From: a virus | Taxonomy: Duplodnaviria > Heunggongvirae > Uroviricota > Caudoviricetes | Length of the DNA: 64,000 nucleotides | Direction: 5' to 3' (one strand) | IMG/VR virus record: IMGVR_UViG_3300013902_000006 | In this document: positions 1-64,000 of the stretch, one piece after another | Layout: each line of letters begins with the position of its first letter | Numbering within the stretch: the stretch's first letter is position 1 | Notes under the pieces: generated by a model | The model's input: only the letters and a program-made list of their open reading frames with translations | Told to the model about the DNA's origin: nothing | Database searches by the model: none | Translations under genes and position numbers: made by a program

Positions 1-4
1 TTAT

Positions 5-2332
5 TTGATAATGATTAACGGAATAACATATTTCAGAAAAAATTCTCCTTATAGTGGAGACGTTACGAAAAATTGTGCCCTTGACGGTATCGAGGTGGAC
101 AATAATTTCTTTGTCCTTGAAGGTCGTGACATAAAATCACTAAGAATCGAAGATAGTGACATTGTCATTGAATTGCTAAACGGTGATATTATGCGTTCTG
201 CTGATGCACTAAAGGGTATTACAGATTTGCAACAAACCTCAATATCAGACATTGTGTTTGACAAAGAAAATGGAATATTGAAATTCACGAGGAACGGAGA
301 ACAAATAGCGATTACAGGTTTTGCTACTGAAATGAATACAGGTGTTACAGTATCAGTTGACGATAGTCTTAAAGGTAATGGGCTTGCAGCCAATCCTGTA
401 TCAATTTCGCCCATGTTTAAAACAGGACAGTATAGACCAGTCAAAAGACTTATATCCGTGGCTGATGGTGAGAAAATGCCAAATTGCAGCGTTTCTGTTG
501 TCGGTGATAGATACCTTACTAAAGAAAATGTAAGTACCTACGGAATGTTATACAATTACAAGGCAGTCAAAAAGATTGCATGTAATTTGCGTGACGCAAA
601 TTCTCCTTGGAGAATACCGACAAAAGAAGATTGGGATGATATGCTTAACGCTGTCGAACCTTGTCCAAGTGATAGAGAACACAGTTCTGCATCTGCCAAC
701 AGATATCTTGGAGAATACGCAGGAAAACTATTAAAATCAAAGGATTTATGGTTACATTCAGATGTGACTGACGGTTGTGGTGGAAATGGTACTTGTATTA
801 TTTATGATACTAACTGCGATGCAGTTGCCAATTCATGCGGAGATAATAATTGTGAAAATTCAGACAATGATAATTGCTGTTGTAGTTGTGATTGTGATGG
901 TATACCTACAGATGGTCTTGATGCATTCGGATTCCGTGTAGTTCCATCAGGTTATGCTGACGATGGGCAAAATTTTGTATTCTTCGGAGAAAGAGCTTAT
1001 TTCTGGACGGCAACGAATTCAAATTGCGAGAGTGTATATGTTAAACGTTTTGAGAACAACAAGAATTCTGTTTATCAAAATGTAATTGCAGGCCAAAATT
1101 ATCTTTCACTTAGATTAGTTAAGAATTATAATGGCAATAATTTCCATGAGAGTGAAAATATATTGTCGGATCAATATCCAACAGTACTAATGCCATCTGT
1201 AAAGAATGGTCATTCAATATGGACTTCCGTCAATATCTCATTAGATTGTGGAAATTGTGGTAGACGAATTGAACCAAATAACGGTTTGGAATTAACTAGT
1301 ACGACTAAATTTTATTTGAACGAATGGGATGGTAAAAATTGGCTACGAAACGAATTAAAGGATGGTGAAAGTGTTGTTATTATGAATTCACCTAATGGTC
1401 AGACAAATGATGAATATCGTTTAAGCAACGGTAAATTAATAAATGTCGGAGAATTTGTAAAAGAGACTGTAAATGGTAATATTAACCCTAAGCTTGATGA
1501 ATTAAACGCTAAATTAGAAAATGAGATAAATCGTTCCATTGCTAAGGATACATTAATTGAAGATACAATTAACAATGAATTGAAACCAAAATTGACACAG
1601 AATTCGGAAACTATCGAAACTGTCAATAATAATTTGGTTGCTTCAATAAATACGATAAACGATTCAATCAAGACCGTTAATGATAACTTGGTCGATGCCG
1701 TCAACACTATTAATGGCGGAATTGCAACTGAAATTCAGGAACGAAAGGATGCTGATGAGGAGATTAAGGCTACCGTTACAACAAACAAAGAAGTCTTAGA
1801 TCAAGAGATTGAAAGAGCTAAGTCAAAAGAGGAAGAATTGGACAAGGCAATTACAAAAGAAAAACAAGATCGTGAAACTAAAGACACTGAATTAGAAGAT
1901 AAAATTGAACAGTATATAAATACTGGCAATGATGGTTATGCTCAATTGAAAGAACGTGTCGATGCAAACGAAGCCTCAATTGATAATTTGGATAACAGAA
2001 TTGACACTACAGATTCAAACCTAAATCATACCAATCAGGTATTAACTGATTTCGGAAAAGAGACAGAAAAGGCATTTGAACAGATTAATAAGGTTATTTC
2101 TGATGGTTTCAACACTATTAATGGCGGAATTGCAACTGAAATTCAGGAACGAAAGGATGCTGACAACACAGAAAAAGATGAGAGAATCGCTTCTGATAAT
2201 AAAATTAAGGATGCAATATTAACAGATGAGGGTACTTCATTTGATACTGATAAAGGTATTTTAACTTTAAAGAGCAAGGGTGGTATAAATGACATAAAAG
2301 TTCAGTTCTCTATGAATTTTGGAGAATTCTAA
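5..2332 (+). CDS. Putative virion fibre/structural protein with a Fib_succ_major (FISUMP)-like domain and C-terminal coiled coil
   Basis: Motifs YGMLYNY..WRIPTKEDWDDML..AGKLLKS..FGFRVVPSGY..AYFWTAT..LSLRLVK match the Fibrobacter succinogenes major paralogous domain. The C-terminal half is heptad-rich (EINRSIAKD, EIERAKSKE). The track start at 5 is TTG; ATG is at 11, or the gene starts upstream of the window. Confidence 0.6.
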   Translation: MIMINGITYFRKNSPYSGDVTKNCALDGIEVDNNFFVLEGRDIKSLRIEDSDIVIELLNGDIMRSADALKGITDLQQTSISDIVFDKENGILKFTRNGEQIAITGFATEMNTGVTVSVDDSLKGNGLAANPVSISPMFKTGQYRPVKRLISVADGEKMPNCSVSVVGDRYLTKENVSTYGMLYNYKAVKKIACNLRDANSPWRIPTKEDWDDMLNAVEPCPSDREHSSASANRYLGEYAGKLLKSKDLWLHSDVTDGCGGNGTCIIYDTNCDAVANSCGDNNCENSDNDNCCCSCDCDGIPTDGLDAFGFRVVPSGYADDGQNFVFFGERAYFWTATNSNCESVYVKRFENNKNSVYQNVIAGQNYLSLRLVKNYNGNNFHESENILSDQYPTVLMPSVKNGHSIWTSVNISLDCGNCGRRIEPNNGLELTSTTKFYLNEWDGKNWLRNELKDGESVVIMNSPNGQTNDEYRLSNGKLINVGEFVKETVNGNINPKLDELNAKLENEINRSIAKDTLIEDTINNELKPKLTQNSETIETVNNNLVASINTINDSIKTVNDNLVDAVNTINGGIATEIQERKDADEEIKATVTTNKEVLDQEIERAKSKEEELDKAITKEKQDRETKDTELEDKIEQYINTGNDGYAQLKERVDANEASIDNLDNRIDTTDSNLNHTNQVLTDFGKETEKAFEQINKVISDGFNTINGGIATEIQERKDADNTEKDERIASDNKIKDAILTDEGTSFDTDKGILTLKSKGGINDIKVQFSMNFGEF
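1701..2163 (+). repeat. Perfect 55-bp in-frame direct repeat (1701-1755 and 2109-2163)
   Basis: tcaacactattaatggcggaattgcaactgaaattcaggaacgaaaggatgctga occurs twice, 408 bp apart, encoding NTINGGIATEIQERKDAD. Confidence 0.95.
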
Positions 2333-2344
2333 TAATATTTATTA

Positions 2345-5300
2345 ATGCGTAATATAAAAGATATGAAAAATAAAGAATATAGTCTTCAACTTTTAACACA
2401 TAAAAGCGAGATTTTTGCAACCCGTGAGGATGCAATTGAATATTTCAATGAAAATTTTAGACCGAATTCACTGATTGGAGAACCAGCATTGGCCTTTTAC
2501 GGAGACCAAAAATCTCCGAATGCCATTATCGCCATTGGCACGTCTGACAGGAAGATATTCTGCATTGACGCTAATGACTTAGATGAAAGAATTTCGGCAA
2601 TCTCTAATAGTTCGACGACGGAAAAGGAGAATATTTCAAATGCACTTGCGTCAATAAACGAGATAGTCAAGGCTTGCGGATTCGTCGTCGATGAAAACAA
2701 GATAAAGGACAAAATTACTTATACACCCGATCCAAAAGATAAAGTTATCGGAAACGCTGTATCATTATCTGATGCTGTTACAAGTCTTTCAGACTTCATT
2801 CAGCAAGGCTTCAGTGACAACGGTATTAAAGTAGAGGACACGAAATCAATCACATTGACTTATTCAGATAGTGCAGATGGGAAAAAAGTACTGAAAGCCA
2901 ACGTTAAATTGTCCGCAAGCGGCGATTCTGACAACGTTGATTTTAACAACAACATCATCTGTCAGAAAGAAGACGGACTATACGCAGCTTCTAACCTTGA
3001 ATATGACGCAGACAAAAATGAACTCACATTCACCGCAAGCGGAATTAAAGATGGTAAGTTTCGTGACGACGCATATCGCAAGGTTATCAGCCTTGGCAAA
3101 CATACTGAATATGTAGCAGATAATATCGCACATAGCATCGATGTTAAGATTGACTCTGAGAAGCAATCCATCTCAGCCGATGCGAAGTTATCTGAAGATG
3201 CCAATAACATATTGGGACTGCAAGACGGTAAACTATTCGTTGATGGTCGTGCATCCAACATAAAATATGAAGGCAAGACAGTATATAAAAGTATTAAGGA
3301 ACTTGAAGCCAAGTCAGATACTGTGGAAAAATCCGTAAATGACATAAAAGCGGATATTGATGACTTTAAGAAGAACAGCAAGATACATGGTGACACAACT
3401 GATACCGTTGTCGTTACGGCGACTGAGGAAGATACGGGGGGATATCACGTGTCGGCAGGTTTGCGTCTTGGAAGTGATAGAACCATCATCGTGAAAAACG
3501 GAGGCATTGAGGCCGATGTTGAGCTTTCGGCTAACGCCAAGGAAGGTACTCTTTTATTACGTTGCGGTAATCTGACCAAGGTAATTACATTGCCGAATGT
3601 TGATATTGTAGAGGATGCTCACTATGATTCTACGACCAAGAAGCTTGTCATAATATTTAAGAATGATTCACGTGTTGAGATAGACATGCAAGCACTCGTT
3701 AAAGAATTTACATTTGTCGAGACAGGTCCGGTAAGTCTCATTGAGTCTCCTAATGACAGCAACGGTAATAAGGTCAAGGCTGAACTTAAACTCTCTTCTA
3801 ACGACAACATGCTGTCTGTCGTCAATAACGAGTTAGTTGCGCCAAAGTCAATAGTAACAGATGCAGTAAAGGCTGAGTCCGACCGTGCTCTTGCTGTAGA
3901 GAAAACATTGACTGACGGCCTTTCTGCTGCTAACAAAGCAATACATGACGAGACAGACAGGGCAACGGCAGCAGAAAGCACTCTTTCAGTTAAGTTGGAT
4001 AACAACATAGCGACTACGACCGCCATTAATTCTGACGTTACAACGTTAAAGACTGAAGTTGTGAACATGAAGGCACAAGACGTTGCTTTAGCTACTGCAT
4101 TGACTACAGAACAGACACGTGCCACTAATGAGGAACAACGTATCGAAAGCTTAGTCAACTCCCACTATAATGAGGCAAATGCACTTCATGACGAAATAAA
4201 GACCAATGTCAAAGATTTGACCAATAAGGTCAATGAAACAAAGCTTGATGTCACCAACGCAAATAATGCGATAGGAAACGAAGCAAGCGAAAGAACAAGG
4301 CAGGATGACATAATAAAGGCGGATGTTGCCGATTTATCCGCCGATATTGCTACGCTTAACGCAAGCGAGGACACACCCTATTCTGTAAGACATATAGTTA
4401 AGACAGAATACACTGACAATCTAACCCAACTGATAGGTAACGAGACTGACCGTGCAACGCAGAAAGAAAACGAACTTGCCGATAAGATAGAAAAGTTCAG
4501 TGCTGAGACTAATGGCAGTCTTGCTGACGCTCTTTCCGAAGCCAAGACGTACACCAATAATGAAGTCGGAAAACTCAGCACGTCTGTGAATACGAATTTG
4601 GAAAAAGCAAAGGTTGAGGTATCTAAGGCTTTATCAGATGACGCTACAGCAAAGACAACTGCGGCTCTTTCCGAAGCCAAGTCATATACCGATGCAGCAA
4701 CCGCAACACTGACTGCCAAGGACACTGAGATTGACAGCAAGATTGCTGAGCTTGTCCAAAAGGACAAAGATACGGATATCGTGTTGTCAACCAAGATAGG
4801 CGAAGTTACTGTTGTCAAAAATAGTCAAAGTGACTTGCAATATACATTGATGGTAGACGGCAAGCCTTCAGGTGAGATAAACATACCTCAAGACCAATTC
4901 GTTGACAGTGTTAACTATGATGAAACAAATAAACACATCACTTTCGTATTCATCACCAAGACAGGCAATAAGACTGTTGAAATCGACATTTCAGACTTGG
5001 TTGACAACTATGTCAACGGAGATGGCATATCATTAGATGGAAATAAATTCTCATTGAAGATTGATCCTTCTTCTGAAAGCTATCTTACCGTAAGTGAAAA
5101 CGGTGTTAAGCTTTCGGGAATCAATGATGCTTTAAACGTGAAAGCAAATGTTGGTGATTCATATACAAAGACTGAATCTGACAGCCGATACCTGACTGAG
5201 CATCAAGATATCTCAAGTCTTGCGACTAAGATGGAGCTGAATGTAGTTACGGACAATGTGAATCGGTTAGACGAAAAAGTTAATGAGAACATTTCAGCAA

Positions 5301-6841
5301 TTGATATAATCAACGGAAATTATGCACAGGAAGGGTCAATCGCCAAGGCTTTGGTAGATGCCAACAGATACACCGACAAAAAGATGGAAGATGAAGCTGT
5401 CATTGCACGTGCCGCAGAGAAGGCGAACGCAGACGCAATAGCTATCATCAACGGTAACGAAGCACAAGAAGGCTCAGTGGCAAATGCGATAAAGACATCA
5501 AAAGACTACATCGATTCTGAGATAAAAACAGTGGAGACTTCCATAGAAACTACCAAGAACGAACTGAAAGGTCAGATAGACAAGAAGGCCAACGCCGACA
5601 ATGTTTACACCAAGGTGGAAATCGACACCAAAGGCTTCCTTACGCAGTCGAATATTGACAGTCTTGCCGCCAAAACGGAAGTTGAACAAGAAGCCATACG
5701 GGCGAAAGCCTCAGAGAAGGCGAACGCAGACGCAATAGCATCACTTAATGGGCAAGTGGCATCCAACGCAACTGACATACAGTTGCTTAAGAATGAATCC
5801 ACAAGGCTTAGCCTGACTGCCACGGAAAGCAATTCAGTAAAGACAACTGTAAGCAAGTCCGATACAGGCACTACCATAAATGCAGATGTCAAGCTTAATC
5901 TCTCAGGTCAAAACATACTGAAATTGGACGGTAATGGCTTGTATGCCAACGTTGAACTCACATACAACAAGGCAACAAATATATTAAGCCTTAATAATGG
6001 TATATCAACTACGGACATTCAATTATCCAAGCAGTCACTCGTGACCGCAGGGTACTATGATTCCAATACAAAAAGTATTGTATTGGTAATAGCCAAGGAC
6101 GACGGTACAAGCGAGAAAATCTCGATACCCGTAGGCGACCTCATGAACGCATGGAACGTAGAGAACAACGATAAGAACCCTATCAAGCTTGCTAAGTCAC
6201 CTGACGCTAACGGCGTAGACACCCTTACAGCAAGATTGGATATCTCTACTGAAAGTCATAATGCAATACTGAACGACAACGGTACGCTCTACGCATCTAA
6301 CGAGGCATCGAAGCTCACGGCTTTATGGGGCGGCACGGAAGTGACCATTCAAAAGGCTATCGAAGACCTTAAAACACAGACTGACAAGGTCGGAGGCATG
6401 TCTGTCGATATCGACACGTTGAAATCAGACGTACAGCAGTCGAAAACAGACATATCCAACTTACGGTCTTCTGTTGACAGTATCAACAGCAAGGTTGAAC
6501 AAAACGTTAAGGATATCGGGTCTAATAAGGGAGCAATCGACACGTTAAAAGGTCAGATCATCAACTTAAGCTCAGATGTTACCAACCTATCGAGCAGCTT
6601 TAATGAACTGTCAAACAGCTTCAAGCAGCTTTCTGATAAAGTTGATGCTCAAGAGGAAAGAGTTAGCACTCTCGAAGCTGACATGAAGAATGTTAAGAAC
6701 GACTTGCTTGCTATAGGAACTAAAGTCAATAACATTCAGAATCAACTCGGTACACCTGAGGAAGAACAGTCAAGTGTGTATGACAGACTTAAAAATATCG
6801 AAAAAGCCTTGAGCGATTTGATTGATTTTGGAAAATACTAA
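2345..6841 (+). CDS. Long tail-fibre-like protein (1498 aa) with alternating beta-rich and coiled-coil segments
   Basis: Recurrent E-x-x-RA-x-x-x-E-x-x-L heptads and repeated short beta modules. The module GDGISLDGNKFSLKIDPSSESYLTVSENGVKLSG is shared with the 502-aa ORF. Lies in a cluster of similar genes. Confidence 0.6.
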   Translation: MRNIKDMKNKEYSLQLLTHKSEIFATREDAIEYFNENFRPNSLIGEPALAFYGDQKSPNAIIAIGTSDRKIFCIDANDLDERISAISNSSTTEKENISNALASINEIVKACGFVVDENKIKDKITYTPDPKDKVIGNAVSLSDAVTSLSDFIQQGFSDNGIKVEDTKSITLTYSDSADGKKVLKANVKLSASGDSDNVDFNNNIICQKEDGLYAASNLEYDADKNELTFTASGIKDGKFRDDAYRKVISLGKHTEYVADNIAHSIDVKIDSEKQSISADAKLSEDANNILGLQDGKLFVDGRASNIKYEGKTVYKSIKELEAKSDTVEKSVNDIKADIDDFKKNSKIHGDTTDTVVVTATEEDTGGYHVSAGLRLGSDRTIIVKNGGIEADVELSANAKEGTLLLRCGNLTKVITLPNVDIVEDAHYDSTTKKLVIIFKNDSRVEIDMQALVKEFTFVETGPVSLIESPNDSNGNKVKAELKLSSNDNMLSVVNNELVAPKSIVTDAVKAESDRALAVEKTLTDGLSAANKAIHDETDRATAAESTLSVKLDNNIATTTAINSDVTTLKTEVVNMKAQDVALATALTTEQTRATNEEQRIESLVNSHYNEANALHDEIKTNVKDLTNKVNETKLDVTNANNAIGNEASERTRQDDIIKADVADLSADIATLNASEDTPYSVRHIVKTEYTDNLTQLIGNETDRATQKENELADKIEKFSAETNGSLADALSEAKTYTNNEVGKLSTSVNTNLEKAKVEVSKALSDDATAKTTAALSEAKSYTDAATATLTAKDTEIDSKIAELVQKDKDTDIVLSTKIGEVTVVKNSQSDLQYTLMVDGKPSGEINIPQDQFVDSVNYDETNKHITFVFITKTGNKTVEIDISDLVDNYVNGDGISLDGNKFSLKIDPSSESYLTVSENGVKLSGINDALNVKANVGDSYTKTESDSRYLTEHQDISSLATKMELNVVTDNVNRLDEKVNENISAIDIINGNYAQEGSIAKALVDANRYTDKKMEDEAVIARAAEKANADAIAIINGNEAQEGSVANAIKTSKDYIDSEIKTVETSIETTKNELKGQIDKKANADNVYTKVEIDTKGFLTQSNIDSLAAKTEVEQEAIRAKASEKANADAIASLNGQVASNATDIQLLKNESTRLSLTATESNSVKTTVSKSDTGTTINADVKLNLSGQNILKLDGNGLYANVELTYNKATNILSLNNGISTTDIQLSKQSLVTAGYYDSNTKSIVLVIAKDDGTSEKISIPVGDLMNAWNVENNDKNPIKLAKSPDANGVDTLTARLDISTESHNAILNDNGTLYASNEASKLTALWGGTEVTIQKAIEDLKTQTDKVGGMSVDIDTLKSDVQQSKTDISNLRSSVDSINSKVEQNVKDIGSNKGAIDTLKGQIINLSSDVTNLSSSFNELSNSFKQLSDKVDAQEERVSTLEADMKNVKNDLLAIGTKVNNIQNQLGTPEEEQSSVYDRLKNIEKALSDLIDFGKY

Positions 6842-6843
6842 AG

Positions 6844-6851
6844 ATATTTAT
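6844..6851 (+). promoter_or_regulatory. Candidate late promoter motif ATATTTAT
   Basis: The same octamer recurs upstream of many structural genes in the window. Confidence 0.4.
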
Positions 6852-6883
6852 AATTGACGGCAATACAAACCGTCAATTATAAA
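6847..6883. terminator. Intergenic hairpin (terminator or processing site)
   Basis: 14-bp inverted repeat tttataattgacgg / ccgtcaattataaa with a 9-nt loop between two fibre genes. Confidence 0.5.
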
Positions 6884-6909
6884 GGATAATAAATTAATTA
6901 ATTAATATT

Positions 6910-8400
6910 ATGGGTATATCAGATTTTAACAAAAAAATTCTACAAATTTTAAGAAATACCGAAATGGTTGCCGACCGTGCAGCTGCTATCGCAAAGATAG
7001 AAGGTATGAAGGAAGCCAAACGTGACGGTGAACTCATAGCTTGCCGTTATACTAAAGGAGATACCGTTAAGGCAATTATCGGTGTTGTAACTAAAGTAGG
7101 TGGCAAGGATGCTATCGTTACATATTTCGAAGGCATTAATAACGGCGAAACAATTCCTGATGTCATCAAAGCCTCTCTTGACAATCTGACGACTGAAGTC
7201 AATTCCATAGAGCAAGGTGCAGGTCTTGAAGACAACGGAAGCTATAAAGCTGATGCCGCTGACAATATACTAAAGACCTCGACATCACTAAAAGATGCCG
7301 ACAGTAAGTTGTCTGATGCAATTGAGAAACTTCAGTCTAACGTTGAGATAAAGAAATATGCTAATAAGGTTAGTCAAGAATTGCAGGACGCTAACTACAC
7401 AAGTGCTCAAGCTGACGTATATAACGTACTCCACACCAATGAAGATGGTACTGACGAGAAAGTCGATGACTTCCAACTCACATATACGCCCCTCTCGCCT
7501 ATGGACTTGAAAGTTCCTGCGACAATGGGTGACATCACACAGGGTACAAAGGCAAGTGAACTGAAAGGTAAACCATTGTCTGAAATCCTTGACAGCATCA
7601 TTTTCAAGACTATCTACCCGACTGTTACCGACCCATCAGCAAGCATATCGTTCAAAGGATTCAATAACAACGGTTTGGTTGAAGTTGGTGCAACTGCACC
7701 AAAAGTGGCAGACAATTTCACAACGTCACTTTATAAGGGTAAGGTAGAGGTGAAAGACGGAGTAACCGCAACTACCGACTACGTGGGAAATGCGTCAGCA
7801 ACGACAGTCAAAATGACATATGTGCCTTATGCGGCTAACGCCAATGCCGGTACAACCTCTGACGGTAGCGCAAAAAATGACGTAACGGAATTCGATGAAA
7901 AGTTCGGTCTCGGTAAATATACATATAGGGTTACTATTGACTACGTGCAAGGTTCTGTAATGAGGACATCAAAGGGCGCAACACCTAATCCAATGCCAAC
8001 AACCAATAAGGGTAATGTTGCCAATCCTCATGCGGCCGGAAACGTTACAAGTGGCATAGTCACTTTGAACGCCACGCTGCCTATATTCGCTACGACTAAC
8101 ACTACTACCAATACCTCAAAGCAGGGTCTTATCGCTTGGGGGGCAATGACATTCGCACCTTCTGCAAAATGGCCTGCGACTACAGCCTCTGCGCCGCTCG
8201 TAATTGAGACTCCAAGAAAGATAAACACTTTCTACGCATACAATGAAGTTTCAGGCAAGTTTGACGTTAACGTTAAAAGTAGTCTGTCCTCACCGGTCGA
8301 GATAAACAAGACTTTCGGTGACAAACAGTATAAATATTTCCAATATAAATGGGTCGGCGGAGCTGCTGATTCAAAGAGATATCAGGTAGTTACATTCTAA
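6910..8400 (+). CDS. Putative virion fibre/structural protein (496 aa)
   Basis: Long ORF with a Thr/Ala-rich, beta-rich C-terminus in the fibre cluster; no enzyme motif recognised. Confidence 0.5.
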   Translation: MGISDFNKKILQILRNTEMVADRAAAIAKIEGMKEAKRDGELIACRYTKGDTVKAIIGVVTKVGGKDAIVTYFEGINNGETIPDVIKASLDNLTTEVNSIEQGAGLEDNGSYKADAADNILKTSTSLKDADSKLSDAIEKLQSNVEIKKYANKVSQELQDANYTSAQADVYNVLHTNEDGTDEKVDDFQLTYTPLSPMDLKVPATMGDITQGTKASELKGKPLSEILDSIIFKTIYPTVTDPSASISFKGFNNNGLVEVGATAPKVADNFTTSLYKGKVEVKDGVTATTDYVGNASATTVKMTYVPYAANANAGTTSDGSAKNDVTEFDEKFGLGKYTYRVTIDYVQGSVMRTSKGATPNPMPTTNKGNVANPHAAGNVTSGIVTLNATLPIFATTNTTTNTSKQGLIAWGAMTFAPSAKWPATTASAPLVIETPRKINTFYAYNEVSGKFDVNVKSSLSSPVEINKTFGDKQYKYFQYKWVGGAADSKRYQVVTF

Positions 8401-8431
8401 ATAAACAATTTAAACGAAAGAAATTTATAGC

Positions 8432-9940
8432 ATGGCTAGTATAAAATTTACAAATCCGATTGCTCTCCCGGCTCCTTTTAAAGCCGGTTCTTGTGACCCT
8501 GTCGATCCAAGACAAGTAGTTGAGACCAAAGATGACATGGTTAAGAACTGTGCTGATACATTCGGTACTGTCGGAGATTATTGCCTTATTGCACTTGGAC
8601 TGCATGTGTATGTTGAGACAGAAAAAGCCGAATACATGTATGTAGGCCCTTATTCAAAAGGAAATGGTATTCTCACCACTGAAGCACAAAAAGAATCTAA
8701 TTGGCGTAAAGTTTCTGACGCTAATTCATCAGCCGACCACGTAACAGACAAACTGCAAGACTTACAAAGCCAAATCGGTACAGGCTTCGACGAGACTAAT
8801 ACAGTCAAAAAAGCCATCGAGGACGAGAAAGCCGCAAGAAAAACTGCGATAGAAGCATTAGACAAGGAGGATGTTGCCGTAAAGGGTCAGTTCGTTGATT
8901 CAGTCAGCGAGACCGACGGAGTTATTACCGTCAGCCGTAAGTCCATTACTTCAAATGACAAGTCAGTAACTCTGAATACCAATAACGGAGTTGACGTAAG
9001 TGTGAACATCGACGGCACTACCATCGTACGCAACGAAAACTCGGGTAAGCTAAGCGTAGCAAGCGAAGCGATAGTACAATATGTCGGCGCAGAGTCAGTT
9101 AAGGTCTCGGACGTTAACAAGGAAACCAATACAAAGACAATCTCACTCGCGATCGATAATGACGATGTACTGTCACAGTCTGATAAAGGCATAAAATCGT
9201 CTATAAAACTCGTTGAGCTTACTGCCGACGAACTTAAAGCCCTAGGTGAGACAAACGTCAAGACTGCATATAAATTGGTTGGTAAAGATGGTACTACAGC
9301 AAAGGGCGCACTTGTCAAGATAAACAAAGACCAGACTCTGAAGAGTGTTAAATATGAAAATCAGATACTTACTTTCACATACACACTTGCAGATGGCACT
9401 GACAGTGTAGTGGAAGTTAGCATGTCTGACCTTATCCAAGAAAAAGAAATGGGTGATGGTATAGAATTGGTCGATCACAAGGTTACTGCCAAGATTGATG
9501 CCAAAAGCGAGAATTACTTGACTGTAAGTGCAGACGGTCTTAAAGTAAGTGGTGTCGATGATGCAATAGATGCTGAGACAGAACGTGCCAAGGGTGTCGA
9601 GGGAGAACTTACCGCATCAGTTAACACAGTCGAGGCAAGCGTAGGCTTGGCTGAAAATGGCGACCACGTTACAACAAAGGGCAATTACACAAATCAGGCT
9701 ACGACTGTCGTTGGTGAGATTGCCGCACTTGACGCACAGGTTAAGAAGAACTCTGACGCTATTGCCAAGAACCACGTCGAGGCTGCTGACGAAAGTGTCG
9801 TAGTCGATAACTCTGCCACAAACAAGACTACCATAAAGGTACAGTTCGCCGCTGCCAAAGAAGGAAACGCAAATGACTTGTTCACCATTGAAAGCGGAGG
9901 CATCACAATGTCTAATGTTTGGGACTGCGGAACATATTAA
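8432..9940 (+). CDS. Putative tail-fibre-like protein (502 aa)
   Basis: Shares GDGIELVDHKVTAKIDAKSENYLTVSADGLKVSG and AETERAKGVEGEL modules with the 1498-aa ORF. Confidence 0.55.
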   Translation: MASIKFTNPIALPAPFKAGSCDPVDPRQVVETKDDMVKNCADTFGTVGDYCLIALGLHVYVETEKAEYMYVGPYSKGNGILTTEAQKESNWRKVSDANSSADHVTDKLQDLQSQIGTGFDETNTVKKAIEDEKAARKTAIEALDKEDVAVKGQFVDSVSETDGVITVSRKSITSNDKSVTLNTNNGVDVSVNIDGTTIVRNENSGKLSVASEAIVQYVGAESVKVSDVNKETNTKTISLAIDNDDVLSQSDKGIKSSIKLVELTADELKALGETNVKTAYKLVGKDGTTAKGALVKINKDQTLKSVKYENQILTFTYTLADGTDSVVEVSMSDLIQEKEMGDGIELVDHKVTAKIDAKSENYLTVSADGLKVSGVDDAIDAETERAKGVEGELTASVNTVEASVGLAENGDHVTTKGNYTNQATTVVGEIAALDAQVKKNSDAIAKNHVEAADESVVVDNSATNKTTIKVQFAAAKEGNANDLFTIESGGITMSNVWDCGTY

Positions 9941-9979
9941 TTGAAAACAACAACAAAAACAAAACGGACATAGTTGCTA

Positions 9980-10022
9980 AGAACCTCGTACAGGATGTTT
10001 TCCCGTACGGGGTTCTGTTTTT
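9980..10022 (+). terminator. Intrinsic terminator between the convergent fibre and polymerase genes
   Basis: Stem agaacctcgtac-a-gga / tcc-c-gtacggggttct (one mismatch, one G-U) with a 5-nt loop, followed by gttttt. Confidence 0.8.
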
Positions 10023-10027
10023 CTTGT

Positions 10028-11683
10028 CTATTCTGCCATTTCGTCTTCTTCTACCTCGTTGTTCTTTGTGAAATCCTTGTCAACAATATCGAAGATGCTT
10101 CCAATTTTCACTTTGTATTTCTTTGAGACGAAATCGCCATTGTTTATATTCTCATCTATCAGTCTCAGCAACTTTTCGGGAAGCACCCCCTCTTCAAGTA
10201 CCTTATCGACATCTTCTCTTTTAAGAGACGCTATACAATTATCATAAGATTCTTTTTCTTCACGAATCCCTTCTTTCTCCAACTCTTTCTGACGGTCAAG
10301 ATAATTTTGCTTTATCTTTCCCCAATCCATTCCACATTCCTTTGTATACGGAGGCACTTTATTGTTTTCTATCCAGAATTTTATCTCCTTATCCTCGATG
10401 GTCATCAATTGCTCATATGTATCTTGGTCGATTGTCTCATATGGCTGTCCTGCAACGAGTTGACTTTCGTTCTCCGTAAATTCCTTTCTATCCTTTGGGG
10501 AAGTTATTAGTATGTTATTTATTGTCTTGCCTTTTTCATTGACAGTGTAACGAATTTTTTCGTTAAAGCACACAAGCAGAGGTTTAATACGTTTATTAAA
10601 CATATCGATATATTTCTCTTTGTTATACTCAATGTCGTCTGAACAGAAGTGATCGTCCTCATCCTCGACAATATCATTAGGTAATCTAACACAATTAAAA
10701 ATGATAACATCCTTATCCTTTATTGATGGATATGCCTTGTGTATATAATCATCTTTTGATATGTATTTTTTCTTAGAATTTGGTGGAGTTAACACAATAG
10801 GGTCATTGGCTTTTTTAAGACGGTTGTATTCACTTTCCAATCCTTTTGACAGAGACACAATATTTCCTTTACGGTCAGTCTTAGGAGTGCCATCTTCATT
10901 GGTCATGTAATCGATTTCTTTCCCATCTCTTCCGTCAAAATAGTACTTAGTAACTCTTTGTACATCAGACACCGATTTCTTGTCACCTGTGTTAATATAA
11001 TAGATAGTGTCACCCATATTGACTGACAAGTTATCACGTATGGCTAATTCATACCAAGCTTGTCTTGCTTTCTTTGTACCACCAGCAGTTAACTGCTTGC
11101 AACTTTCCTTATATGTCTCGATGGAGGTTTTTATTTTGCCAACAGTCGCAATATCTTTCAAAGGAATTTGCATATTATAAATTTTCTCAATATAATCATA
11201 ATAATAGTTAAGAAAATCAGAACCCTTGCCGTGCAATAGCATATCAATGGCATTATTAAGAAACTTCTCAATATATATCGGCATCTTTTTTGATTTGATA
11301 GTGTTGCCTACCAGTTTCTTAGAACCATCAGGCATTAAATCAGCGTAATTTTTACGAGCGAATTGGATACAAGCGTCACAATACTCATCGATTCCTAAAC
11401 CGTTCTTTAATACTCCTCCATTGTATGCTTCATTAATAAATGTATCCTCGAATTCAGCAACATCGGCGTCGACCTCGGTGTATTCTTTTCCTTTCTTGAC
11501 ATTACGGCCGAGTCCCTTACCTATATAAGGATGCTCTTTTGTATAACGATATTTTAACGGTTTTTGGAAGTTGAACCCATCAGTATTACTTAATACGTTC
11601 ATTCCCAATGCATTAACAACAGTTCCATCTAATGAAATGTCGTATACATAATCATCTGTTTTGCCTAATTTTGTTATTTTCAT
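10028..11683 (-). CDS. gp43: DNA polymerase family B, C-terminal half, with N-terminal split-intein fragment (IntC)
   Basis: Begins with a 33-aa intein C-fragment ending in Asn, then TDGF, which completes motif C. Downstream PolB motifs ARKNYA, GNTIKSKKMP and GDTIYY are present. Confidence 0.9.
   Translation of the reverse strand: MKITKLGKTDDYVYDISLDGTVVNALGMNVLSNTDGFNFQKPLKYRYTKEHPYIGKGLGRNVKKGKEYTEVDADVAEFEDTFINEAYNGGVLKNGLGIDEYCDACIQFARKNYADLMPDGSKKLVGNTIKSKKMPIYIEKFLNNAIDMLLHGKGSDFLNYYYDYIEKIYNMQIPLKDIATVGKIKTSIETYKESCKQLTAGGTKKARQAWYELAIRDNLSVNMGDTIYYINTGDKKSVSDVQRVTKYYFDGRDGKEIDYMTNEDGTPKTDRKGNIVSLSKGLESEYNRLKKANDPIVLTPPNSKKKYISKDDYIHKAYPSIKDKDVIIFNCVRLPNDIVEDEDDHFCSDDIEYNKEKYIDMFNKRIKPLLVCFNEKIRYTVNEKGKTINNILITSPKDRKEFTENESQLVAGQPYETIDQDTYEQLMTIEDKEIKFWIENNKVPPYTKECGMDWGKIKQNYLDRQKELEKEGIREEKESYDNCIASLKREDVDKVLEEGVLPEKLLRLIDENINNGDFVSKKYKVKIGSIFDIVDKDFTKNNEVEEDEMAE
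11585..11683 (-). other. Split intein C-fragment (33 aa)
   Basis: MKITKLGKTDDYVYDISLDGTVVNALGMNVLSN|T: block F (YVYDIS), terminal Asn, Thr+1 nucleophile. Confidence 0.9.
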
Positions 11684-11693
11684 ATTTAAATTA

Positions 11694-12491
11694 TTACCTT
11701 AAACTAAAATCGTTTTTATTAATACCATTTAATATGTAATTCTCGTCATAATTAACATTATTAATATACATTATAGGTAAATTATGTTCTTTACAAAGTT
11801 TTTGCTTCGTCTTATCTCTTTCTTTTATTATTTTAAACTCTTGTAACGCCCATTCTTTTCCTCGTCCTGCGAAATCGACTGGTTCATAATGTTGTCGTCC
11901 TTGGCATTCAATCGCAATATGATAATCGGTCAAATAAAAATCTAAATATAAATTTATTTTATATTTAAGCCAAGTGAATGTTTTTTCTCTAACATAAGCT
12001 ATGTTGTTATTATCTAATAGGCTACAAAGATTTTTTTCCATCTTACTTTGTATTCTTCTGCCATTGCGACATTGTATACAGCCTCCATCCTTTGACGTAA
12101 TGTGGTCACAGGCAATTTTATGAAATAAATTTCCGCATCTTTTACATTTAATAGTTATAATAGAATGGCTATTTTCGTATTCATTTCTAATATTAGGATA
12201 GCAAAATAGGTCGTCAAACCTTTCATTAGTTATACTCAAAAAATGAATATAATTATTTTTTCTGAACGTCTTTGCATATTCTTTACCGCATATAGGACAA
12301 CCTTGTCCTTTTAAATGATTTTTAGGTGTTTGTGAAAAAATGCCATGAATAGGACATAGAATGTCCACTTTTGTTGTTTTATTTATAAAGTAAACATTAT
12401 TATATCCGTATTTCCCTTTATGGACGATTGTTGCATTATTTTTAAATTCTTCTTCTCTTTCTTTTCTTTTTAATTCATTCATTCTATACAA
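11694..12491 (-). CDS. Putative homing endonuclease: 2 zinc-ribbon (DUF723-like) repeats + PD-(D/E)XK/Vsr-like nuclease domain
   Basis: CPIHGIFSQTPKNHLKGQGCPIC repeat and C-terminal LYLDFYL..IAIECQGRQHY; lies inside the fractured polymerase locus. Confidence 0.75.
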   Translation of the reverse strand: MYRMNELKRKEREEEFKNNATIVHKGKYGYNNVYFINKTTKVDILCPIHGIFSQTPKNHLKGQGCPICGKEYAKTFRKNNYIHFLSITNERFDDLFCYPNIRNEYENSHSIITIKCKRCGNLFHKIACDHITSKDGGCIQCRNGRRIQSKMEKNLCSLLDNNNIAYVREKTFTWLKYKINLYLDFYLTDYHIAIECQGRQHYEPVDFAGRGKEWALQEFKIIKERDKTKQKLCKEHNLPIMYINNVNYDENYILNGINKNDFSLR

Positions 12492-12576
12492 TTTGTGTAA
12501 TTGTTTAATACACTGAAGTTATCGACAAAGTTACCGTTTATTTTCGTATTTACCAAGAATATTATACTAAAATCGG

Positions 12577-13986
12577 TTAAAACTCTATTTTTTTCTTCCA
12601 TTCGTATACAGAATTTCCGCTATCGAATATCCTATATGTCTCTTTTTCTATATCGATTATCTTCAAATATCGATGTCTATTAGCGACATAATAATAATTT
12701 GGTTCGGTATTTTTTAAGAACTTAAAACCGATATTTTTAAACTCATTTCCATTATCCCATCGTCTATCAATCTTGACTATAACAACGATAGGATTATTTT
12801 CATTCACGAAAAAATTAAAAAGTCCTTTTACACCATTTATTACCTTTGTATTTAGTCTATTGCAATATGTGACTAATTCATATTCGTCATCAGTTATTTT
12901 ATTAAATCCTAACAACGAGACCAATTCATTTTTATAAAAATTACCATATACTATTTGAGGATTAACGATATTATAAATTGAATTTGTTTTTAAAAAATCA
13001 ATACATTGTTTCGGAGATAACTTTTTAATAACACATAGTTCAGAGGAAATCTTATTTGGTACATTGTCTGTTATTTCTCTTATTTTAGATTTAACAATAT
13101 CTTTCTTAAATACCCATTCGTCTTCAAAAATATGCAGTAGTCGTATTCCTTGCTTAATACAATCTTCTGTCTTTTTCAAATGGTAGTGATTATTTTTACA
13201 ATATTCTTCACTATGCCATATTAAGCCATCGTGTTCTATTGCGATGTTTTTAGACGGAATATATATGTCAATTTCCTTGCCATCTGTCAATATTTTACGA
13301 TTATTCTTAATAACTTCGAGACCAAGTTCATTTTCGATGAAATCTGATATTTCATTTTCTTGAGTTGAGACAACATTGGAACAATAAGGACAACCGTGAC
13401 CGCATAGATGCTTGTTTGGCATTTGCCAATAATGATGACCATTGGCACATATTATTTCAATTGGAATCTTTGCCCCTTTGTATTCCGCAAGGCTATAATC
13501 CTCGGTATTTTTATGAATAATATTGGCTTTTTTGACGAACACCTCTTTTGTCATCAACATATTATTAGCGTTCTGTTCGGTAGCGCATTTAGGGCAGCCG
13601 TGACCTTGTAGATGTGAATATGCCTTCTGAGTGAAAATCCCGTGCTTTGGACAAATAATGTCAACGTCTTTAGTTGCTCCTTGATATACTGTTATTGTAT
13701 AACGATATTTAAAGTTGTGGACAATATTTGCCTTAGTAATAAATTGTTCGTTTGTAAACGATTGAGTTTTTGCCATATTTCGTTTTCCACATTTCGGACA
13801 CCCGCAACCTTTTAAGTGACTATACATATTTTGCAGAAAATCTCCATGTATGGGGCATGTTATTGTTACTCGTCTTTTAGTATCTTTTTTCGAGATATCT
13901 GTTTTTGTATAGTCGTAATAATCTCCGAATATATCTCTTGCTTTACTTTTAAATTCATCAGTCGATTTAATGACAGTTTTATACAT
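12577..13986 (-). CDS. Putative homing endonuclease: 3 zinc-ribbon repeats + PD-(D/E)XK nuclease + GNAT-like C-terminal domain (Hef-like)
   Basis: Three C-x-x-(x)-H-G..H-L-x-G-x-G-C-P-x-C repeats; EIDIYIPSKNIAIEHDGLIWH and HIFEDEW; C-terminal ELVSLLGF..KIDRRW..GF. Confidence 0.75.
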   Translation of the reverse strand: MYKTVIKSTDEFKSKARDIFGDYYDYTKTDISKKDTKRRVTITCPIHGDFLQNMYSHLKGCGCPKCGKRNMAKTQSFTNEQFITKANIVHNFKYRYTITVYQGATKDVDIICPKHGIFTQKAYSHLQGHGCPKCATEQNANNMLMTKEVFVKKANIIHKNTEDYSLAEYKGAKIPIEIICANGHHYWQMPNKHLCGHGCPYCSNVVSTQENEISDFIENELGLEVIKNNRKILTDGKEIDIYIPSKNIAIEHDGLIWHSEEYCKNNHYHLKKTEDCIKQGIRLLHIFEDEWVFKKDIVKSKIREITDNVPNKISSELCVIKKLSPKQCIDFLKTNSIYNIVNPQIVYGNFYKNELVSLLGFNKITDDEYELVTYCNRLNTKVINGVKGLFNFFVNENNPIVVIVKIDRRWDNGNEFKNIGFKFLKNTEPNYYYVANRHRYLKIIDIEKETYRIFDSGNSVYEWKKKIEF

Positions 13987-14010
13987 TGTTATTTCTTATT
14001 AAGATAGAAC

Positions 14011-14050
14011 AAATGATTCTACCGAGACAAATTATCTGATAGAATCATTT
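14011..14050. promoter_or_regulatory. Intergenic hairpin between polB-N and the first embedded nuclease gene
   Basis: Perfect 11-bp inverted repeat aaatgattcta / tagaatcattt; no U-tract on either side. Confidence 0.45.
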
Positions 14051-14061
14051 ATATGACTACA

Positions 14062-14628
14062 TTATAAAAAGTTAAATCCCGCTACAAATACCTTTGAATA
14101 GTTTTCAATTGTTATTTGTTTATCTAATCTCTTGCACAGTTCACTTGCAAATCGCTTTCTTATATTTACTTCACAATTTAAAACTTCGATAGGTATCTTC
14201 ATTGGGAATTTTACTGTGAAGTCTAATAATTTATTAAATTTCTCTTTTGTTATTTTTTTATCTCTTTTACAGAAAGGCTCTGATTTGTATTCTAATACCG
14301 TGTTTTTATTAATCTCGGATGGCTTTACCTTTTCTTTATTTTCATCAAACAACGAATGGTCTTCGGTTATGTCACTGACACAGGTCTTACTATTTCGTTT
14401 ATCCATGACACGGTACATATCTTTGCCCGTCTTGTGACGATATATGTAGCTTGGTTTATACCATCCACTTCGACATAAGACAGTATAATTTTTCTCAGTC
14501 GTATCGTATTCTCTACCTAACGCATCCTTGCGTATGTTATCAATATCTATTAATTCAGATATAGGTTTGATGTCAATCAAATTTGTATTATCATATTTGA
14601 TAAACATAGGTGTATCACCAGTAAAACT
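14062..14628 (-). other. Split intein N-fragment (188 aa)
   Basis: GD|SFTGDTPMFIK is block A with Ser1; SDITEDHSLF is block B (TxxH); ends at the polB-N stop codon. Confidence 0.9.
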
Positions 14629-16605
14629 GTCACCTACAATAGGATGATAATTGTATTCGTCATTAGGCGTATTAGTATTAAAACTTCCCAATGTGGAAAA
14701 ATGGCTAATCATAAGACGAAGCATTTGTCGACCACGGCAAGTTGTTTCCTCCGCACATTCCAAATCAGACCAAGGGAACACACTTCCAGAACCGTATGAT
14801 CCGAAGAAGCCATTGCCTGTTATCTTTAGAGGAAGTTGCATTTTGTCTGCCATCGCCTTTTGGCTTGATAACTGCGCTATCTTGACCTTTGTCTCCTTAA
14901 TTTCATTCTCATCTGTAATACCCTTTAATTTTTCTTTAAGTTCATCTGCCTCTTTACCATATTTGGCTTTCAGACCCTTATAATGTTCACGTTGTGTAAG
15001 AATATACTCCAAAAGGGCATTCATTACACCCATAATATCGATTGGACTCTTGATACCGAAAGTAAGAATAATCGAAGGATATAGTGAATTATAATCCAAT
15101 TTAACGATTCTATCCACATATCCGACTTTCAATAATCGTGACAATCCTCCTGTAAATTTCTTGGTTTCAATCAATTCAGGAATAGCCAGATCATGTTGAT
15201 AACTCCACGCCATCATAATGTATTTCCATATTGCAGCAGTACCCATTGTACACATTTTCTCATATGATACTGGGAGCATTTTACCTACCAAGAAATTAGG
15301 TTGATTATAACGGTTTTCTACCTTATCTGTCTCCCAAAGGTCATCCAACAGATAACGCTGAATTATATAGCGTCCTGTCGTTATTTCATACTCCTTACCT
15401 GTTTTATTATTAATTAATTTTTTATCTTCACGGGTGTACAGAGGAAACGTTCCATTATCATCAGTATAAGTCTTTTCAAGACGTTTATCATCTATCTTAA
15501 ACCATTCGCCATCGGTATCATTAAATGCATATGTAGGTGTCAAGTCCAACCACGTTGTATTAATTTCTTTGCCTGGTACATATACACGATTAGGCTTATT
15601 CATCTTTGAGTAGGCGCAGATATATTTAAGGGTTGCCTTTTTCATATTAGAATCGATTGCTTGCGCTCTACGAACGGCGAACAATGCATCAACGATATTA
15701 TGACCCCACATTATAGTAGGATAATAATACTCCATTTCGCCACCAAGTTTCAATACTTGTTGTTTCTTTTTCTTATATATCCCACGATTATAGAAAATTT
15801 TCTTGGTGAAATCCAACAACGAGCTTCCGTGGAGCTTTAATCGTTCATCAATAAAATACCAGTCGAAGTTCTCAGTATTATATCCTGCAATAATATCAGG
15901 TTGTTCATTATATATGATTTCAAAAAATTCCTTGAGACCGATTATCTCATTTTTGAACTTTTCTTCACCTTCGCCATCGATGGTAATGATTTTTTCAAAT
16001 CCCTTGTTTGTTCGTATACCAATCTGTGAAATCGCATGTATCTGTGGATTAAGACCCTCGGTCTCCAAGTCGAATGACATACGAATAAGGTCATCGTAAT
16101 CATCATATCCCTTAAACATTCGTCGACCTGTATAAATCATATATTGCTCTGTAGGTGCTACCGCAATAAATTCACGAAGTCCGTAATTAGCATCGGTCTG
16201 TTGCGGATATATTGGTCTACCAGCTTCCTTGAAAAAGTCCATGAATTTCTTATAGGACATCGCAAATTTCGCATAGAACAATACCCTATATCCATTCTCC
16301 ATTCTTGGGTGGATGTTTCCCTCATCGTCGGCGACACGTAATCCTTTACAAGTAATACCGTACATCGCCATTTTCTCCCTCAGAATCTTTCTGTCGCCAT
16401 CGAAAAGCTTTCGGGCTGCACTTTGTTTGCACCATACAAAAGGATAAAAATTATCCTTTAACATTTTCAACTTATTATTTTTTCCCCGAAAGATGACAGT
16501 CATTTTATCATCGTCATAAGACCCTTCTATCTTTATAATATGTTCCATCGGGTCTGTACCTGAGAGGAATTTATCGATATCCTCTTTTGTAATGTTATTT
16601 GCCAT
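14062..16605 (-). CDS. gp43: DNA polymerase family B, N-terminal half (3'-5' exonuclease + palm motifs A and B) with C-terminal split-intein fragment (IntN)
   Basis: ExoI SFDLETEG, ExoII YNTENFDW, motif A KLDYNSLYPS, motif B KITGNGFFG, then IVGD followed by intein block A. Confidence 0.92.
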   Translation of the reverse strand: MANNITKEDIDKFLSGTDPMEHIIKIEGSYDDDKMTVIFRGKNNKLKMLKDNFYPFVWCKQSAARKLFDGDRKILREKMAMYGITCKGLRVADDEGNIHPRMENGYRVLFYAKFAMSYKKFMDFFKEAGRPIYPQQTDANYGLREFIAVAPTEQYMIYTGRRMFKGYDDYDDLIRMSFDLETEGLNPQIHAISQIGIRTNKGFEKIITIDGEGEEKFKNEIIGLKEFFEIIYNEQPDIIAGYNTENFDWYFIDERLKLHGSSLLDFTKKIFYNRGIYKKKKQQVLKLGGEMEYYYPTIMWGHNIVDALFAVRRAQAIDSNMKKATLKYICAYSKMNKPNRVYVPGKEINTTWLDLTPTYAFNDTDGEWFKIDDKRLEKTYTDDNGTFPLYTREDKKLINNKTGKEYEITTGRYIIQRYLLDDLWETDKVENRYNQPNFLVGKMLPVSYEKMCTMGTAAIWKYIMMAWSYQHDLAIPELIETKKFTGGLSRLLKVGYVDRIVKLDYNSLYPSIILTFGIKSPIDIMGVMNALLEYILTQREHYKGLKAKYGKEADELKEKLKGITDENEIKETKVKIAQLSSQKAMADKMQLPLKITGNGFFGSYGSGSVFPWSDLECAEETTCRGRQMLRLMISHFSTLGSFNTNTPNDEYNYHPIVGDSFTGDTPMFIKYDNTNLIDIKPISELIDIDNIRKDALGREYDTTEKNYTVLCRSGWYKPSYIYRHKTGKDMYRVMDKRNSKTCVSDITEDHSLFDENKEKVKPSEINKNTVLEYKSEPFCKRDKKITKEKFNKLLDFTVKFPMKIPIEVLNCEVNIRKRFASELCKRLDKQITIENYSKVFVAGFNFL

Positions 16606-16676
16606 TTCTAATCCTTTAAATTAAACATACTCTGTAGTTAAGCCACAAAAATAGCGGCATCATACAAGATGTGCCG

Positions 16677-16688
16677 CAAATATACAAC
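16677..16688 (-). promoter_or_regulatory. Bacteroidota-type -7 promoter element (GTTG TATATTTG) upstream of polB-N
   Basis: Matches TAnnTTTG, about 70 bp upstream of the start codon. Confidence 0.55.
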
Positions 16689-16718
16689 TTTTAAATCAAA
16701 CTTTATAAGAATATCGTA

Positions 16719-17117
16719 TTAATTTGTGTTAATCATTGAATTATTAATATTTATTATCAATTCCTCGGCAATTGGGACTATCAATTCGCCTTTTGGGAAA
16801 CTATATTCTTCACTGTGTATGTCATCATTGAAAACTATTTTGAAAGTACCGACAAAACGTCCTTCCATTTTTGTATCTCTTGGTTTCCAAGAATACCTTA
16901 GTTTAACACGTTCTTCACAACCAATAGTATAAGTAATGATTTTGCATTTGGCATTCGATATTACTTTTATACCATTGTTTAGATTGGCCATCGTGAAGTA
17001 TACATCGGCATTTTGTAAGGCATAATATGCCTTTCTGTAATCATTTCGACCGTCTTGTATTAGTTCCATTTCCAAGTAAGGAAGCGTGGAGTTTTTATTT
17101 ATATTAAATTCTTGCAT
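16719..17117 (-). CDS. BppU N-terminal-like (baseplate-associated Ig-like) protein
   Basis: Pattern FNINKNSTLPYLEMEL..ADVYFTM..LRYSWKPRDT..GRFVGTFKIVF. Confidence 0.5.
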   Translation of the reverse strand: MQEFNINKNSTLPYLEMELIQDGRNDYRKAYYALQNADVYFTMANLNNGIKVISNAKCKIITYTIGCEERVKLRYSWKPRDTKMEGRFVGTFKIVFNDDIHSEEYSFPKGELIVPIAEELIININNSMINTN

Positions 17118-17129
17118 CGTTTATATCAT

Positions 17130-17609
17130 CTAATTTCGTAATTCTTTTCTCTTGAAATCAATTATCGCCTTGTTATCATATAGGAAATCACAACCTAATA
17201 TTCCATCGATTTGCTTTCCCGTCTTTATGAAGACTTCTCTTTTGACATTGTCAATATCAGTTATATAAAAAGTAACCGGTATACTGTCATTCAATAACGT
17301 GTTTGTTACAATAACCCCTTTTGAGATTGTACCGCTTATAGTGTTAATGTCAGATGAACTATTCTCGATGAAATTAAAGAAATCCATATGACTTAAATAA
17401 TAATCATCATCTATTATGGATACATCTGAACCAGTGTCGACTATAAAATTTACGCCTTTCTCATCTATATTATATTTTATGACAGGCATTGTGTTTTCAT
17501 ACACGAAGATATTTCTAAACCTTTTGACATTATCTTTATGACCGCTGTTGTTACAAGAGAATAGAAACAATGACAATAGGATGAAAACTATATGTTTTTT
17601 TAAATTCAT
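17130..17609 (-). CDS. Retropepsin-like aspartyl protease with lipoprotein signal peptide
   Basis: FIVDTGSDVSII catalytic motif and GILGCDFL; basic N-terminus, hydrophobic core and LFSC lipobox. Confidence 0.8.
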   Translation of the reverse strand: MNLKKHIVFILLSLFLFSCNNSGHKDNVKRFRNIFVYENTMPVIKYNIDEKGVNFIVDTGSDVSIIDDDYYLSHMDFFNFIENSSSDINTISGTISKGVIVTNTLLNDSIPVTFYITDIDNVKREVFIKTGKQIDGILGCDFLYDNKAIIDFKRKELRN

Positions 17610-17614
17610 TTCAA

Positions 17615-18955
17615 TTATAACTCTTTAGAAATAAATATCTTTTTAATTTCTTGAAGTAGATTTTCTTTTTCAGTATATATCGTATCAATATAATTTGTAG
17701 GTATATTTTTGGAATTTGAAAAATAAAATAGTTTAATCCCGTTTTCTGTACATAATTTATATTTTTCTTGGTCTCGCTTTATAGTTTCAGCATAAGCCTT
17801 TTCACCGCCGTAAAACTTAATTGGCTCAAAATGCTGTTCACCTTGATATTCAATCGCAACTTTTATTGACGGTATAAAAATGTCAATACTTTTTAAACCC
17901 AACCATTTAAACTTCTTTTCTCTAATAATTTTACAGTTAATATTATTTTTAATATATTCATATAGACAAGTTTCATTAATGTTTTTTTCTTTTGAACATA
18001 ATGGACAACCTACACCTGAAAGATGACTGTGTGGTGTTTGCCAAAACTCTCCATGTTCGGGACAGATAATGCAGACTTTATCTTCACTTGTTTTATATTC
18101 GACCTTTGAGTAATCGTATTTATTGTTGTGTACTTTGTTAGACCTTTCTACAAATATTTCTTTATTTAGTTTACTATATTGACCACATTTAGGACAGCCG
18201 TGCCTAAGAACATCAACGAACTTTTTAGTAAAAATGCCATGAACTTCATTGTTGTCATCGACACAATTACAATAGAATTTTCCTATTCCATTACGATTAG
18301 TATATGAGGTACTTATCGTATTAATATTAGGATATTTATTTTTAATTAAGTTAGTAATTTCGTTATACGAATATTTATAACTTTGATGGGAACACATTGG
18401 ACATTCATGCTTCGCCGAGACATGGGCATTTGGTGTTTGCCAAAACTCTCCATGTTCGGGACAAATGATACAGACCTTAGTACTATTGTTTACATACTTT
18501 GCATTACTGTAATCGTACTTGTCTCCGTGTACTTTCTTTGCTTTTTCTATAAATTCTTCTGTCGTTAGTTTTCCACAGCCTCCACATATAGGACAACCGC
18601 ATCCTCTAAGGTGTGATCTTGGTGTTTGCCAAAACTCTCCGTGTTCGGGACAAATGATACAAACCTTGGTGTTATAATTTACGTACTCGGCTTTTGAATA
18701 GTCGTATTTATTTCCATGTACTTTCCTCGCCTTTTCTATAAACTCATTTATACTTAATCTTTTTTCGGCAAGTTTACATAATTTACATCCTTGACCTAAC
18801 AGATGATTCATTGGAGTTTTCCAAAATTCTCCATGCTCAGGACAGATGATGCATACCTTTACACCTGTGTTATAATATTCAACTTTTGAATAATCGTATT
18901 TATTATTATATAATTCATTCGAACTTTTTATAAATTCGTCCTTGCTAATTTTCAT
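17615..18955 (-). CDS. Putative homing endonuclease: 5 zinc-ribbon repeats + PD-(D/E)XK nuclease
   Basis: Four [11 protein letters not shown] repeats plus one divergent repeat; SIDIFIP..VAIEYQGEQHFEPIKFYGG. Confidence 0.75.
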   Translation of the reverse strand: MKISKDEFIKSSNELYNNKYDYSKVEYYNTGVKVCIICPEHGEFWKTPMNHLLGQGCKLCKLAEKRLSINEFIEKARKVHGNKYDYSKAEYVNYNTKVCIICPEHGEFWQTPRSHLRGCGCPICGGCGKLTTEEFIEKAKKVHGDKYDYSNAKYVNNSTKVCIICPEHGEFWQTPNAHVSAKHECPMCSHQSYKYSYNEITNLIKNKYPNINTISTSYTNRNGIGKFYCNCVDDNNEVHGIFTKKFVDVLRHGCPKCGQYSKLNKEIFVERSNKVHNNKYDYSKVEYKTSEDKVCIICPEHGEFWQTPHSHLSGVGCPLCSKEKNINETCLYEYIKNNINCKIIREKKFKWLGLKSIDIFIPSIKVAIEYQGEQHFEPIKFYGGEKAYAETIKRDQEKYKLCTENGIKLFYFSNSKNIPTNYIDTIYTEKENLLQEIKKIFISKEL

Positions 18956-18998
18956 TGTTCCGATTTGGTTCTAACCTTCTTAAATAAATAGTAGGTAA

Positions 18999-19006
18999 AT
19001 ATTTAT
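18999..19006 (+). promoter_or_regulatory. Candidate late promoter motif ATATTTAT
   Basis: Lies 14 nt upstream of the neck gene start. Confidence 0.4.
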
Positions 19007-19020
19007 TTTTATATAAATTA

Positions 19021-20178
19021 ATGAATGTAATGGAGTTAGATAATGACAAGAGAAAGTTATTCCAACAAGTGCGTACAAAATTAGGAGCACCGATTAGAAA
19101 AATCCAGCTTACAGATGAACAATTATGTGATTTATTGGAAATCTCAGTCGGAAATTACGCCGAAAGGGTACAGAATTTCATTATAGAGAATAATTGGGCA
19201 AACTTATACGGAAAAGATATGACCAATACTGACATTGCATATGCATTATCGGTCAGGACATTAGATATCGCCAAGGATTATAGTCAATATTTCAGCAAAG
19301 AAGTAGGTCTCCAACAACGAGGAAAATGGGAACTTAAAAAGGATTTCATTAAACTTGAAGCCGGCAAACAAGTATACGTAGTTCCTGCAGGTCGTGAGAT
19401 TAACAAGGTAATGTGGGTTACTCCACCTACGACCGATGCCGCATTGTGGGCAAATTACGGAGGCTTCGGGGTTACATTCGGAGGAGGAGTTACAGGACAA
19501 ATGGGACTTGGCTCTGCGACTGTATTCGGAGGTATGGGGTCGGCATATGGTATGGGGGCAGGATTGTGGGCACTCCCCCTTGCAGATGTGAGTACAATGG
19601 CAGCGGATTTATCAGCAAAGCAACAATATTTTAGATGTGATTTAACTTATAAAGTAACCGCAGGACCTAATGGTACGCATCTAATACATCTGATGTCTAC
19701 ACCTGGTAGTAAATTGACTTTCGGTGCAGGAGGAATGAATCAATATTCGCTTCATAATTGTACCGTGTGGTATACATATTACGATGTAAATCCATCCAAC
19801 GTAGATGAATGCCGTAAGGAAAACAGCGATGTATTACTTACACCAGATCAAGTTCCTTTGGATGAGATGGATTACTCTATGTTAAACTCGCCAACGAAAG
19901 TTATAGTAAGACAATTATTGGTAGGAGAAGCAGCAGAAACACTGGGATTAATAAGAGGAACATATAGCGGAAATATCAGTATGATAAGCAATTCGCTTAC
20001 TTTAGACTACAATATGTATATTAATCTTGGACAGAGAGAGAAAGAAAACGCAATGAGGTCGCTTGATGAACGTTTACAGAGGATGAATCCTTATGAAGTG
20101 ATGAAGAGACAAGCCGAGCTAGTCGATAGTATGATACAGGCAAAGAAGGGTACGCCTTTACCAATTATGGTAATTTAA
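19021..20178 (+). CDS. gp13: Neck protein (T4 gp13-like head-tail adaptor)
   Basis: N-terminal RTKLGAPIRKIQLTDEQL motif and C-terminal GQREKENAMRSL..PLPIMVI. Confidence 0.75.
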   Translation: MNVMELDNDKRKLFQQVRTKLGAPIRKIQLTDEQLCDLLEISVGNYAERVQNFIIENNWANLYGKDMTNTDIAYALSVRTLDIAKDYSQYFSKEVGLQQRGKWELKKDFIKLEAGKQVYVVPAGREINKVMWVTPPTTDAALWANYGGFGVTFGGGVTGQMGLGSATVFGGMGSAYGMGAGLWALPLADVSTMAADLSAKQQYFRCDLTYKVTAGPNGTHLIHLMSTPGSKLTFGAGGMNQYSLHNCTVWYTYYDVNPSNVDECRKENSDVLLTPDQVPLDEMDYSMLNSPTKVIVRQLLVGEAAETLGLIRGTYSGNISMISNSLTLDYNMYINLGQREKENAMRSLDERLQRMNPYEVMKRQAELVDSMIQAKKGTPLPIMVI

Positions 20179-20181
20179 TGT

Positions 20182-20206
20182 ATGGAGCTAAATTTCATAG
20201 CTCCAT
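20182..20206. terminator. Hairpin at a convergent gene junction
   Basis: 9-bp inverted repeat atggagcta / tagctccat overlapping the stop codon of the minus-strand nuclease gene. Confidence 0.55.
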
Positions 20207-21838
20207 TCTGTATATCATTCTACCACAATCGTATATTCGATATATACCACGTTCATACATAATATTGTGTTCGGTCTTGTTTTTATCAAAGCCTTGTTCA
20301 ACGAGTTTTCTTTTACAGTATTTTGATTTATTTTCACGTTTGTGACCTATTATATAGGTATAATCGACATCAGTATCTTTAATATGTTTGAAACCATTAG
20401 AAACAAAATTATTTTCGCAGTTCCAACGTTTATCGACATAAGATATGATATCTTTTGGTTTAAAGTCTAAAATAAAATGCCTTAATAGTTTTGAAAATCC
20501 TCCTATTACGGTTGTATTTAAAATTGTACAAAAATTACACAACTCATATGAATCACCTTTGATATTTTTAAACGACATTATTGCAACGATTTCATTATCA
20601 TATTTTAAACAATAATTGATAGAAGGAGCAAAAGCATATCCAAGATAATTTTTATATAAGAATTGTTTAACCGAAACCTTATCTAACTTTTGTAGTATGC
20701 ATTTTCTTGCGTAAATTTTAGAATGATTTTTACGCAATAAATTTCTGATTCTTGATTCAACTACCTCTCTTTTATTTAACCATTCGTCTTCGAATATATG
20801 GATTACTCGAATATCTTGTTCCTTACAATAATAAGTTTTCTTAGAATGATAATATTTATCTTTTTTCAATTCACAATGCCAATATAGACCATCGAATTCA
20901 AATGCCATCTTTTCATCTGGTATATAAATGTCTAATTCTTGACCATTTTTAAGCTTCAGTTTCTCAGTATTAACATTTAATTCAGATATAAAGTTATCAA
21001 CCTCTTTTTCTTCTTTGGAAAAGGTACAACGGCACTTAGGACATCCATAACCTTGCAATAAATTGGCAGGCGTTATTTCGAATAATCCATGTTTTCGGCA
21101 ATTTACCTTTATATGAGTGGAACTATTTTTATATATTAAATCCTCAAAGGTATATTTATCTCCATGTATCTGTATTGCATCTTTTATAAATTCTTCTCTT
21201 GTCTTTGAAAGTTTACTTGCCGCCGCAATATTTCCACATTTTGGGCATCCATTCTTTCTGTTTATATGCTGATAAGGGTATTGCCAAAATTCTCCATGTT
21301 CGGGACATATGATACAGACCTTAGTATCGTAATCAATGTATTCAGTTTTACTATAATCATATTTATCGCCATGTATCTTATGTGCTTCTTTAATTAATGT
21401 CTCTGTCGTCATAAAAGAATTATGTCCACATTTGGGGCAACCTTGTCCACTTAGATGCTTAGATGGAGTTTGTTCAAATATTCCATGTATAGGACATCCT
21501 ATTTTAACTTTTGTCATTGCATTAATATATTCAACTTGTTCATATTTATATCGTTCTTTATGTATTATTTTAGCTTTTTTAATAAATTCATTTGCATTAG
21601 ATTTTACTTTATTGGCATTAGATATTTGTGAACATTGACGACAACCGCATCCATTAAACAAAGATTTAGGTGTTATATAAAAGTCATTATGTGTAGGACA
21701 AATTAATTTAATCTTTGTCCCTATGTTAATATAATTAATATCTTCAACTCCCCCATACTTTTCTCCATGTATTTCCTTGATTCTTTTTACGACTTCGTCT
21801 TTAGTTAATTTCATAATACTGTAATTTACATCATACAA
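20195..21838 (-). CDS. Putative homing endonuclease: 4 zinc-ribbon repeats + PD-(D/E)XK nuclease + GNAT-like domain (Hef-like)
   Basis: CPTH/CPIH/CPEH/CRKH repeats; ELDIYIP..MAFEFDGLYWH and HIFEDEW; IYARKC..GGFSKLL..SYVDKRW..IYDCG. The start may be the ATG at 21814. Confidence 0.75.
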   Translation of the reverse strand: MYDVNYSIMKLTKDEVVKRIKEIHGEKYGGVEDINYINIGTKIKLICPTHNDFYITPKSLFNGCGCRQCSQISNANKVKSNANEFIKKAKIIHKERYKYEQVEYINAMTKVKIGCPIHGIFEQTPSKHLSGQGCPKCGHNSFMTTETLIKEAHKIHGDKYDYSKTEYIDYDTKVCIICPEHGEFWQYPYQHINRKNGCPKCGNIAAASKLSKTREEFIKDAIQIHGDKYTFEDLIYKNSSTHIKVNCRKHGLFEITPANLLQGYGCPKCRCTFSKEEKEVDNFISELNVNTEKLKLKNGQELDIYIPDEKMAFEFDGLYWHCELKKDKYYHSKKTYYCKEQDIRVIHIFEDEWLNKREVVESRIRNLLRKNHSKIYARKCILQKLDKVSVKQFLYKNYLGYAFAPSINYCLKYDNEIVAIMSFKNIKGDSYELCNFCTILNTTVIGGFSKLLRHFILDFKPKDIISYVDKRWNCENNFVSNGFKHIKDTDVDYTYIIGHKRENKSKYCKRKLVEQGFDKNKTEHNIMYERGIYRIYDCGRMIYRMEL

Positions 21839-22265
21839 ATTTCATTCTCATATCTCTTCTGGCAAGCATTGATTCTACATCATCAATATATTCTCCGAAA
21901 TGTATTACGATGCGTCCGTCTTCGGGGTATTCTTCAGCTTCATCCAAGTTTTCGTATGCCAAGGCTATGATTCTGTCTTTGCAATCCATCATTGAGGTAC
22001 AACAAGAATACTGTGCTAAATCTAACTTTATATCCGTCTTTAATTGTTTGATATATTCATATTGACTACTATCAGGTTTCAAAATTTCGGGATTAATATT
22101 GCAACTTGGCTTTTCATCCCATCCTTCCGAGAAAGTGTCCTCATCATTTTCAGATAATAAGAAATGATATACATTCTTATTGTCTGAATCTTTGCCTATG
22201 TCAAGTATATATACAACTTTTAGATTAGTTTCATCCACATCGTCTTTGAAAATCTCATCACTCAT
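21831..22265 (-). CDS. Hypothetical protein (144 aa, acidic)
   Basis: ORF with 8-bp overlaps to both neighbours, consistent with an operon. Confidence 0.6.
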   Translation of the reverse strand: MSDEIFKDDVDETNLKVVYILDIGKDSDNKNVYHFLLSENDEDTFSEGWDEKPSCNINPEILKPDSSQYEYIKQLKTDIKLDLAQYSCCTSMMDCKDRIIALAYENLDEAEEYPEDGRIVIHFGEYIDDVESMLARRDMRMKFV

Positions 22266-22806
22266 TTAATAGTCCTTCTAATTTCTTTATTCTTATATAT
22301 ACCTCACCACAAGCAATTGCGTCCTCTAATGCATTATGATGGTGCTTTAATTTATATTTTACGGCTTCGCACGTTGTATCAAGGGTATGATTTGGAAGCC
22401 AAGTTAAAATTTCTCTGCTTAAATCCAGAGTATCAATATACTCATAATCAGTCAATGTACCATACGCCTTACCGTATGCGTTTATACAGCTACTTTCAAA
22501 GGAAGTGTTGTGAGTGACTAACGGACTATCCTTGATGTATTTTTCATTAATCATTGGCCATATATCCGAAAACGAAGGACTATCCTTTACGTCTCTATAA
22601 TGCAAGCCATGAATCTTATAGCAATGATAGTTTTCAGCTTTTGATGGAGGGCATACCAAGCTATAATACGTATCCTTCATTACACCATTCTCGAAAACGG
22701 CTATTCCTACACTACATATAGTGGCTCTCCAACTATCCATTGTTTCAAAGTCAATTGCGACGAAACGTTTTGGCAGTGTATTAGGTCTAATTTTTTTATA
22801 TTCCAT
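22258..22806 (-). CDS. DEDDh 3'-5' exonuclease (DNA polymerase III epsilon-like)
   Basis: ExoI VAIDFET, ExoII HNTSFE, ExoIII HHNALEDA. Confidence 0.85.
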   Translation of the reverse strand: MEYKKIRPNTLPKRFVAIDFETMDSWRATICSVGIAVFENGVMKDTYYSLVCPPSKAENYHCYKIHGLHYRDVKDSPSFSDIWPMINEKYIKDSPLVTHNTSFESSCINAYGKAYGTLTDYEYIDTLDLSREILTWLPNHTLDTTCEAVKYKLKHHHNALEDAIACGEVYIRIKKLEGLLNE

Positions 22807-22807
22807 A

Positions 22808-24700
22808 TTATTTATTAGCTTCTGATTTAATTATTGTATCCATCATATTCTTTTTGTTTATCACCGTATCATACATATGTCTCGATATTGAATCATTGAA
22901 CAATTGATATACACACGTTACGTCCTTTTTCTGCGTGAGACGATAAATTCTATCCTCTATTTGTGCGTTGTCGGCAGCTACCCAAGAATAACTATTAAAC
23001 ACCATTTTATTAGCGACTACCAGATTAAGTCCTACGCCAGCAGCGATTATCTGTCCTATAAACACCTTAACATTATCATCGTTATTAAACGATTGTTCTG
23101 CCTTATCCTTCGCCTTTGATGTCATCTTTCCATCATATACGACGCATTTCTTTTTGTAGTACTTCTTGAACATCTCGATTTCCTCAGTAAATGTACAAGC
23201 AATAATGACTTTACCACCTTCTTCAAGCATTTCATCGACTAATTTAATGGTATTCTCGACCATCTGTTTTGCCAAGTATTGCCTTACTAGTATTCCTTCG
23301 ACAAGTTGTCTGTATTGTTCGCTATTATCGTTCCCTTGCTCAGTCTGTGCCTCTACATACTCTTTCCATAGGCGTTCATATTCTATTCTTTGTGCCTCAT
23401 TTAAATCGTATGTCTTTGTGATTATGTTTTTATCCACCATATCGGTCATTTCAGATAACAGACGACGTATGTATAGATGCTTTATCTTTTCTCTCAACTC
23501 CTCAAGATTAGATGCTCCGCTAAACGTCGTCACTTCTCTGCCTGTCTTTAGATGAAACGTCTTTGCATCGCAGTATCTTTTTATAAAATAACGATAATCT
23601 CTTGTTATCGGGGCATCTATTAGTCTTAAGATATAATATAAATTAATTGGTTTATTAGTAAGAGGTGTACCTGTAAGTAAGAATACATAATTTGGATTTG
23701 CCCTCTTCAAAAAATCATATATAACCTTATACCTCGTTGAGGAATTATTCGACAGTTTTTGTGCTTCATCAATAATTACACAATCGAATTTATTTAAGAA
23801 CAACGGACTATTCTCCAAGCATTCCTTTATTACGTCCTTTCTAATGGATTTCTTTTTCTTTTCGACCATTTTTCCATCTTTGGTCTTAACCATTACAGGT
23901 TTTCTTATCTCCTCACATTCTCCATTTTCGTTATATACATATTCAGTCTCATAAACAGTTTCGAGAGGCAAGTCATAATAACTATCTAATATATCATAAT
24001 TTGTTATTATATATTTTTTATCTGTTATCTCGTCTTTTGAACCCTGTATTATTTGAATATCATTTTCATCATTGTATAATGACAACTCTCTTTTCCAATT
24101 AGTCTTCAAAGACGCAGTCGTAATTATTAATATTTTCTTTGAACCGCTTGCCATAGCAGCAACGATTGACTGAACTGTCTTCCCACTTCCCATTCCGTCC
24201 GCCATGATGCATTTGCGATTTGCCAACAAGAACTTGACCCCCTCCTTTTGAAGTTTTTTCAGTTTTCTGCCATCCTTTGCAATATTATCATAATAATCAA
24301 AATCGACTTCTATCGTACTACTATCGACAGTTTCCAATGGAGTTAGTATATTGTTCTTGTTCACATATGTCAATACAGGTGGAACACTTTGTCTGTATTG
24401 GATATAACAATGGAAACTATTCCCCATCTCGCCGACGACAGTCGAAATTCTTATTTTTTCGGGATTAAATCCTATCAAGAATTTTTCATTCAATTTTTGA
24501 CCAAAGTCAGTGCTTATTTTTACAGTTTTATTCAATTCATAAGGAATAAAATCCTCGTTGTTTATAATGTATTCGATATCGAAGTCACTAAGTGAATAGT
24601 GACCTTTAATGACCTTGTATTGCAGGTACTTCAAGTAATTGCTTTGTCCATTATATATTTTGATTATTTCATATGCTTTATCTACCGCATTGGTTTTCAT
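22808..24700 (-). CDS. SNF2/SWI2-family (HARP-like) helicase
   Basis: QKEGVKFL, Walker A ADGMGSGKT, Walker B IIDEAQ, LTGTP, AAGVGLNL and QIEDRIYR motifs. Confidence 0.88.
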   Translation of the reverse strand: MKTNAVDKAYEIIKIYNGQSNYLKYLQYKVIKGHYSLSDFDIEYIINNEDFIPYELNKTVKISTDFGQKLNEKFLIGFNPEKIRISTVVGEMGNSFHCYIQYRQSVPPVLTYVNKNNILTPLETVDSSTIEVDFDYYDNIAKDGRKLKKLQKEGVKFLLANRKCIMADGMGSGKTVQSIVAAMASGSKKILIITTASLKTNWKRELSLYNDENDIQIIQGSKDEITDKKYIITNYDILDSYYDLPLETVYETEYVYNENGECEEIRKPVMVKTKDGKMVEKKKKSIRKDVIKECLENSPLFLNKFDCVIIDEAQKLSNNSSTRYKVIYDFLKRANPNYVFLLTGTPLTNKPINLYYILRLIDAPITRDYRYFIKRYCDAKTFHLKTGREVTTFSGASNLEELREKIKHLYIRRLLSEMTDMVDKNIITKTYDLNEAQRIEYERLWKEYVEAQTEQGNDNSEQYRQLVEGILVRQYLAKQMVENTIKLVDEMLEEGGKVIIACTFTEEIEMFKKYYKKKCVVYDGKMTSKAKDKAEQSFNNDDNVKVFIGQIIAAGVGLNLVVANKMVFNSYSWVAADNAQIEDRIYRLTQKKDVTCVYQLFNDSISRHMYDTVINKKNMMDTIIKSEANK

Positions 24701-24722
24701 TCACAAGTTTTCATATTTTTGG

Positions 24723-24734
24723 TAAATATACTAC
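24723..24734 (-). promoter_or_regulatory. Bacteroidota-type promoter variant (GTAG TATATTTA) upstream of the helicase operon
   Basis: One mismatch to the GTAGTATATTTG motif, 22 nt upstream of the ATG. Confidence 0.45.
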
Positions 24735-24782
24735 TTAATTTCCTAAAATGATAATTATTAGTAAAGAATTTAATAATTTTTA

Positions 24783-25310
24783 ATGAATGGTACATATAAT
24801 CCGATAGGAAGGAATAGTATGTTTTATTCCGAGGAAGATTTTCAGATGGAAAGTGGTCTTGTAGAAGATTATTTCGAGGAAGACCTTAATCAGACTATCA
24901 TACTATATGAGGTGGACAGAAAACGAACAAATGTCAACACAACATACAAAGAAGTGGATGAAGCTCATGGGGGTGTAAGATTTAAATCTCCAAGGGAAAT
25001 ACCTTGTATGTTTGAGATTAAAGAATCCGAGGTAAAGTCTTACGATAATAAAACTGCGAACGGCATATATTCAGTCAGTGGTAATTTTGAAGGTATAATA
25101 TTATGCCGTACACTTGAAAAATATCATTGTGACATTAAGAGGGGCGACTACATAGCTGTCCAAATTGATACCAATAGGAAGTCATACTTTGTCGTGACTA
25201 ACGATGGTAAAATTAATACAGCAAATGCGAATTACATTGGAGCATATAAGACTGCCTACAGAAAAATAGAGGCAACAGCCACTACGATAGATGAATTTAA
25301 TGGAAAATAA
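24783..25310 (+). CDS. Head-closure/neck protein (T4 gp14-like)
   Basis: Size, the NQTIILYEVD..T..Y.E pattern, and position before a tail-completion-like gene. Confidence 0.55.
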   Translation: MNGTYNPIGRNSMFYSEEDFQMESGLVEDYFEEDLNQTIILYEVDRKRTNVNTTYKEVDEAHGGVRFKSPREIPCMFEIKESEVKSYDNKTANGIYSVSGNFEGIILCRTLEKYHCDIKRGDYIAVQIDTNRKSYFVVTNDGKINTANANYIGAYKTAYRKIEATATTIDEFNGK

Positions 25311-25316
25311 AACGAT

Positions 25317-26447
25317 ATGGATAAGCAACCTAAAAAATATATACAACCTATAAGGTATTCCGATATACCTTTCGGTAATGAAGTGAGAAAGTCTTATCAA
25401 AAGACAATATTGGATAAATCGCCTATAATACCTAAGCCCTTAGAATATGAGGACATTGACAATGCTTTTTTTGATTTTGTTGAAAACACGGTCGAGATAA
25501 TCGTTAATGGGAAGAAGATACCAACATTTACCCTTTATAGCAGTCAACGTTTCTCCGAGTATTCTCAAACGTGGAATCATTCAGACGAAGACAACAATGT
25601 TTTAATGAATTTCAAGACTGTAAGTAGGGATAATAATCCGACATCGGGCGATAACCAAGGAGGACTTTGGAATATCCCCGGTGAAAGAAAATATACACTA
25701 TTGCAACGAACTGTGTTGGATGACAATGGAAATGAAAGCTACGAGGTGTATTCGATGAAACAACCTTATTCAGTGGATTTGTCATATAGGGTGAATTTTG
25801 TTACAAATACATTTGAAAGCATTAATTTATTCAACCAAAAGATAAATGAGTTATTTAAATCACGACAATGTTACATAAGACCTAACGGACATTATATCCC
25901 TATGGTAATTGATCAAATCGATGATGAGAGTACTTACAGTATCGAAGACCGTAAGTTTTATGTGCAGTCTGTTTCGATAAAGGTTATGGCTTATATAATT
26001 CATGAAGACGATTTTCAAGTTGAAAGGTTTCCTAAAAGAATAATTTTGATGACTGAAGGCGAAAAGTCTAAGAAGCCTAAGATATCAATCGAGGAATATG
26101 AAACTGACGATTTTGAATATACCAACATTGATATGACTATTGATTTCAAGAATGGAATAGACAAAGCCAACTTTACGTCTGATACGGATTTTGTCGTCGA
26201 GAATATAAAAACTGACAATGTTAGAAATCTGAGAATATTCATAAATGGAACTATGATATACCATAAGGATGGTTTTAAGATAAAAAATGAGGATGAAGTG
26301 AAAATAAAGTTGTTCGTAGTTGACATTTTTAAGAATTCGGTAGTATATTTGCATGGGTATAATCCAAATAAAACCTATGAAGTCTCGGATGTACCTGAGA
26401 AAGTATATGATGAAAAAGAAAAATTTGAAGAAATAAAAATAGATTAA
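25317..26447 (+). CDS. Tail completion/terminator protein (T4 gp15-like)
   Basis: Pattern EDIDNAFFDFV..IPTF..QRFSEY..PYSVDLSYRVNF; located between neck and sheath genes. Confidence 0.55.
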   Translation: MDKQPKKYIQPIRYSDIPFGNEVRKSYQKTILDKSPIIPKPLEYEDIDNAFFDFVENTVEIIVNGKKIPTFTLYSSQRFSEYSQTWNHSDEDNNVLMNFKTVSRDNNPTSGDNQGGLWNIPGERKYTLLQRTVLDDNGNESYEVYSMKQPYSVDLSYRVNFVTNTFESINLFNQKINELFKSRQCYIRPNGHYIPMVIDQIDDESTYSIEDRKFYVQSVSIKVMAYIIHEDDFQVERFPKRIILMTEGEKSKKPKISIEEYETDDFEYTNIDMTIDFKNGIDKANFTSDTDFVVENIKTDNVRNLRIFINGTMIYHKDGFKIKNEDEVKIKLFVVDIFKNSVVYLHGYNPNKTYEVSDVPEKVYDEKEKFEEIKID

Positions 26448-26453
26448 TTTTTC

Positions 26454-26674
26454 TCATGTATACTAGATCAATATATTTTATAATTTTTAATTATTTTTAT
26501 ATATAATATTAAAAAATAAATAATATACTAGTATACATGAAATTTAAATTTATATTATAATAATATTATAAAAATAAAAAAATAAATATAAATTAATATT
26601 ATTATATATTTTATAATTTTTAATTATTTTTATATATAATATTAAAAAATAAATAATATACTAGTATACATGAA
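26454..26674. repeat. Extremely AT-rich intergenic element with a perfect 71-bp direct repeat and 13-bp inverted repeat (candidate replication origin)
   Basis: 26471-26541 is identical to 26604-26674. tcatgtatactag (26454-26466) is the reverse complement of ctagtatacatga (26528-26540 and 26661-26673). Each copy contains the palindrome tatactagtata. Confidence 0.9.
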
Positions 26675-26976
26675 TGAAGGTAAAAATTTCTGACATACTT
26701 GAATTTTCAAAAATTATTGATTCAATTGATGGGGATATAGACTTAACTATCTCAGATACGTTTGAAATACGTAAATTTCAAAAAAATATGAAAGATGTAT
26801 ATTCATTCTTGGACGAAATTGGTAATACGATAAGTAATGAACAATTCAATTTCATCTGTAACGAGACAATATTCTTCAATACACCGAATATTTCAGTCTC
26901 TGACCTTGTTGATAAATATGGTTTAAAATTAACACAAAAACAAAAAGATACACTTCATCATTTTTTACCAAAGTAA
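26674..26976 (+). CDS. Hypothetical protein (100 aa)
   Basis: ORF fills the gap before the sheath gene; its ATG begins at the last base of the second 71-bp repeat. Confidence 0.5.
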   Translation: MKVKISDILEFSKIIDSIDGDIDLTISDTFEIRKFQKNMKDVYSFLDEIGNTISNEQFNFICNETIFFNTPNISVSDLVDKYGLKLTQKQKDTLHHFLPK

Positions 26977-27011
26977 ATATTATCAAAAACGAATTTTACG
27001 GTTTGTAAGTG

Positions 27012-27019
27012 ATATTTAT
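27012..27019 (+). promoter_or_regulatory. Candidate late promoter motif ATATTTAT
   Basis: Lies 37 nt upstream of the sheath gene. Confidence 0.4.
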
Positions 27020-27056
27020 TATTAAGTGAAAAATAAAGAATATATTATTCAGAATA

Positions 27057-30000
27057 ATGGCAAATACAAGTAATAATAATGCAAGACAAACTCATGTATC
27101 ACCTGGTATTTATACCAAGGAGGTAGATTTGTCTTATGCGTCAAAATCGTTGGGTATTACTACTCTCGGTGTTGTTGGTGAAACAGTGAAAGGTCCTGCC
27201 TTTCAACCTATTTTGATAGAGAATTGGAGACAGTTCCAAACTTATTTCGGAGGAACAAACACCACTAAATTCAAAGGCAGTCAATACCCAAAATACGAGC
27301 TTCCTTATATCGCAAAAACTTATTTGGAGCAATCTCAACAACTTCAAGTGTGTAGGGTATTAGGACTTTCAGGTACTAATGCCGGTCCTGCTTGGGTCAT
27401 TAGTGCATATTCTTCAACTCCTGATAGCACTTCATTAGGCTACAAGAAAGAAAAACCAGTAGTAATTGCAGTATTACGTTCAAGAGGTGAACATAAGAAA
27501 GCTGCCTTCGTTAAAGCCGCTAATAAGGAACAAGGTATCTGTGAAGACGTTTATGAATATGATAAGTTAATTTACTATGCAAAATCGGTTAGTTTGAAAG
27601 CTTCCAAAACATTATCGCTAAGTGATGATTGCAATCCTGGTTATAGTACGGTGACAGGCGATTTCACTGTTAATGCAATCAATTACGGTACTTTTACCAT
27701 TGAAGTAACTACTAACGAAGATGTAACAAAGAACTATGCTGTAACTCTCAATCCAAATGAGAAAAATTATATTCTTAACGTATTGGGAACCGATCCTGAA
27801 GACGGTGAAGCCGAATTGTATGTGGAAGAGTTATATGACGTTGCGTTAAAACAGTTAATTGAACGTGGAGAAATCGACGCTATTAAACAAGAAATTGATT
27901 CATATAAGCCAGTAAGGATTATACCTTCACACGAGGCTGTTAACGACTTATTGGTAGAGGATGAGAGTATGTTGCGTCGTAAAGATGTAGGCAAACGTTA
28001 TCTTTATAGCAAGAGTGAGTCTGTGAATAATGAAGACGGAAAGCCTTTGAAAATCCATACATCAAGTGATAAGGGTAAGACTTGGGTCGCTGCTGATGGT
28101 GTTGCTGGACACATCTATACAGTTGTTGCTTTCACAAAGTCTGATGGTACAAGAGATTATTACTATGGAGAGTATACGGGTGACAATGGAAAGAATTTCA
28201 AGACCGAATTATTGACTACTCCAACCGTTGAGAATGAAGTATGCAGTGAAGCTGTTAATGTACTTTCCGATGGTATGACATATATTCTTGACACCGATGA
28301 TGTGTATCCAATTACTCTTGATATGAACAATTACAAGGAACAGTATCGTTATGCAACTACACCTTGGGTCGTATCAGAAATGAAGGGTTCTGCCGAACAC
28401 GTAGAGTTGTCTAAGTTGTTTAGGTTTAATACTATTTCGGATGGTAATGCTTCCAATACTGAGGTAAAGGTATCAATCGAAAATATTGATCCTACAAACG
28501 GTACATTTGATGTCTTAGTACGTAGTTTCTATGATACTGATAATGCCCCTGTGGTACTTGAGAGATACAAAGGTTGTGACCTTATTCCTGGGTCACAGAA
28601 TTATATAGCATACAAGATTGGCTCGACAGACGAGAGTTATGAGACACGTTCAAATTACATTACGGTCGAGGTTAATGAGAACGAACGAACAAAGAACTCA
28701 ATTCCTGCCGGTTTCTTAGGTTATCCTGTTAGAAATTACGGTGGACGTTGCGTCGTAGGTGACGGCGTTGCCCCAAAACTTGCAAATCCATACGTTGAAT
28801 ACAATACTAATATAGATGACGATGTACGTATCACGAGACAATATTTTGGTTTGTCTGATATCGTGGGAATTGATGCTGACGTGTTCTCATACAAAGGTGC
28901 TGAGGCTTACAATGGTTTACCACAAGGTTTGACACCTTCATTCCACTTGGATTCGAGAATTTTGAACGGTACTCCTAATGAAAACGGTGAGGTTACAGAG
29001 GATAACGTTACCCAAACTGTAAGCGTAGACGGTATCACAGGCTATCAGTGGGTAACAGTTGGTAAAGGCAACACTACTGAATTTGGTACTGAACCACGTA
29101 TAGGTGACGAAGAGACAATGATGAATACCATCTATGAGGATAAACGTTATCGTAAGTTCACAATGGCATTCTACGGTGGCTTTGATGGATGGGACTATTA
29201 TCGTTCTTCACGTAGTAATACCGATGACTTCATTTATCGTAAGTATCGTGGTAATTTGGATACTACAAGTGGTCATGGCGCAAGTTTTGATGTAATTAAG
29301 GATCCTGAGAATTATGGTTTCGATGCTACCGAGAAAGTGATTACATCCGACTGGTATGCATACTTGTCAGCTATTAGACAGTTTGCTAATCCAAGTACCA
29401 TCGACATTAATGTGTTGGCAACACCAGGTATTGATTATGTAAATAACAAGATGCTTGTTGATGAGGTAATTGATATGGTTGAGAATGAACGTGCCGATTG
29501 TGTTTACGTTGTTACTACACCTGATAAGCCATTTGGTGCTTCTGATAGTGAGAGCGAGATGTATACACCTGTGGATGCAGTGGATAACCTCGATGATAGC
29601 GATATTGACAGTAACTACGCTTGTACTTATTATCCTTGGGTTAAGACATTCGATGCTGACAATAACCAATACATTTATTTGCCACCAACAAAGGATGTCG
29701 TTAAGAACTTTGCATACACTGACAATACGGCATATCCTTGGTTCCCTGCCGCTGGTTATTCAAGAGGTCAAATTTCTGGCGTAAATCCAAAGAAAGTACT
29801 TAAGCTATCCGAACAAGATGAATTATATAGCGGACGTATTAATTTTATCAATAAGTTTGCAAGCGAGGGTATGCGTATTTGGGGTGATAAGAATTTACAG
29901 GTTGCTGAAAGCCAAATGAACAGAATTTCCAAGAGAAGACTGCTGGTAAGGATTAGAAAACTCCTTTCAATTGCTTGTATAGGACTTGTATTCGACCCTA

Positions 30001-30230
30001 ATGATAATACAACTGCCAAGTCATTCAGAAGTGCCGTAGAGCCTATTTTGGATGACATTAGAAGCAAGAGAGGATTGACTGATTATCGTTTGGAAATTGA
30101 TGATAGCCAAGAGGCAAGGGATAGACTTGAACTTCCTGCCAAGATTTATTTGAAATTACAGCCAAATCTCGAATACATCGATATTAGTTTTGTCATAACT
30201 CCTAGCGGCAGTAATTTTGATGAAATATAA
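27057..30230 (+). CDS. gp18: Tail sheath protein (T4 gp18-like, 1057 aa)
   Basis: N-terminal HVSPGIYTKEVDLS..GPAFQP; C-terminal INVLATPG, YPWFPAAGYSRG, IWGDKNLQ, RISKRRLL and LEYIDISFVIT. Confidence 0.93.
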   Translation: MANTSNNNARQTHVSPGIYTKEVDLSYASKSLGITTLGVVGETVKGPAFQPILIENWRQFQTYFGGTNTTKFKGSQYPKYELPYIAKTYLEQSQQLQVCRVLGLSGTNAGPAWVISAYSSTPDSTSLGYKKEKPVVIAVLRSRGEHKKAAFVKAANKEQGICEDVYEYDKLIYYAKSVSLKASKTLSLSDDCNPGYSTVTGDFTVNAINYGTFTIEVTTNEDVTKNYAVTLNPNEKNYILNVLGTDPEDGEAELYVEELYDVALKQLIERGEIDAIKQEIDSYKPVRIIPSHEAVNDLLVEDESMLRRKDVGKRYLYSKSESVNNEDGKPLKIHTSSDKGKTWVAADGVAGHIYTVVAFTKSDGTRDYYYGEYTGDNGKNFKTELLTTPTVENEVCSEAVNVLSDGMTYILDTDDVYPITLDMNNYKEQYRYATTPWVVSEMKGSAEHVELSKLFRFNTISDGNASNTEVKVSIENIDPTNGTFDVLVRSFYDTDNAPVVLERYKGCDLIPGSQNYIAYKIGSTDESYETRSNYITVEVNENERTKNSIPAGFLGYPVRNYGGRCVVGDGVAPKLANPYVEYNTNIDDDVRITRQYFGLSDIVGIDADVFSYKGAEAYNGLPQGLTPSFHLDSRILNGTPNENGEVTEDNVTQTVSVDGITGYQWVTVGKGNTTEFGTEPRIGDEETMMNTIYEDKRYRKFTMAFYGGFDGWDYYRSSRSNTDDFIYRKYRGNLDTTSGHGASFDVIKDPENYGFDATEKVITSDWYAYLSAIRQFANPSTIDINVLATPGIDYVNNKMLVDEVIDMVENERADCVYVVTTPDKPFGASDSESEMYTPVDAVDNLDDSDIDSNYACTYYPWVKTFDADNNQYIYLPPTKDVVKNFAYTDNTAYPWFPAAGYSRGQISGVNPKKVLKLSEQDELYSGRINFINKFASEGMRIWGDKNLQVAESQMNRISKRRLLVRIRKLLSIACIGLVFDPNDNTTAKSFRSAVEPILDDIRSKRGLTDYRLEIDDSQEARDRLELPAKIYLKLQPNLEYIDISFVITPSGSNFDEI

Positions 30231-30237
30231 TCAACTG

Positions 30238-30279
30238 ATAAAAGGTAATTAATAAAAATTACCTTTTATTTTTTTTTTT
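30238..30279 (+). terminator. Intrinsic terminator after the sheath gene
   Basis: 13-bp stem ataaaaggtaatt / aattaccttttat followed by a long T run. Confidence 0.8.
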
Positions 30280-30327
30280 GTTAAATTTATCTAAATAATT
30301 TTGTTTAATTAAAAAATAATAGTAATT

Positions 30328-31857
30328 TTGCATTTCATGAAAATACGCATTAAAATGAGAAAATTAGGAAACAACCAATATGAACATATAACACGGGACG
30401 AAATAATACGAAGATTCAATGAAGTACATAAAGGAAGGTACATTTATGATAATGTAGAATATCAGTCAATGAACAAAGAGGTTGAAATTATATGTCCTAA
30501 GCACGGTATATTTAAACAGGTACCACAAAATCATCTAAAAGGTCAAGGCTGCCCATTGTGTGCTAAAGAAAAAAGGAACAAAAAAGAACGAGAAAAAGGA
30601 TTACAAAAATTAATAGACGAAGGAAGTAAAAGGTTTAATAATAAATTTATATATGATGAAGTTAAATATATTAATAATAAAACTAATGTAACAATAATAT
30701 GTCCTATACATGGTAGAATACAAATGACTCCTTATGATCATTTACATAGTGAATTTGGTTGTAAACAATGCGCATTGGATGATATAGGAAGAAAACGAGT
30801 AAATAGATATAAAATAACATTTCTGAATAAGGCAAACGATTTACATAATAATAAATATAAATATTGTCTTGATGACTATAATGGGGTTGATTGTAAGATG
30901 AAAATAACGTGCCCAATACATGGAATGTTTATACAAACGATACATGACCACCTACAGGGTTGTGGCTGTCCTAAATGTAGTGTTAAACTATCCAAGGCAG
31001 AGGACGAAATTGCTGAAGCAATTAAAAATTTTGGAAACACTGATTTAATTCGAAGAGATAGAAACATATTAAGGCCAAAAGAACTCGACATCTATATACC
31101 GTCAAAGAAAATCGCAATAGAATATGATGGACTTATATGGCATAGTGAGAAGTTTAAAGATAAGGCGTTTAACTATCATTTAGATAAGACTGAAAAATGT
31201 GCCGAGAAGGGTGTTCGTCTAATCCACATATTCGAGGATGAGTGGCTTGAGAAGCCACAAATCATCAAGTCGATGCTCAGTAATATCCTCGGGAAGACAA
31301 GCGGCCGTCTGTACGCACGTCAGTGCGAGGTACGTGACGTTGATTCAAGGACTGCGATGCAGTTCCTTGATGATAATCACATACAGGGACGTTGCAAGGC
31401 AAAGTACCATTACGGACTTTATTATAACGGAGAACTCGTTTCGTTAATGACATTAGGAAAGACCCGTCAGCAGAGGAAGTACAACGAGAACTACGACAAC
31501 ACGTGGGAGTTGTTGCGTTTCTGCAACAAGTTGGACACGTCGGTCGTCGGTGGGGCAAGCAAGTTGCTCAAACATTTCATTAGTGAGGTAAAACCTCACC
31601 GAATCGTGACCTACGCTGACAAGCGTTGGAGTGTCGGCAACCTGTACGAGAGGTTGGGCTTCGCCCACACGCACGACAGCAAGCCGAATTACTTCTACGT
31701 GGTGGGTCAACACCGTGAGAATCGTTTCAAGTACCGCAAGGGTGAGCTTGTAAAGCAAGGGTACGATTCAGTCAAGTCCGAACACGAGATAATGCTTGAA
31801 CGTGGAATACCGAGGATATATGATTGCGGAACGATGGTGTTCGAAATGAAACTATAA
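30328..31857 (+). CDS. Putative homing endonuclease: 3 zinc-ribbon repeats + PD-(D/E)XK nuclease + GNAT-like domain (Hef-like)
   Basis: CPKH/CPIH repeats; ELDIYIP..IAIEYDGLIWH and HIFEDEW; LYARQC..GGASKLL..TYADKRWSVGNLY. The track start is TTG; an internal ATG (30337 or 30355) is more likely. Confidence 0.78.
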   Translation: MHFMKIRIKMRKLGNNQYEHITRDEIIRRFNEVHKGRYIYDNVEYQSMNKEVEIICPKHGIFKQVPQNHLKGQGCPLCAKEKRNKKEREKGLQKLIDEGSKRFNNKFIYDEVKYINNKTNVTIICPIHGRIQMTPYDHLHSEFGCKQCALDDIGRKRVNRYKITFLNKANDLHNNKYKYCLDDYNGVDCKMKITCPIHGMFIQTIHDHLQGCGCPKCSVKLSKAEDEIAEAIKNFGNTDLIRRDRNILRPKELDIYIPSKKIAIEYDGLIWHSEKFKDKAFNYHLDKTEKCAEKGVRLIHIFEDEWLEKPQIIKSMLSNILGKTSGRLYARQCEVRDVDSRTAMQFLDDNHIQGRCKAKYHYGLYYNGELVSLMTLGKTRQQRKYNENYDNTWELLRFCNKLDTSVVGGASKLLKHFISEVKPHRIVTYADKRWSVGNLYERLGFAHTHDSKPNYFYVVGQHRENRFKYRKGELVKQGYDSVKSEHEIMLERGIPRIYDCGTMVFEMKL

Positions 31858-31905
31858 TTTCTCGTTAGTCTGACTATTTATTTATAAGTTAAATTTTGTA
31901 TACAA

Positions 31906-32280
31906 ATGAAAAATAAGAATAGAGAAGCAATAAATGAAATGAAATTAATGTTGGATGAAAATAAAAGTCTAACGTTAGAGAATTTTGTAATGCCTCATAC
32001 GGAGAATGAGGAAGAAGATTTCGGTGGAGGAAATGATGAAGGAAGCTTTGGTGAAGAGACACCCGTAAATAACGATGTTGACAAGGCAGAGGATAATAAT
32101 TCCGACGATATAACTGGTATCGAGAAAGAACTCACTCAGATAAGAAAAATTGCCCTAAGTGTAATAAATAGATTGGCAGATAGACCAACTTGTCCTCAAT
32201 ATGACACGATGAAAAAGATATGGAATATGGTAGATAAAGCCATTGAACAGCCACAGACGGGTAACAAACCTGTTGAATAA
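31906..32280 (+). CDS. Hypothetical acidic protein (124 aa)
   Basis: ORF preceded by a TATTTATA motif; acidic linker and helical C-terminus. Confidence 0.6.
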   Translation: MKNKNREAINEMKLMLDENKSLTLENFVMPHTENEEEDFGGGNDEGSFGEETPVNNDVDKAEDNNSDDITGIEKELTQIRKIALSVINRLADRPTCPQYDTMKKIWNMVDKAIEQPQTGNKPVE

Positions 32281-32294
32281 TATAACAAAGGAAG

Positions 32295-33449
32295 TCAAGA
32301 CAATATGGCTTCCTTTAATTCTTTTAATGATGTTATAGTATTGTAACGGTATTCTAAATTATTATGAGCAAAATACAGTAGTTTAATATTATGTTCTCTA
32401 CATAGACGATACTTCAAGTCGTCTCTACGTTCAATTATTAATAGATTATTTTCACCTCCGAAAAAGTCAATTGGCTTGAAATGCTGTATTCCTTGACATT
32501 CGATTGCGGTATTTAAGTTAGGGAGATAAAAATCCAAAAATAGATTGTTTTTATCTTTTAACCAATCGAACGTTTTTTCCTGAATGAAATCAATATTGTT
32601 ATTAATTAGAAATAGTCTAACTTCTTCTTCCAAATGACTTTGATTACAAATAGGGCAACCGGAATGCCTATTCAAGAAGTTATCCAATAATACTTTGAAA
32701 TCTCCGTGAACAGGACAAGTCACTGTAATTTTTCCGTCATCATCTCTATTTTCCATAATGTCTTTGTCGTAAATATACGCACCTTTACCGAATGTGTCTT
32801 CAGCCCTTTTTATAAAGGCATTGTAGCTCATTCTTTGTTTAAGACCACCTTTTTTATAACGGCATAAATCACATCCTTGCCCTTTCCTTAAACTATAGTA
32901 GTTTAAGTTTCTAATTCCGTGTATGGGGCAAATGACCTTAATTCTATATCTTTCATCGTGCTCCGAAAACTTTGTTATACTAAAGTCTAGATCCTTGTGA
33001 ATTTTTGATAACTCAGACTTTACTTCATTGTCTTTCTTTGAAGAACCGTTGCAATATGGGCATATGCATCCTTCCATGAAATGTGAAGGTCTCATTTTGA
33101 ATTCTCCATGTTTCTTGCATTTTATAATGATTCTTCCCTTTTCATCCTTTGTGCCGACATCAAGTTCTGAGAAATCATAGTTTTCGATATCATCGTGAGT
33201 TAATTTAGATTTTTGGATAAATTTTTCATTTGTTAGTTTTCTTGTCTCTATATTCCTAAGAAAGCCGCATTTTCGACACCCACGTTTGAGATGAATATGA
33301 TTCCAATATGTCTGATAAAAATCTCCGTGTTCAGGACAAATTATATGTAATTTTTCATTTACATTGTTAATATCTGTAATATTATCGTAGTTATATCTAT
33401 CTCCGTGAATTTTAATCGCATTTCTTAAAATAGTATCTTTGTCAATCAT
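32295..33449 (-). CDS. Putative homing endonuclease: 4 zinc-ribbon repeats + PD-(D/E)XK nuclease
   Basis: CPEH/CKKH/CPIH/CPVH repeats; LFLDFYLP..AIECQGIQHFKPIDFFGG. Confidence 0.75.
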   Translation of the reverse strand: MIDKDTILRNAIKIHGDRYNYDNITDINNVNEKLHIICPEHGDFYQTYWNHIHLKRGCRKCGFLRNIETRKLTNEKFIQKSKLTHDDIENYDFSELDVGTKDEKGRIIIKCKKHGEFKMRPSHFMEGCICPYCNGSSKKDNEVKSELSKIHKDLDFSITKFSEHDERYRIKVICPIHGIRNLNYYSLRKGQGCDLCRYKKGGLKQRMSYNAFIKRAEDTFGKGAYIYDKDIMENRDDDGKITVTCPVHGDFKVLLDNFLNRHSGCPICNQSHLEEEVRLFLINNNIDFIQEKTFDWLKDKNNLFLDFYLPNLNTAIECQGIQHFKPIDFFGGENNLLIIERRDDLKYRLCREHNIKLLYFAHNNLEYRYNTITSLKELKEAILS

Positions 33450-33460
33450 TAGAATAAAAG

Positions 33461-33655
33461 TTATTTAATTCGTACTTTAAAATTCTTTTTTATGTTTTTC
33501 ATTTTCTTCTCAAGTCTTTGAATTCGTTTTGAAAACATTTTAACCATCGTGTTATATGTGTATCCACAAATACGATAGTTATTAACATCCTTATTAAACG
33601 AGAATTTATCAGTTATAAATCGAGAATATTTCAAGTTCTTCAATATGGAATACAA
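33461..33655 (-). CDS. Small basic hypothetical protein (64 aa)
   Basis: TTG-start ORF filling the gap between two co-oriented nuclease genes. Confidence 0.3.
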   Translation of the reverse strand: MYSILKNLKYSRFITDKFSFNKDVNNYRICGYTYNTMVKMFSKRIQRLEKKMKNIKKNFKVRIK

Positions 33656-33691
33656 TTCAGATACTTTTTATAGTGTCTTTAGTTATTGTTT

Positions 33692-34849
33692 TCATAATAA
33701 TTTTTTGTCTGATTTTAAATTATATAATGTTTCTCTTAAATTTTCTAATGTTTTAATAATCGAAAAATTACCTTCATAATTATCGCCGTTACTGAAATAA
33801 ATAACGTCGATGTCATGTTCACGGCATAGTCTGTGTTTAGTCTCATCTCGTTTGATGGTTTTAACAAAAGATTCCTCACCTCCGAAAAAGTCAATTGGTT
33901 TGAAATGCTGTATTCCTTGACATTCAATAGCAATATTATATTCTGATAGATAGAAATCTAAATACAGATGGTTTTTATATTTAAGCCAACTAAAGGTTTT
34001 TTGTTGCTCAAAATCAATATTCTCTTTCGATAAGAAATCTTTTATCTGTTCTTCAAGCTTACTTGTCTGGCATTTCTTACAACCGTAACCTTGTAAATGA
34101 GATTGTGCTATCTGTTCGAAGTCTCCATGTATAGGGCAAGTCACTGTTATTCTATTATGTAAATTACCATTTAATTCTGTTTTATTATATATGTATTTAT
34201 CCTTATGTATTTCTTTAAAACGTTTAATTAATGCCTCATCGTTGTAAGATAGACTTTTTGACCTTTTTATTATTCCGCACTTAGGGCAGCCTTGACCTAT
34301 TCGATGTTTTGATGGTGTAATTTTAAATTCTCCGTGTATAGGACAGATTACCGTAGCTTTTTCGTACATTTTATTATAAATGAAACTTGAATAATCGTAT
34401 TTATTTCCGTGGATTTCACGAAATTCACTTATGACGTCTTCCGTTGTTAAGTGTATACCACTACATTTAGGGCAGCCTTGACCTTGTAAATGATTCAATG
34501 GTGACATTTTAAAAACACCATGTTTCTTACATATGATGTCAACTTTGGTATCCATATTTTTATAATTAACTCTCGAATAATCATATACGTTTCCGTGTTT
34601 TTCGTTAAAACGTTTGATAACTTCGTCTTGTGACAATGACAATTTTTTGTTTTTCCTCAGATTACCGCACTTAGGACACCCATAACCACGCAGATAATCG
34701 GCGGGTCTGACGTAAAATTCACCATGTTCGGGACAGATAACACATATCTTCGTTTGAGAATTAATATAGACAACCTTGTCGTGTACATATCGTTCACCAT
34801 ATAGTTTAATGGCTTTCTCTATGAATATTTCCTTGGTATATTTTCTCAT
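33692..34849 (-). CDS. Putative homing endonuclease: 4 zinc-ribbon repeats + PD-(D/E)XK nuclease
   Basis: CPEH/CKKH/CPIH/CPIH repeats; LYLDFYL..IAIECQGIQHFKPIDFFGG. Confidence 0.75.
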   Translation of the reverse strand: MRKYTKEIFIEKAIKLYGERYVHDKVVYINSQTKICVICPEHGEFYVRPADYLRGYGCPKCGNLRKNKKLSLSQDEVIKRFNEKHGNVYDYSRVNYKNMDTKVDIICKKHGVFKMSPLNHLQGQGCPKCSGIHLTTEDVISEFREIHGNKYDYSSFIYNKMYEKATVICPIHGEFKITPSKHRIGQGCPKCGIIKRSKSLSYNDEALIKRFKEIHKDKYIYNKTELNGNLHNRITVTCPIHGDFEQIAQSHLQGYGCKKCQTSKLEEQIKDFLSKENIDFEQQKTFSWLKYKNHLYLDFYLSEYNIAIECQGIQHFKPIDFFGGEESFVKTIKRDETKHRLCREHDIDVIYFSNGDNYEGNFSIIKTLENLRETLYNLKSDKKLL

Positions 34850-34940
34850 ATAAATTTTTTCATTAAAAATTAATAAACAAAGATAATACTATTTATTAAA
34901 ATATACAAAATTGGATTATTGTAAAAATCGTTAATAATAG

Positions 34941-34948
34941 ATATTTAT
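34941..34948 (+). promoter_or_regulatory. Candidate late promoter motif ATATTTAT
   Basis: Lies 35 nt upstream of the tail tube gene. Confidence 0.4.
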
Positions 34949-34983
34949 AATAAAATAATAAGAATTTTAAATAGTTTTAAGAC

Positions 34984-35472
34984 ATGGGAGATTTACTTTT
35001 GAATATGCCTCTTGAATATGAGCCACTTCGCAAGAACCGATTTTTGCTTCGTTTCCCTTCCGATCTAGGCATTCAAGAGTGGTGGGTGTCAAATGCATCA
35101 AGACCTACGATTACAATGGGAGAAACCGAGATACCTTTCTTGAATACATCAACTTGGGTTGTCGGCCGTTATATTTGGGAACAGATTAATGTCACCTTAC
35201 GTGACCCTATTGGTCCAAGTGCGTCACAGGCAATCATGGAATGGGTACGTTTGTCTTCTGAAAGTGTAACTGGTAGACAAGGTTATGCAGTCGCATATAA
35301 GAGAGATTTGGTGCTTGAAATGCTCGATCCAACAGGATGTGCTGTTAGTCAATGGATAATTAAGAATGCCTTTATTGTCAGTGCTGCTGGCGGTGACTTG
35401 TCATATGATGACGATTCATTGGCAACTTGGGAGTTGACCATCAGACCTGACTATTGCATATTGAGTTACTAA
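34984..35472 (+). CDS. gp19: Tail tube protein (T4 gp19-like)
   Basis: RKNRFLLRF..ASRPTI..EIPFLN..WEQINVTLRDPI..EW..YKRDLVLEMLDPTG..GDLSY pattern; 162 aa. Confidence 0.88.
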   Translation: MGDLLLNMPLEYEPLRKNRFLLRFPSDLGIQEWWVSNASRPTITMGETEIPFLNTSTWVVGRYIWEQINVTLRDPIGPSASQAIMEWVRLSSESVTGRQGYAVAYKRDLVLEMLDPTGCAVSQWIIKNAFIVSAAGGDLSYDDDSLATWELTIRPDYCILSY

Positions 35473-35497
35473 TAAATGACATTCTTGATGACTATAT

Positions 35498-35537
35498 AAA
35501 TGTGAGATAGATTTCTATAATTTGTCTCACATTTTTT
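35498..35537 (+). terminator. Intrinsic terminator after the tube gene
   Basis: Stem aaatgtgaga / tctcacattt with further inner pairing, followed by a T run. Confidence 0.7.
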
Positions 35538-35556
35538 GCCTTTAGTTCAAAACTTT

Positions 35557-35568
35557 GTAGTATATTTG
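35557..35568 (+). promoter_or_regulatory. Bacteroidota-type promoter (GTAG TATATTTG) for the 619-aa nuclease
   Basis: TAnnTTTG at 35561-35568, with TTTG at 35535-35538 (22-nt spacer). Confidence 0.6.
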
Positions 35569-35593
35569 CGTCGCAATAGTAAATTGATAAAAG

Positions 35594-37453
35594 ATGCCAA
35601 AGATATATACGACAGAAAGCATAACAGAAAGATTTAAATTAAAGAACAGACAAGGTTTCGATTATTCCAAGGTCGATTACAAAGGAATGGGTATTCCTGT
35701 AACAGTAATTTGTCCTATCCACGGAGATATAGAGTTGACTCCCTCTCAGATATTAAGAAACGTTGGTTGCCCTATATGTACAAATGATAAGTTAACACAA
35801 CTTAGGACAAATAAAAATGATTTCATAAGAGATGCCATTAGTATGCATCAAGACAAGTATGATTATTCAAAGGTGGAATATAAAGGAGTAATAGAGAAAG
35901 TCTGTATCATTTGTCCCGAACACGGTGAGTTTTGGCAATCACCACGTATACATTTAAGGGGTTGTGGTTGTCCTATATGCGGCTCGGTAAAACAAAACGA
36001 TGCGACAAGACTAACTAAAAATGATTTCATACGAAAGGCGAGAGAAATCCATGGATACAAATACGATTACTCAAAAGTAAACTATATCAATAATTTAACT
36101 AAGATTTGTATAATCTGCCCTAAACACGGAGAGTTTTGGCAAACACCAAATAAGCATTTATTAGGTCAAGGATGTCCTATATGTGGAGGAACTAAAAGAT
36201 TAACAACGGAAGAATTCATTAGAAAGGCGAGAGAAATCCATGGAGATAAATACGACTATACAAAAGTAGACTACATAAATAATTCGGTCAAGGTTTGTAT
36301 CATTTGTCCTGAACATGGAGAATTTTGGCAAACGCCGCATAATCATCTGATAGGGCATGGTTGCCCTAAATGCAAGAACAAAAAGATTTCAAATTCAGAG
36401 ACGAAAACTACCGAAAAGTTTATATTAGAAGCGAGAGAAATCCATGGAGATAAATACGATTATTCGAGAACGAAATATCTAAGTGCCAAAGATAAAATCC
36501 TCATAATATGTCCCGAACACGGAGAGTTTTGGCAAGAGGCAAGTTCGCATCTAAGTGGTTGTGGCTGCCCAAAGTGTAACCATATAATTAGCAAAGCCGA
36601 AATGGAGATAACAGACTTCATTAAGAGTAGCCACGAAATAGAGGTAATTACGAATAACCGCAATATGCTTACGGGACATAAGGAGTTGGATATTTACATC
36701 CCTTCATTGAAAATTGCATTCGAATACGATGGAATGGTATGGCATAGTGATAGGTTTAAGATAGATTCAAATTATCATCTTAATAAGACGGAAGAATGCT
36801 TGAAACAAGGAATAAAATTATATCATATATTTGAATATGAATGGATGAATAAACGAGAAATCGTAAAACGTAAAATAGAACGGATATTGGGTATTTTCGA
36901 TATCGAAAACAATGTATTAAACAAATGTAATGTTATGGAGATAAATGAAGAAATGGCCAAGAATTTTAATGAGACAAACAATTTGCAAGGACATTTCGCC
37001 TCTTCGTTGTACATAGGTGGATTCTATAATAGCAAGTTAGTATCCGTGATGGCATTATTAAGAGAGAATAATAATGAATGGAGAATAACAAGACTCAGTT
37101 GCAATACAAATAATTACGTTGTTTTTAAAAAGTCAATGAATTATTTCATAAATAAATACAAACCGCACAAAATAGAAGCATTCGACGACAGGAGATGGGT
37201 TGCTGAACAAACTGATAGCTTATATAATAGATTGGGCTTCGATTTTGCGGATGTAATTTCACCTGATTATGGTTACACGAGAGGACAGAATGATTACATA
37301 ACAAAGACTTTCTTCGAAAAAGATAAACTGATTAAACAATATAGTAAAATGCACGAACTTACTGATGATATGACAGTGGATGAAATGATCAGAAAACTTG
37401 GTTATTATCGCATATACGACTGTGGACAATATAAATACGTGTGGAAACGGTAA
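35594..37453 (+). CDS. Putative homing endonuclease: 5 zinc-ribbon repeats + PD-(D/E)XK nuclease + GNAT-like domain (Hef-like)
   Basis: Five CP(I/E/K)HG repeats; [18 protein letters not shown] and HIFEYEW; AFDDRRW..LYNRLGF..IYDCG. Confidence 0.78.
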
Positions 37454-37471
37454 TTTATTATATATCTGATG

Positions 37472-37479
37472 ATATTTAT
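37472..37479 (+). promoter_or_regulatory. Candidate late promoter motif ATATTTAT
   Basis: Lies 27 nt upstream of the 183-aa gene. Confidence 0.4.
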
Positions 37480-37506
37480 AATTAATTACAAGTATCAGTT
37501 ATAAAT

Positions 37507-38058
37507 ATGAACAGAATGAATAAAATAGACGAAAGTAAATTACGTCAGATAATCAAGGAGAGCGTCAAGAAGGTAATTTCCGAACTCGATTGGAAAACAT
37601 ATGCGAATGCCGCCAATAAGTCATTGGAAAGAGGTAATACTTCCTATTGGAAAAATAAAGGCGAAAGCCCCAATGGTGCGATAGGAAAGGCAGTCGATGC
37701 AAGAAATAGGTCACAACGTTTCGGCAATGCAGCAAAGGATGCCTTTAATAGGGACTACGGTTATAAGAATGGTGATATGTGGGATGATGATTTCGCCGAC
37801 GTAAGGTTAGGAGGTGACTTTGATGCAAGCGAGGAATTCGGTCCTCACGTTGTAGGCCGAAAGGATAAAGGTTATGGAAATCCTGCGAAGTTTGAACACG
37901 GATGGGACGACAACAAAATGACCCATAGTACACCAGAGGATTTCTTCGGAGATAACGGTGATGCCGCACAGTCATACAGAAATGCTGATGCTGAGGTGAA
38001 GAATTACAAGAAAGGAAATTATCGTTATGACAAAGGCGATGGATGGAAATTAAAATAA
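37507..38058 (+). CDS. Hypothetical protein, possibly an internal head protein (183 aa)
   Basis: N-terminal IDESKLRQIIKESVKKVISE leader followed by a Gly/Asp-rich body. Confidence 0.55.
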   Translation: MNRMNKIDESKLRQIIKESVKKVISELDWKTYANAANKSLERGNTSYWKNKGESPNGAIGKAVDARNRSQRFGNAAKDAFNRDYGYKNGDMWDDDFADVRLGGDFDASEEFGPHVVGRKDKGYGNPAKFEHGWDDNKMTHSTPEDFFGDNGDAAQSYRNADAEVKNYKKGNYRYDKGDGWKLK

Positions 38059-38087
38059 AGCCGATAGTAAGTAATTCCGAATAACAC

Positions 38088-38123
38088 ATTCCACATAGTT
38101 ATTGTCAACTATGTGGAATTTTT
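38088..38123 (+). terminator. Intrinsic terminator
   Basis: 13-bp stem attccacatagtt / aactatgtggaat, 6-nt loop, followed by a T run. Confidence 0.8.
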
Positions 38124-38132
38124 ATATAAAAG

Positions 38133-38717
38133 ATGAAGCAACCAATAAAAGGAAATAAATCTAACAACAAGAAGAATAGGAAAAAGAAAACGGTTAAAAA
38201 GCCTTATAGCCCATTCAATTCACGTTATAAGAAAAAAGGTAATCAAAAGTATGGTACCTCTAAGTTGGAAAGAGATTTCGCAAGGGATTTCTTGGAGAAG
38301 AACGGTATAAAGTTTATATATGAATACTGTGCATCTGACATATCTCGCTATTACGATTTCGCCATAGCCTCTTATCCCGAAGTCGATTATGAAATGGAAG
38401 TTAAAGATGGTATAAAATGTGTCAAGCAAGAAGGACAGTATTTTCCAATATCTTTTATGATAGAGGTTGATGGTGGATATTTTCATGGAGACCCAAGAGT
38501 TGTGAAAGAGGGAAAGTTGAACCCTATGCAGAAACATAATAAATTCGTTGACAGTCTAAAAGATAAATGGTGTGGTATACATTGTATACCATTGTTGAGA
38601 ATATGGGAATACGATATTAGAAATAATCCCGATTATGTTCTTGAACAGATAAATAACTATATCGACATTGGTTACAAGAAGAAAAAGAAGGAAGAATGGA
38701 GAAAGAAACCTCATTGA
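38133..38717 (+). CDS. Vsr/DUF559-like PD-(D/E)XK endonuclease with basic N-terminus
   Basis: GTSKLE..RYYDFAI..IEVDGGYFHGDP..KDKW..LLRIWEYDI. Confidence 0.7.
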   Translation: MKQPIKGNKSNNKKNRKKKTVKKPYSPFNSRYKKKGNQKYGTSKLERDFARDFLEKNGIKFIYEYCASDISRYYDFAIASYPEVDYEMEVKDGIKCVKQEGQYFPISFMIEVDGGYFHGDPRVVKEGKLNPMQKHNKFVDSLKDKWCGIHCIPLLRIWEYDIRNNPDYVLEQINNYIDIGYKKKKKEEWRKKPH

Positions 38718-38778
38718 TTTGAAAAGTAGGAATAATTAAGTTATATTAAATTTAGATTAAACTATTTGTATTATAAGG

Positions 38779-39369
38779 ATGAAAGCTAAATTCTTTATTC
38801 CATATGCCCAAGGCGATTGTGTCAGAGGATTTAGGTACGGTCGAGAAATAAAAGCCAAGGAATATGCAAAGATGGAATTGGATGAATACAACACGCATAA
38901 GAGGGGCGTTGACCAAATGGTTACTACAAGTATGGGATGTAATATGGCAATAAACCCTTTTAAGAAAAGAAAGATAGATTATAACAAACAGAAATATCAA
39001 TTCCATGAGTGTAACTGTCGCCTATTGAACATAGAAGGACAGGATGAGACATTGTCTGAATTAGACAGAATGTATCGCACCAAGGAGAAATTTGTCGAGA
39101 TAGTTCAGTTGAATACCGAGGAATACCTCAATAATCCTGATATGGAGACTGATTTGAATATGTGGATAAACGAAAGTAAGAAAGTCACGGGTTGTAAGAA
39201 GCTAAGTGATGAAGAAGCGATATTTTATCTGCCGAAGAAAGATTTCAAAATATACATTGATGAGGATAAGTCAACGGCAGTTCTGAAAGATTGCAAATTT
39301 CTGAAACGAATGGGAGGAAAAAATTCTTTTGCCATAATGGTTGATAAAATAATCTTTATCAACAGTTAA
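38779..39369 (+). CDS. Hypothetical protein (196 aa)
   Basis: Co-oriented ORF; no motif recognised. Confidence 0.6.
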   Translation: MKAKFFIPYAQGDCVRGFRYGREIKAKEYAKMELDEYNTHKRGVDQMVTTSMGCNMAINPFKKRKIDYNKQKYQFHECNCRLLNIEGQDETLSELDRMYRTKEKFVEIVQLNTEEYLNNPDMETDLNMWINESKKVTGCKKLSDEEAIFYLPKKDFKIYIDEDKSTAVLKDCKFLKRMGGKNSFAIMVDKIIFINS

Positions 39370-39393
39370 ATAAAATCTAATTCTTAATATAAT

Positions 39394-40953
39394 ATGTCAA
39401 TGACGCCAGATGAAATTAAAGAACAAAAACGATTAAAACAAATCAAGATACTCAAGGCATCCAATGAAATGTTGAAACAAGCCAGGGAAAGTATGATGGA
39501 ACAGACCAAGCTTAGCGGTCTGGAAAAAGAGGAACGTTTGAAGGAATTTGATAAAGCAATTAATGAGAATTACCTTAAGGGTAGCAATTTATTGAACAGC
39601 AGCAAGAGAGAAATTGAAAATGCCGAATATGACGAGGTAAGTGACGAGGAGAAGAAAAAATATGAGGAGTATTTGAAAAAGAAAGGTGTCACTGACGATG
39701 AGTTGCACGAAAAGGAATTGGCTACTGCGAGTATGGGGTCTTCGGAAGAACCAAATAATCATACCATCGAGAAAAAGAAACGCCGTCGTAATCGAAAGAA
39801 CGATGATAACGATGGAATCCAAAGGGTCAAGGACGAAGAGGAGCTGATGAAGAAAAGTATGGTGAAGTCTGATGACGACATCCAAAAAGTGATTTCAATT
39901 CACGATAAGGAAGACCTTGAGAGAATTGAGAAAAAAGCATCTAGGAAAAAGGTAAAGACCAAGGAAGAAACCGAACCTAAGACGGTTGACATAAAGGTCG
40001 AGGAAAAACGTATCGAAAAAAATGAAAACGTCGATTATACTTTCGATTTTTCACAGATACCTGACTATGTACAGTATGACGTTATTCCATTGCCTTCGAA
40101 TGGAGAGTGCTACCCACATCACATAGGAAGAATACCAGTTGCTTATTTGACTGCCTATGATGAAAACATTGTTTCTTCACCTAATATGTATCGTGATGGA
40201 AAAGTCATCGATGTGATTCTCGAAAGAAAAATTTTGGATAAGAGAATTAAACCAAGTGAGTTGTGTCAAGGCGACAGGGATGCAATCATCCTGTGGTTAA
40301 GAGCAACTGGTTACGGAAATATGATGCCAGTGTCAGCGACTAATCCTGAAACAGGAAAACAATACAACCTTGATGTGGATTTGGGTTCATTCAAATATAA
40401 GCCTTTTGAATTAAAAGGTGATGAGAATGGTTTGTTTGAATATAAATTGGCAAACGGTGATGTATTCAAGTATAGGTATTTGACCAATGATGACAATAAT
40501 CGTCTGAAGAATAATATGATAGACCAAAGGGTTAAACTGAATTCATACAATGCAATAAAATGTGTCAACAACCTTCAAGAGTATACTGACAATATTACAG
40601 ATTTGAATGATAACGACCGAAAGGATTTAAATGATTGCATTGAGGATATAAAGGACATATTGGGTGAGAACACAAAGATAGGCGATAGCAATGTTACGAC
40701 TAATTATTTGGAGATAGTTACTGAGACAATGAAGTCGTATACGGTTTCCATTAACGGAAATAATGACAGGGAATATATTAATAGATACATTGACAATATG
40801 CGTTCGCTGTATGCGAAGTCATTTATGGACTATGTCGTCAGTCATCAACCTGGTGTCGATTTCAAATTCAAGGTAAATATCCCTCAGAGCGATGGAGGCG
40901 GCTCTTTCGACACCTTTCTTGCCCTCGACGATACTATTTTCATTACTATATGA
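39394..40953 (+). CDS. Baseplate hub assembly protein (T4 gp26-like) with a long charged N-terminal extension
   Basis: YDVIPLPSNGECY..VAYLTAYDENI..GDRDAIILWLRATGYG motif; upstream of the tape-measure-like gene. Confidence 0.65.
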   Translation: MSMTPDEIKEQKRLKQIKILKASNEMLKQARESMMEQTKLSGLEKEERLKEFDKAINENYLKGSNLLNSSKREIENAEYDEVSDEEKKKYEEYLKKKGVTDDELHEKELATASMGSSEEPNNHTIEKKKRRRNRKNDDNDGIQRVKDEEELMKKSMVKSDDDIQKVISIHDKEDLERIEKKASRKKVKTKEETEPKTVDIKVEEKRIEKNENVDYTFDFSQIPDYVQYDVIPLPSNGECYPHHIGRIPVAYLTAYDENIVSSPNMYRDGKVIDVILERKILDKRIKPSELCQGDRDAIILWLRATGYGNMMPVSATNPETGKQYNLDVDLGSFKYKPFELKGDENGLFEYKLANGDVFKYRYLTNDDNNRLKNNMIDQRVKLNSYNAIKCVNNLQEYTDNITDLNDNDRKDLNDCIEDIKDILGENTKIGDSNVTTNYLEIVTETMKSYTVSINGNNDREYINRYIDNMRSLYAKSFMDYVVSHQPGVDFKFKVNIPQSDGGGSFDTFLALDDTIFITI

Positions 40954-41122
40954 CGGATACGAAAAGAATTTGAAGAAGGAATTGTTCATGTGCCATAAGA
41001 ATATGAAACTGAGTATAGATGAATTATATATGATGCCGAGAAGGGACAGAAAGTTTTACATAATGACACACAACAAGGAAATCGAGAGGGAAAAGGACGC
41101 AATGAAGAAAAGAAAGAGATGA
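40892..41122 (+). CDS. Baseplate/tail assembly chaperone segment (T4 gp51-like), overlapping the upstream gene
   Basis: YEKNLKKELFMCHKNMKLSIDELYMMPRRDRKFYI pattern. The true start is unclear and it may be reached by frameshift. Confidence 0.5.
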   Translation: MEAALSTPFLPSTILFSLLYDGYEKNLKKELFMCHKNMKLSIDELYMMPRRDRKFYIMTHNKEIEREKDAMKKRKR

Positions 41123-41156
41123 GGTGGGTGGTGAAAAATCATTCACCTCATTATTT
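41119..41156 (+). terminator. Intrinsic terminator/hairpin before the tape-measure gene
   Basis: 14-bp stem atgaggtgggtggt / atcattcacctcat (3 G-U pairs), GAAAA loop, T-rich tail. Confidence 0.7.
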
Positions 41157-41181
41157 ATATAATATGTTATAATGTAAATAA

Positions 41182-44100
41182 ATGGCGAAAGACCCGAAAT
41201 TCAATAATATACAGAATAGTTTTAGCGATTACCTTGATGCAATGAATAATGTTACTGAAAGAATCAACAATCTAACAGCAGCAAAAACACAGGCATTAAA
41301 CGAAGGTAATAGTAAACTTGCCAATGAAATTGAACAATATCTAAAAAGGGCTGAAGGTGAGAAGAATGTGATACAAAAGATATTAGATGTTCTTCAAATG
41401 ATGGCGAAGGGTAAAGGTGAAGCCCTTATTTATCAAACAACCAGTGAAAAAAAGGAACAAGATAGACTACGCAAAGAATTTGAAAAGGAACAAGAAAAGA
41501 AAGCTAATAAAATGAGTGCTTTTTGGGGACGTTTTGGCTATGATTATAGTAGTAATCAAGGAAATATTGAAAGAAGTTCATTCGGAGAAGGCTTTGGCAG
41601 TACTAAGAAAGTAAAGGAGGTCGGTGATGCATTATCCATGTTCGGTGGAAGAATTGGTAAAGTTGGAGGCGTGTTGACCAGATTTGCGGGATGGATAGGT
41701 ATTGCTATAGAAGCCGTAAAATTACTTGATAAAGCAATAGGAGCAATCGCAGATGCGGATGCAAAACAACAAGATATCCAGAATCGTAGGAATACGATGT
41801 TAACCGATAGAAATATTGAGTTGTCTAACATCGAGACCGAGGGCAATGTAGATATACTTAATACCTTTAAGGACAATATGTTGTCTGAATATAACAAGTT
41901 ATTTACTGAACTACAAGGGCAAGTAGCAATAGCAAATGCAAAAGCAATAGCATCAACAAACGCTCAAATAGAAGGGACAATAGGTGACATTAATAATGCT
42001 GCGTGGAATGCTTTGGCTGCACAGACAGACATATGGGCGCAACAACAAAAATTAGGACTACAAGTAGCAAAAACCAAAGATATCGAAAATCGTGCAATTG
42101 CCCAACGTGACATCGAGTTAGGAGGAAGACAAAGTGAAAGAGTATATCAAAGTAGTCAATCCATATTGAAGGCACAACGAACAAATGCCGAATTGAATAT
42201 GGAAGAACAAAACTACACTTATGAGCATCCTTGGGCAACAACGGCTAACAAGATGGTTGGTGGTAGTACAGAAGCCGATCATGTTCGTGGTGACAATAAA
42301 TGGAACGCACAATACGACAGTAGTACCGACAAATATCTTAGCAATGGTACAAAAGGAAGTGCGATGCTGGGTATGACTAATGATCTAGCAAACGGTCTTC
42401 TAAAGAATACCTTAAAATCGGGAATAACCGTCCAACAGACGAGAACGAAACGTGATTTGACCAATGCTTCCAATGATTTGAATGCAGCTCAAGCCGAGAA
42501 CACCAATCGAGTAAAAATGCAAAATACCGTAATTGCCAATAGTAACGAGATAAAGAACAAAGTCTTGGAAGGAATGACTGAAATAAAGTCATCCGTAATT
42601 GATACGCAAGCTGCCATTGATAAGGCATATCAAAAGATGGCTCAAGCAGTAGAGAAATGGTTCATGGATTGGCAAGACAAGATATACGATAGTGGTATTC
42701 TTAAAGGGATGACCGATAGAGGGCAGTTGGATAAATATCGTTCGTCAATGCTCCCTATTATGGAAGAGGTATCCCGTAAATACGGAGTTACCAAGGAAGA
42801 ATTCGTCAAGATGCAGAATGATTACACCGCCGATGGACGTAGCAAGTTGCTTAATCGTGAGGATTTAAATCAGCAAGCCTCTTTGGGTAAGATATATCTT
42901 GGAGGCGATTTTGGTACTGCTGCTGAGTTGGCTAATAACACCGAGATATTCAATATGGGTGTCAGTGATACTGTTGACTTGATGGGTGAAATGTCAAAGC
43001 AAGTCAATAAGATTGGTCTTGACGGAAGAAAATATCTTAAAGACATGGTCAAGAACCTTAAGATGGCGCAGAAATATGATTTCAGAGGAGGTGTCAAGGG
43101 TATGATGAAAATGGCGAAGTGGGCGCAGAATACCCGTTTCAATATGGACAATCTGCCTAATATGTTGGAAGACATACAGAAAGGCGGACTTGAAGGCATC
43201 ATCACCAAGGCTGCCAAGCTACAAGTATTAGGAGGTAGATTCGCCATGGGTGCAGACCCTATCGCAATGGCATTCGAGGCATACAATAATCCTGCTGCCT
43301 TAGCCAAACGTTTCAATAGTATGACTATGGGAATGGGACATTTCAATAAGGAGACTGGTGAGGTCGAATTTAATGGAATGGAGATGGATCAAATGCGAGC
43401 CTTGGCTGAGTATACAGATCAATCCATTGATGACGTTAAGAAACAAGCAAGATACAATGTGAAGAAGGATAAAGTCGAAGGTTTCATCAAAGATAATACT
43501 TTGTCACAGGAACAGAGAATGGATTTGGTGAACAAGGCATATTATCAAGATGGTCAATGGAAAGTGAATGACGTGACGGGTAATGCAGTGAATCTGTCGG
43601 ATGTCAACTCTTCCAACATTAAGGATATCCAAGCCGATACTTATGAGGGTAAGATGGAACAAGGCATGGAACAAATAGTTTCATTTACCAAGTTGTTTAC
43701 TGGCAATATCGATGCTAATATGGCACATTTGTCAGATTCCATTAACAAAAACGGTGCAGCCGACAATGAGTTGCGGGAACGTCTGCTCGCAGAACAGAAA
43801 TATTTCTTTGCGAAGTCACAGGAATATTCTGAGACCATATTAGAAAAGATGCAAGAGGCGACAGCTGTATATAAAAATTTCTTAAATGGATTTGTTGATC
43901 CTGCCAATGCTGAAAAAGAGGTCTTAAAGGAGATAAAATCCTTCAGTAAAAATACACATGAACAATTAAATTTGATATTGAAACAAATGGGGGGTGCTGC
44001 TGCCGATATCGCAAATAAGAATGAATTGGCTGAAAAGTTAAAAGGATTAAGTTTCGGTGTGAACACTCGTGGTGGAAAGAGAAAAAATGTAAGTGCTCAA

Positions 44101-44952
44101 GAACTCGTAATGAATGGTTCGCTGTATATGGGAGGTAACGGTCAAATGTATATTAACCAAAACAAGATCAGGGAGACATATGGAAGTACCGGTAAACTTA
44201 TGTATGGTGATTACACAAGACAACAGTTGAAACAACGTGGTATAAATGAGAAAACATACGGTAGATTAAGGTATACGGGTGTCGGTGGAACTGACGATTA
44301 CGCAACTTCAGTAAAAATACAGAATGAACAGATAAAAGCTCGTAATTACAAACGTAAAAAGGCAGCCGAAGGCAAGATTGTCGATGCTGGCGATGGTAAA
44401 ACAATGTATGTTCCTTCACAGAATCCGAACCCCAAGTACGAATCATTAGTCAGTGATGGCGTAATGAATGGAAATGGCAATTCAATGTTCACTCAGGCAT
44501 CCAAGGTCACTCCGATAAACGACGGAAAGGTACAGATAGCCAAGTCGGATCCGAAGGACACTGCCGTGTTCGCCAAGAATGGTGGTCCATTCGACACGTT
44601 GTTCAACGACGTGTTCGGTCGTATAAACGACGTGTACAACAAGGTGTCATCGAACGTTATGCCAACAGAGCCGTTGGGCAAGGACGCTGCGTTTGCGGAA
44701 GCGCCTGCAAGTGACACTCAAGCATCCAAGGTCACACCGATAAACGATGGAAAGGTACAGATAGATCCGGTTAACATTACAATTAATGGCAAATTGGAAT
44801 TATCTGGTGGAAATGGTCAGTCAATAGATATAATGAGTGAAATCAAGAATAACCCTATGCTGCTTAGGTCAATTAGTGATATGATAGTACAGAATATCAG
44901 TACCAAGTATTATGGAGGTAGACCAGTCGGTAACAGTAATTTCAGAAAGTAA
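41182..44952 (+). CDS. Tape-measure-like protein (1256 aa)
   Basis: Long, mainly helical, Ala/Gln/Met-rich protein with a Gly-rich hydrophobic patch, located between hub-assembly and baseplate genes. Confidence 0.65.
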   Translation: MAKDPKFNNIQNSFSDYLDAMNNVTERINNLTAAKTQALNEGNSKLANEIEQYLKRAEGEKNVIQKILDVLQMMAKGKGEALIYQTTSEKKEQDRLRKEFEKEQEKKANKMSAFWGRFGYDYSSNQGNIERSSFGEGFGSTKKVKEVGDALSMFGGRIGKVGGVLTRFAGWIGIAIEAVKLLDKAIGAIADADAKQQDIQNRRNTMLTDRNIELSNIETEGNVDILNTFKDNMLSEYNKLFTELQGQVAIANAKAIASTNAQIEGTIGDINNAAWNALAAQTDIWAQQQKLGLQVAKTKDIENRAIAQRDIELGGRQSERVYQSSQSILKAQRTNAELNMEEQNYTYEHPWATTANKMVGGSTEADHVRGDNKWNAQYDSSTDKYLSNGTKGSAMLGMTNDLANGLLKNTLKSGITVQQTRTKRDLTNASNDLNAAQAENTNRVKMQNTVIANSNEIKNKVLEGMTEIKSSVIDTQAAIDKAYQKMAQAVEKWFMDWQDKIYDSGILKGMTDRGQLDKYRSSMLPIMEEVSRKYGVTKEEFVKMQNDYTADGRSKLLNREDLNQQASLGKIYLGGDFGTAAELANNTEIFNMGVSDTVDLMGEMSKQVNKIGLDGRKYLKDMVKNLKMAQKYDFRGGVKGMMKMAKWAQNTRFNMDNLPNMLEDIQKGGLEGIITKAAKLQVLGGRFAMGADPIAMAFEAYNNPAALAKRFNSMTMGMGHFNKETGEVEFNGMEMDQMRALAEYTDQSIDDVKKQARYNVKKDKVEGFIKDNTLSQEQRMDLVNKAYYQDGQWKVNDVTGNAVNLSDVNSSNIKDIQADTYEGKMEQGMEQIVSFTKLFTGNIDANMAHLSDSINKNGAADNELRERLLAEQKYFFAKSQEYSETILEKMQEATAVYKNFLNGFVDPANAEKEVLKEIKSFSKNTHEQLNLILKQMGGAAADIANKNELAEKLKGLSFGVNTRGGKRKNVSAQELVMNGSLYMGGNGQMYINQNKIRETYGSTGKLMYGDYTRQQLKQRGINEKTYGRLRYTGVGGTDDYATSVKIQNEQIKARNYKRKKAAEGKIVDAGDGKTMYVPSQNPNPKYESLVSDGVMNGNGNSMFTQASKVTPINDGKVQIAKSDPKDTAVFAKNGGPFDTLFNDVFGRINDVYNKVSSNVMPTEPLGKDAAFAEAPASDTQASKVTPINDGKVQIDPVNITINGKLELSGGNGQSIDIMSEIKNNPMLLRSISDMIVQNISTKYYGGRPVGNSNFRK
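44491..44764 (+). repeat. 49-bp direct repeat (44491-44539 and 44716-44764; 3 mismatches)
   Basis: Both copies encode TQASKVTPINDGKVQI, 225 bp apart. Confidence 0.9.
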
Positions 44953-44961
44953 CGAATGTTA

Positions 44962-44969
44962 ATATTTAT
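44962..44969 (+). promoter_or_regulatory. Candidate late promoter motif ATATTTAT
   Basis: Lies 39 nt upstream of the 1231-aa gene. Confidence 0.4.
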
Positions 44970-45008
44970 GTAATATATAATTTATAATAGCTTCATCAAC
45001 GAATAACA

Positions 45009-48000
45009 ATGGTAAGAAGAATATCAAGTAGTCAGAGGAAATTAGTAAAGTCTGAGAAAAGCAGTGGAAAATCAACGATAAAATCCATTGCCAATGGAAT
45101 CGTTAACGCCACGAAGGATGCCATTGCAAAAGGTGTTAATGAAGCCAAGAATATCATCGAGAAAACTCCTGACTATGGTTACAGGACAATTGACAACCTT
45201 GCATTGAACAATCGTTGCAAATATAATTTTATGGATGGTCTCATAAATGGATTGTCAATAGATAAATTCTGTAATTTCAATAACAAGAACGAGGTCTATA
45301 TGCGAAGATTGATGATGGTTAACATCACGGAACACGACATTACAATGAAGGCACTTGGTACTGATGCCGCCTTTAAAGGAGACGGTTCACATATAACAAC
45401 AAACACAACAGCACCTTCATATGTTAGTAATTTGAATTATACCGATAATTTCGCCCGTAACGTGAACGGAATGGAACAAAATGGCTATCTGAGTACGAGA
45501 AGGGCTGAAAGTCGTGGCAGTGATAACGATGGTAATTACGTAAATCATGGACAATTGTATGGTCAGACAACTAATTTGTTTCCTGATGATAATGATAGTT
45601 TAACCGATGATATTGCCAAGTGGGAGCTGGAAGGTGAAAAAAACAGTATTTTAACCAAAACCAAAGAGTTATTTAACCAAGCTAAGATTAACACCTTAAT
45701 ATCAAGGTTTCATGGTGATGGAGGTGTAATGGGTGGTAGTGAAAACGTAAAGGGAATAGGCGACGCAAATACTGAAAAATTTGGAAAATCCCACGGTAGG
45801 AACTTGTTATTGAGAGATGTCGAAAAAAAAGGTGGAAATGGGTATAGTATAAACGGATACAATAATCCGTATTGTCGTGTGTGGACACACCATTATCAAT
45901 ATGACAGACTTTTCAAGAGAATAAGGCCATTTTATCAAATGGATGACTATGGAAATTTCAAGTCAGTCACAAAATTGAAGGATTTCCATCATTGGCATAA
46001 TTTCTCCCACGATGACACTGGTAATATAACATTTAACAAGAAAATAACATGGGACAAAAAAGGTACTGAGAAATGGGGATGGAAATCAGGTGATAACGAT
46101 GACGCATGGAATAAATCCGTAATACAAGATAATGGTTATCCGAATATTACACCTAAATACCAAGGAGGCGGAGAGTATAATATTCATACCAAACAATGTA
46201 TGTTTTCAATCGAGAACCTTGCTTGGAAAGGCTATGACCCATATTCATTCGAGAAGGCATTGTCGTGGGAACAGAGAGGACCTAATGGAGGTCGTATAAT
46301 GTGGTTTCCACCTTACGGCATCGATTTCAATGAGACAACAAATGTCAATTGGGGCACGCAGTCGTTTATAGGCCGTGGCGAAGACGTATATACATATGTT
46401 AATACTACAAGGACAGGTACATTATCATTTATGTTGGTGGTTGACCATCCGTCCATCATCGATTATGTCGGTTGGCACGCAGATGATATCAAAGATAAGG
46501 TAAAGGACAGTGATTTGCTGAGATTCTTTGCGGGTTGCGATAGCGGCAATCCTGAGGACGAGGGTAGTTTATTACATTACGTGAAACCTACCCCTTTAAC
46601 GGATGAATATATACAGAATGTTGTAGAAGAAGAACTTTCGGTTACTGCCGAGCCTGAGAAGAGAGAACCACAGCAAGAAAAGAAGACCGAGGAATTGGTA
46701 ATGACTTTTTACGTCTTTTATCCTAACAATTATTCTGGATACTATGATCATATTGGAAGTAATGTTGAAGCAATTGCCTATTTGCTCGCAGGTAGCGGTG
46801 CGCAGATGCAATCTAACGGTGACAATAAGAATGCCCCTACCAAGGATATACCGTTGACAATCGAAATGTTATCAGAAGACGAGACGTGGGATAATGGATA
46901 TGGATATGAGGTAAAGAATAGTGAAACAAAGGGAATATCAAACTATAAAGATATGTCTGATAATAAAAACTATATTCACGGCACGAAACCTATATGGCAA
47001 TATCAGAAGAATAGAAACTCATATCAAGCGAACAACAAGAAATGGTATTATCGTATCGATGGCAAGTATCAACAAGCCCCTACGAGTGAATATTATATCA
47101 ATACATATGACCAAACGTTGTTGAACGACTCAAACTATTCTGACACGACATCATTCGCCTATAATTCAGACGCAAGTGCCGTAAGAAAACTTTTTGAAGT
47201 TCCTGATGATGAAGAAAACAAGAGTGTACTGTATAGTTTTGCCGAGGTCGCCGCTGCGTTGGAAAGTAATAAGAATGAAACAATTTCAGATAATATTACC
47301 AAGAATTGTTTAGGAAGTAAAACTGATAGGATAGATAAACTAAAGGAAATCTTCTATGGTGATGAGAAGACGACCGAAGGAAGGACGGAAGGTAAATATA
47401 AGGTTGTCAGGGTTGAGACAATAGGCTATTCTAATAATCATGATAAAAATAAAACGACTTCGACAGGAACTACTAACAAAAAGAGTGTATCTACAACAAG
47501 AAATGATAAATTGGCGATCAATCGTGGACGAACGGTAATCAATTGGTTGGAGAAACGTTACGGCAATGTCTTTACCGATGATATTAATCAGAAGTCAACA
47601 GTACAAGCTTCAAAAGCTGTGAATTCTGACGATAAGCTCAATGTTAACGGCTCATCAGCAAAAAAATGGAGGTCTGCGAAGGTGATGATTACGTTTGAAC
47701 GTGACGTTACGACGACTTTAGCTGAAAGTAACAGTGGTGAAAATGTAAAATATAAAGGTTATACTGAGATAAAGGACGAGAATCAGAATACAGCCTATAA
47801 AGATGAAAACGGTGACATATGGTATTTATCAGAAGATAAGACGAAATTCGTCAGAAAAGTAAACAAGTTAGGAAAAGTAATAGCAAGAAGCCAAAATTCG
47901 ATTAGTAACTTAGCTGCGGTAAATAATGACGGATGGAGAGAAATAAGTGCTTCTGAATATGAAAAGATTAAGGCATCCTATCCCAATGCAGTCGAATGCC

Positions 48001-48704
48001 GTGAGAATAGAAGTGGAGTCGCAAAATATTATACTAATATTGCGAAATATAATTGGAAGTTTGGCGAAATCTATTTACCAAATATGTCGGCAAACGACAG
48101 TACTCAAGAATATAACAACTTGAGATACGACCAAGAGTATTATTTCTTTAAGACCCTTGAACATAAGGCACCTGCCGTATACAGTAGTCTGATGGATAAA
48201 ATTCAATATTTCGATCCTGCCTTTCATTCAATGACTCCTGAGGGTTTTAACGCCAGATTGACTTTCTTGCAGCAGTGTACCAGACAAGGAAATACAATAG
48301 GTGCATCCGACCGACAAGCGAAATCAGCAAATAACCTCGCATTCGGGCGTGCGCCATACTGCGTACTACGCCTTGGTGACTTCTATAACCAATTAATAGT
48401 AATTGATAATATTAGTATTGATTATGATCCGTTGCAGTGGGATTTAAATACTGAGAGTATCGGTATGCAACCGTTATTGGCACATGTGAACATTAGTTTC
48501 AAGTTTATTGGAGGAGGAGACCTTGCGGGTCCTGTTAAGCGTTTGCAAAATGCGATGACATTCAATTATTATGCCAATACCAGACTATATGATAATAGAG
48601 CTGACAGACCGTCGTATAAGGAAAATTATATAACAGGAATCAGTGAACTTGAAACTGACAAGAGTTATGCCTATACTACAGATATGAAAAAGGAAATAAA
48701 ATAA
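45009..48704 (+). CDS. Baseplate/tail-tube-initiator-like structural protein with an internal OmpA-like segment
   Basis: Tube-like segments (FPPYGIDFNETTNVNW..FIGR..TGTLSF; CVLRLGDFYN..IDNISIDYD). The internal VETIGYS..NDKLAINRGRTVINWL..RSAKV resembles the OmpA C-terminal domain. Confidence 0.5.
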   Translation: MVRRISSSQRKLVKSEKSSGKSTIKSIANGIVNATKDAIAKGVNEAKNIIEKTPDYGYRTIDNLALNNRCKYNFMDGLINGLSIDKFCNFNNKNEVYMRRLMMVNITEHDITMKALGTDAAFKGDGSHITTNTTAPSYVSNLNYTDNFARNVNGMEQNGYLSTRRAESRGSDNDGNYVNHGQLYGQTTNLFPDDNDSLTDDIAKWELEGEKNSILTKTKELFNQAKINTLISRFHGDGGVMGGSENVKGIGDANTEKFGKSHGRNLLLRDVEKKGGNGYSINGYNNPYCRVWTHHYQYDRLFKRIRPFYQMDDYGNFKSVTKLKDFHHWHNFSHDDTGNITFNKKITWDKKGTEKWGWKSGDNDDAWNKSVIQDNGYPNITPKYQGGGEYNIHTKQCMFSIENLAWKGYDPYSFEKALSWEQRGPNGGRIMWFPPYGIDFNETTNVNWGTQSFIGRGEDVYTYVNTTRTGTLSFMLVVDHPSIIDYVGWHADDIKDKVKDSDLLRFFAGCDSGNPEDEGSLLHYVKPTPLTDEYIQNVVEEELSVTAEPEKREPQQEKKTEELVMTFYVFYPNNYSGYYDHIGSNVEAIAYLLAGSGAQMQSNGDNKNAPTKDIPLTIEMLSEDETWDNGYGYEVKNSETKGISNYKDMSDNKNYIHGTKPIWQYQKNRNSYQANNKKWYYRIDGKYQQAPTSEYYINTYDQTLLNDSNYSDTTSFAYNSDASAVRKLFEVPDDEENKSVLYSFAEVAAALESNKNETISDNITKNCLGSKTDRIDKLKEIFYGDEKTTEGRTEGKYKVVRVETIGYSNNHDKNKTTSTGTTNKKSVSTTRNDKLAINRGRTVINWLEKRYGNVFTDDINQKSTVQASKAVNSDDKLNVNGSSAKKWRSAKVMITFERDVTTTLAESNSGENVKYKGYTEIKDENQNTAYKDENGDIWYLSEDKTKFVRKVNKLGKVIARSQNSISNLAAVNNDGWREISASEYEKIKASYPNAVECRENRSGVAKYYTNIAKYNWKFGEIYLPNMSANDSTQEYNNLRYDQEYYFFKTLEHKAPAVYSSLMDKIQYFDPAFHSMTPEGFNARLTFLQQCTRQGNTIGASDRQAKSANNLAFGRAPYCVLRLGDFYNQLIVIDNISIDYDPLQWDLNTESIGMQPLLAHVNISFKFIGGGDLAGPVKRLQNAMTFNYYANTRLYDNRADRPSYKENYITGISELETDKSYAYTTDMKKEIK

Positions 48705-48708
48705 TTAA

Positions 48709-49032
48709 TTGAAACATAATATGTCATATTACGATAGATACAGTAGGTTTAGGGGTGAAAACAGCAGTCATATATTGCCTTATGTTGAAATAAACCCAAG
48801 TACCACAGATATTACGGTGGTTTTCAGCAAGGATACAATGCGAATGGACACTTTGTCTTACAAATATTACAACGATGCCAATTACGGATGGCTAATTATG
48901 ATGGCTAACCCTAAATGCGGTAGTTTGGAATATTCCATTCCTGATGGCACAGTGTTAAGGATTCCATATCCCTTGAATACCGCCATTAATAGATACGAGA
49001 ATGCAATTAACAGTTATATAGAATCTCATTGA
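48709..49032 (+). CDS. Baseplate wedge LysM/tail-X-like protein (T4 gp53-like)
   Basis: RMDTLSYKYYNDANYGWLIMMANP..IPDGTVLRIP. Likely start is the ATG at 48721. Confidence 0.7.
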   Translation: MKHNMSYYDRYSRFRGENSSHILPYVEINPSTTDITVVFSKDTMRMDTLSYKYYNDANYGWLIMMANPKCGSLEYSIPDGTVLRIPYPLNTAINRYENAINSYIESH

Positions 49033-49055
49033 TTAACCTTTATTAACTTAAAATA

Positions 49056-49087
49056 TTTGGATATTATATTTACTTCTCATAACTTTG
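49056..49087 (+). promoter_or_regulatory. Canonical Bacteroidota -33/-7 promoter
   Basis: TTTG (49056-49059), 20-nt spacer, TAACTTTG (49080-49087). Confidence 0.7.
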
Positions 49088-49119
49088 CAATATTATTAAC
49101 CAATTAATATTATAAAGTT

Positions 49120-49944
49120 ATGAGATTTTTTATTTTAATAATCAGTTTGTTGTTCACTTGTTCACTGTCGAATGCGCAGAGATTAAACCATCAAGGTAAG
49201 AAGATGGTTCGCAGTGTAATATGTTTCGTTCCTAACAAGAAAGACACTATAAAATATAATTTTTACTATGATGATGATGAATGTCGATTGATAAGAATGG
49301 ATAGACTGAGAAATAGTAGTCAAAATTATGGAAGATACCTATTGCGTAATCGTTTGGAATACAAAGATGGAAAGCTGCAAAGAACCGATTATGATGAGTA
49401 TGGGTATAAAAAGACTAAATTTATCTACTCTTATGTTTTGGATAGCGACAGGTATGTTGTAGAAAGAACGTTTAAAGATGTGTCAGGGACAGATAAATGG
49501 TACTTGAAAGAGGTTACGAGATTCACATATGACTACCCTTATAAGGATGAAATAAGACAAATAGTAAAAGAGAGTCATTATTCATTTATAGGTGAGACTA
49601 TTAAGGGCAAGAGGGTTGAGAAGGAGGTTGTCGGTGACAGATTTACTACTTGGTATGACATTATTGGTGGAAACACGTATCATCACGGTAGGAATGATAA
49701 ATATGCTTGTGAATACAACGATTTAAATATCAACGTTGGTTATTTATATCAAGGTAATTGGGATATTGAGAGAATGACTGAATGGTATAATTTCTATTCG
49801 GAATGTCTGCCATTGGAAGTAGTCAATAGCTATTATCGTTATACATTTACTGACAATGAGCCATATAATTTGATTAAGATAGAAAGAGTCAGTGATAGTA
49901 CAGGTAAAGTTTACAATACGTGGCTCATTGATTATGTATACTGA
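49120..49944 (+). CDS. Secreted hypothetical protein (signal peptide), moron-like
   Basis: MRFFILIISLLFTCSLSNA|Q is a Sec-type signal ending in an AxA-like site followed by Gln; the mature part is Tyr-rich and beta-rich. Confidence 0.65.
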   Translation: MRFFILIISLLFTCSLSNAQRLNHQGKKMVRSVICFVPNKKDTIKYNFYYDDDECRLIRMDRLRNSSQNYGRYLLRNRLEYKDGKLQRTDYDEYGYKKTKFIYSYVLDSDRYVVERTFKDVSGTDKWYLKEVTRFTYDYPYKDEIRQIVKESHYSFIGETIKGKRVEKEVVGDRFTTWYDIIGGNTYHHGRNDKYACEYNDLNINVGYLYQGNWDIERMTEWYNFYSECLPLEVVNSYYRYTFTDNEPYNLIKIERVSDSTGKVYNTWLIDYVY

Positions 49945-50016
49945 TTGATTTCAATGTCTGCACTAATTATCTTTATAATGTCGAATAGTATAAACTAATT
50001 TATTCATAACGAGATA

Positions 50017-53000
50017 ATGGCAGATGTTATAGGTCAAGAAGAAAGAATTAATAGAATATGTTATGTAGAACCGAATGATGTTTTCGATAGTATCGATGGT
50101 ATACCGGTAACTCCACCATATGAGGATTTTTCGATTGCCTTCGACTTAATAGTCAAGGTGGCTTCACGTTTCAGAAGTAACGAGGTACGTGGAAACAGTG
50201 GTGAGGTAGACGAGGATGGAAAGTATAAATGGGTCATATCATGGACGAGTACCCCTAAGCAGGGTACTCCTTCGTGGGTTACATTCATGTCTGGCAACGA
50301 TGTTGGAAATGGAACAAATTCATTGACAACGAACTATACTGATATATCGTTTGACCATTATTTCGAGGGAGAAGAAATTGAAGGATTAGGTGTAGAGCAA
50401 GTAAACGTAAGTTTCGAGAGTTGGTATACACCTACCGTATCCATTAAATTCGTCGATACAAGAGGCTCTGCTTTCTTTGGAAGAGAGGAGGCGATACATT
50501 ATAATGATAAACTAACGGCTGATAATGTATTCGGTTGCTTTGCGACGGTTCCATATCCTGAGTTCAAGTTACAAATCAAGGGATTCTTGGGTAAACCCGT
50601 GACTTATCAGTTGGCTTGCAGCAATTTCAAGGCGGAATTAAACTCACAGACAGGCAATTTTGAGTTCACAGTATCGTTTATTGGATATTCGTATGCCTTA
50701 TTGACTGATATTCCATTAGATTATCTCATTGCTGCACCCCATAATCCATATGTAGGTGTTGAATATTGGGATAAACATAAGACAGACCCAAAATGGCAAA
50801 TGGTCGGCGAGGATGGTAAGGCGGATAAGGAGCCTGTTCGATTAAGTAAGTTTTTCTTGGATATTGAAAATGCACAATCGGCATATAACGAGAGACAATC
50901 AGCAGTTTCAGACGGCACTAATAGTGATTTGAGTGCGGTACAACAAGAGAAGACATTATTAAACAATATATTAAGCAATTTCAATTCATTTTATCAAGGT
51001 CTCATAAAAGATGTAAACAATACGTATATAGATACAACCAACGAGAGCGATAAAAAGAGACAAATTATATTGTTTTCAGATAAAGAGAATATAAGGTTGG
51101 TGAATGCGAGTGGTGCATATAAGTCATTTGTCGAGGCTGTTAAGACTTATAATGACGCATTTAGCAGTACAATGATAGGTAAGGATAAGATGCCTAATGG
51201 ATGGGATGTGGATTGCCCTCTTGACATTAAGGGCGTCGATGCATTCAATCAATCGAAAGGAAAAAAGTTTACTCATAGTTCCGTCAAGGAGATAAAGTTT
51301 AATGATAATAGAAATTTAACGGATAGTTCGGTCAATAAAATATTAGAGGAATTTAAGAAAGATAAAAATAGTACCATAATACGTCGTTATTGTTACATAA
51401 TTGATTGTGGAACCTTGATAACTGACATATCGACTAATGTTGAGAACTTGGAAGCATCTAAAACCCGTATGGAGAAGGAGATAACTCAGTCAATAGAGGA
51501 AGATATAACGAGTATCCTTCCTTTCAAGCCATATATAGGTAATGTGTTCAAATTGCTATTCTGTCACCTTGAGACATTTTGCCATATAATGTATGAGGCT
51601 TCAAAGGATATACAGTCTGAGGCATTGAATGGTCTCAGAAGTCCATCAGTATTGGGTATTATTAATCTACAATCAGAAACTGATTTATCCGTTGATAGTG
51701 GAGACGGAAAGGACGTCACCGTGCCAGCGTGGGTTGGTATCATTAATTCGAAAGCCACTACAACCGATGGCGAGAATGTTACGGTTGAAGATGATGCTGA
51801 GACTTTCGGTTGGCCTGGTGATCTGAAAGGTGACTTTGTGGAGGAAAAAGTCGTATATGGCTTCGAGATGGCGATACAGTCAATCGAGGAAACAGAAAAG
51901 AGTCAAAAAGACGAGTCTACGGAATTGAACAGTTTCCCTATAACCACTTGTGATTTCAATAATAGTGGAAATATATTCAAGGGTGTAAGTGAATGTTCGT
52001 TGAGCGAGTTAAGTGGGTATTTGTCTATTAGGGCAGCACAGTTGTTTGGCGTAATGACCAAGAATATGCAGAACGACATTAATACTGTTAAACTTCTTGG
52101 TAATATCGATGCATACAACTACTACAATGCCATAGGCTCGATAAGTCTTATTCAAGGTAACATATTAAATAAGGCAGCAAACGAAGACATTTCAGACATC
52201 GTAGTTGGTATATCGGAATGCGACTCAAACTATGACAAGTATGGAGTATTGTCAACCAACACTGATAAGGAAAGACATAAATTCGAGACGGTTCTTAAGG
52301 TGAATGGTGTAGATAATGATAGACATCCATTCTTTAAGGATGGTAAATGGGTGCATTATTATGACAAAAAGGGAGTATCGTTGATACCATCAAAGTTTAG
52401 AAACTACAATGACTACCAACGGGATTATGTGTATGACGTGGATGGAGGGAAACCTTATTTTGTGCCTGCATATCAAGAGAACAATTATAATGTAGATGCA
52501 ATGCAGAACACTTTATATCCTTCCGATACAGTTCGTTTAAATAAGAAGTGTATATCATTGGATATGTTCAATATATTCAATGATGTTGATTATGTTAATT
52601 CTGTCGTGAAACGTTATGAAACACTGAATAGTGGCAGCGTAAAGGTAATCAACTATGATATAACAGATGACAGTGGACTTAAAACGTTCACGGAAAAATA
52701 TTGGAAGGTAAGCGACGAAAGGTATGCAAAATTTTTTAATTCCAAGAATATGCTGAGTGCAAATCTTGGGACAATAGGCATTAATACAGACGACTTGTTT
52801 ATGAGTGAATTGAGTACCGTCTCGGCAAATCCCGTATTGAAGAACGAGGATAGTCGCAAGACTTTGCCTGATTTCAATGGGTGGTATACTACGTCAAAAT
52901 ATAAGAATAGTGTCGAATGTAAAACAGATGGTACTTGGACGGTTACAACAAATAGTGGCTCGAACGATGTGTCTACCGATGACCTTGTAATACAGGATTT

Positions 53001-56000
53001 AAAACAGTATTTTTATCTGAACAATACGGTAAAGTATAGCGTAAATATCTTTGGTAGCCCTTTTTATTATTTGCAATCTGAAAAGATAACCAATAAAGAT
53101 ACCCAAAGAAACGTTAAAGCCTTGTTGTTCTTGCATACATTTAAATACAATTATGCGAATATATTGAATGTGTTTGCAAAAGACAAGGCAAACGGTTGTA
53201 TTGAATGTGTGCCTTATGGGTATTTGTTGTTATTGGGGGGTCTTTTGTGGAGAAAGAGACAAGCAAAAGATCCGATAGCTTATATGGATGATACTAAAAA
53301 CTACCGTCCTTGTAGTAAAGACTATGCCTTGTTTACCAAGATAGGAGGAGAGTATTATTTTACCGTTGGTAATAATGATGCGACAACAGCGCATATGTAT
53401 AATGTCACCTTGAGTAGTTTGTTGGGAGGTAATTCTTCAATTGATTATAACATCGAGGAACAATTGGTAGAATTATTCCTTAATTTCAGCAAGAATGATT
53501 TCGGGACAATTAAAAACTCGTTAGAGATTAGTGATTGGTACGTTGTGAAGGAAAAGTTGTCACGTGAGTATACACCTAAATATTTGTGTGAAGATACAGC
53601 AGAATTCTACAAAAGATGGAATAATGTGGGTCATTATCTGAAAGTCAAAGGTAAAAATGAACTAATGACAATAAAGAGTAATATGAGATGGATACGTAAT
53701 AACGGAATTTGTATGAATAACGATTCTGTTATTAGATATAGGATGCTTGCCGTCGAAGATGGCAGGAATACTAAGGGTATTTATGGCTTTAAGATGCTGT
53801 TCAATGAGGATGATAAGGATATGCAGTCTAAATTAAAGGACTTGTACCTTAGAAAGTGTCTTGTATCAGATTCCTGTGCAAGGGTAATGGGTAATAATAG
53901 CAAGACTTCGGTGAACGATGTCGTTACGGTAGACAAGAGTGTATTTAAAGCTTATGTAAAAGGTTTTACCGATAAGTTGAAAGACATAGTTAGTACTACT
54001 TCCAAGGTAATGACAACTGATAGTGATTTAAGTCCTACACAAAACGATAGATTGAATTATAATAGAAACCTTTGCGTTGCGATTTACTATTATTTAAAAA
54101 ATGTATGGGATAGATGGATGGTAGGTAAGGCAGAAAACACATATGACGTAGCTACTTTCTTCGATAATGATTTCATCTTTATGGATTCATTCTATCGCAA
54201 TACATATTACCGTTTACCAATGAACTGTCAGAAGATAATAGATGCCTATCACGGTGCTGCGAAAGACAAGAGTCTGTATAGTTTCATCGGTGATTTGTGT
54301 AAGGAACACGATTGTTGGTTTGTGGCAGTTCCTGATTTTATACATTTTACGGGTGAAGACACAACGGACGGTCATAACAAGGAAGGAATGTATTCGGATA
54401 TCGAGACGATGAAAGATGTATTTAGACCGATGCCTTATAACGAGATACCGGCACCACAGAATAATAATAAATTCGTAATCATTTATATACATAAGTTGTC
54501 GGAAGTACCGTCAAATATTAATAATTTCAGATATGATAGTTTCGACATTTGGTCACATACAGACGGGTTTAATGTTGCACCGCCGATATTTAAGTCTGAT
54601 AGATTACTTGAAAATTCAGATGATACCATAACGAGATTGGGTTATAAAGTGCCTTCGTTCGGCGTTAGTTTCGCAAGGCAGAATCAGCATTTATTCAAGA
54701 ACATCAAGGTTGATATGAATAACCCTGTCCAGACCGAACAAGCGATTAAGACGTGGCATAATCTGATAAGCGTCGGTAAGTCGAGTGAGAGAAAAATCGC
54801 ATTTACGGGACAGGATGTATTTAATATCTATACGAACTATTCTTATGAATGTGAGGTTGAGATGCTTGGCAATGCACAAATATGTCCTTTGATGTATTTC
54901 CAATTGCTTAATGTACCGATGTGGAGAGGTACTTATATGATTTACAAGGTGATTCATAATATGACACCTGGTAACATGACGACGACCTTCAGAGGTGTGA
55001 AACTGTGTCGTTTCCCTAAGCCGTTTAGTACCTCGTTCTTCGTACAGAAACCTGACTGTGATACAAGAAACAATGAGTATAATAACGGTGATTATAGTAG
55101 TGGAGGAGGCAAATATTTCACGGAGGAATATAAGAAGGCTACTACGTGGAGAAAGGATTGGTATCATGATAAGGATACAGGTAATGCTAAAACTGTGGAA
55201 GGGTTAGGTATCGATTCAAGAAATGGCATTACAAGAAATGAAAAATTAGTCTCGTTGTTCAACAGGTTATATGAGGAGATTGCGTCCTTGTCGGAGAATC
55301 AGCCAAAGATGAAATGGAATGTCGTGCTTAGTCATGTTCTAAGAAGTGGCAGCGGTTCAGCACATTGTCAGGGAAATGCAATGGATTTGACAATAGCGTA
55401 CTATAACAAAAATGGAAAGGTTATTTCCACTCCTCAGACATCGTCACCGATGCCAGAACTCGCAAGGGTAACGGATATAATGGCAAGATTACATTTGAAT
55501 GAGATAGACCAATTGATATTGGAGTACAAAAATGCCCAGAATATGGTACCCGGTAAATACGATAAATATAATGTCTTGCATGTGGGTGTACTTAGTCTTA
55601 CAGGAACAATACGTCACGAGTGTTGGATAGGGGTTATCGGTGGGTCAATGGGGTATACTCGCATTGATAGATATTATCCTAATGATTTCTTAAAGAAAGT
55701 AAATCCTAAGTTTGACGAGACTGCTGGTAATGCATATCGTGCGAACAAGACCAATTTTAAAAAGAGTTTCCGTAATTATTGTGATTATTCTGACGATGTA
55801 TTAGAGAAGCATTTTGGGAGAAGTGATGGCTCGGCATTCAATAGATGGATGGAATGGACGATACAATTGGAAGGGGGTGATAAAAAAACTACAGCGACAC
55901 CTCATGGGTATGGAATACAGGATAACGCATGGCAGACATATCATGAGAAGACAGGTCGAAACGACTATAATTATAAGAATTATTACAAATGGTTATGGGA

Positions 56001-56316
56001 TAGTGGAAAGGCTTCACAAGTGAAGGATGAGAATGTTGCGATTATATATGCGAGAGGACACTTTCATTTTCATAGTTTGATTACCCCAGATATTATCAAT
56101 TCACTGAATAGTATGCAACCTCAGAAGGCATTTAATAAGGTAATGAAGCTGTATGGTAAGTGTATGATGGAATATAATGAAGGCAAAACTTTCAAGACAC
56201 ATGAAGGGTGGCGTAAAATAATATATAATACAAAATATGGCGATTACCATAATGTATACAATGATAAAAATCATCCTACCGTTGAAGAAGTTAAAAATTA
56301 TATAAATTCTCTTTAA
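50017..56316 (+). CDS. Large baseplate hub / tail-associated lysin (2099 aa) with C-terminal M15-like peptidase and GH108-like segments
   Basis: Follows the gp53-like gene. Contains R..SAHCQGNAMD (H-x6-D), DQLILEY and LHVG, then FNRWMEWTIQLEGG..YGI. Confidence 0.6.
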   Translation: MADVIGQEERINRICYVEPNDVFDSIDGIPVTPPYEDFSIAFDLIVKVASRFRSNEVRGNSGEVDEDGKYKWVISWTSTPKQGTPSWVTFMSGNDVGNGTNSLTTNYTDISFDHYFEGEEIEGLGVEQVNVSFESWYTPTVSIKFVDTRGSAFFGREEAIHYNDKLTADNVFGCFATVPYPEFKLQIKGFLGKPVTYQLACSNFKAELNSQTGNFEFTVSFIGYSYALLTDIPLDYLIAAPHNPYVGVEYWDKHKTDPKWQMVGEDGKADKEPVRLSKFFLDIENAQSAYNERQSAVSDGTNSDLSAVQQEKTLLNNILSNFNSFYQGLIKDVNNTYIDTTNESDKKRQIILFSDKENIRLVNASGAYKSFVEAVKTYNDAFSSTMIGKDKMPNGWDVDCPLDIKGVDAFNQSKGKKFTHSSVKEIKFNDNRNLTDSSVNKILEEFKKDKNSTIIRRYCYIIDCGTLITDISTNVENLEASKTRMEKEITQSIEEDITSILPFKPYIGNVFKLLFCHLETFCHIMYEASKDIQSEALNGLRSPSVLGIINLQSETDLSVDSGDGKDVTVPAWVGIINSKATTTDGENVTVEDDAETFGWPGDLKGDFVEEKVVYGFEMAIQSIEETEKSQKDESTELNSFPITTCDFNNSGNIFKGVSECSLSELSGYLSIRAAQLFGVMTKNMQNDINTVKLLGNIDAYNYYNAIGSISLIQGNILNKAANEDISDIVVGISECDSNYDKYGVLSTNTDKERHKFETVLKVNGVDNDRHPFFKDGKWVHYYDKKGVSLIPSKFRNYNDYQRDYVYDVDGGKPYFVPAYQENNYNVDAMQNTLYPSDTVRLNKKCISLDMFNIFNDVDYVNSVVKRYETLNSGSVKVINYDITDDSGLKTFTEKYWKVSDERYAKFFNSKNMLSANLGTIGINTDDLFMSELSTVSANPVLKNEDSRKTLPDFNGWYTTSKYKNSVECKTDGTWTVTTNSGSNDVSTDDLVIQDLKQYFYLNNTVKYSVNIFGSPFYYLQSEKITNKDTQRNVKALLFLHTFKYNYANILNVFAKDKANGCIECVPYGYLLLLGGLLWRKRQAKDPIAYMDDTKNYRPCSKDYALFTKIGGEYYFTVGNNDATTAHMYNVTLSSLLGGNSSIDYNIEEQLVELFLNFSKNDFGTIKNSLEISDWYVVKEKLSREYTPKYLCEDTAEFYKRWNNVGHYLKVKGKNELMTIKSNMRWIRNNGICMNNDSVIRYRMLAVEDGRNTKGIYGFKMLFNEDDKDMQSKLKDLYLRKCLVSDSCARVMGNNSKTSVNDVVTVDKSVFKAYVKGFTDKLKDIVSTTSKVMTTDSDLSPTQNDRLNYNRNLCVAIYYYLKNVWDRWMVGKAENTYDVATFFDNDFIFMDSFYRNTYYRLPMNCQKIIDAYHGAAKDKSLYSFIGDLCKEHDCWFVAVPDFIHFTGEDTTDGHNKEGMYSDIETMKDVFRPMPYNEIPAPQNNNKFVIIYIHKLSEVPSNINNFRYDSFDIWSHTDGFNVAPPIFKSDRLLENSDDTITRLGYKVPSFGVSFARQNQHLFKNIKVDMNNPVQTEQAIKTWHNLISVGKSSERKIAFTGQDVFNIYTNYSYECEVEMLGNAQICPLMYFQLLNVPMWRGTYMIYKVIHNMTPGNMTTTFRGVKLCRFPKPFSTSFFVQKPDCDTRNNEYNNGDYSSGGGKYFTEEYKKATTWRKDWYHDKDTGNAKTVEGLGIDSRNGITRNEKLVSLFNRLYEEIASLSENQPKMKWNVVLSHVLRSGSGSAHCQGNAMDLTIAYYNKNGKVISTPQTSSPMPELARVTDIMARLHLNEIDQLILEYKNAQNMVPGKYDKYNVLHVGVLSLTGTIRHECWIGVIGGSMGYTRIDRYYPNDFLKKVNPKFDETAGNAYRANKTNFKKSFRNYCDYSDDVLEKHFGRSDGSAFNRWMEWTIQLEGGDKKTTATPHGYGIQDNAWQTYHEKTGRNDYNYKNYYKWLWDSGKASQVKDENVAIIYARGHFHFHSLITPDIINSLNSMQPQKAFNKVMKLYGKCMMEYNEGKTFKTHEGWRKIIYNTKYGDYHNVYNDKNHPTVEEVKNYINSL

Positions 56317-56327
56317 TCAGAGAAAAA

Positions 56328-56339
56328 GTAGTATGTTTG
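56328..56339 (+). promoter_or_regulatory. Bacteroidota-type promoter (GTAG TATGTTTG)
   Basis: TAnnTTTG 26 nt upstream of the 203-aa gene. Confidence 0.55.
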
Positions 56340-56365
56340 TGGCGTTTAATGTAAAATGTTAGTTT

Positions 56366-56977
56366 ATGCAAAAAGTTTTGGCAAATGTAATTACTGATTT
56401 GACGAGGATTAAATTCGATATAAAGGTAAATAAGTGTAAGAGCATGGATGAGATAGAAAAATCTCTTCCTACTCTTATTATTGGTTATAAGAATGCAAAG
56501 AAATATATAAAGGATTTCAATATTTTAAAAAAAGCATATCCGAAGCAAAATTTATGGTGGACATTTAGCAAGACGGAGAGAGGAGTCGATTTTCAAGACG
56601 ATATATACAAATTTTGTCTCGAAGCCGTGGACAATATTGTTGATAAGGTAGAATATTCGTATGTCGATTATTTAGATTGTTCATTGGGAAAAGGTAAAAA
56701 GGTATTGAGCTATCTTATGTCATCTAATGATTATAAGGTAGCGTACATTGACGGTAATAATTTTCTTTACTTGTATAGTCCTCATTTCAAGAAGGTATGG
56801 GGTTTTTCCTTGGGTACAATGATGTTTTATGGTGTTAAGCAACGGAGTATCGAAAAGGTGTTAAATAATATTAAGAATACCCAATGGATTAAGAATTTCG
56901 CAAAGATACCTATCAAGGTAAAAAGATTGATAGGTGATAGAACGCACAATAATATCGTGTTATATGATTATTTTTGA
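56366..56977 (+). CDS. Hypothetical protein (203 aa)
   Basis: ORF with its own promoter motif; no function recognised. Confidence 0.6.
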   Translation: MQKVLANVITDLTRIKFDIKVNKCKSMDEIEKSLPTLIIGYKNAKKYIKDFNILKKAYPKQNLWWTFSKTERGVDFQDDIYKFCLEAVDNIVDKVEYSYVDYLDCSLGKGKKVLSYLMSSNDYKVAYIDGNNFLYLYSPHFKKVWGFSLGTMMFYGVKQRSIEKVLNNIKNTQWIKNFAKIPIKVKRLIGDRTHNNIVLYDYF

Positions 56978-56986
56978 AATTAGTTA

Positions 56987-56994
56987 ATATTTAT
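56987..56994 (+). promoter_or_regulatory. Candidate late promoter motif ATATTTAT
   Basis: Lies 23 nt upstream of the 103-aa gene. Confidence 0.4.
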
Positions 56995-57017
56995 CTTTAT
57001 AAAGAAATGTAATAGAG

Positions 57018-57329
57018 ATGGTACAAAGATTTTTCGGTAAAAGACCGTTAAAGAAGTATGTCAGACCTTTGAAGAATTCTGCCGTGCAACATAAGATTGT
57101 AATTGAACAATCAAAAAATGATACAGATGAATCCAAGGTCGATAATAATGAATTAAATAACACTGACGATATGAATGACGAGAGACTTGCCAAAGTAGAA
57201 GCATTGGCTGGTGTAAAAGCACCAAAAAGAAAGGTAAAGGTTGAAAAGAAAGATAAGGGATTGATTGAACGTACTGAGAATAGTACAATCGTTTTGACCG
57301 AGGAAAATAAGATGATGTTGAACGATTAA
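57018..57329 (+). CDS. Hypothetical protein (103 aa)
   Basis: Co-oriented ORF ending 4 nt before the next gene. Confidence 0.6.
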   Translation: MVQRFFGKRPLKKYVRPLKNSAVQHKIVIEQSKNDTDESKVDNNELNNTDDMNDERLAKVEALAGVKAPKRKVKVEKKDKGLIERTENSTIVLTEENKMMLND

Positions 57330-57333
57330 CAAT

Positions 57334-58164
57334 ATGGCAGACAGAAAACTTATCGAGGAATATAAACTGTCTGAAGCCGTCAATCGTTTTAAACAGATAA
57401 ACGAATATACTTTCATTACATCAGCACCATTGACTGAGGAAGGCGACGATGAAAACGGAAGTGGTAATGAGCAACAGTCTGGAATGAATGGGGGTAACGA
57501 TATACCTCAAGGTCAACCATCGGACGGAAGTCAGCCACAGATGGGTATGGATAATGGACAGCCACAACAGATGCCTCAACAACCAACGGATGCAAATGCC
57601 CCTCAACAACAGGAACAAGGTATACAGCAACAAACTCCTCCTCTCGGTGATGCAAACGGTAATGGTGAGCAACTACCGATGGACAATACCGAGATAGGCG
57701 TAACTGACGATGGAACGGACGAGATACAGCCTGATGATGAAGTAATTGACGTTGACGACTTGACTAATGCACAAGAAGATACCGAGGAAAAAGTCGACGG
57801 TGTCAGTCATCAGTTGCTTAGACTGTTGAAGGTCGTGACAAAGTATAACGACGCAATAGATAGACAGAATCAAGAAATCGAGGACTTAAAGAAGGAATTC
57901 GAAAGAAGAAATCCTACGGAAGAGGAACAATTGAACATAAGGTCTCAAGCGGGTTATCCTTATTCTGAACAACCAAAGGATTATTGGAAGAAGAAGATAA
58001 AAGATAATCCTAATTATAATGTAATGTTCGATAATGATGTTCCTACTGATAAGGAACAAGAGAAATTTGATATAAAGGACAGCGATTTGAATGGTCTTAA
58101 TTATAAGAGTATTTCGGATTCTTTCGATGATGATATGAAATTGTCCGATTTTTTAAATTTCTGA
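57334..58164 (+). CDS. Hypothetical acidic/Gln-rich protein (276 aa), possibly head-associated
   Basis: N-terminal LIEE/LSE/INE/LTE motifs, Q/P/G low-complexity linker and a coiled coil. Confidence 0.6.
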   Translation: MADRKLIEEYKLSEAVNRFKQINEYTFITSAPLTEEGDDENGSGNEQQSGMNGGNDIPQGQPSDGSQPQMGMDNGQPQQMPQQPTDANAPQQQEQGIQQQTPPLGDANGNGEQLPMDNTEIGVTDDGTDEIQPDDEVIDVDDLTNAQEDTEEKVDGVSHQLLRLLKVVTKYNDAIDRQNQEIEDLKKEFERRNPTEEEQLNIRSQAGYPYSEQPKDYWKKKIKDNPNYNVMFDNDVPTDKEQEKFDIKDSDLNGLNYKSISDSFDDDMKLSDFLNF

Positions 58165-58171
58165 TATTTAT

Positions 58172-58222
58172 ATAATGAGGAAGTAAAAGAAGTTAATTTT
58201 CTAGAATTTCCTCATTATTTTT
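58172..58222 (+). terminator. Long hairpin terminator upstream of the gp32 promoter
   Basis: Stem ataatgaggaagt / atttcctcattat with inner pairing, followed by a T run. Confidence 0.65.
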
Positions 58223-58240
58223 ATTAAAATGCAAGAGTAA

Positions 58241-58252
58241 GTAGTATATTTG
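58241..58252 (+). promoter_or_regulatory. Bacteroidota-type promoter (GTAG TATATTTG) for gp32
   Basis: Exact match to the recurring 12-mer. Confidence 0.6.
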
Positions 58253-58313
58253 AAACGTGAAACCTAATGGCTTATATTGAAATAACATTTGAAATTAATT
58301 TTATGTAAAAAAT

Positions 58314-59378
58314 ATGGAAACATTAATTAACAACACGAGTATTGATGCTATTGAGGCACAGTACAGAAACTCACAAGGAAAGCATGATGATGGACAAAAG
58401 AAGTTCAATTTTGACCCAAAGTTGTATTTAAATACACAGTTAGACAAGGATGTAAATGAAAAAATCGTTAGAATTAGAATTTTACCTGTAAGTGGTACTG
58501 ACCCTAATATCTTTATGGTTTTGAGAACTCATTCTCTTAAAGTACCCACAGAAATTGCGAAGAGTGGCTTTAAATCTTTTGTATGTCTGAATGATTCTCA
58601 CATTGAGAAAAAAGAAACGGACGGTTGTCCTTTATGTCGAAAGGCGAATGAATTGTTTGACAAGGCGAACCAATGCCGTTCTGAGGGAAAAGAGGAAGAG
58701 TCTAAGACTATTTTCAGACAAGCGTGTTCGTTTAAAGCCAAGAACACTTACATTGTTCGAGTTATTGAAAGAGGCAAGGAAGAAGAAGGCCCAAAGTTTT
58801 GGAGATTTAATGCAAATTCAAAAGGTGAAGGGGTTTATGATAAGTTGATGAATATCTTTAATGCCCGCAAGGAACCAAAACCTGATGGTACGATTTATAA
58901 TATCTTTGACTTGGTTGATGGTAAAGATTTGGTTTTGACAATCAAGAGAACATTTACCAATGACGAAAAAGCGACCGACAAGTCATCGATTAATATAGTA
59001 GATGCGACATTCCCATCACCATTGTCAGCAAATACCGGGCAAGCGAATAAATGGATTAATGATGACAAAAAGTGGACTGATGCATATAGTATTCGTCACG
59101 CTGATTATCTGTCTATTGTAGCAGAAGGGCAAATTCCGGTAAGAAACAAAGAGACTGGTAAGTATGAGGGGAAAGATACTGTCGTTTCGATGAAAAAGCA
59201 ACAAGAGGATGAAGTCAATAAGGTGGCACAAGAGATATTGGCAGCACCACAAGCAACCCCACAGAGCGATGTGCATATTGCAACACCATCATCTAATGTC
59301 ATACCATCTACAACGATGCCACAACCAACGGTAGCTCCCGTAGCAAATGAAGATGAAAGTGATCCATTACCATTTTAA
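58314..59378 (+). CDS. gp32: Single-stranded DNA-binding protein (T4 gp32-like)
   Basis: VRIRILP, zinc-site H..CL..CPLC, VRVIERG.EEEGPKFWRF, IFDLVDGKDL and an acidic C-terminal tail ending DPLPF. Confidence 0.85.
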   Translation: METLINNTSIDAIEAQYRNSQGKHDDGQKKFNFDPKLYLNTQLDKDVNEKIVRIRILPVSGTDPNIFMVLRTHSLKVPTEIAKSGFKSFVCLNDSHIEKKETDGCPLCRKANELFDKANQCRSEGKEEESKTIFRQACSFKAKNTYIVRVIERGKEEEGPKFWRFNANSKGEGVYDKLMNIFNARKEPKPDGTIYNIFDLVDGKDLVLTIKRTFTNDEKATDKSSINIVDATFPSPLSANTGQANKWINDDKKWTDAYSIRHADYLSIVAEGQIPVRNKETGKYEGKDTVVSMKKQQEDEVNKVAQEILAAPQATPQSDVHIATPSSNVIPSTTMPQPTVAPVANEDESDPLPF

Positions 59379-59507
59379 TTCGTATTTGTGAATGCTCACC
59401 GATTATTTTGAAATAGTAAGCCAAATGCCTTTGATGGGCAATGGTATAATGGGTGTGTAGTTTACCCAGTGGTCATAAGAACCATGAACTGATTTCACTG
59501 GATTTCA

Positions 59508-60110
59508 ATGGAATTTGGAACTATTATGGCTAAGTTGTATTACATATATGGACCGATGAACGTCTCAAAGAGTGCGTCTTTGTTAATGAAGGCACACTCT
59601 TTTGAGAGTAATAATATCCCTTTCGTTTGCCTTAAATCATCAATTGATGACCGTGATGGAAGTAGCATCATTAAGTCAAGGGTGGGCATCGAACGAGAAT
59701 GTATTTCAGTAAAACCGACAGATGACATTTATAGGATATTCAAGACATATAATGACGCTAAAAATCCTTTGAAATGGATATTGGTGGATGAAAGTCAATT
59801 CTTAACGAAAGAACAGGTAGACCAATTGGCTAAAATCGTAGATACGTTGGATATTAATGTAATGTGTTATGGTTTAAGGACTGATTTCAAGACGAATTTA
59901 TTCGATGGTTCTAAACGGTTATTTGAATTAGCCGATAACATCGAGGAAATGAAAGTCTCTTGTCGTTGCGGTAGAAAGGCAATAATAAATGCCCGAATTG
60001 ACGATAATGGAAACATAATCAAGGAAGGTGAACAGATAATGACGGGTGGTAATGAACGTTATGTTACTATGTGTCGTAAATGTTATAGTGAATTAGTTAA
60101 CAAGAAGTAA
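59508..60110 (+). CDS. tdk: Thymidine kinase (type II)
   Basis: KLYYIYGPMNVSKS P-loop, ILVDESQFLT, YGLRTDFK, CRCG and RYVTMCRKC. Likely start is the ATG at 59526. Confidence 0.92.
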   Translation: MEFGTIMAKLYYIYGPMNVSKSASLLMKAHSFESNNIPFVCLKSSIDDRDGSSIIKSRVGIERECISVKPTDDIYRIFKTYNDAKNPLKWILVDESQFLTKEQVDQLAKIVDTLDINVMCYGLRTDFKTNLFDGSKRLFELADNIEEMKVSCRCGRKAIINARIDDNGNIIKEGEQIMTGGNERYVTMCRKCYSELVNKK

Positions 60111-60132
60111 TGTAAATTTAAAAATTTTATTT

Positions 60133-61326
60133 ATGAAACAAGCGATTAAAAAAGGTGCAGGTATCAAGAAGAAAGGTATTAGTGCGTGGAAAGAGAAAGC
60201 AGGTTTGGGTGTTACATCGGCCAACCTTGAAGTAAGTAATGCAGATAAACCAATGGATTGGTTGGTGATGCCTAAGGCATTCCAAGAGGCGACTAGACTT
60301 ACTGGTTTTCCTATTGGTTACGTAAGTATGATTGGCGGTTTCTCCGATACAGGTAAAACAACCATTATCAATCACGTATTAGTGTCAGCTCAAAGACAAG
60401 GTTTTATTCCTGTCATCTATGATACCGAGAATAATATGGATTGGCGTTATTTGACTGACATGGGTTTCGAGGCTACACCTGTGTATGGAGAAGTAGACAT
60501 TGAAAATGTCGATTCTGAAACTGGCGAAGTAACATATACAAAAGAAAATCGTATTATAGGTTATGATGGTGACTTTATTTACTTCAATAACACAATTCTC
60601 GCTGCGAAGTACGGACAGTATGATTATTCAACTGGCAAAGAGACCAAGACAAAGAGGAAGGAAGCCGTTATTGAGGATATTGCTGCAAGCATGAAGGAGT
60701 TGCTTGATGCACAGGATAATGGTGAGATCGAACAAGGTCTTGTATTTGTATGGGATTCAATAGGCTCAATCAATTCATATAAGTCTTACAAGTCAGTGAC
60801 AAATAATAATATGTTCGATGCTGGTTCTGTGAGCGTCGCCTTTTCAAATATTCTTAACAACCGTATACCGTCATCACGTAAGATGTCTTCACCTTATACA
60901 AACACAATGATTGCCATCAGTAAAATATGGCTTGATTCAATGACTGCACCAATGGCTGCACCTACGGTGAAGTATAAGAATGGTAATACGTTCTATTATG
61001 CTTGTCATGGCTTAATTGTTCACGTAGGAGGTGCTTTGACAAGTGGTACTAAGAAGCTTAAGGCTGTTTCAAAGGGTGCAACATACCGTTATGGTCTTGA
61101 GACAAAGATAAAGGTCGTAAAGAATCATTTGCCAAGCCCATACAATGTGACATACGAGGGCAATATGATATGTACTGCCCACGGTCTGATAGACAAGGAA
61201 GAATTACCTCAGTATCAGAAAGAACATATCGGTGATATGTTGGCGCAATTGAACGAGCAATTGACCAAGTCAAACAAGACGGCAGATGCTGAGGATGTTG
61301 TATTTACAGAAGACGAGGAAGAGTAA
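60133..61326 (+). CDS. uvsX: RecA/UvsX-like recombinase
   Basis: Walker A GFSDTGKT, YDTEN, Walker B FVWDSIG, and the IKVVKNH strand. Confidence 0.85.
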   Translation: MKQAIKKGAGIKKKGISAWKEKAGLGVTSANLEVSNADKPMDWLVMPKAFQEATRLTGFPIGYVSMIGGFSDTGKTTIINHVLVSAQRQGFIPVIYDTENNMDWRYLTDMGFEATPVYGEVDIENVDSETGEVTYTKENRIIGYDGDFIYFNNTILAAKYGQYDYSTGKETKTKRKEAVIEDIAASMKELLDAQDNGEIEQGLVFVWDSIGSINSYKSYKSVTNNNMFDAGSVSVAFSNILNNRIPSSRKMSSPYTNTMIAISKIWLDSMTAPMAAPTVKYKNGNTFYYACHGLIVHVGGALTSGTKKLKAVSKGATYRYGLETKIKVVKNHLPSPYNVTYEGNMICTAHGLIDKEELPQYQKEHIGDMLAQLNEQLTKSNKTADAEDVVFTEDEEE

Positions 61327-61416
61327 ATCAAGATAATATGGCTAATGGTAGGAGGAAAAAAATCTCTTACTCTTAACATTTTTAAATATACAAGAATGTT
61401 AAAGTTTCATCTTTAA

Positions 61417-61428
61417 GTAGTACATTTG
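61417..61428 (+). promoter_or_regulatory. Bacteroidota-type promoter (GTAG TACATTTG)
   Basis: TAnnTTTG 42 nt upstream of the 137-aa gene. Confidence 0.55.
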
Positions 61429-61470
61429 CAATGTCGAAAAAAAGTAATGTAAAACTAAATTGTTTGTATT

Positions 61471-61884
61471 ATGAAAGTTAATTTGATTAAAGAGGCTTAC
61501 TATGAGATTAACGAGAAGAAATCATCGTTTTTGCCTTTCAGTACGTTTATGAAAATGTGTGGTGTAACACCAAATGGTAAGGAACAGTCAGACGATAGCA
61601 TTGTTACACCCCCTAATGTGAGATTCTTCTCAAAGATAGATGATTTCCGTTCTCTTACTAAGAGTGAATTGGATAAGTTCGACACATCAAAAGATGTTAT
61701 TATATTGCCAAGTGGCGAAATCTGTGTATTCTTGAAATTAACACAAGATAATATCACAGAAAATGCTTTAGAACTTAAGAAAAATGACGAGAATGTCAAA
61801 TCGTCTGTAAACACCAAAGAACAACAAAATGTCGCAGCCAATACCAAAGAGGATCCAGAAGACAAAGCCACAGATCTTAAATAA
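61471..61884 (+). CDS. Hypothetical protein (137 aa)
   Basis: ORF overlaps the next gene by 56 bp. Confidence 0.5.
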   Translation: MKVNLIKEAYYEINEKKSSFLPFSTFMKMCGVTPNGKEQSDDSIVTPPNVRFFSKIDDFRSLTKSELDKFDTSKDVIILPSGEICVFLKLTQDNITENALELKKNDENVKSSVNTKEQQNVAANTKEDPEDKATDLK

Positions 61885-63001
61885 GACGTTTAATACGCTA
61901 TTAGTTGACGGTTCCAACATTTTGGAACTGTCCTCTCTTGCTGATAAGAAGATTTCGAGTAATGGAAGGCAGACGGGAGGTATTTTCCAATGCCTTTTAC
62001 AGTTGAAATTGTTATTAAAGAAGGGGAATTTTAGGTATGTCTATGTTTTTTGGGACGGCGATAATTCAGGACAAAGTCGATATGACATATATCCTGAGTA
62101 TAAGGCAAACAGGAATAAGACATTTGAGGATGACAACCTTTCAGATTATATGAAGGAAGTCAATAAACGAATAAATGGTATGAAGAATTACTTTGCCAAA
62201 AAACAAGATCCTGTAAAAATAGCCGAGGAACAAAGACAGAAGGAAATCTTTCATTGGCAAAGGGAAGTATTGATGGAATGTCTCGAAGAATTATGCATCC
62301 GTCAATGTTTATGTGATAAGACAGAGGCAGATGACTTCATTTCATACTATGTAACGCACAAAAAGCCGAATGAAAGAATCGTAATTGTCTCCAATGACCG
62401 TGATTTGACGCAACTTATTTCCGACCAAGTGATAGTTTATGTCCAATCGATGAAAGATTTTATAAACACGAAGAATCATACGCAAGTAATGGGGTATAAT
62501 TACCAAAATGTAGCGTTAAAAAAAGTACTTTGTGGTGACAGTTCCGATAACATCAAGGGTATTAAGGGCTTAGGTGAGAAAACCTTGCTGACTAATTTCA
62601 AACAATTGAAAGAAAGAAAGGTCACATTGGATGAAATTATTGATGGTGCAAGGAAAATCAACGAGGAAAGAGCGAAAGTCAAGAAAAAACCTTTAAAATG
62701 GGCGGAAAATATTGTAAATTCGGTGACTGATGGAGTGCAAGGAGATAAAATCTATGATATTAATTACAAAATTATAGATTTAACAGACCCAAAGTGCCCT
62801 ATGATGTCACAAGAAGCGAAAGAATTAATAGATTCGATGATGTATGCCCCTATGGATACCGAAGGACGCAGCATCGAGAATTTATACAAGATAATTCTTG
62901 AAAATGGCATTGATGATTTGAAAGATGCCACTCGTTTCGGTAATTTTTTCACTGAATTCAAATATATTATGGATAAAGAACAAAAAAATTCGGCAATTTA
63001 G
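61829..63001 (+). CDS. rnh: 5'-3' exonuclease / flap nuclease (T4 RNase H / PolI 5'-nuclease family)
   Basis: LLVDGSN, YKANR, EADDFI, IVSNDRDLTQL and the GDSSDNIKGIKGLGEKT helix-3-turn-helix. Confidence 0.9.
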   Translation: MSQPIPKRIQKTKPQILNKTFNTLLVDGSNILELSSLADKKISSNGRQTGGIFQCLLQLKLLLKKGNFRYVYVFWDGDNSGQSRYDIYPEYKANRNKTFEDDNLSDYMKEVNKRINGMKNYFAKKQDPVKIAEEQRQKEIFHWQREVLMECLEELCIRQCLCDKTEADDFISYYVTHKKPNERIVIVSNDRDLTQLISDQVIVYVQSMKDFINTKNHTQVMGYNYQNVALKKVLCGDSSDNIKGIKGLGEKTLLTNFKQLKERKVTLDEIIDGARKINEERAKVKKKPLKWAENIVNSVTDGVQGDKIYDINYKIIDLTDPKCPMMSQEAKELIDSMMYAPMDTEGRSIENLYKIILENGIDDLKDATRFGNFFTEFKYIMDKEQKNSAI

Positions 63002-63019
63002 TTCAAACATCAAAAATTG

Positions 63020-63031
63020 GTAGTATATTTG
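63020..63031 (+). promoter_or_regulatory. Bacteroidota-type promoter (GTAG TATATTTG)
   Basis: Exact match. The extended GTAGTATATTTGAAACGT is identical to the gp32 promoter. Confidence 0.6.
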
Positions 63032-63087
63032 AAACGTTAAAGCGAGTTAGTTTCAATTTTATGTTTAATTTCTTAAATTAATTTAAT

Positions 63088-63957
63088 TTGATGGAAGAAA
63101 AAGTGGTGAAGAAGATAGATAATTCTTCTTATCGTGAAAAATTTCAATTTTTACTCTCAATCAACGAGAATGTAATTTGTCAACGTTATTTCAGAATCAA
63201 AAATTTCGATTTCGCCTCCATTGAGTCGATCGAATTGAAGGAAACAATGGACGAATGCGTCAGAATGATTCAAAAGGACTTGACAGAAAAGAGTCGTGTA
63301 TATATGTGGTATACGAACAACGATCCTGTTAAGATGACAGGCTTTGTAAGTAATATCGATGACCTTGATGACGCTGATGTTCGTTTTTTGACTGATGGAA
63401 ATGAAGGTGAGGGTGTGCTAAGTAATGGTGAGCATATAAAGAAAACATATTTCGATTATGCTTCAGTTGCAAGTTCAAACGCTGATTATGTAGACGAGAA
63501 ACCTGCTGATGGCGAGTTTGTATTCAAGTTTACCTTTATGATGGATGACAAACCATTATATGAAAGAGTTTGGGATGCAAATGTATATCCTAAATACATT
63601 AGAAACGGTGTTGATTTGAGCAATTCGAATGCTGTATATAAAGACAGAGACCCGTCAACCTTGTCATTCTCATTGGCAATTATTCATCATATGACGGCAG
63701 GAAAGTCAGATTTGGTTTTCCATATTATCAAGAATATTTGTGATAATTTGAGTACCACATATAGCGATGACTATGAATACACCAAAAACGAGATTTATAA
63801 GAATGGAATCAACGGTGATAAGGCGTATACATATTCTACCTATAACAAGAATTTCGTAAATGGATGGAGAAATGCTGTATCGAACAAGACGAATGATTAT
63901 TTCAATCATCTCTATCCAACCAAAGGTCAAATAGATTATATTGAACGTTATCTGTAA
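63088..63957 (+). CDS. Hypothetical protein (289 aa)
   Basis: Long ORF (TTG at 63088, ATG at 63091) with its own promoter motif. Confidence 0.65.
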   Translation: MMEEKVVKKIDNSSYREKFQFLLSINENVICQRYFRIKNFDFASIESIELKETMDECVRMIQKDLTEKSRVYMWYTNNDPVKMTGFVSNIDDLDDADVRFLTDGNEGEGVLSNGEHIKKTYFDYASVASSNADYVDEKPADGEFVFKFTFMMDDKPLYERVWDANVYPKYIRNGVDLSNSNAVYKDRDPSTLSFSLAIIHHMTAGKSDLVFHIIKNICDNLSTTYSDDYEYTKNEIYKNGINGDKAYTYSTYNKNFVNGWRNAVSNKTNDYFNHLYPTKGQIDYIERYL

Positions 63958-64000
63958 TCTTACTTGTTATTTTTAATATTTTTTAACCTTGTCAACTCGG

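Follow-up and report, generated by a model that had tools for sequence, protein, structure and literature searches.

In the uncultured jumbo phage examined here, of which a 64-kb stretch of DNA (the window) was analysed, the family-B polymerase is encoded as two genes, polB-N and polB-C, and the break falls inside the catalytic DTD motif. Very probably this is a fractured gene, in which a replicative family-B polymerase is made in two pieces that carry a split intein at the pol-c site. All four ORFs of the locus, and all the features described below, are on the minus strand. polB-N (14062-16605, 847 aa) is composed of an N-extein of 659 aa (14629..16605), which contains the exonuclease domain together with motifs A and B of the polymerase and ends in ...NYHPIVGD, the first Asp of motif C, and of an intein half, IntN, of 188 aa (14065-14628), which begins SFTGDTP. 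polB-C (10028-11683, 551 aa) opens with the other half, IntC (11585..11683, 33 aa), where block F (VYDISLDG) and block G lead to a terminal Ser-Asn (...GMNVLSN); the C-extein that follows (10028..11584, 518 aa and stop) starts with TDGFNF, that is Thr+1-Asp-Gly, the remainder of motif C, and continues into the thumb region. The 2,378 bp between the polB-N stop and the polB-C start are occupied by two genes for free-standing nucleases, nucA (12577..13986, 469 aa) and nucB (11694..12491, 265 aa, TTG start). An earlier sequence-only reading had described both intein ends, a distance of about 2.4 kb and two co-oriented nuclease genes of these lengths, all of which was borne out; it had also called the nucleases nested, which is wrong, as they stand in tandem.

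In the mechanism that we propose, the polymerase would be interrupted directly after the first Asp of motif C, ahead of its Thr-Asp, and its two genes, putatively co-transcribed, would yield halves whose IntN and IntC assemble after translation into a single Hint domain. Class-1 splicing with oxygen nucleophiles would follow, with Ser1 forming the first ester, Thr+1 attacking that ester and the terminal Asn cyclising. The product would be a complete polymerase with an ...IVGD-TDGF... peptide bond, and the predicted junction peptide is ...IVGDTDGFNFQK.

The exteins are those of a genuine polymerase. polB-N matches the Pfam families DNA_pol_B_exo1 (PF03104) and DNA_pol_B (PF00136), its N-extein matches PHROG 262 (DNA polymerase), and in Salinibacter phages a single contiguous polymerase gene is matched by both halves in the correct order. 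Chance can be set aside, as a relative, P0007, has one intein-less polB gene of 1,179 aa that is 84% identical and reads ...NYHPIVGDTDGFNFQKPLKY... (...IVGDTDGFNF...) across the junction, so that the end of the N-extein is fused directly to the start of the C-extein. Because this reading is uninterrupted, the intein boundaries are exact, and the expectation that trans-splicing would restore motif C finds in P0007 the very sequence predicted for the joined product, while the splicing itself we infer. The alignment of P0007 with KOD/Tgo PolB covers motif A (DYNSLYPS) and motif B and extends to the DTD at 540-542 of KOD, and the C-extein is collinear with P0007 and Salinibacter phage PolB (80 related loci). 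The pol-c insertion site is YGD|TDS, used in archaea and Mimivirus, with the Nanoarchaeum equitans split at the identical position (PMC549080); this source also confirms the claim that contiguous inteins sit at D|TD in archaeal and giant-virus PolB.

The intein halves have kept their catalytic residues and, in the models, their fold. The Hint lobe of IntN (14290..14628, intein residues 1-113) contains Ser1, the block B motif TEDH and a conserved His65 of the NX type found in Ser1 inteins, which aligns with the corresponding His of 9hth and 5o9j. Ser1 and a block B of the form T(E/Q)DH are each present in 118 of 118 polB-N clusters, and the length of IntN lies between 175 and 201 aa in all of these except one cluster of 112 aa. 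The penultimate residue of the intein is Ser in place of the usual His, which ordinarily assists Asn cyclisation; the split relatives that could be read through the junction end their IntC in ...SN followed by TDG in all cases but one (L027, HN), while the contiguous relatives mostly retain His. IntC is 70-95% identical to the IntC of relatives and to the C-terminal end of contiguous inteins, and the Hint lobe of IntN shares 40% identity with the N lobe of the contiguous L009 intein. An AF2 model of IntN has a pLDDT of 89.5, and the 13 top PDB matches of IntN in Foldseek are all inteins, including NeqN/NeqC and PI-PkoII, with a best E value of only 3.8e-3. A profile search likewise matched intein chains; the Pfam scan of IntN and IntC returned no intein domain. 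The two halves are also predicted to pair: the complex reaches an ipSAE of 0.86 (best control 0.00), passing a mark attained by 51 of 78 solved complexes and by 2 of 108 mismatched pairs, a pass that may partly mirror likeness to split inteins with solved structures. Contacts agreed between runs to at least 92%, with a partner pLDDT of at least 72, and the final helix of the IntN tail contacts IntC in this model.

That tail (14065..14289, residues 114-188) is helical, with a pLDDT above 90, and residues ~139-188 are a non-catalytic remnant of the second LAGLIDADG half-domain that lacks the catalytic GDG. A second BLASTP segment aligns IntN 144-188 with L009 228-278, and hhalign supports the match with the whole profile and, for the tail alone, with a probability of 93.8% (E 1.7e-7). 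The contiguous LAGLIDADG inteins of relatives (355-358 aa; L009 and L037) occupy the same D|TD site and match Pfam LAGLIDADG_3, and the endonuclease part of the L009 intein matches PI-PkoII (E 0.0033). The split intein would then have descended from a contiguous LAGLIDADG intein, with the break inside its endonuclease domain.

In the gap, 75 nt separate the polB-N stop from the start of nucA, and this spacer holds a strong RNA hairpin (14009..14052; MFE -20.1 kcal/mol, z-score -5.05, 0 of 200 shuffles equally stable); hairpins also precede endonuclease ORFs in the fractured genes described before (PMC2677866). nucA matches PHROG 559/3339 (homing endonuclease) and combines two to three treble-clef zinc-finger repeats (Pfam DUF723/DUF4379), an EDxHD (Vsr-like) core with the invariant E/D/H/D positions retained, and a C-terminal domain that is a shortened GNAT fold according to Foldseek. 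The top PDB match of its family profile, over the catalytic core, is I-Bth0305I (3r3p, E 0.0011), and its dN/dS is 0.047 against the L002 orthologue. nucB matches PHROG 559/9084/7140 and aligns with the nucA type over fingers and core (hhalign, 100% probability), which places it by profile in the same superfamily, with a variant core signature (LDFYL..IAIECQGRQH) and without the GNAT domain. The protein seems to be a chimera: over residues 4-154 it shares 58-62% identity with the IntC-proximal gap nuclease found in two relatives (L001, L005), and its catalytic part is nearest to window paralogs (36-39%).

Among relatives, the D|TD site is intein-less, or carries the contiguous intein, or a split one, and the gap of the split forms is free of genes in L004 and L019, holds one to three nuclease genes in others and, in L013, where it is 5.6 kb long, contains several genes. 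Comparing the polB loci of relatives, as had been suggested, thus recovered intein-less, contiguous-intein and varied gap-nuclease alleles. In the 164-bp gap of L004, a nuclease remnant of 41 aa is still recognizable (E 3.8e-16), and the extein tree requires 10 changes of architecture. L008 (split) and L009 (contiguous) have extein DNA that is 80-100% identical (mostly at least 90%) up to the junction, against only 45-70% between their intein N lobes. The gap also varies within the source samples: in three runs (X1, X3, X4), contigs of higher depth (48, 114 and 19, respectively) have 1,019 other letters in place of the 866 bases 11660..12525, a cassette that includes nucB and IntC codons 1-8, and the nucB form is there the minority, at a depth of 4-9. 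One contig of a further run (X2) covers the whole stretch in the same form as the window. The proposal of sequential invasion therefore stands in outline, given zero to at least three gap genes, a remnant in an "empty" gap and a polymorphic nucB slot; its nested order does not, nor need all the nucleases be specific for polB, since eight copies occur in the window. We propose that the gap is non-essential DNA where free-standing homing-type nucleases with zinc-finger arrays and an EDxHD/Vsr-like core would land; these would arrive, leave and be swapped, and they probably move the cassette between co-infecting phages.

This leads to the possibility that the nucleases are passengers from a swarm of free-standing homing endonucleases whose genes occur genome-wide and settle in any tolerated intergenic gap, and that they neither cut polB nor move the intein. 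We regard this as possible but somewhat doubtful. The window has eight paralogs, at polB and at six other places, relatives have about 5 to 13 matches to them, the intein-less close relative L085 has the identical gene order without the four near-polB copies (nuc547, nuc446, nucA and nucB), and in two split relatives the gap lacks a nuclease. However, most split loci do have at least one family member there, the IntC-proximal nuclease has a DNA-binding N-terminus that is more similar between loci (the 58-62% given above) than to any window paralog, and intein alleles have been swapped with sharp borders at the site, an exchange that requires a break or recombination there. Some copies may be passengers while others target polB, and any assignment of a nuclease to its cut site is putative.

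The other alternatives concern the polymerase itself. The halves could pair without splicing, a dead intein clamping a non-covalent two-piece enzyme, and both the penultimate Ser, seen in every split allele whose junction was read through other than L027, and the strong predicted pairing, which holds regardless of whether chemistry follows, would fit. We nevertheless consider this improbable: neither the 118 clusters nor lineages with exteins only 45% identical show any change in Ser1, block B TxxH, the NX-type His, the terminal Asn or Thr+1, while relics normally lose such residues, and an unspliced insert of 221 aa would force apart the pair of catalytic Asp residues in motif C. Some inteins without the penultimate His do splice. 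Very improbable, in turn, is a decaying pseudogene in a phage replicated by another polymerase. The single-polymerase evidence does come from a relative, the window being only part of its own genome, but both polB ORFs are intact, hundreds of clusters have kept the split form, and the N-extein and IntC have dN/dS values of 0.025 and 0.087, respectively, with dS saturated. The relative in question, a 351-kb genome rated 100% complete, has a single PolB, which is split too, and neither PolA nor DnaE was found in it. Removal of the interruption at the RNA level, by a group I intron or trans-splicing, is the least credible, being close to negligible. Related gut jumbo phages commonly carry group I introns (PMC12880540), and one such intron is present in the polB C-extein of L033, but no Rfam family, group I introns included, matched anywhere in the 64-kb window, two Hint domain halves flank the break in frame, and each nuclease gene has a start and a stop of its own. 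The naturally split intein at D|TD, in a fractured gene with homing-type nucleases, thus held up in every in-silico test that was run: the boundaries are exact, the catalytic residues are conserved, the Hint fold and the pairing of the halves are predicted, selection is purifying, and a complete relative genome has a single polymerase.

Fractured genes with a free-standing endonuclease between split-intein halves were indeed described before (PMC2677866), and Dassa, London, Stoddard, Schueler-Furman and Pietrokovski (2009) proposed there that the nuclease invades the intein at its endonuclease site. Those loci resemble ours in the phage DNA-metabolism gene, the split intein, the same-strand endonuclease gene between the halves, the hairpins upstream of it and, at half of the loci, Vsr-like (EDxHD) nucleases. 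They differ in that our locus has two tandem nucleases, an IntN of 188 aa with a LAGLIDADG remnant instead of about 100 aa, and zinc-finger arrays with a GNAT-fold domain instead of NUMOD/HTH modules. The text of that paper contains neither 'PolB' nor 'polymerase B', no family-B polymerase was found among its described loci, and the B-type polymerases that it mentions are earlier cases (N. equitans, T4-like gp43). I-Bth0305I (Taylor et al. 2011, PMC3239194), the EDxHD prototype and best solved match to the nucA-type core, shares the conserved acidic and His positions, but it is intron-encoded and binds DNA by NUMOD/HTH, whereas nucA is free-standing, with treble-clef zinc fingers and a GNAT-fold tail.

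For jumbo phages, the literature already contains split PolB inteins whose halves flank an endonuclease gene. Pseudomonas phage MIJ3 / PA5oct (Imam et al. 2019, PMC6892783) has a two-gene PolB whose putative split intein shares Ser1 and block B (...VTEDHS...) with ours and whose genes enclose a free-standing homing endonuclease gene, but this single nuclease (two here) is of the HNH type, block G ends in HN and the +1 residue is Ser. In N. equitans PolB (Choi et al. 2006; 5oxz/5oxx), a natural split intein has the same pol-c position (PMC549080), and NeqN/NeqC are among the structural matches of our IntN; this archaeal, thermophilic case differs in its distant loci without a nuclease between, and its trans-splicing was shown experimentally, while for the window we infer it. 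Contiguous pol-c inteins (archaeal PolB such as PI-PkoII; Mimivirus PolB) share the insertion point (Y)GD|TD(S/G), but are single chains with an internal LAGLIDADG endonuclease, against a split intein with a non-catalytic remnant here. PolB1 of Aes123 (T4-like Aeromonas phages, PMC11923092) and PolB16 OarG (sheep gut metagenome, PMC10189870) are cysteine-less natural split inteins in phage-type PolB, with the same Ser1, Ser/Thr+1 oxyester chemistry and NX-motif His typical of Ser1 inteins; the former is split 120+39 aa and the latter, atypically, 15+168 aa, compared to 188+33 aa with a penultimate Ser in the window. For Jug (jumbo gut) phages (Sci Adv 2026, PMC12880540), the main text gives no split-intein halves at the polymerase break. 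The locus is a clear further example of the already known fractured-gene arrangement (fractured genes, MIJ3, the N. equitans pol-c split and Jug phages), and its relatives display nearly every stage in the origin of such a polB split.

The family-B DNA polymerase of this phage is encoded by two genes, polB-N (14062-16605, minus strand, 847 aa) and polB-C (10028-11683, minus strand, 551 aa). They are separated by 2,378 bp in which two nuclease genes, nucA (12577-13986, minus strand, 469 aa) and nucB (11694-12491, minus strand, 265 aa), are arranged in tandem. The ORF map thus confirms the four co-oriented genes and the split-PolB layout claimed by the sequence-only reading, and a cut at the motifs which that reading had named gives an N-extein (polymerase part) of 659 aa, an N-terminal intein half (IntN) of 188 aa, a C-terminal half (IntC) of 33 aa and a C-extein of 518 aa. 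Pfam places the family-B exonuclease and polymerase domains in polB-N up to about residue 659, and PHROG 262 is matched as well; polB-C found no match in the Pfam or PHROG searches. Both halves match, in the correct order, one contiguous Salinibacter phage polymerase gene. In the annotated phage collection, the nearest relatives are Salinibacter phage polymerases only, all of them distant, and a large protein search returned polB relatives by the thousands.

The break point can be read directly from an intein-less relative. P0007, a single chain of 1,179 aa that is 84% identical to the window's polymerase, runs across the junction as ...NYHPIVGDTDGFNFQKPLKYRYTKEHPY..., which is the end of the window's N-extein joined straight to the start of its C-extein, so the proposed intein boundaries were correct. 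The GD|TDG motif is uninterrupted in P0007 and in dozens of loci, and the ligated polymerase would carry the junction peptide ...IVGDTDGFNFQK. Alignment of P0007 with family-B polymerases of archaea covers motif A (DYNSLYPS) and motif B and, for KOD polymerase, reaches the catalytic DTD 540-542; in motif C, the break hence separates the first Asp from the Thr-Asp that follows. This site, YGD|TDS, is the pol-c intein allele of archaeal PolB and of Mimivirus described by Ogata et al. (PMC549080), and the split PolB of N. equitans, a pol-c split intein like the one studied here, is broken at the same position (PMC549080). The window's intein thus lies between the Asp and Thr of (Y)GD|TD(S/G), at a site that archaeal and giant-virus PolB inteins use too, as had been claimed. 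Its resemblance to other pol-c inteins is limited to weak matches, namely that of the endonuclease part of a related contiguous intein (L009) to PI-PkoII (E 0.0033) and that of IntN to 2cw7 at Foldseek rank 8.

All the class-1 splicing residues are present in the window: Ser1, the block B motif TEDH (IntN residues 88-91), the terminal Asn and Thr+1. An IntN is found at the end of polB-N in 118 of the 120 best relative clusters, with a length of 175-201 aa in 117 of them and of 112 aa in one, and both Ser1 and T(E/Q)DH occur in 118 of 118. The window's IntC ends in ...VLSN and is followed by TDGF. The terminal Asn and Thr+1 are found in every intein-bearing relative with a readable junction; in split loci read through the junction, IntC ends in ...VYDISLDGT.VNA.G.N..SN, then TDG, with the sole exception of L027 (HN). 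The penultimate residue, usually but not universally His in inteins, is Ser in the window and in all readable split alleles except L027, and His in most of the contiguous relatives shown. His65 of IntN is invariant and lines up with its counterpart in other Ser1 inteins (9hth, Mja TFIIB); it matches the description of the NX-motif His in cysteine-less inteins (PMC10189870).

At the level of structure, the AF2 model of IntN (pLDDT 89.5) retrieves only inteins at Foldseek ranks 1-13, including NeqN/NeqC and PI-PkoII, with probabilities of 0.75-1.00. The E-values are modest, all above 1e-3 with a best of 3.8e-3, because the chain holds only half a Hint fold. An IntN profile search also matches intein chains, and Pfam detected no intein domain in the window's IntN, in the IntN of relative L004 or in polB-C. 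When modelled together, IntN and IntC scored 0.86, against 0.00 for the best control, in a complex test whose mark 51 of 78 solved complexes attain, as do 2 of 108 mismatched pairs. Contacts are at least 92% consistent from run to run, with a partner pLDDT of 72 or more. This modelling supports an association of the two halves, with the proviso that split-intein complexes have already been solved and part of the pass may reflect likeness to them. The halves are carried on separate ORFs, fused to the two polymerase parts on the same strand and at the same locus, and related loci show the same split architecture. A naturally split intein and a fractured gene in polB are supported, with splicing activity being predicted from these residues and models. 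The arrangement is that of the fractured gene of Dassa et al. 2009, and the claimed kinship to phage genes with an endonuclease between intein halves is borne out (PMC2677866).

In a relative whose 351-kb record is rated 100% complete, only one PolB is present, likewise split, and there is no family-A or DnaE polymerase. The dN/dS ratios (0.025 for the N-extein, 0.087 for IntC, 0.047 for nucA) are upper-bound impressions: saturation of synonymous sites is already seen with the nearest relative, and dS is saturated or not computable for several segments. The possibility that a group I intron caused the break was considered and rejected, since no Rfam family matches anywhere in the window. A sigma-70 promoter scan was uninformative (53 sites against 38 expected), and the coding strand has no terminator-like sites. 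A strong hairpin lies just upstream of nucA (z-score -5.05), and similar hairpins have been reported in fractured genes (PMC2677866).

The two genes in the gap are free-standing endonuclease genes, according to their membership in PHROG 559 and related 'homing endonuclease' families (559/3339/9084) and to a profile match to 3r3p. Both carry DUF723/DUF4379 treble-clef zinc-finger repeats (Pfam). Single-sequence PDB searches with either gave nothing meaningful, and a nucB-type profile found no match in the PDB; among these searches, only the nucA-type profile reached I-Bth0305I (3r3p), its best match (E 0.0011), across the catalytic core. EDxHD, Vsr-like homing endonucleases, a family first encountered in fractured genes, have I-Bth0305I as their prototype (PMC3239194). 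In the nucA type, E210, D240, H258 and an acidic FEDEW cluster are invariant, and the conserved positions are intact in nucA itself. The nucA type thus has the features of a Vsr-like EDxHD catalytic core. Unlike I-Bth0305I, it lacks the N-terminal NUMOD/HTH modules and has the zinc-finger repeats instead. In predicted structure, the C-terminal third of nucA (12577-13050) adopts a GNAT fold, shortened and partly of low confidence. Such a C-terminal domain is also seen in the nucA-type nucleases at 30328-31857, 35594-37453 and 20195-21838; in Foldseek, these GNAT domains reach target-normalised TM-scores of up to 0.71 against acetyltransferases, and one GNAT-bearing paralog matches PHROG 1384 'Mom-like DNA modification protein'.

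As for nucB, its alignment with the nucA type covers both fingers and core. It has the variant signature E-C-Q-G-R-Q-H, and neither the FEDEW cluster nor the GNAT domain. Over the N-terminal 150 aa it shares 58-62% identity with the IntC-proximal nuclease of two relatives (L001 and L005), and its catalytic part is closest to paralogs of the window, so that nucB looks chimeric. The zinc-finger nuclease family has eight paralogs in these 64 kb (at 11694, 12577, 17615, 20195, 30328, 32295, 33692 and 35594). The close intein-less relative L085 has the same gene order near polB (helicase, RNase T-like, neck protein, two small genes, polB) without any of the four polB-near nucleases, that is, nucA, nucB and the further paralogs nuc547 and nuc446. 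Together with the copy number, this indicates that at least some of the copies are general gap-fillers. A second fractured gene, an upstream helicase at 22808-24700, was considered and rejected, as the orthologue of an intein-less relative has 637 aa against 630 aa in the window.

The suggested comparison of relatives' polB loci turned out to be productive: among 80 related loci from viral contigs, intein-less, contiguous and single-nuclease alleles were all found. The pol-c site is empty in the majority of the distant relatives and in L011, L012, L017 and L018. A contiguous intein of 355-358 aa occupies it in L009, L037-L041, L045, L050, L058 and L074. Split inteins have gaps that hold no gene, one to three nuclease genes or an insert with several genes. 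The gap is 28-164 bp long and devoid of genes in L004 and L019; it contains one nuclease gene in L005, L006, L008, L015, L021, L023, L033 and L036, two in the window, L002, L003, L010 and L022, a 133-aa ORF with one nuclease in L001, and a 5.6-kb insert with several genes in L013.

This series bears on the origin of the split. The contiguous inteins contain a LAGLIDADG endonuclease domain (Pfam LAGLIDADG_3), and the window's IntN is about 80 aa longer than is usual for natural split inteins, whose IntN is typically of about 100 aa (PMC11923092). The helical tail of this IntN corresponds in alignment to where the second LAGLIDADG half-domain begins in the contiguous inteins, skipping the first half-domain and lacking the catalytic GDG; the match was obtained as a second BLASTP segment, by whole-profile hhalign and by hhalign of the tail only (93.8% probability, E 1.7e-7). 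The split thus falls at the endonuclease insertion site of the Hint fold, as IntN ends within the LAGLIDADG remnant and IntC begins before block F. A literature search for LAGLIDADG remnants in split inteins gave nothing relevant, which is no proof of novelty. The break point is identical across all split lineages, which speaks for the intein having been broken once, within the endonuclease domain, as proposed in 2009 by the gene-breaking model for the origin of split inteins (PMC2677866).

The alleles also appear to be mobile. No fewer than 10 changes are required to place the three architectures on the extein tree, in which L008 (split with a nuclease) and L009 (contiguous intein) are sister tips. 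The exteins of these two share 80-100% DNA identity, in most places at least 90%, up to the very junction, whereas only 45-70% identity is seen between their intein N lobes. Alleles are thus swapped among phages that are otherwise almost the same, and the exchanged segment is sharply bounded at the site. In L004, 41 aa of a nuclease C-terminus survive as a remnant within the 'empty' 164-bp gap (E 3.8e-16). Turnover reaches within the population, as nucB is not fixed: the stretch 11660-12525, which comprises nucB and the first eight IntC codons, is replaced by 1,019 other letters in 3 of the 4 source runs (sequencing runs with contigs matching the window), on contigs of higher depth, so that the nucB form is a minor variant there. 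A sliding identity comparison of the window with P0007 found no gene-conversion tract around the junction, in a region too conserved to discriminate. Near the nucA stop codon (12577-12579), all four source runs have a 1- or 2-base deletion relative to the window at 12588, explained either by variation among strains or by how the end of nucA was assembled.

The most novel item of the analysis is found in relatives and not in the window. Four diverged contigs (L021:8060-8090, L016:650-690, L027:630-670 and L084:6009-6037), whose C-exteins are 48-60% identical to each other, share an 8-nt insert directly after the Thr-Asp-Gly codons that follow IntC: GGC TGA A(A/T) GG(T/C) TTY. The IntC frame stops at this TGA, and the -1 frame carries on into an intact C-extein of about 495 aa. 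L084 is the exception: its C-extein frame is open for 103 aa only, then picks up again in a different frame some 150 nt further on (6337-6490, without an Rfam match). A -1 shift at the insert would give TDGL(K/N)GFNF. A hop of the peptidyl-tRNA-Gly from GGC over UGAAW to the matching GGY would instead give exactly TDGFNF, and we infer that the insert fits such a short ribosomal hop. The adjacent IntC is nearly identical in L016, L021 and L084 despite their differing exteins, and the insert may thus travel with the cassette.

Other interruptions are seen in the polymerase gene of this clade. In L033, which also has the split intein, a group I intron (8302-8606; Rfam RF00028, 70.6 bits) lies within the C-extein, so that the gene collects several kinds of selfish element. 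The C-extein of L036 is interrupted likewise (tblastn), without an Rfam match. In L019, the N-extein match comes in two pieces (5003-7972), with 334 aa between its projected end and the stop of the IntN ORF, and a further insertion may lie upstream of the intein; the gap to IntC is just 28 bp there.

Taken jointly, these observations can be read, tentatively and at somewhat less than an even chance, as pol-c being a live arena of three competing alleles: the empty site, the contiguous LAGLIDADG intein, and the split intein with free-standing nucleases. The split form would have arisen once, by a break inside the second LAGLIDADG half-domain, and the conserved helical remnant on IntN would have been retained because it aids fragment assembly, a dead endonuclease piece being turned into a clamp. 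The IntN-nuclease-IntC cassette would move horizontally as one unit. In four relatives, it would bring along an 8-nt coding gap after the splice site which the ribosome would have to hop and which may protect the site from the nuclease.

The observation of the sequence-only reading is thus confirmed and its interpretation supported. Comparable systems are on record: in the Pseudomonas jumbo phage MIJ3, the halves of a published split PolB intein flank an HNH endonuclease gene (PMC6892783), endonuclease sequences are stated to break up the polymerase genes of gut jumbo phages frequently (PMC12880540, the Jug-phage paper), and Aes123 (PMC11923092) and PolB16 (PMC10189870) are biochemically characterised natural cysteine-less split PolB inteins. 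The window differs from the known cases by degree only, through the pol-c site in a phage, the LAGLIDADG remnant on IntN, the penultimate Ser, the two tandem nucleases with a new domain layout, and an unusually complete allele series that includes turnover within the population. A replicative polymerase that, as predicted, has no active site until two proteins splice shows how far phages tolerate selfish elements. In the protein-engineering literature, cysteine-less split inteins are called rare (PMC12707363), and this clade supplies natural variants, in the hundreds, of a split intein that is mesophilic and has no catalytic cysteine (Ser1/Thr+1). The more useful result is the natural allele series in one orthologous gene, which spans the empty site, the contiguous intein, the split form with its LAGLIDADG remnant, varied gaps, a nuclease remnant and a within-population cassette swap, and which makes the 2009 gene-breaking model of split-intein origin directly testable on real alleles.

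Follow-up and report, generated by a model that had tools for sequence, protein, structure and literature searches.

A 26-kb region of core genes in a giant gut phage carries eight genes that each join a tandem array of small cysteine- and histidine-containing repeats to a nuclease domain. This raises the question of what these genes do and of how their products, if they bind DNA, select their targets. Together the eight genes account for 10,896 bp, that is, 42% of the interval 11694-37453 of the window (the whole stretch of DNA analysed, 64 kb in length). All eight open reading frames were verified at their coordinates (Table 1), so that the gene set, the total length and the coverage given in an initial annotation of this DNA were all reproduced. 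Three of the genes had been listed from TTG starts; an ATG located a few residues downstream is the likelier start.

Table 1. Positions and domain composition of the eight array-nuclease genes (window coordinates)
Gene	Length (aa)	Position	Strand	Repeats	Nuclease	C-terminal domain
g1	265	11694..12491	-	2, 12066-12464 (second degenerate)	short-type, Vsr-like, 11697-12065
g2	469	12577..13986	-	3, 13378-13971	long-type, Vsr/I-Bth0305I-like, 13060-13377	GNAT/Mom-like, 12580-13059
g3	446	17615..18955	-	5, 17993-18952 (repeat 4 degenerate)	short-type, 17618-17992
g4	547	20195..21838	-	4, 21029-21811	long-type, 20711-21028	GNAT/Mom-like, 20198-20710
g5	509	30328..31857	+	3, 30385-30981	long-type, 30982-31299	GNAT/Mom-like, 31300-31854
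g6	384	32295..33449	-	4 (divergent), 32643-33449	short-type, 32298-32642
g7	385	33692..34849	-	4, 34067-34843	short-type, 33695-34066
g8	619	35594..37453	+	5, 35603-36580	long-type, 36581-36901	GNAT/Mom-like, 36902-37450

The explanation that best accounts for the data, and that we consider very probable, is that all eight are free-standing homing endonuclease genes (HEGs) and belong to a single, widespread family. Their products would cut DNA after docking through the array, would owe their specificity to a ridge of exposed residues, and would diversify by recombination between repeats. The array-plus-nuclease architecture is very common (about 36,000 protein clusters). Both this architecture and the idea of a modular specificity borne by beads on a string are already published (Barth 2023, PMC10448857; NAR 2025, PMC12350094).

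Repeat arrays and their nuclease partners

An HMM built from the repeats recovered 2, 3, 5, 4, 3, 4, 4 and 5 copies in g1 to g8, as counted earlier, and a six-frame scan of the whole 64-kb window found no copy beyond these 30. Domain E-values range from 1e-16 to 1e-34 for 28 of the repeats. The other two are degenerate: repeat 2 of g1 (E = 0.0015) and repeat 4 of g3 (E = 0.027), which consists of the C-terminal half only. With its degenerate second repeat, g1 may be decaying. The module is about 60 aa long and of the Cys-His-Cys-Cys type, with a mean pairwise identity of 39% (range 16-73%) and linkers of variable length between repeats. Alignment columns C37, C56 and C59 are invariant in the 29 aligned repeats and H40 is found in 27 of them; Cys37, His40, Cys56 and Cys59 are the predicted zinc ligands, and zinc binding is expected for all eight proteins.

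Profile searches place the repeats, as had been proposed, among the DUF723/DUF4379/CapR-type zinc-binding modules. Pfam DUF723 scores 32.8-62.5 bits (cut-off 20.9) in g2, g4, g5, g6, g7 and g8, and DUF4379 scores above 24.5 bits in g2, g3, g4, g5, g7 and g8; the single Pfam match of g1 is DUF4379, at 20.7 bits, under the cut-off. The CapR model also matches the array proteins, as do phrog_559, phrog_3339 and phrog_681 (E down to 1e-128), phrog_559 being the top match of g1 (E = 5.6e-41). In other proteins, the module is fused to GIY-YIG, DUF559, DUF2726, AP2 and HTH partners, and homologues carry 3-15 repeats.

In the AlphaFold model, the module comprises a helix, a beta-hairpin with a C-P-x-H knuckle, a short helix and a C-x-x-C motif at a helix start. 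This arrangement is treble-clef-like (Pfam DUF4379) rather than the classical zinc ribbon of the initial annotation. The g7 model has a pLDDT of 83.7 overall and about 90 per repeat, with a pTM of 0.38 and low inter-domain confidence. Because no solved structure resembling the module was found (best E = 0.25 with Foldseek, best Z = 3.8 with VIA), its putative DNA-facing side is assigned from sequence periodicity and residue type alone. DNA binding by this type of module is documented by gel shifts with CapR, the repressor of Vibrio PLE satellites, which are lost in Cys-to-Ser mutants (PMC8096241), and would be expected for the eight proteins as well. CapR, which acts as a transcriptional repressor, has just one such module and neither nuclease nor array, whereas the genes described here encode both. 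The second precedent invoked earlier, the ICP1 anti-satellite nuclease as a relative of the CapR finger, proved incorrect: Odn uses a RepA_N DNA-binding domain instead.

The nuclease domain that follows the array belongs to the PD-(D/E)XK superfamily and shows a Vsr-like fold, in agreement with the earlier assignment, and occurs as a short and a long, Hef-like, sub-type. For the short type (g7 model), Foldseek gives a probability of 1.00 to 1vsr and 1cw0 (Vsr) and to 3r3p (I-Bth0305I), with TM values of 0.54-0.61. The long type was assigned from its sequence profile, which matches 3r3p (E = 0.012) and Pfam MTES_1575 (0.007). Within each type, acidic and His residues do not vary (D, E-x-Q, Q-H and R-D in the short one; E, D, E-x-D and W-H in the long one); the alignment of the last Asp of the EDxHD motif is ambiguous in the long type, HMMER placing a His at that position. 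By alignment, the putative catalytic residues appear to be kept in all eight genes, and DNA cleavage is predicted for all their products.

A third domain always follows the long-type nuclease. It resembles GNAT/Mom proteins: Pfam Mom scores 26.5 bits, just below its cut-off of 27.1, phrog_1384 ('Mom-like') matches at E = 3.3e-11, the domain profile finds GNAT structures (best 8iym, E = 0.0034), and the Pfam acetyltransferase families PF00583, PF13508 and PF13673 occur in several homologues. By hhalign, the domain matches Mu Mom only weakly (E = 0.032, probability 1.6%). The domain of g8 has no G-x-G segment. In g5, a sharp GC step, from about 0.3 to about 0.5, is seen at about position 31200, ahead of the C-terminal module.

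Several known nucleases share parts of this anatomy. In one report, phage group I/II intron endonucleases are described with three to five CapR/DUF4379/DUF723-related domains of about 60 aa followed by a Vsr-like EDxHD nuclease of about 100 aa, together with thousands of unannotated relatives (NAR 2025, PMC12350094). Their layout is that of the short-type g1, g3, g6 and g7. The examples given there are intron-encoded within virion RNA polymerase genes, whereas the eight genes studied here are free-standing and intergenic and four of them have a GNAT/Mom-like domain. Hef of phage U5, classed in the Vsr-like EDxHD family, is likewise described as free-standing, as replacing other HEGs between conserved genes and as cleaving nrdB (PMC2988022). 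Proteins named 'Hef-like homing endonuclease' in the Tenacibaculum phages PTm1/PTm5 and in Pseudomonas PA5oct-like phages are 37-42% identical to g5 over about 90% of its length, and the repeat is present in one AlphaFold DB entry of that name. T5orf172 HEGs (ICP1 Gp174 and others) carry the same module in tandem, with the same beads-on-a-string logic (PMC10448857), but their nuclease belongs to the GIY-YIG superfamily. Finally, I-Bth0305I, the EDxHD prototype (PDB 3r3p), has the Vsr-like catalytic fold and, apparently, conserved Glu, Asp and His residues in common with the present proteins; it is however intron-encoded and binds DNA by NUMOD/HTH elements instead of zinc-finger arrays.

Gene turnover and selection at intergenic sites

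Comparison with related phages shows that each of g3, g4, g5, g6 and g8 is lacking in one or more relatives in which the proteins on either side of the slot are 90-99% identical, and candidate empty alleles were found in relatives L001, L003 and L004. Thus, L001 has no g5, g6 or g8, yet its tail sheath and tail tube are 92.6% and 97.5% identical. In the close relatives L003 and L006, g3 is cleanly missing, with a junction within a short intergenic spacer. The junction is also clean in L004, where g4 is missing and the empty site carries a hairpin between convergent genes; in L003 a different family member, of 600 aa and on the opposite strand, occupies the g4 site. The g5 slot holds an unrelated five-repeat member in L002, the g8 slot of L001 an ADP-ribosyltransferase-like gene, and other family members, 35-50% identical, are found in the same slots of L002, L003, L010, L013 and L014. 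In L001 and L002, the g7 site holds orthologues that are 67% and 83% identical, respectively, and a g2 orthologue (76%) is present in L003 and L006 and missing from L004. As for g1, it lies within the break of a split DNA polymerase gene and shares its 5' end with a 622-aa family member of L003/L004.

Such presence/absence polymorphism at intergenic sites among close relatives fits homing, one of the two uses suggested earlier. The array, an N-terminal string of modules predicted to fold independently, would dock the enzyme onto a long target in the DNA of phages devoid of the HEG; the Vsr-like (EDxHD-type) nuclease that follows would cut near the bound site, and recombinational repair would then copy the HEG into the intergenic slot. 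We infer homing of this kind for all eight proteins. Between orthologues, dN/dS values are 0.06-0.15 in array and nuclease alike (0.08-0.15 for g7). The genes are under purifying selection and, therefore, function has been retained.

Purifying selection, and the share of a core-gene region taken up by eight copies, would also suit a domestication of some or all copies, which would then attack co-infecting phages or satellites, promote recombination at module boundaries or, should the nuclease be inactive, serve as DNA-binding regulators in the manner of CapR. CapR is itself a domesticated single finger acting as a repressor, T5orf172 nucleases were repurposed against satellites, HEGs mark boundaries of genetic exchange (PMC10448857), and unrelated accessory genes sit in the same slots of relatives. 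We nevertheless hold domestication to be improbable: the putative catalytic residues appear conserved throughout, no target among satellites or competitors came to light, and sporadic, slot-specific presence with rapid turnover is what selfish free-standing HEGs classically show.

The number of repeats also evolves. The g6 allele of L002, 86% identical over aligned residues, is devoid of residues 114-247, that is, of exactly two repeats; the deletion, whose breakpoints lie at C-x-x-H-G, creates one chimeric repeat. An in-frame repeat deletion by inter-repeat recombination is likewise reported for gp174 (PMC10448857). Unequal recombination at the conserved C-x-x-H-G may thus add, delete or hybridise repeats and thereby generate new specificities.

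Variable residues and putative DNA recognition

The initial annotation had pointed to two hypervariable windows as possible DNA-reading positions. Its consensus and its lists of variable di- and tripeptides agree with alignment columns 28-30 and 48-49, and entropy does peak in both windows: at columns 29-31, 48 and 52 among the repeats of the 64-kb window, and at columns 54, 48, 49, 30, 52, 29, 46 and 44 in a set of 617 non-redundant repeats drawn from 120 homologues. However, because of the low mean identity of the repeats, most non-core positions differ too, and the second window belongs to a broader group spanning columns 44-54. Within this group, columns 44, 46, 48, 49, 52 and 54 have entropies above 2.9 bits over the 617 repeats, in which conservation reaches 90% or more at 12 scaffold columns. 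Asn, Ser, Arg, Lys, Gln and His are frequent at the six columns. Most of the repeat-specific recognition would come from the exposed ridge to which they belong, which runs from the second hairpin strand along the short helix as far as the second zinc knuckle. Point changes at the six columns would then provide a further route to new specificities.

Between repeats of one protein, the six columns differ at 80 of 96 positions (83%). Between same-site orthologues (two pairs, 66-69% identical, from two gene groups of one phage lineage), they differ at 11 of 54 positions (20%), versus 79 of 161 (49%) among the remaining variable columns (Fisher p = 2e-4). In both same-site groups tested, the six columns behave like specificity determinants. 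A role of variable residues in recognition is therefore favored for the second window, which is held in these orthologues, but not for columns 29-30, which resemble an unconstrained loop. In seven further homologue pairs (55-71% identical), divergence at the six columns equals or exceeds that at the remaining variable columns, and pooling the nine pairs gives 197/330 against 513/949. Gene context was read for two of these seven pairs, one lying in unrelated contexts and the other being syntenic on one side only, so that neither sits at matching sites. A difference in target might account for the divergence seen in the other five.

The behavior of the further pairs is one argument for regarding the array as mainly a clamp of no or low specificity that provides affinity and spacing, sequence specificity residing in the dimeric Vsr-like nuclease. 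This is the situation in I-Bth0305I, where the nuclease dimer reads a 14-bp pseudopalindrome and most specificity comes from it, the N-terminal contacts being largely non-specific within a footprint of about 60 bp; similarly, only two direct hydrogen bonds link the zinc finger of I-TevI to DNA. A generic clamp, however, should need no repeat-specific residues, whereas columns 44-54 are nearly constant for a given orthologous repeat and diverge strongly from one repeat to the next. Moreover, up to 15 modules seem too many for affinity alone, and the array is as constrained as the nuclease. We consider a clamp of this type rather unlikely.

At the other extreme, in the strong form of the idea put forward in the initial annotation, each repeat could use its variable residues to read a few base pairs, always the same number, in an additive and portable manner, making the array a natural programmable scaffold. 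Engineered zinc-finger nucleases and TALENs, in which a tandem DNA-reading array is tethered to a nuclease, are similar in outline. The likeness is an analogy, since their folds are unrelated to the module and their recognition codes are experimentally established, whereas a code for the present arrays is hypothetical. The modules do appear to fold independently in the model, they carry discrete hypervariable polar positions conserved among same-site orthologues, the g6 deletion supplies a natural hybrid repeat, and the module is combined with diverse partner domains. Yet there is no small residue alphabet, 763 different signatures being counted in 771 non-redundant repeats; linker lengths vary, the first variable window looks like a free loop, and neither Foldseek nor VIA found a solved or DNA-bound analogue. 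In addition, even C2H2 fingers generally behave in a context-dependent way. A fully portable code is thus distinctly improbable, and recognition borne mostly by the ridge of a homing endonuclease array is the reading that we retain.

A term search of the intron endonuclease report found no per-position variability analysis (PMC12350094). What is new here is the definition of family-wide variability columns, the same-site orthologue pattern at columns 44-54 and the two-repeat deletion allele of g6. With six exposed residues per module that resemble determinants of target specificity, a DNA-reading code in this family is conceivable.

Repeat arrays joined to Vsr-like nucleases

The interval 11694-37453 contains eight intact ORFs (g1 to g8 in window order; 10,896 bp summed), exactly where the initial annotation had placed them. 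An HMM built from the repeats finds 2, 3, 5, 4, 3, 4, 4 and 5 copies in g1 to g8, respectively, in agreement with the 30 copies counted in the initial annotation. Domain E-values range from 1e-16 to 1e-34 for 28 repeats, and the two others are degenerate (repeat 2 of g1 and repeat 4 of g3, of which only the C-terminal half is left). No copy beyond these 30 was found in a six-frame scan of the whole 64-kb window. The consensus is K-x-T-x3-F-I-x2-A-x3-H-x2-K-Y-D-Y-x4-Y-x-N-x3-K-V-x-I-I-C-P-x-H-G-x-F-x-Q-T-P-x2-H-L-x-G-x-G-C-P-x-C; the motif proposed earlier, as well as all the variable di- and tripeptides listed with it, is correct against the alignment. C37, C56 and C59 are invariant and H40 is present in 27 of the 29 aligned repeats. 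Between paralogous repeats, mean nucleotide identity is 52% and synonymous sites are saturated.

The repeats match three Pfam families, CapR, DUF723 and DUF4379; six proteins exceed the DUF723 cut-off, and DUF4379 is described as a "probable treble clef zinc finger". The whole proteins match phrog_559, phrog_3339 and phrog_681 with E-values down to 1e-128, these families being annotated as "HNH endonuclease", "homing endonuclease" and "endonuclease". AlphaFold models were obtained for g7 (pLDDT 83.7, pTM 0.38) and for one single repeat (pLDDT 89). The module is predicted to fold as a helix, a beta-hairpin whose turn carries the C-P-x-H knuckle, a further short helix, and a C-x-x-C that starts a linker helix. 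In the g7 model, the individual modules are confidently predicted, their relative arrangement is not. With the single-repeat model, no convincing solved structural analogue was retrieved (Foldseek best E = 0.25; VIA-align best Z = 3.8, for 6sga_Fd, a trypanosome mitoribosome assembly factor). Kinetoplastid mitoribosome assembly factors (6yxx_E2 and 6sga_Fd) are the sole weak structural neighbours of the module, and 6yxx_E2 matches the whole g7 model at E = 2.8e-4. The remaining mitoribosomal matches of the whole g7 model may instead be due to the nuclease; the RAP domains found in such proteins are Vsr-like.

Two types of nuclease follow the arrays. In the short type (g1, g3, g6 and g7), the invariant residues are D, E-x-Q-G, Q-H and R-D, and the g7 model matches Vsr (1vsr, 1cw0) and I-Bth0305I (3r3p) with a Foldseek probability of 1.00. 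In the long type (g2, g4, g5 and g8), D-I-Y-I-P, E-x-D-G, W-H and H-I-F-E are invariant and the profile matches 3r3p at E = 0.012. The EDxHD residues of the prototype I-Bth0305I are E170, D196, N208, H213 and D222; the alignment is ambiguous for the counterpart of D222 in the long type. Moreover, the long type extends, after the nuclease, into a GNAT/Mom-like domain of about 170 residues. This C-terminal domain scores 26.5 bits with Pfam Mom (cut-off 27.1), matches phrog_1384 (E = 3.3e-11) and GNAT structures (E = 0.0034), and compares weakly with Mu Mom at the profile level; acetyltransferase Pfam families are present in homologues. A G-x-G segment, typical of acyl-CoA binding, is found in g4 and g5, and is deleted in g8 and its orthologues. 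According to a more remote reading, the domain would chemically modify DNA or the enzyme and so protect the carrier genome. In the 3' part of g5, which comprises the end of the nuclease and the entire GNAT/Mom-like domain, GC content reaches 0.45-0.53, against about 0.21-0.37 before it. This step points to a recent acquisition of this C-terminal module from a higher-GC source.

Coordinates of features in the window and in equivalent slots of related phage contigs
Feature	Sequence	Coordinates	Gene or slot
GNAT/Mom-like domain	window	12580-13059	g2
GNAT/Mom-like domain	window	20198-20710	g4
GNAT/Mom-like domain	window	31300-31854	g5
GNAT/Mom-like domain	window	36902-37450	g8
High-GC 3' part	window	31200-31857	g5
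Split family-B DNA polymerase (847 aa + 551 aa)	window	10028-16605	
159-aa ORF	window	17130-17609(-)	
354-aa ORF, no family match	L004	6877-7941	g3 slot
356-aa ART-PolyVal ADP-ribosyltransferase-like protein	L001	7849-8919	g8 slot
292-aa ORF, no credible family match	L002	2413-3291	g6/g7 spacer

A known and very common kind of probable homing endonuclease

Repeated CapR/DUF723/DUF4379 fingers have been described as beads on a string in T5orf172 homing endonucleases, for which modular target recognition was proposed and recombination between repeats reported (Barth et al., 2023; PMC10448857). A more recent article describes proteins with 3-5 CapR-like domains and an EDxHD/Vsr nuclease as "a large unrecognized outgroup" (NAR, 2025; PMC12350094); the architecture given there is exactly that of the window genes. 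Genes g1 to g8 are new members of a known, very common kind of protein, the free-standing zinc-finger-array and Vsr-like homing endonucleases, and half of them are Hef-like with a GNAT/Mom-like tail. The ICP1 anti-satellite nuclease had also been cited as a relative of the fingers, wrongly, since Odn uses a RepA_N domain. A single-repeat profile retrieves 35,870 clusters (50% identity) with a threshold of E <= 1e-3, and 17,297 when this is tightened to E <= 1e-30. The longest arrays in homologues have 15 modules, and the AlphaFold DB contains fusions of the module with GIY-YIG, DUF559, DUF2726, AP2 and HTH partners. Proteins resembling g5 occur in 1,187 GenBank phage records, some under the name "Hef-like homing endonuclease".

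Gene mobility and repeat shuffling

The region has no match by megablast among GenBank phages, and the g8-bearing contig is at least 243 kb long. Comparison with related phage contigs (L001, L002 and so on) revealed clean presence or absence of the genes and allowed filled and empty sites to be matched for five of them. L001 has tail sheath and tail tube proteins 92.6% and 97.5% identical to those of the window, yet it lacks g5, g6 and g8. Gene g3 is absent from L003 and L006, the junction lying within an approximately 60-bp spacer of divergent genes. L004 lacks g2, g3 and g4, and at its empty g4 site two convergent genes are separated by a hairpin. In L002, L003, L010, L013 and L014, the same slots are filled by other family members, 35-50% identical and sometimes on the opposite strand. 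Judged from these comparisons, the genes behave as mobile free-standing homing endonuclease genes (HEGs). Unrelated accessory genes also occupy HEG slots in relatives, such as the ADP-ribosyltransferase-like gene in the g8 slot of L001, which makes these slots hot spots for gene exchange in general.

The dN/dS ratio of array-nuclease orthologues is 0.06-0.15, versus 0.01-0.03 for tube and sheath; the genes are under purifying selection. Decay into pseudogenes is rejected on these values, on the intact frames and on the catalytic residues conserved within each nuclease type, with g1 as a possible exception. The 5' end of g1 is common to a 622-aa family member in relatives.

Repeats are also lost and recombined within an array. 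Compared with g6 of the window, the L002 allele (86% identity over aligned residues) is missing residues 114-247, exactly two repeat units. One breakpoint falls in the conserved C-x-x-H-G of repeat 2 and the other in that of repeat 4, so that the hybrid repeat left behind joins an N-terminal half from repeat 2 to a C-terminal half from repeat 4.

Two neighbouring features deserve mention. The family-B DNA polymerase is split in two ORFs whose junction ends resemble intein halves, with g1 and g2 located between the two. A family member likewise sits between the polymerase halves in L003, L004, L011-L015 and L024. No family member was found beside the N-terminal half in L007 and L008, loci where the C-terminal half was not found and the junction is outside view. 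The N-terminus of the 159-aa ORF is lipoprotein-like and ends in Cys; the ORF also contains an aspartyl protease domain of the retroviral type (Pfam RVP 23.6 bits, cut-off 20.7; Asp_protease_2 24.3). L003, L004 and L006 share this unusual phage cargo (74% identity), which gave no similarity match in the more distant relatives.

Variable columns and the reading of DNA

The initial annotation saw in the repeats a conserved scaffold with two variable windows, and proposed a modular DNA-recognition code. This description is too simple, as mean identity among the window's repeats is 39%, yet variability is strongly two-sided over 617 non-redundant repeats from 120 homologues. Twelve columns are conserved at >=90%, and columns 54, 48, 49, 30, 52, 29, 46 and 44 have entropies of 2.9-3.6 bits. 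Within 44-54, a segment comprising the second strand of the hairpin, the short helix and the loop that precedes the second knuckle, variable columns alternate with conserved F43, Q45, P47, H50, L51, G53, G55 and C56. This alternation, together with the secondary structure, suggests that columns 44, 46, 48, 49, 52 and 54 form one exposed ridge. Asn, Ser, Arg, Lys, Gln and His are frequent in these columns, for which 763 distinct signatures were counted in 771 repeats.

Orthologues located at the same genomic site were compared in two groups (sites of g7 and g8; 66-69% identical overall). At the six positions of columns 44-54, same-site orthologues differ in 11 of 54 cases (20%), versus 83% between repeats of one protein. 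For the other variable columns, the corresponding values are 79 of 161 (49%) and 76%, and for the scaffold columns 15% and 33%. The contrast between 20% and 49% is significant (Fisher p = 2e-4), and thus the second of the two variable windows belongs to a specificity-like set. The first does not: columns 29-30 differ in 44% of same-site comparisons (94% between repeats of one protein), like an ordinary loop. From these substitution patterns, the six columns look like specificity determinants. The test was extended to nine independent homologue pairs in all, and the pattern is absent from the seven further pairs (55-71% identical), where the six columns change at least as fast as the other variable columns. 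Gene context was read for two of these seven: in one pair the contexts are unrelated, in the other synteny is limited to one side. Conservation at a shared site and replacement at a different one would be the behaviour expected of specificity residues; the cases are few.

It can be asked whether each CapR-like module uses its six exposed columns to read DNA bases, largely additively and in a portable manner. Such a code, similar to that of ZF or TALE arrays, would agree with the independence of the modules, with a discrete set of hypervariable positions that are polar and kept in same-site orthologues, and with the natural shuffling of repeats. It is nonetheless improbable in our view: there is no small residue alphabet, the pattern differs from one homologue pair to another, and most of the specificity of the prototype I-Bth0305I lies in its nuclease dimer.

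As an object, the locus is ordinary, a heavy load of a common and already published type of phage homing endonuclease. With about 36,000 clusters at 50% identity, the family itself is enormous, and almost all its members are unannotated or misnamed "HNH endonuclease". The locus is good material for a direct test of modular reading, with filled and empty sites for five genes, an allele pair with four and two repeats, and candidate specificity residues. If the unlikely code were true, the arrays would be a third natural programmable DNA-recognition scaffold, of interest to genome engineers, and the code could be read from thousands of natural HEG/empty-site pairs. If reading is not modular, the genes would still serve to mark where recombination is concentrated in huge phages.
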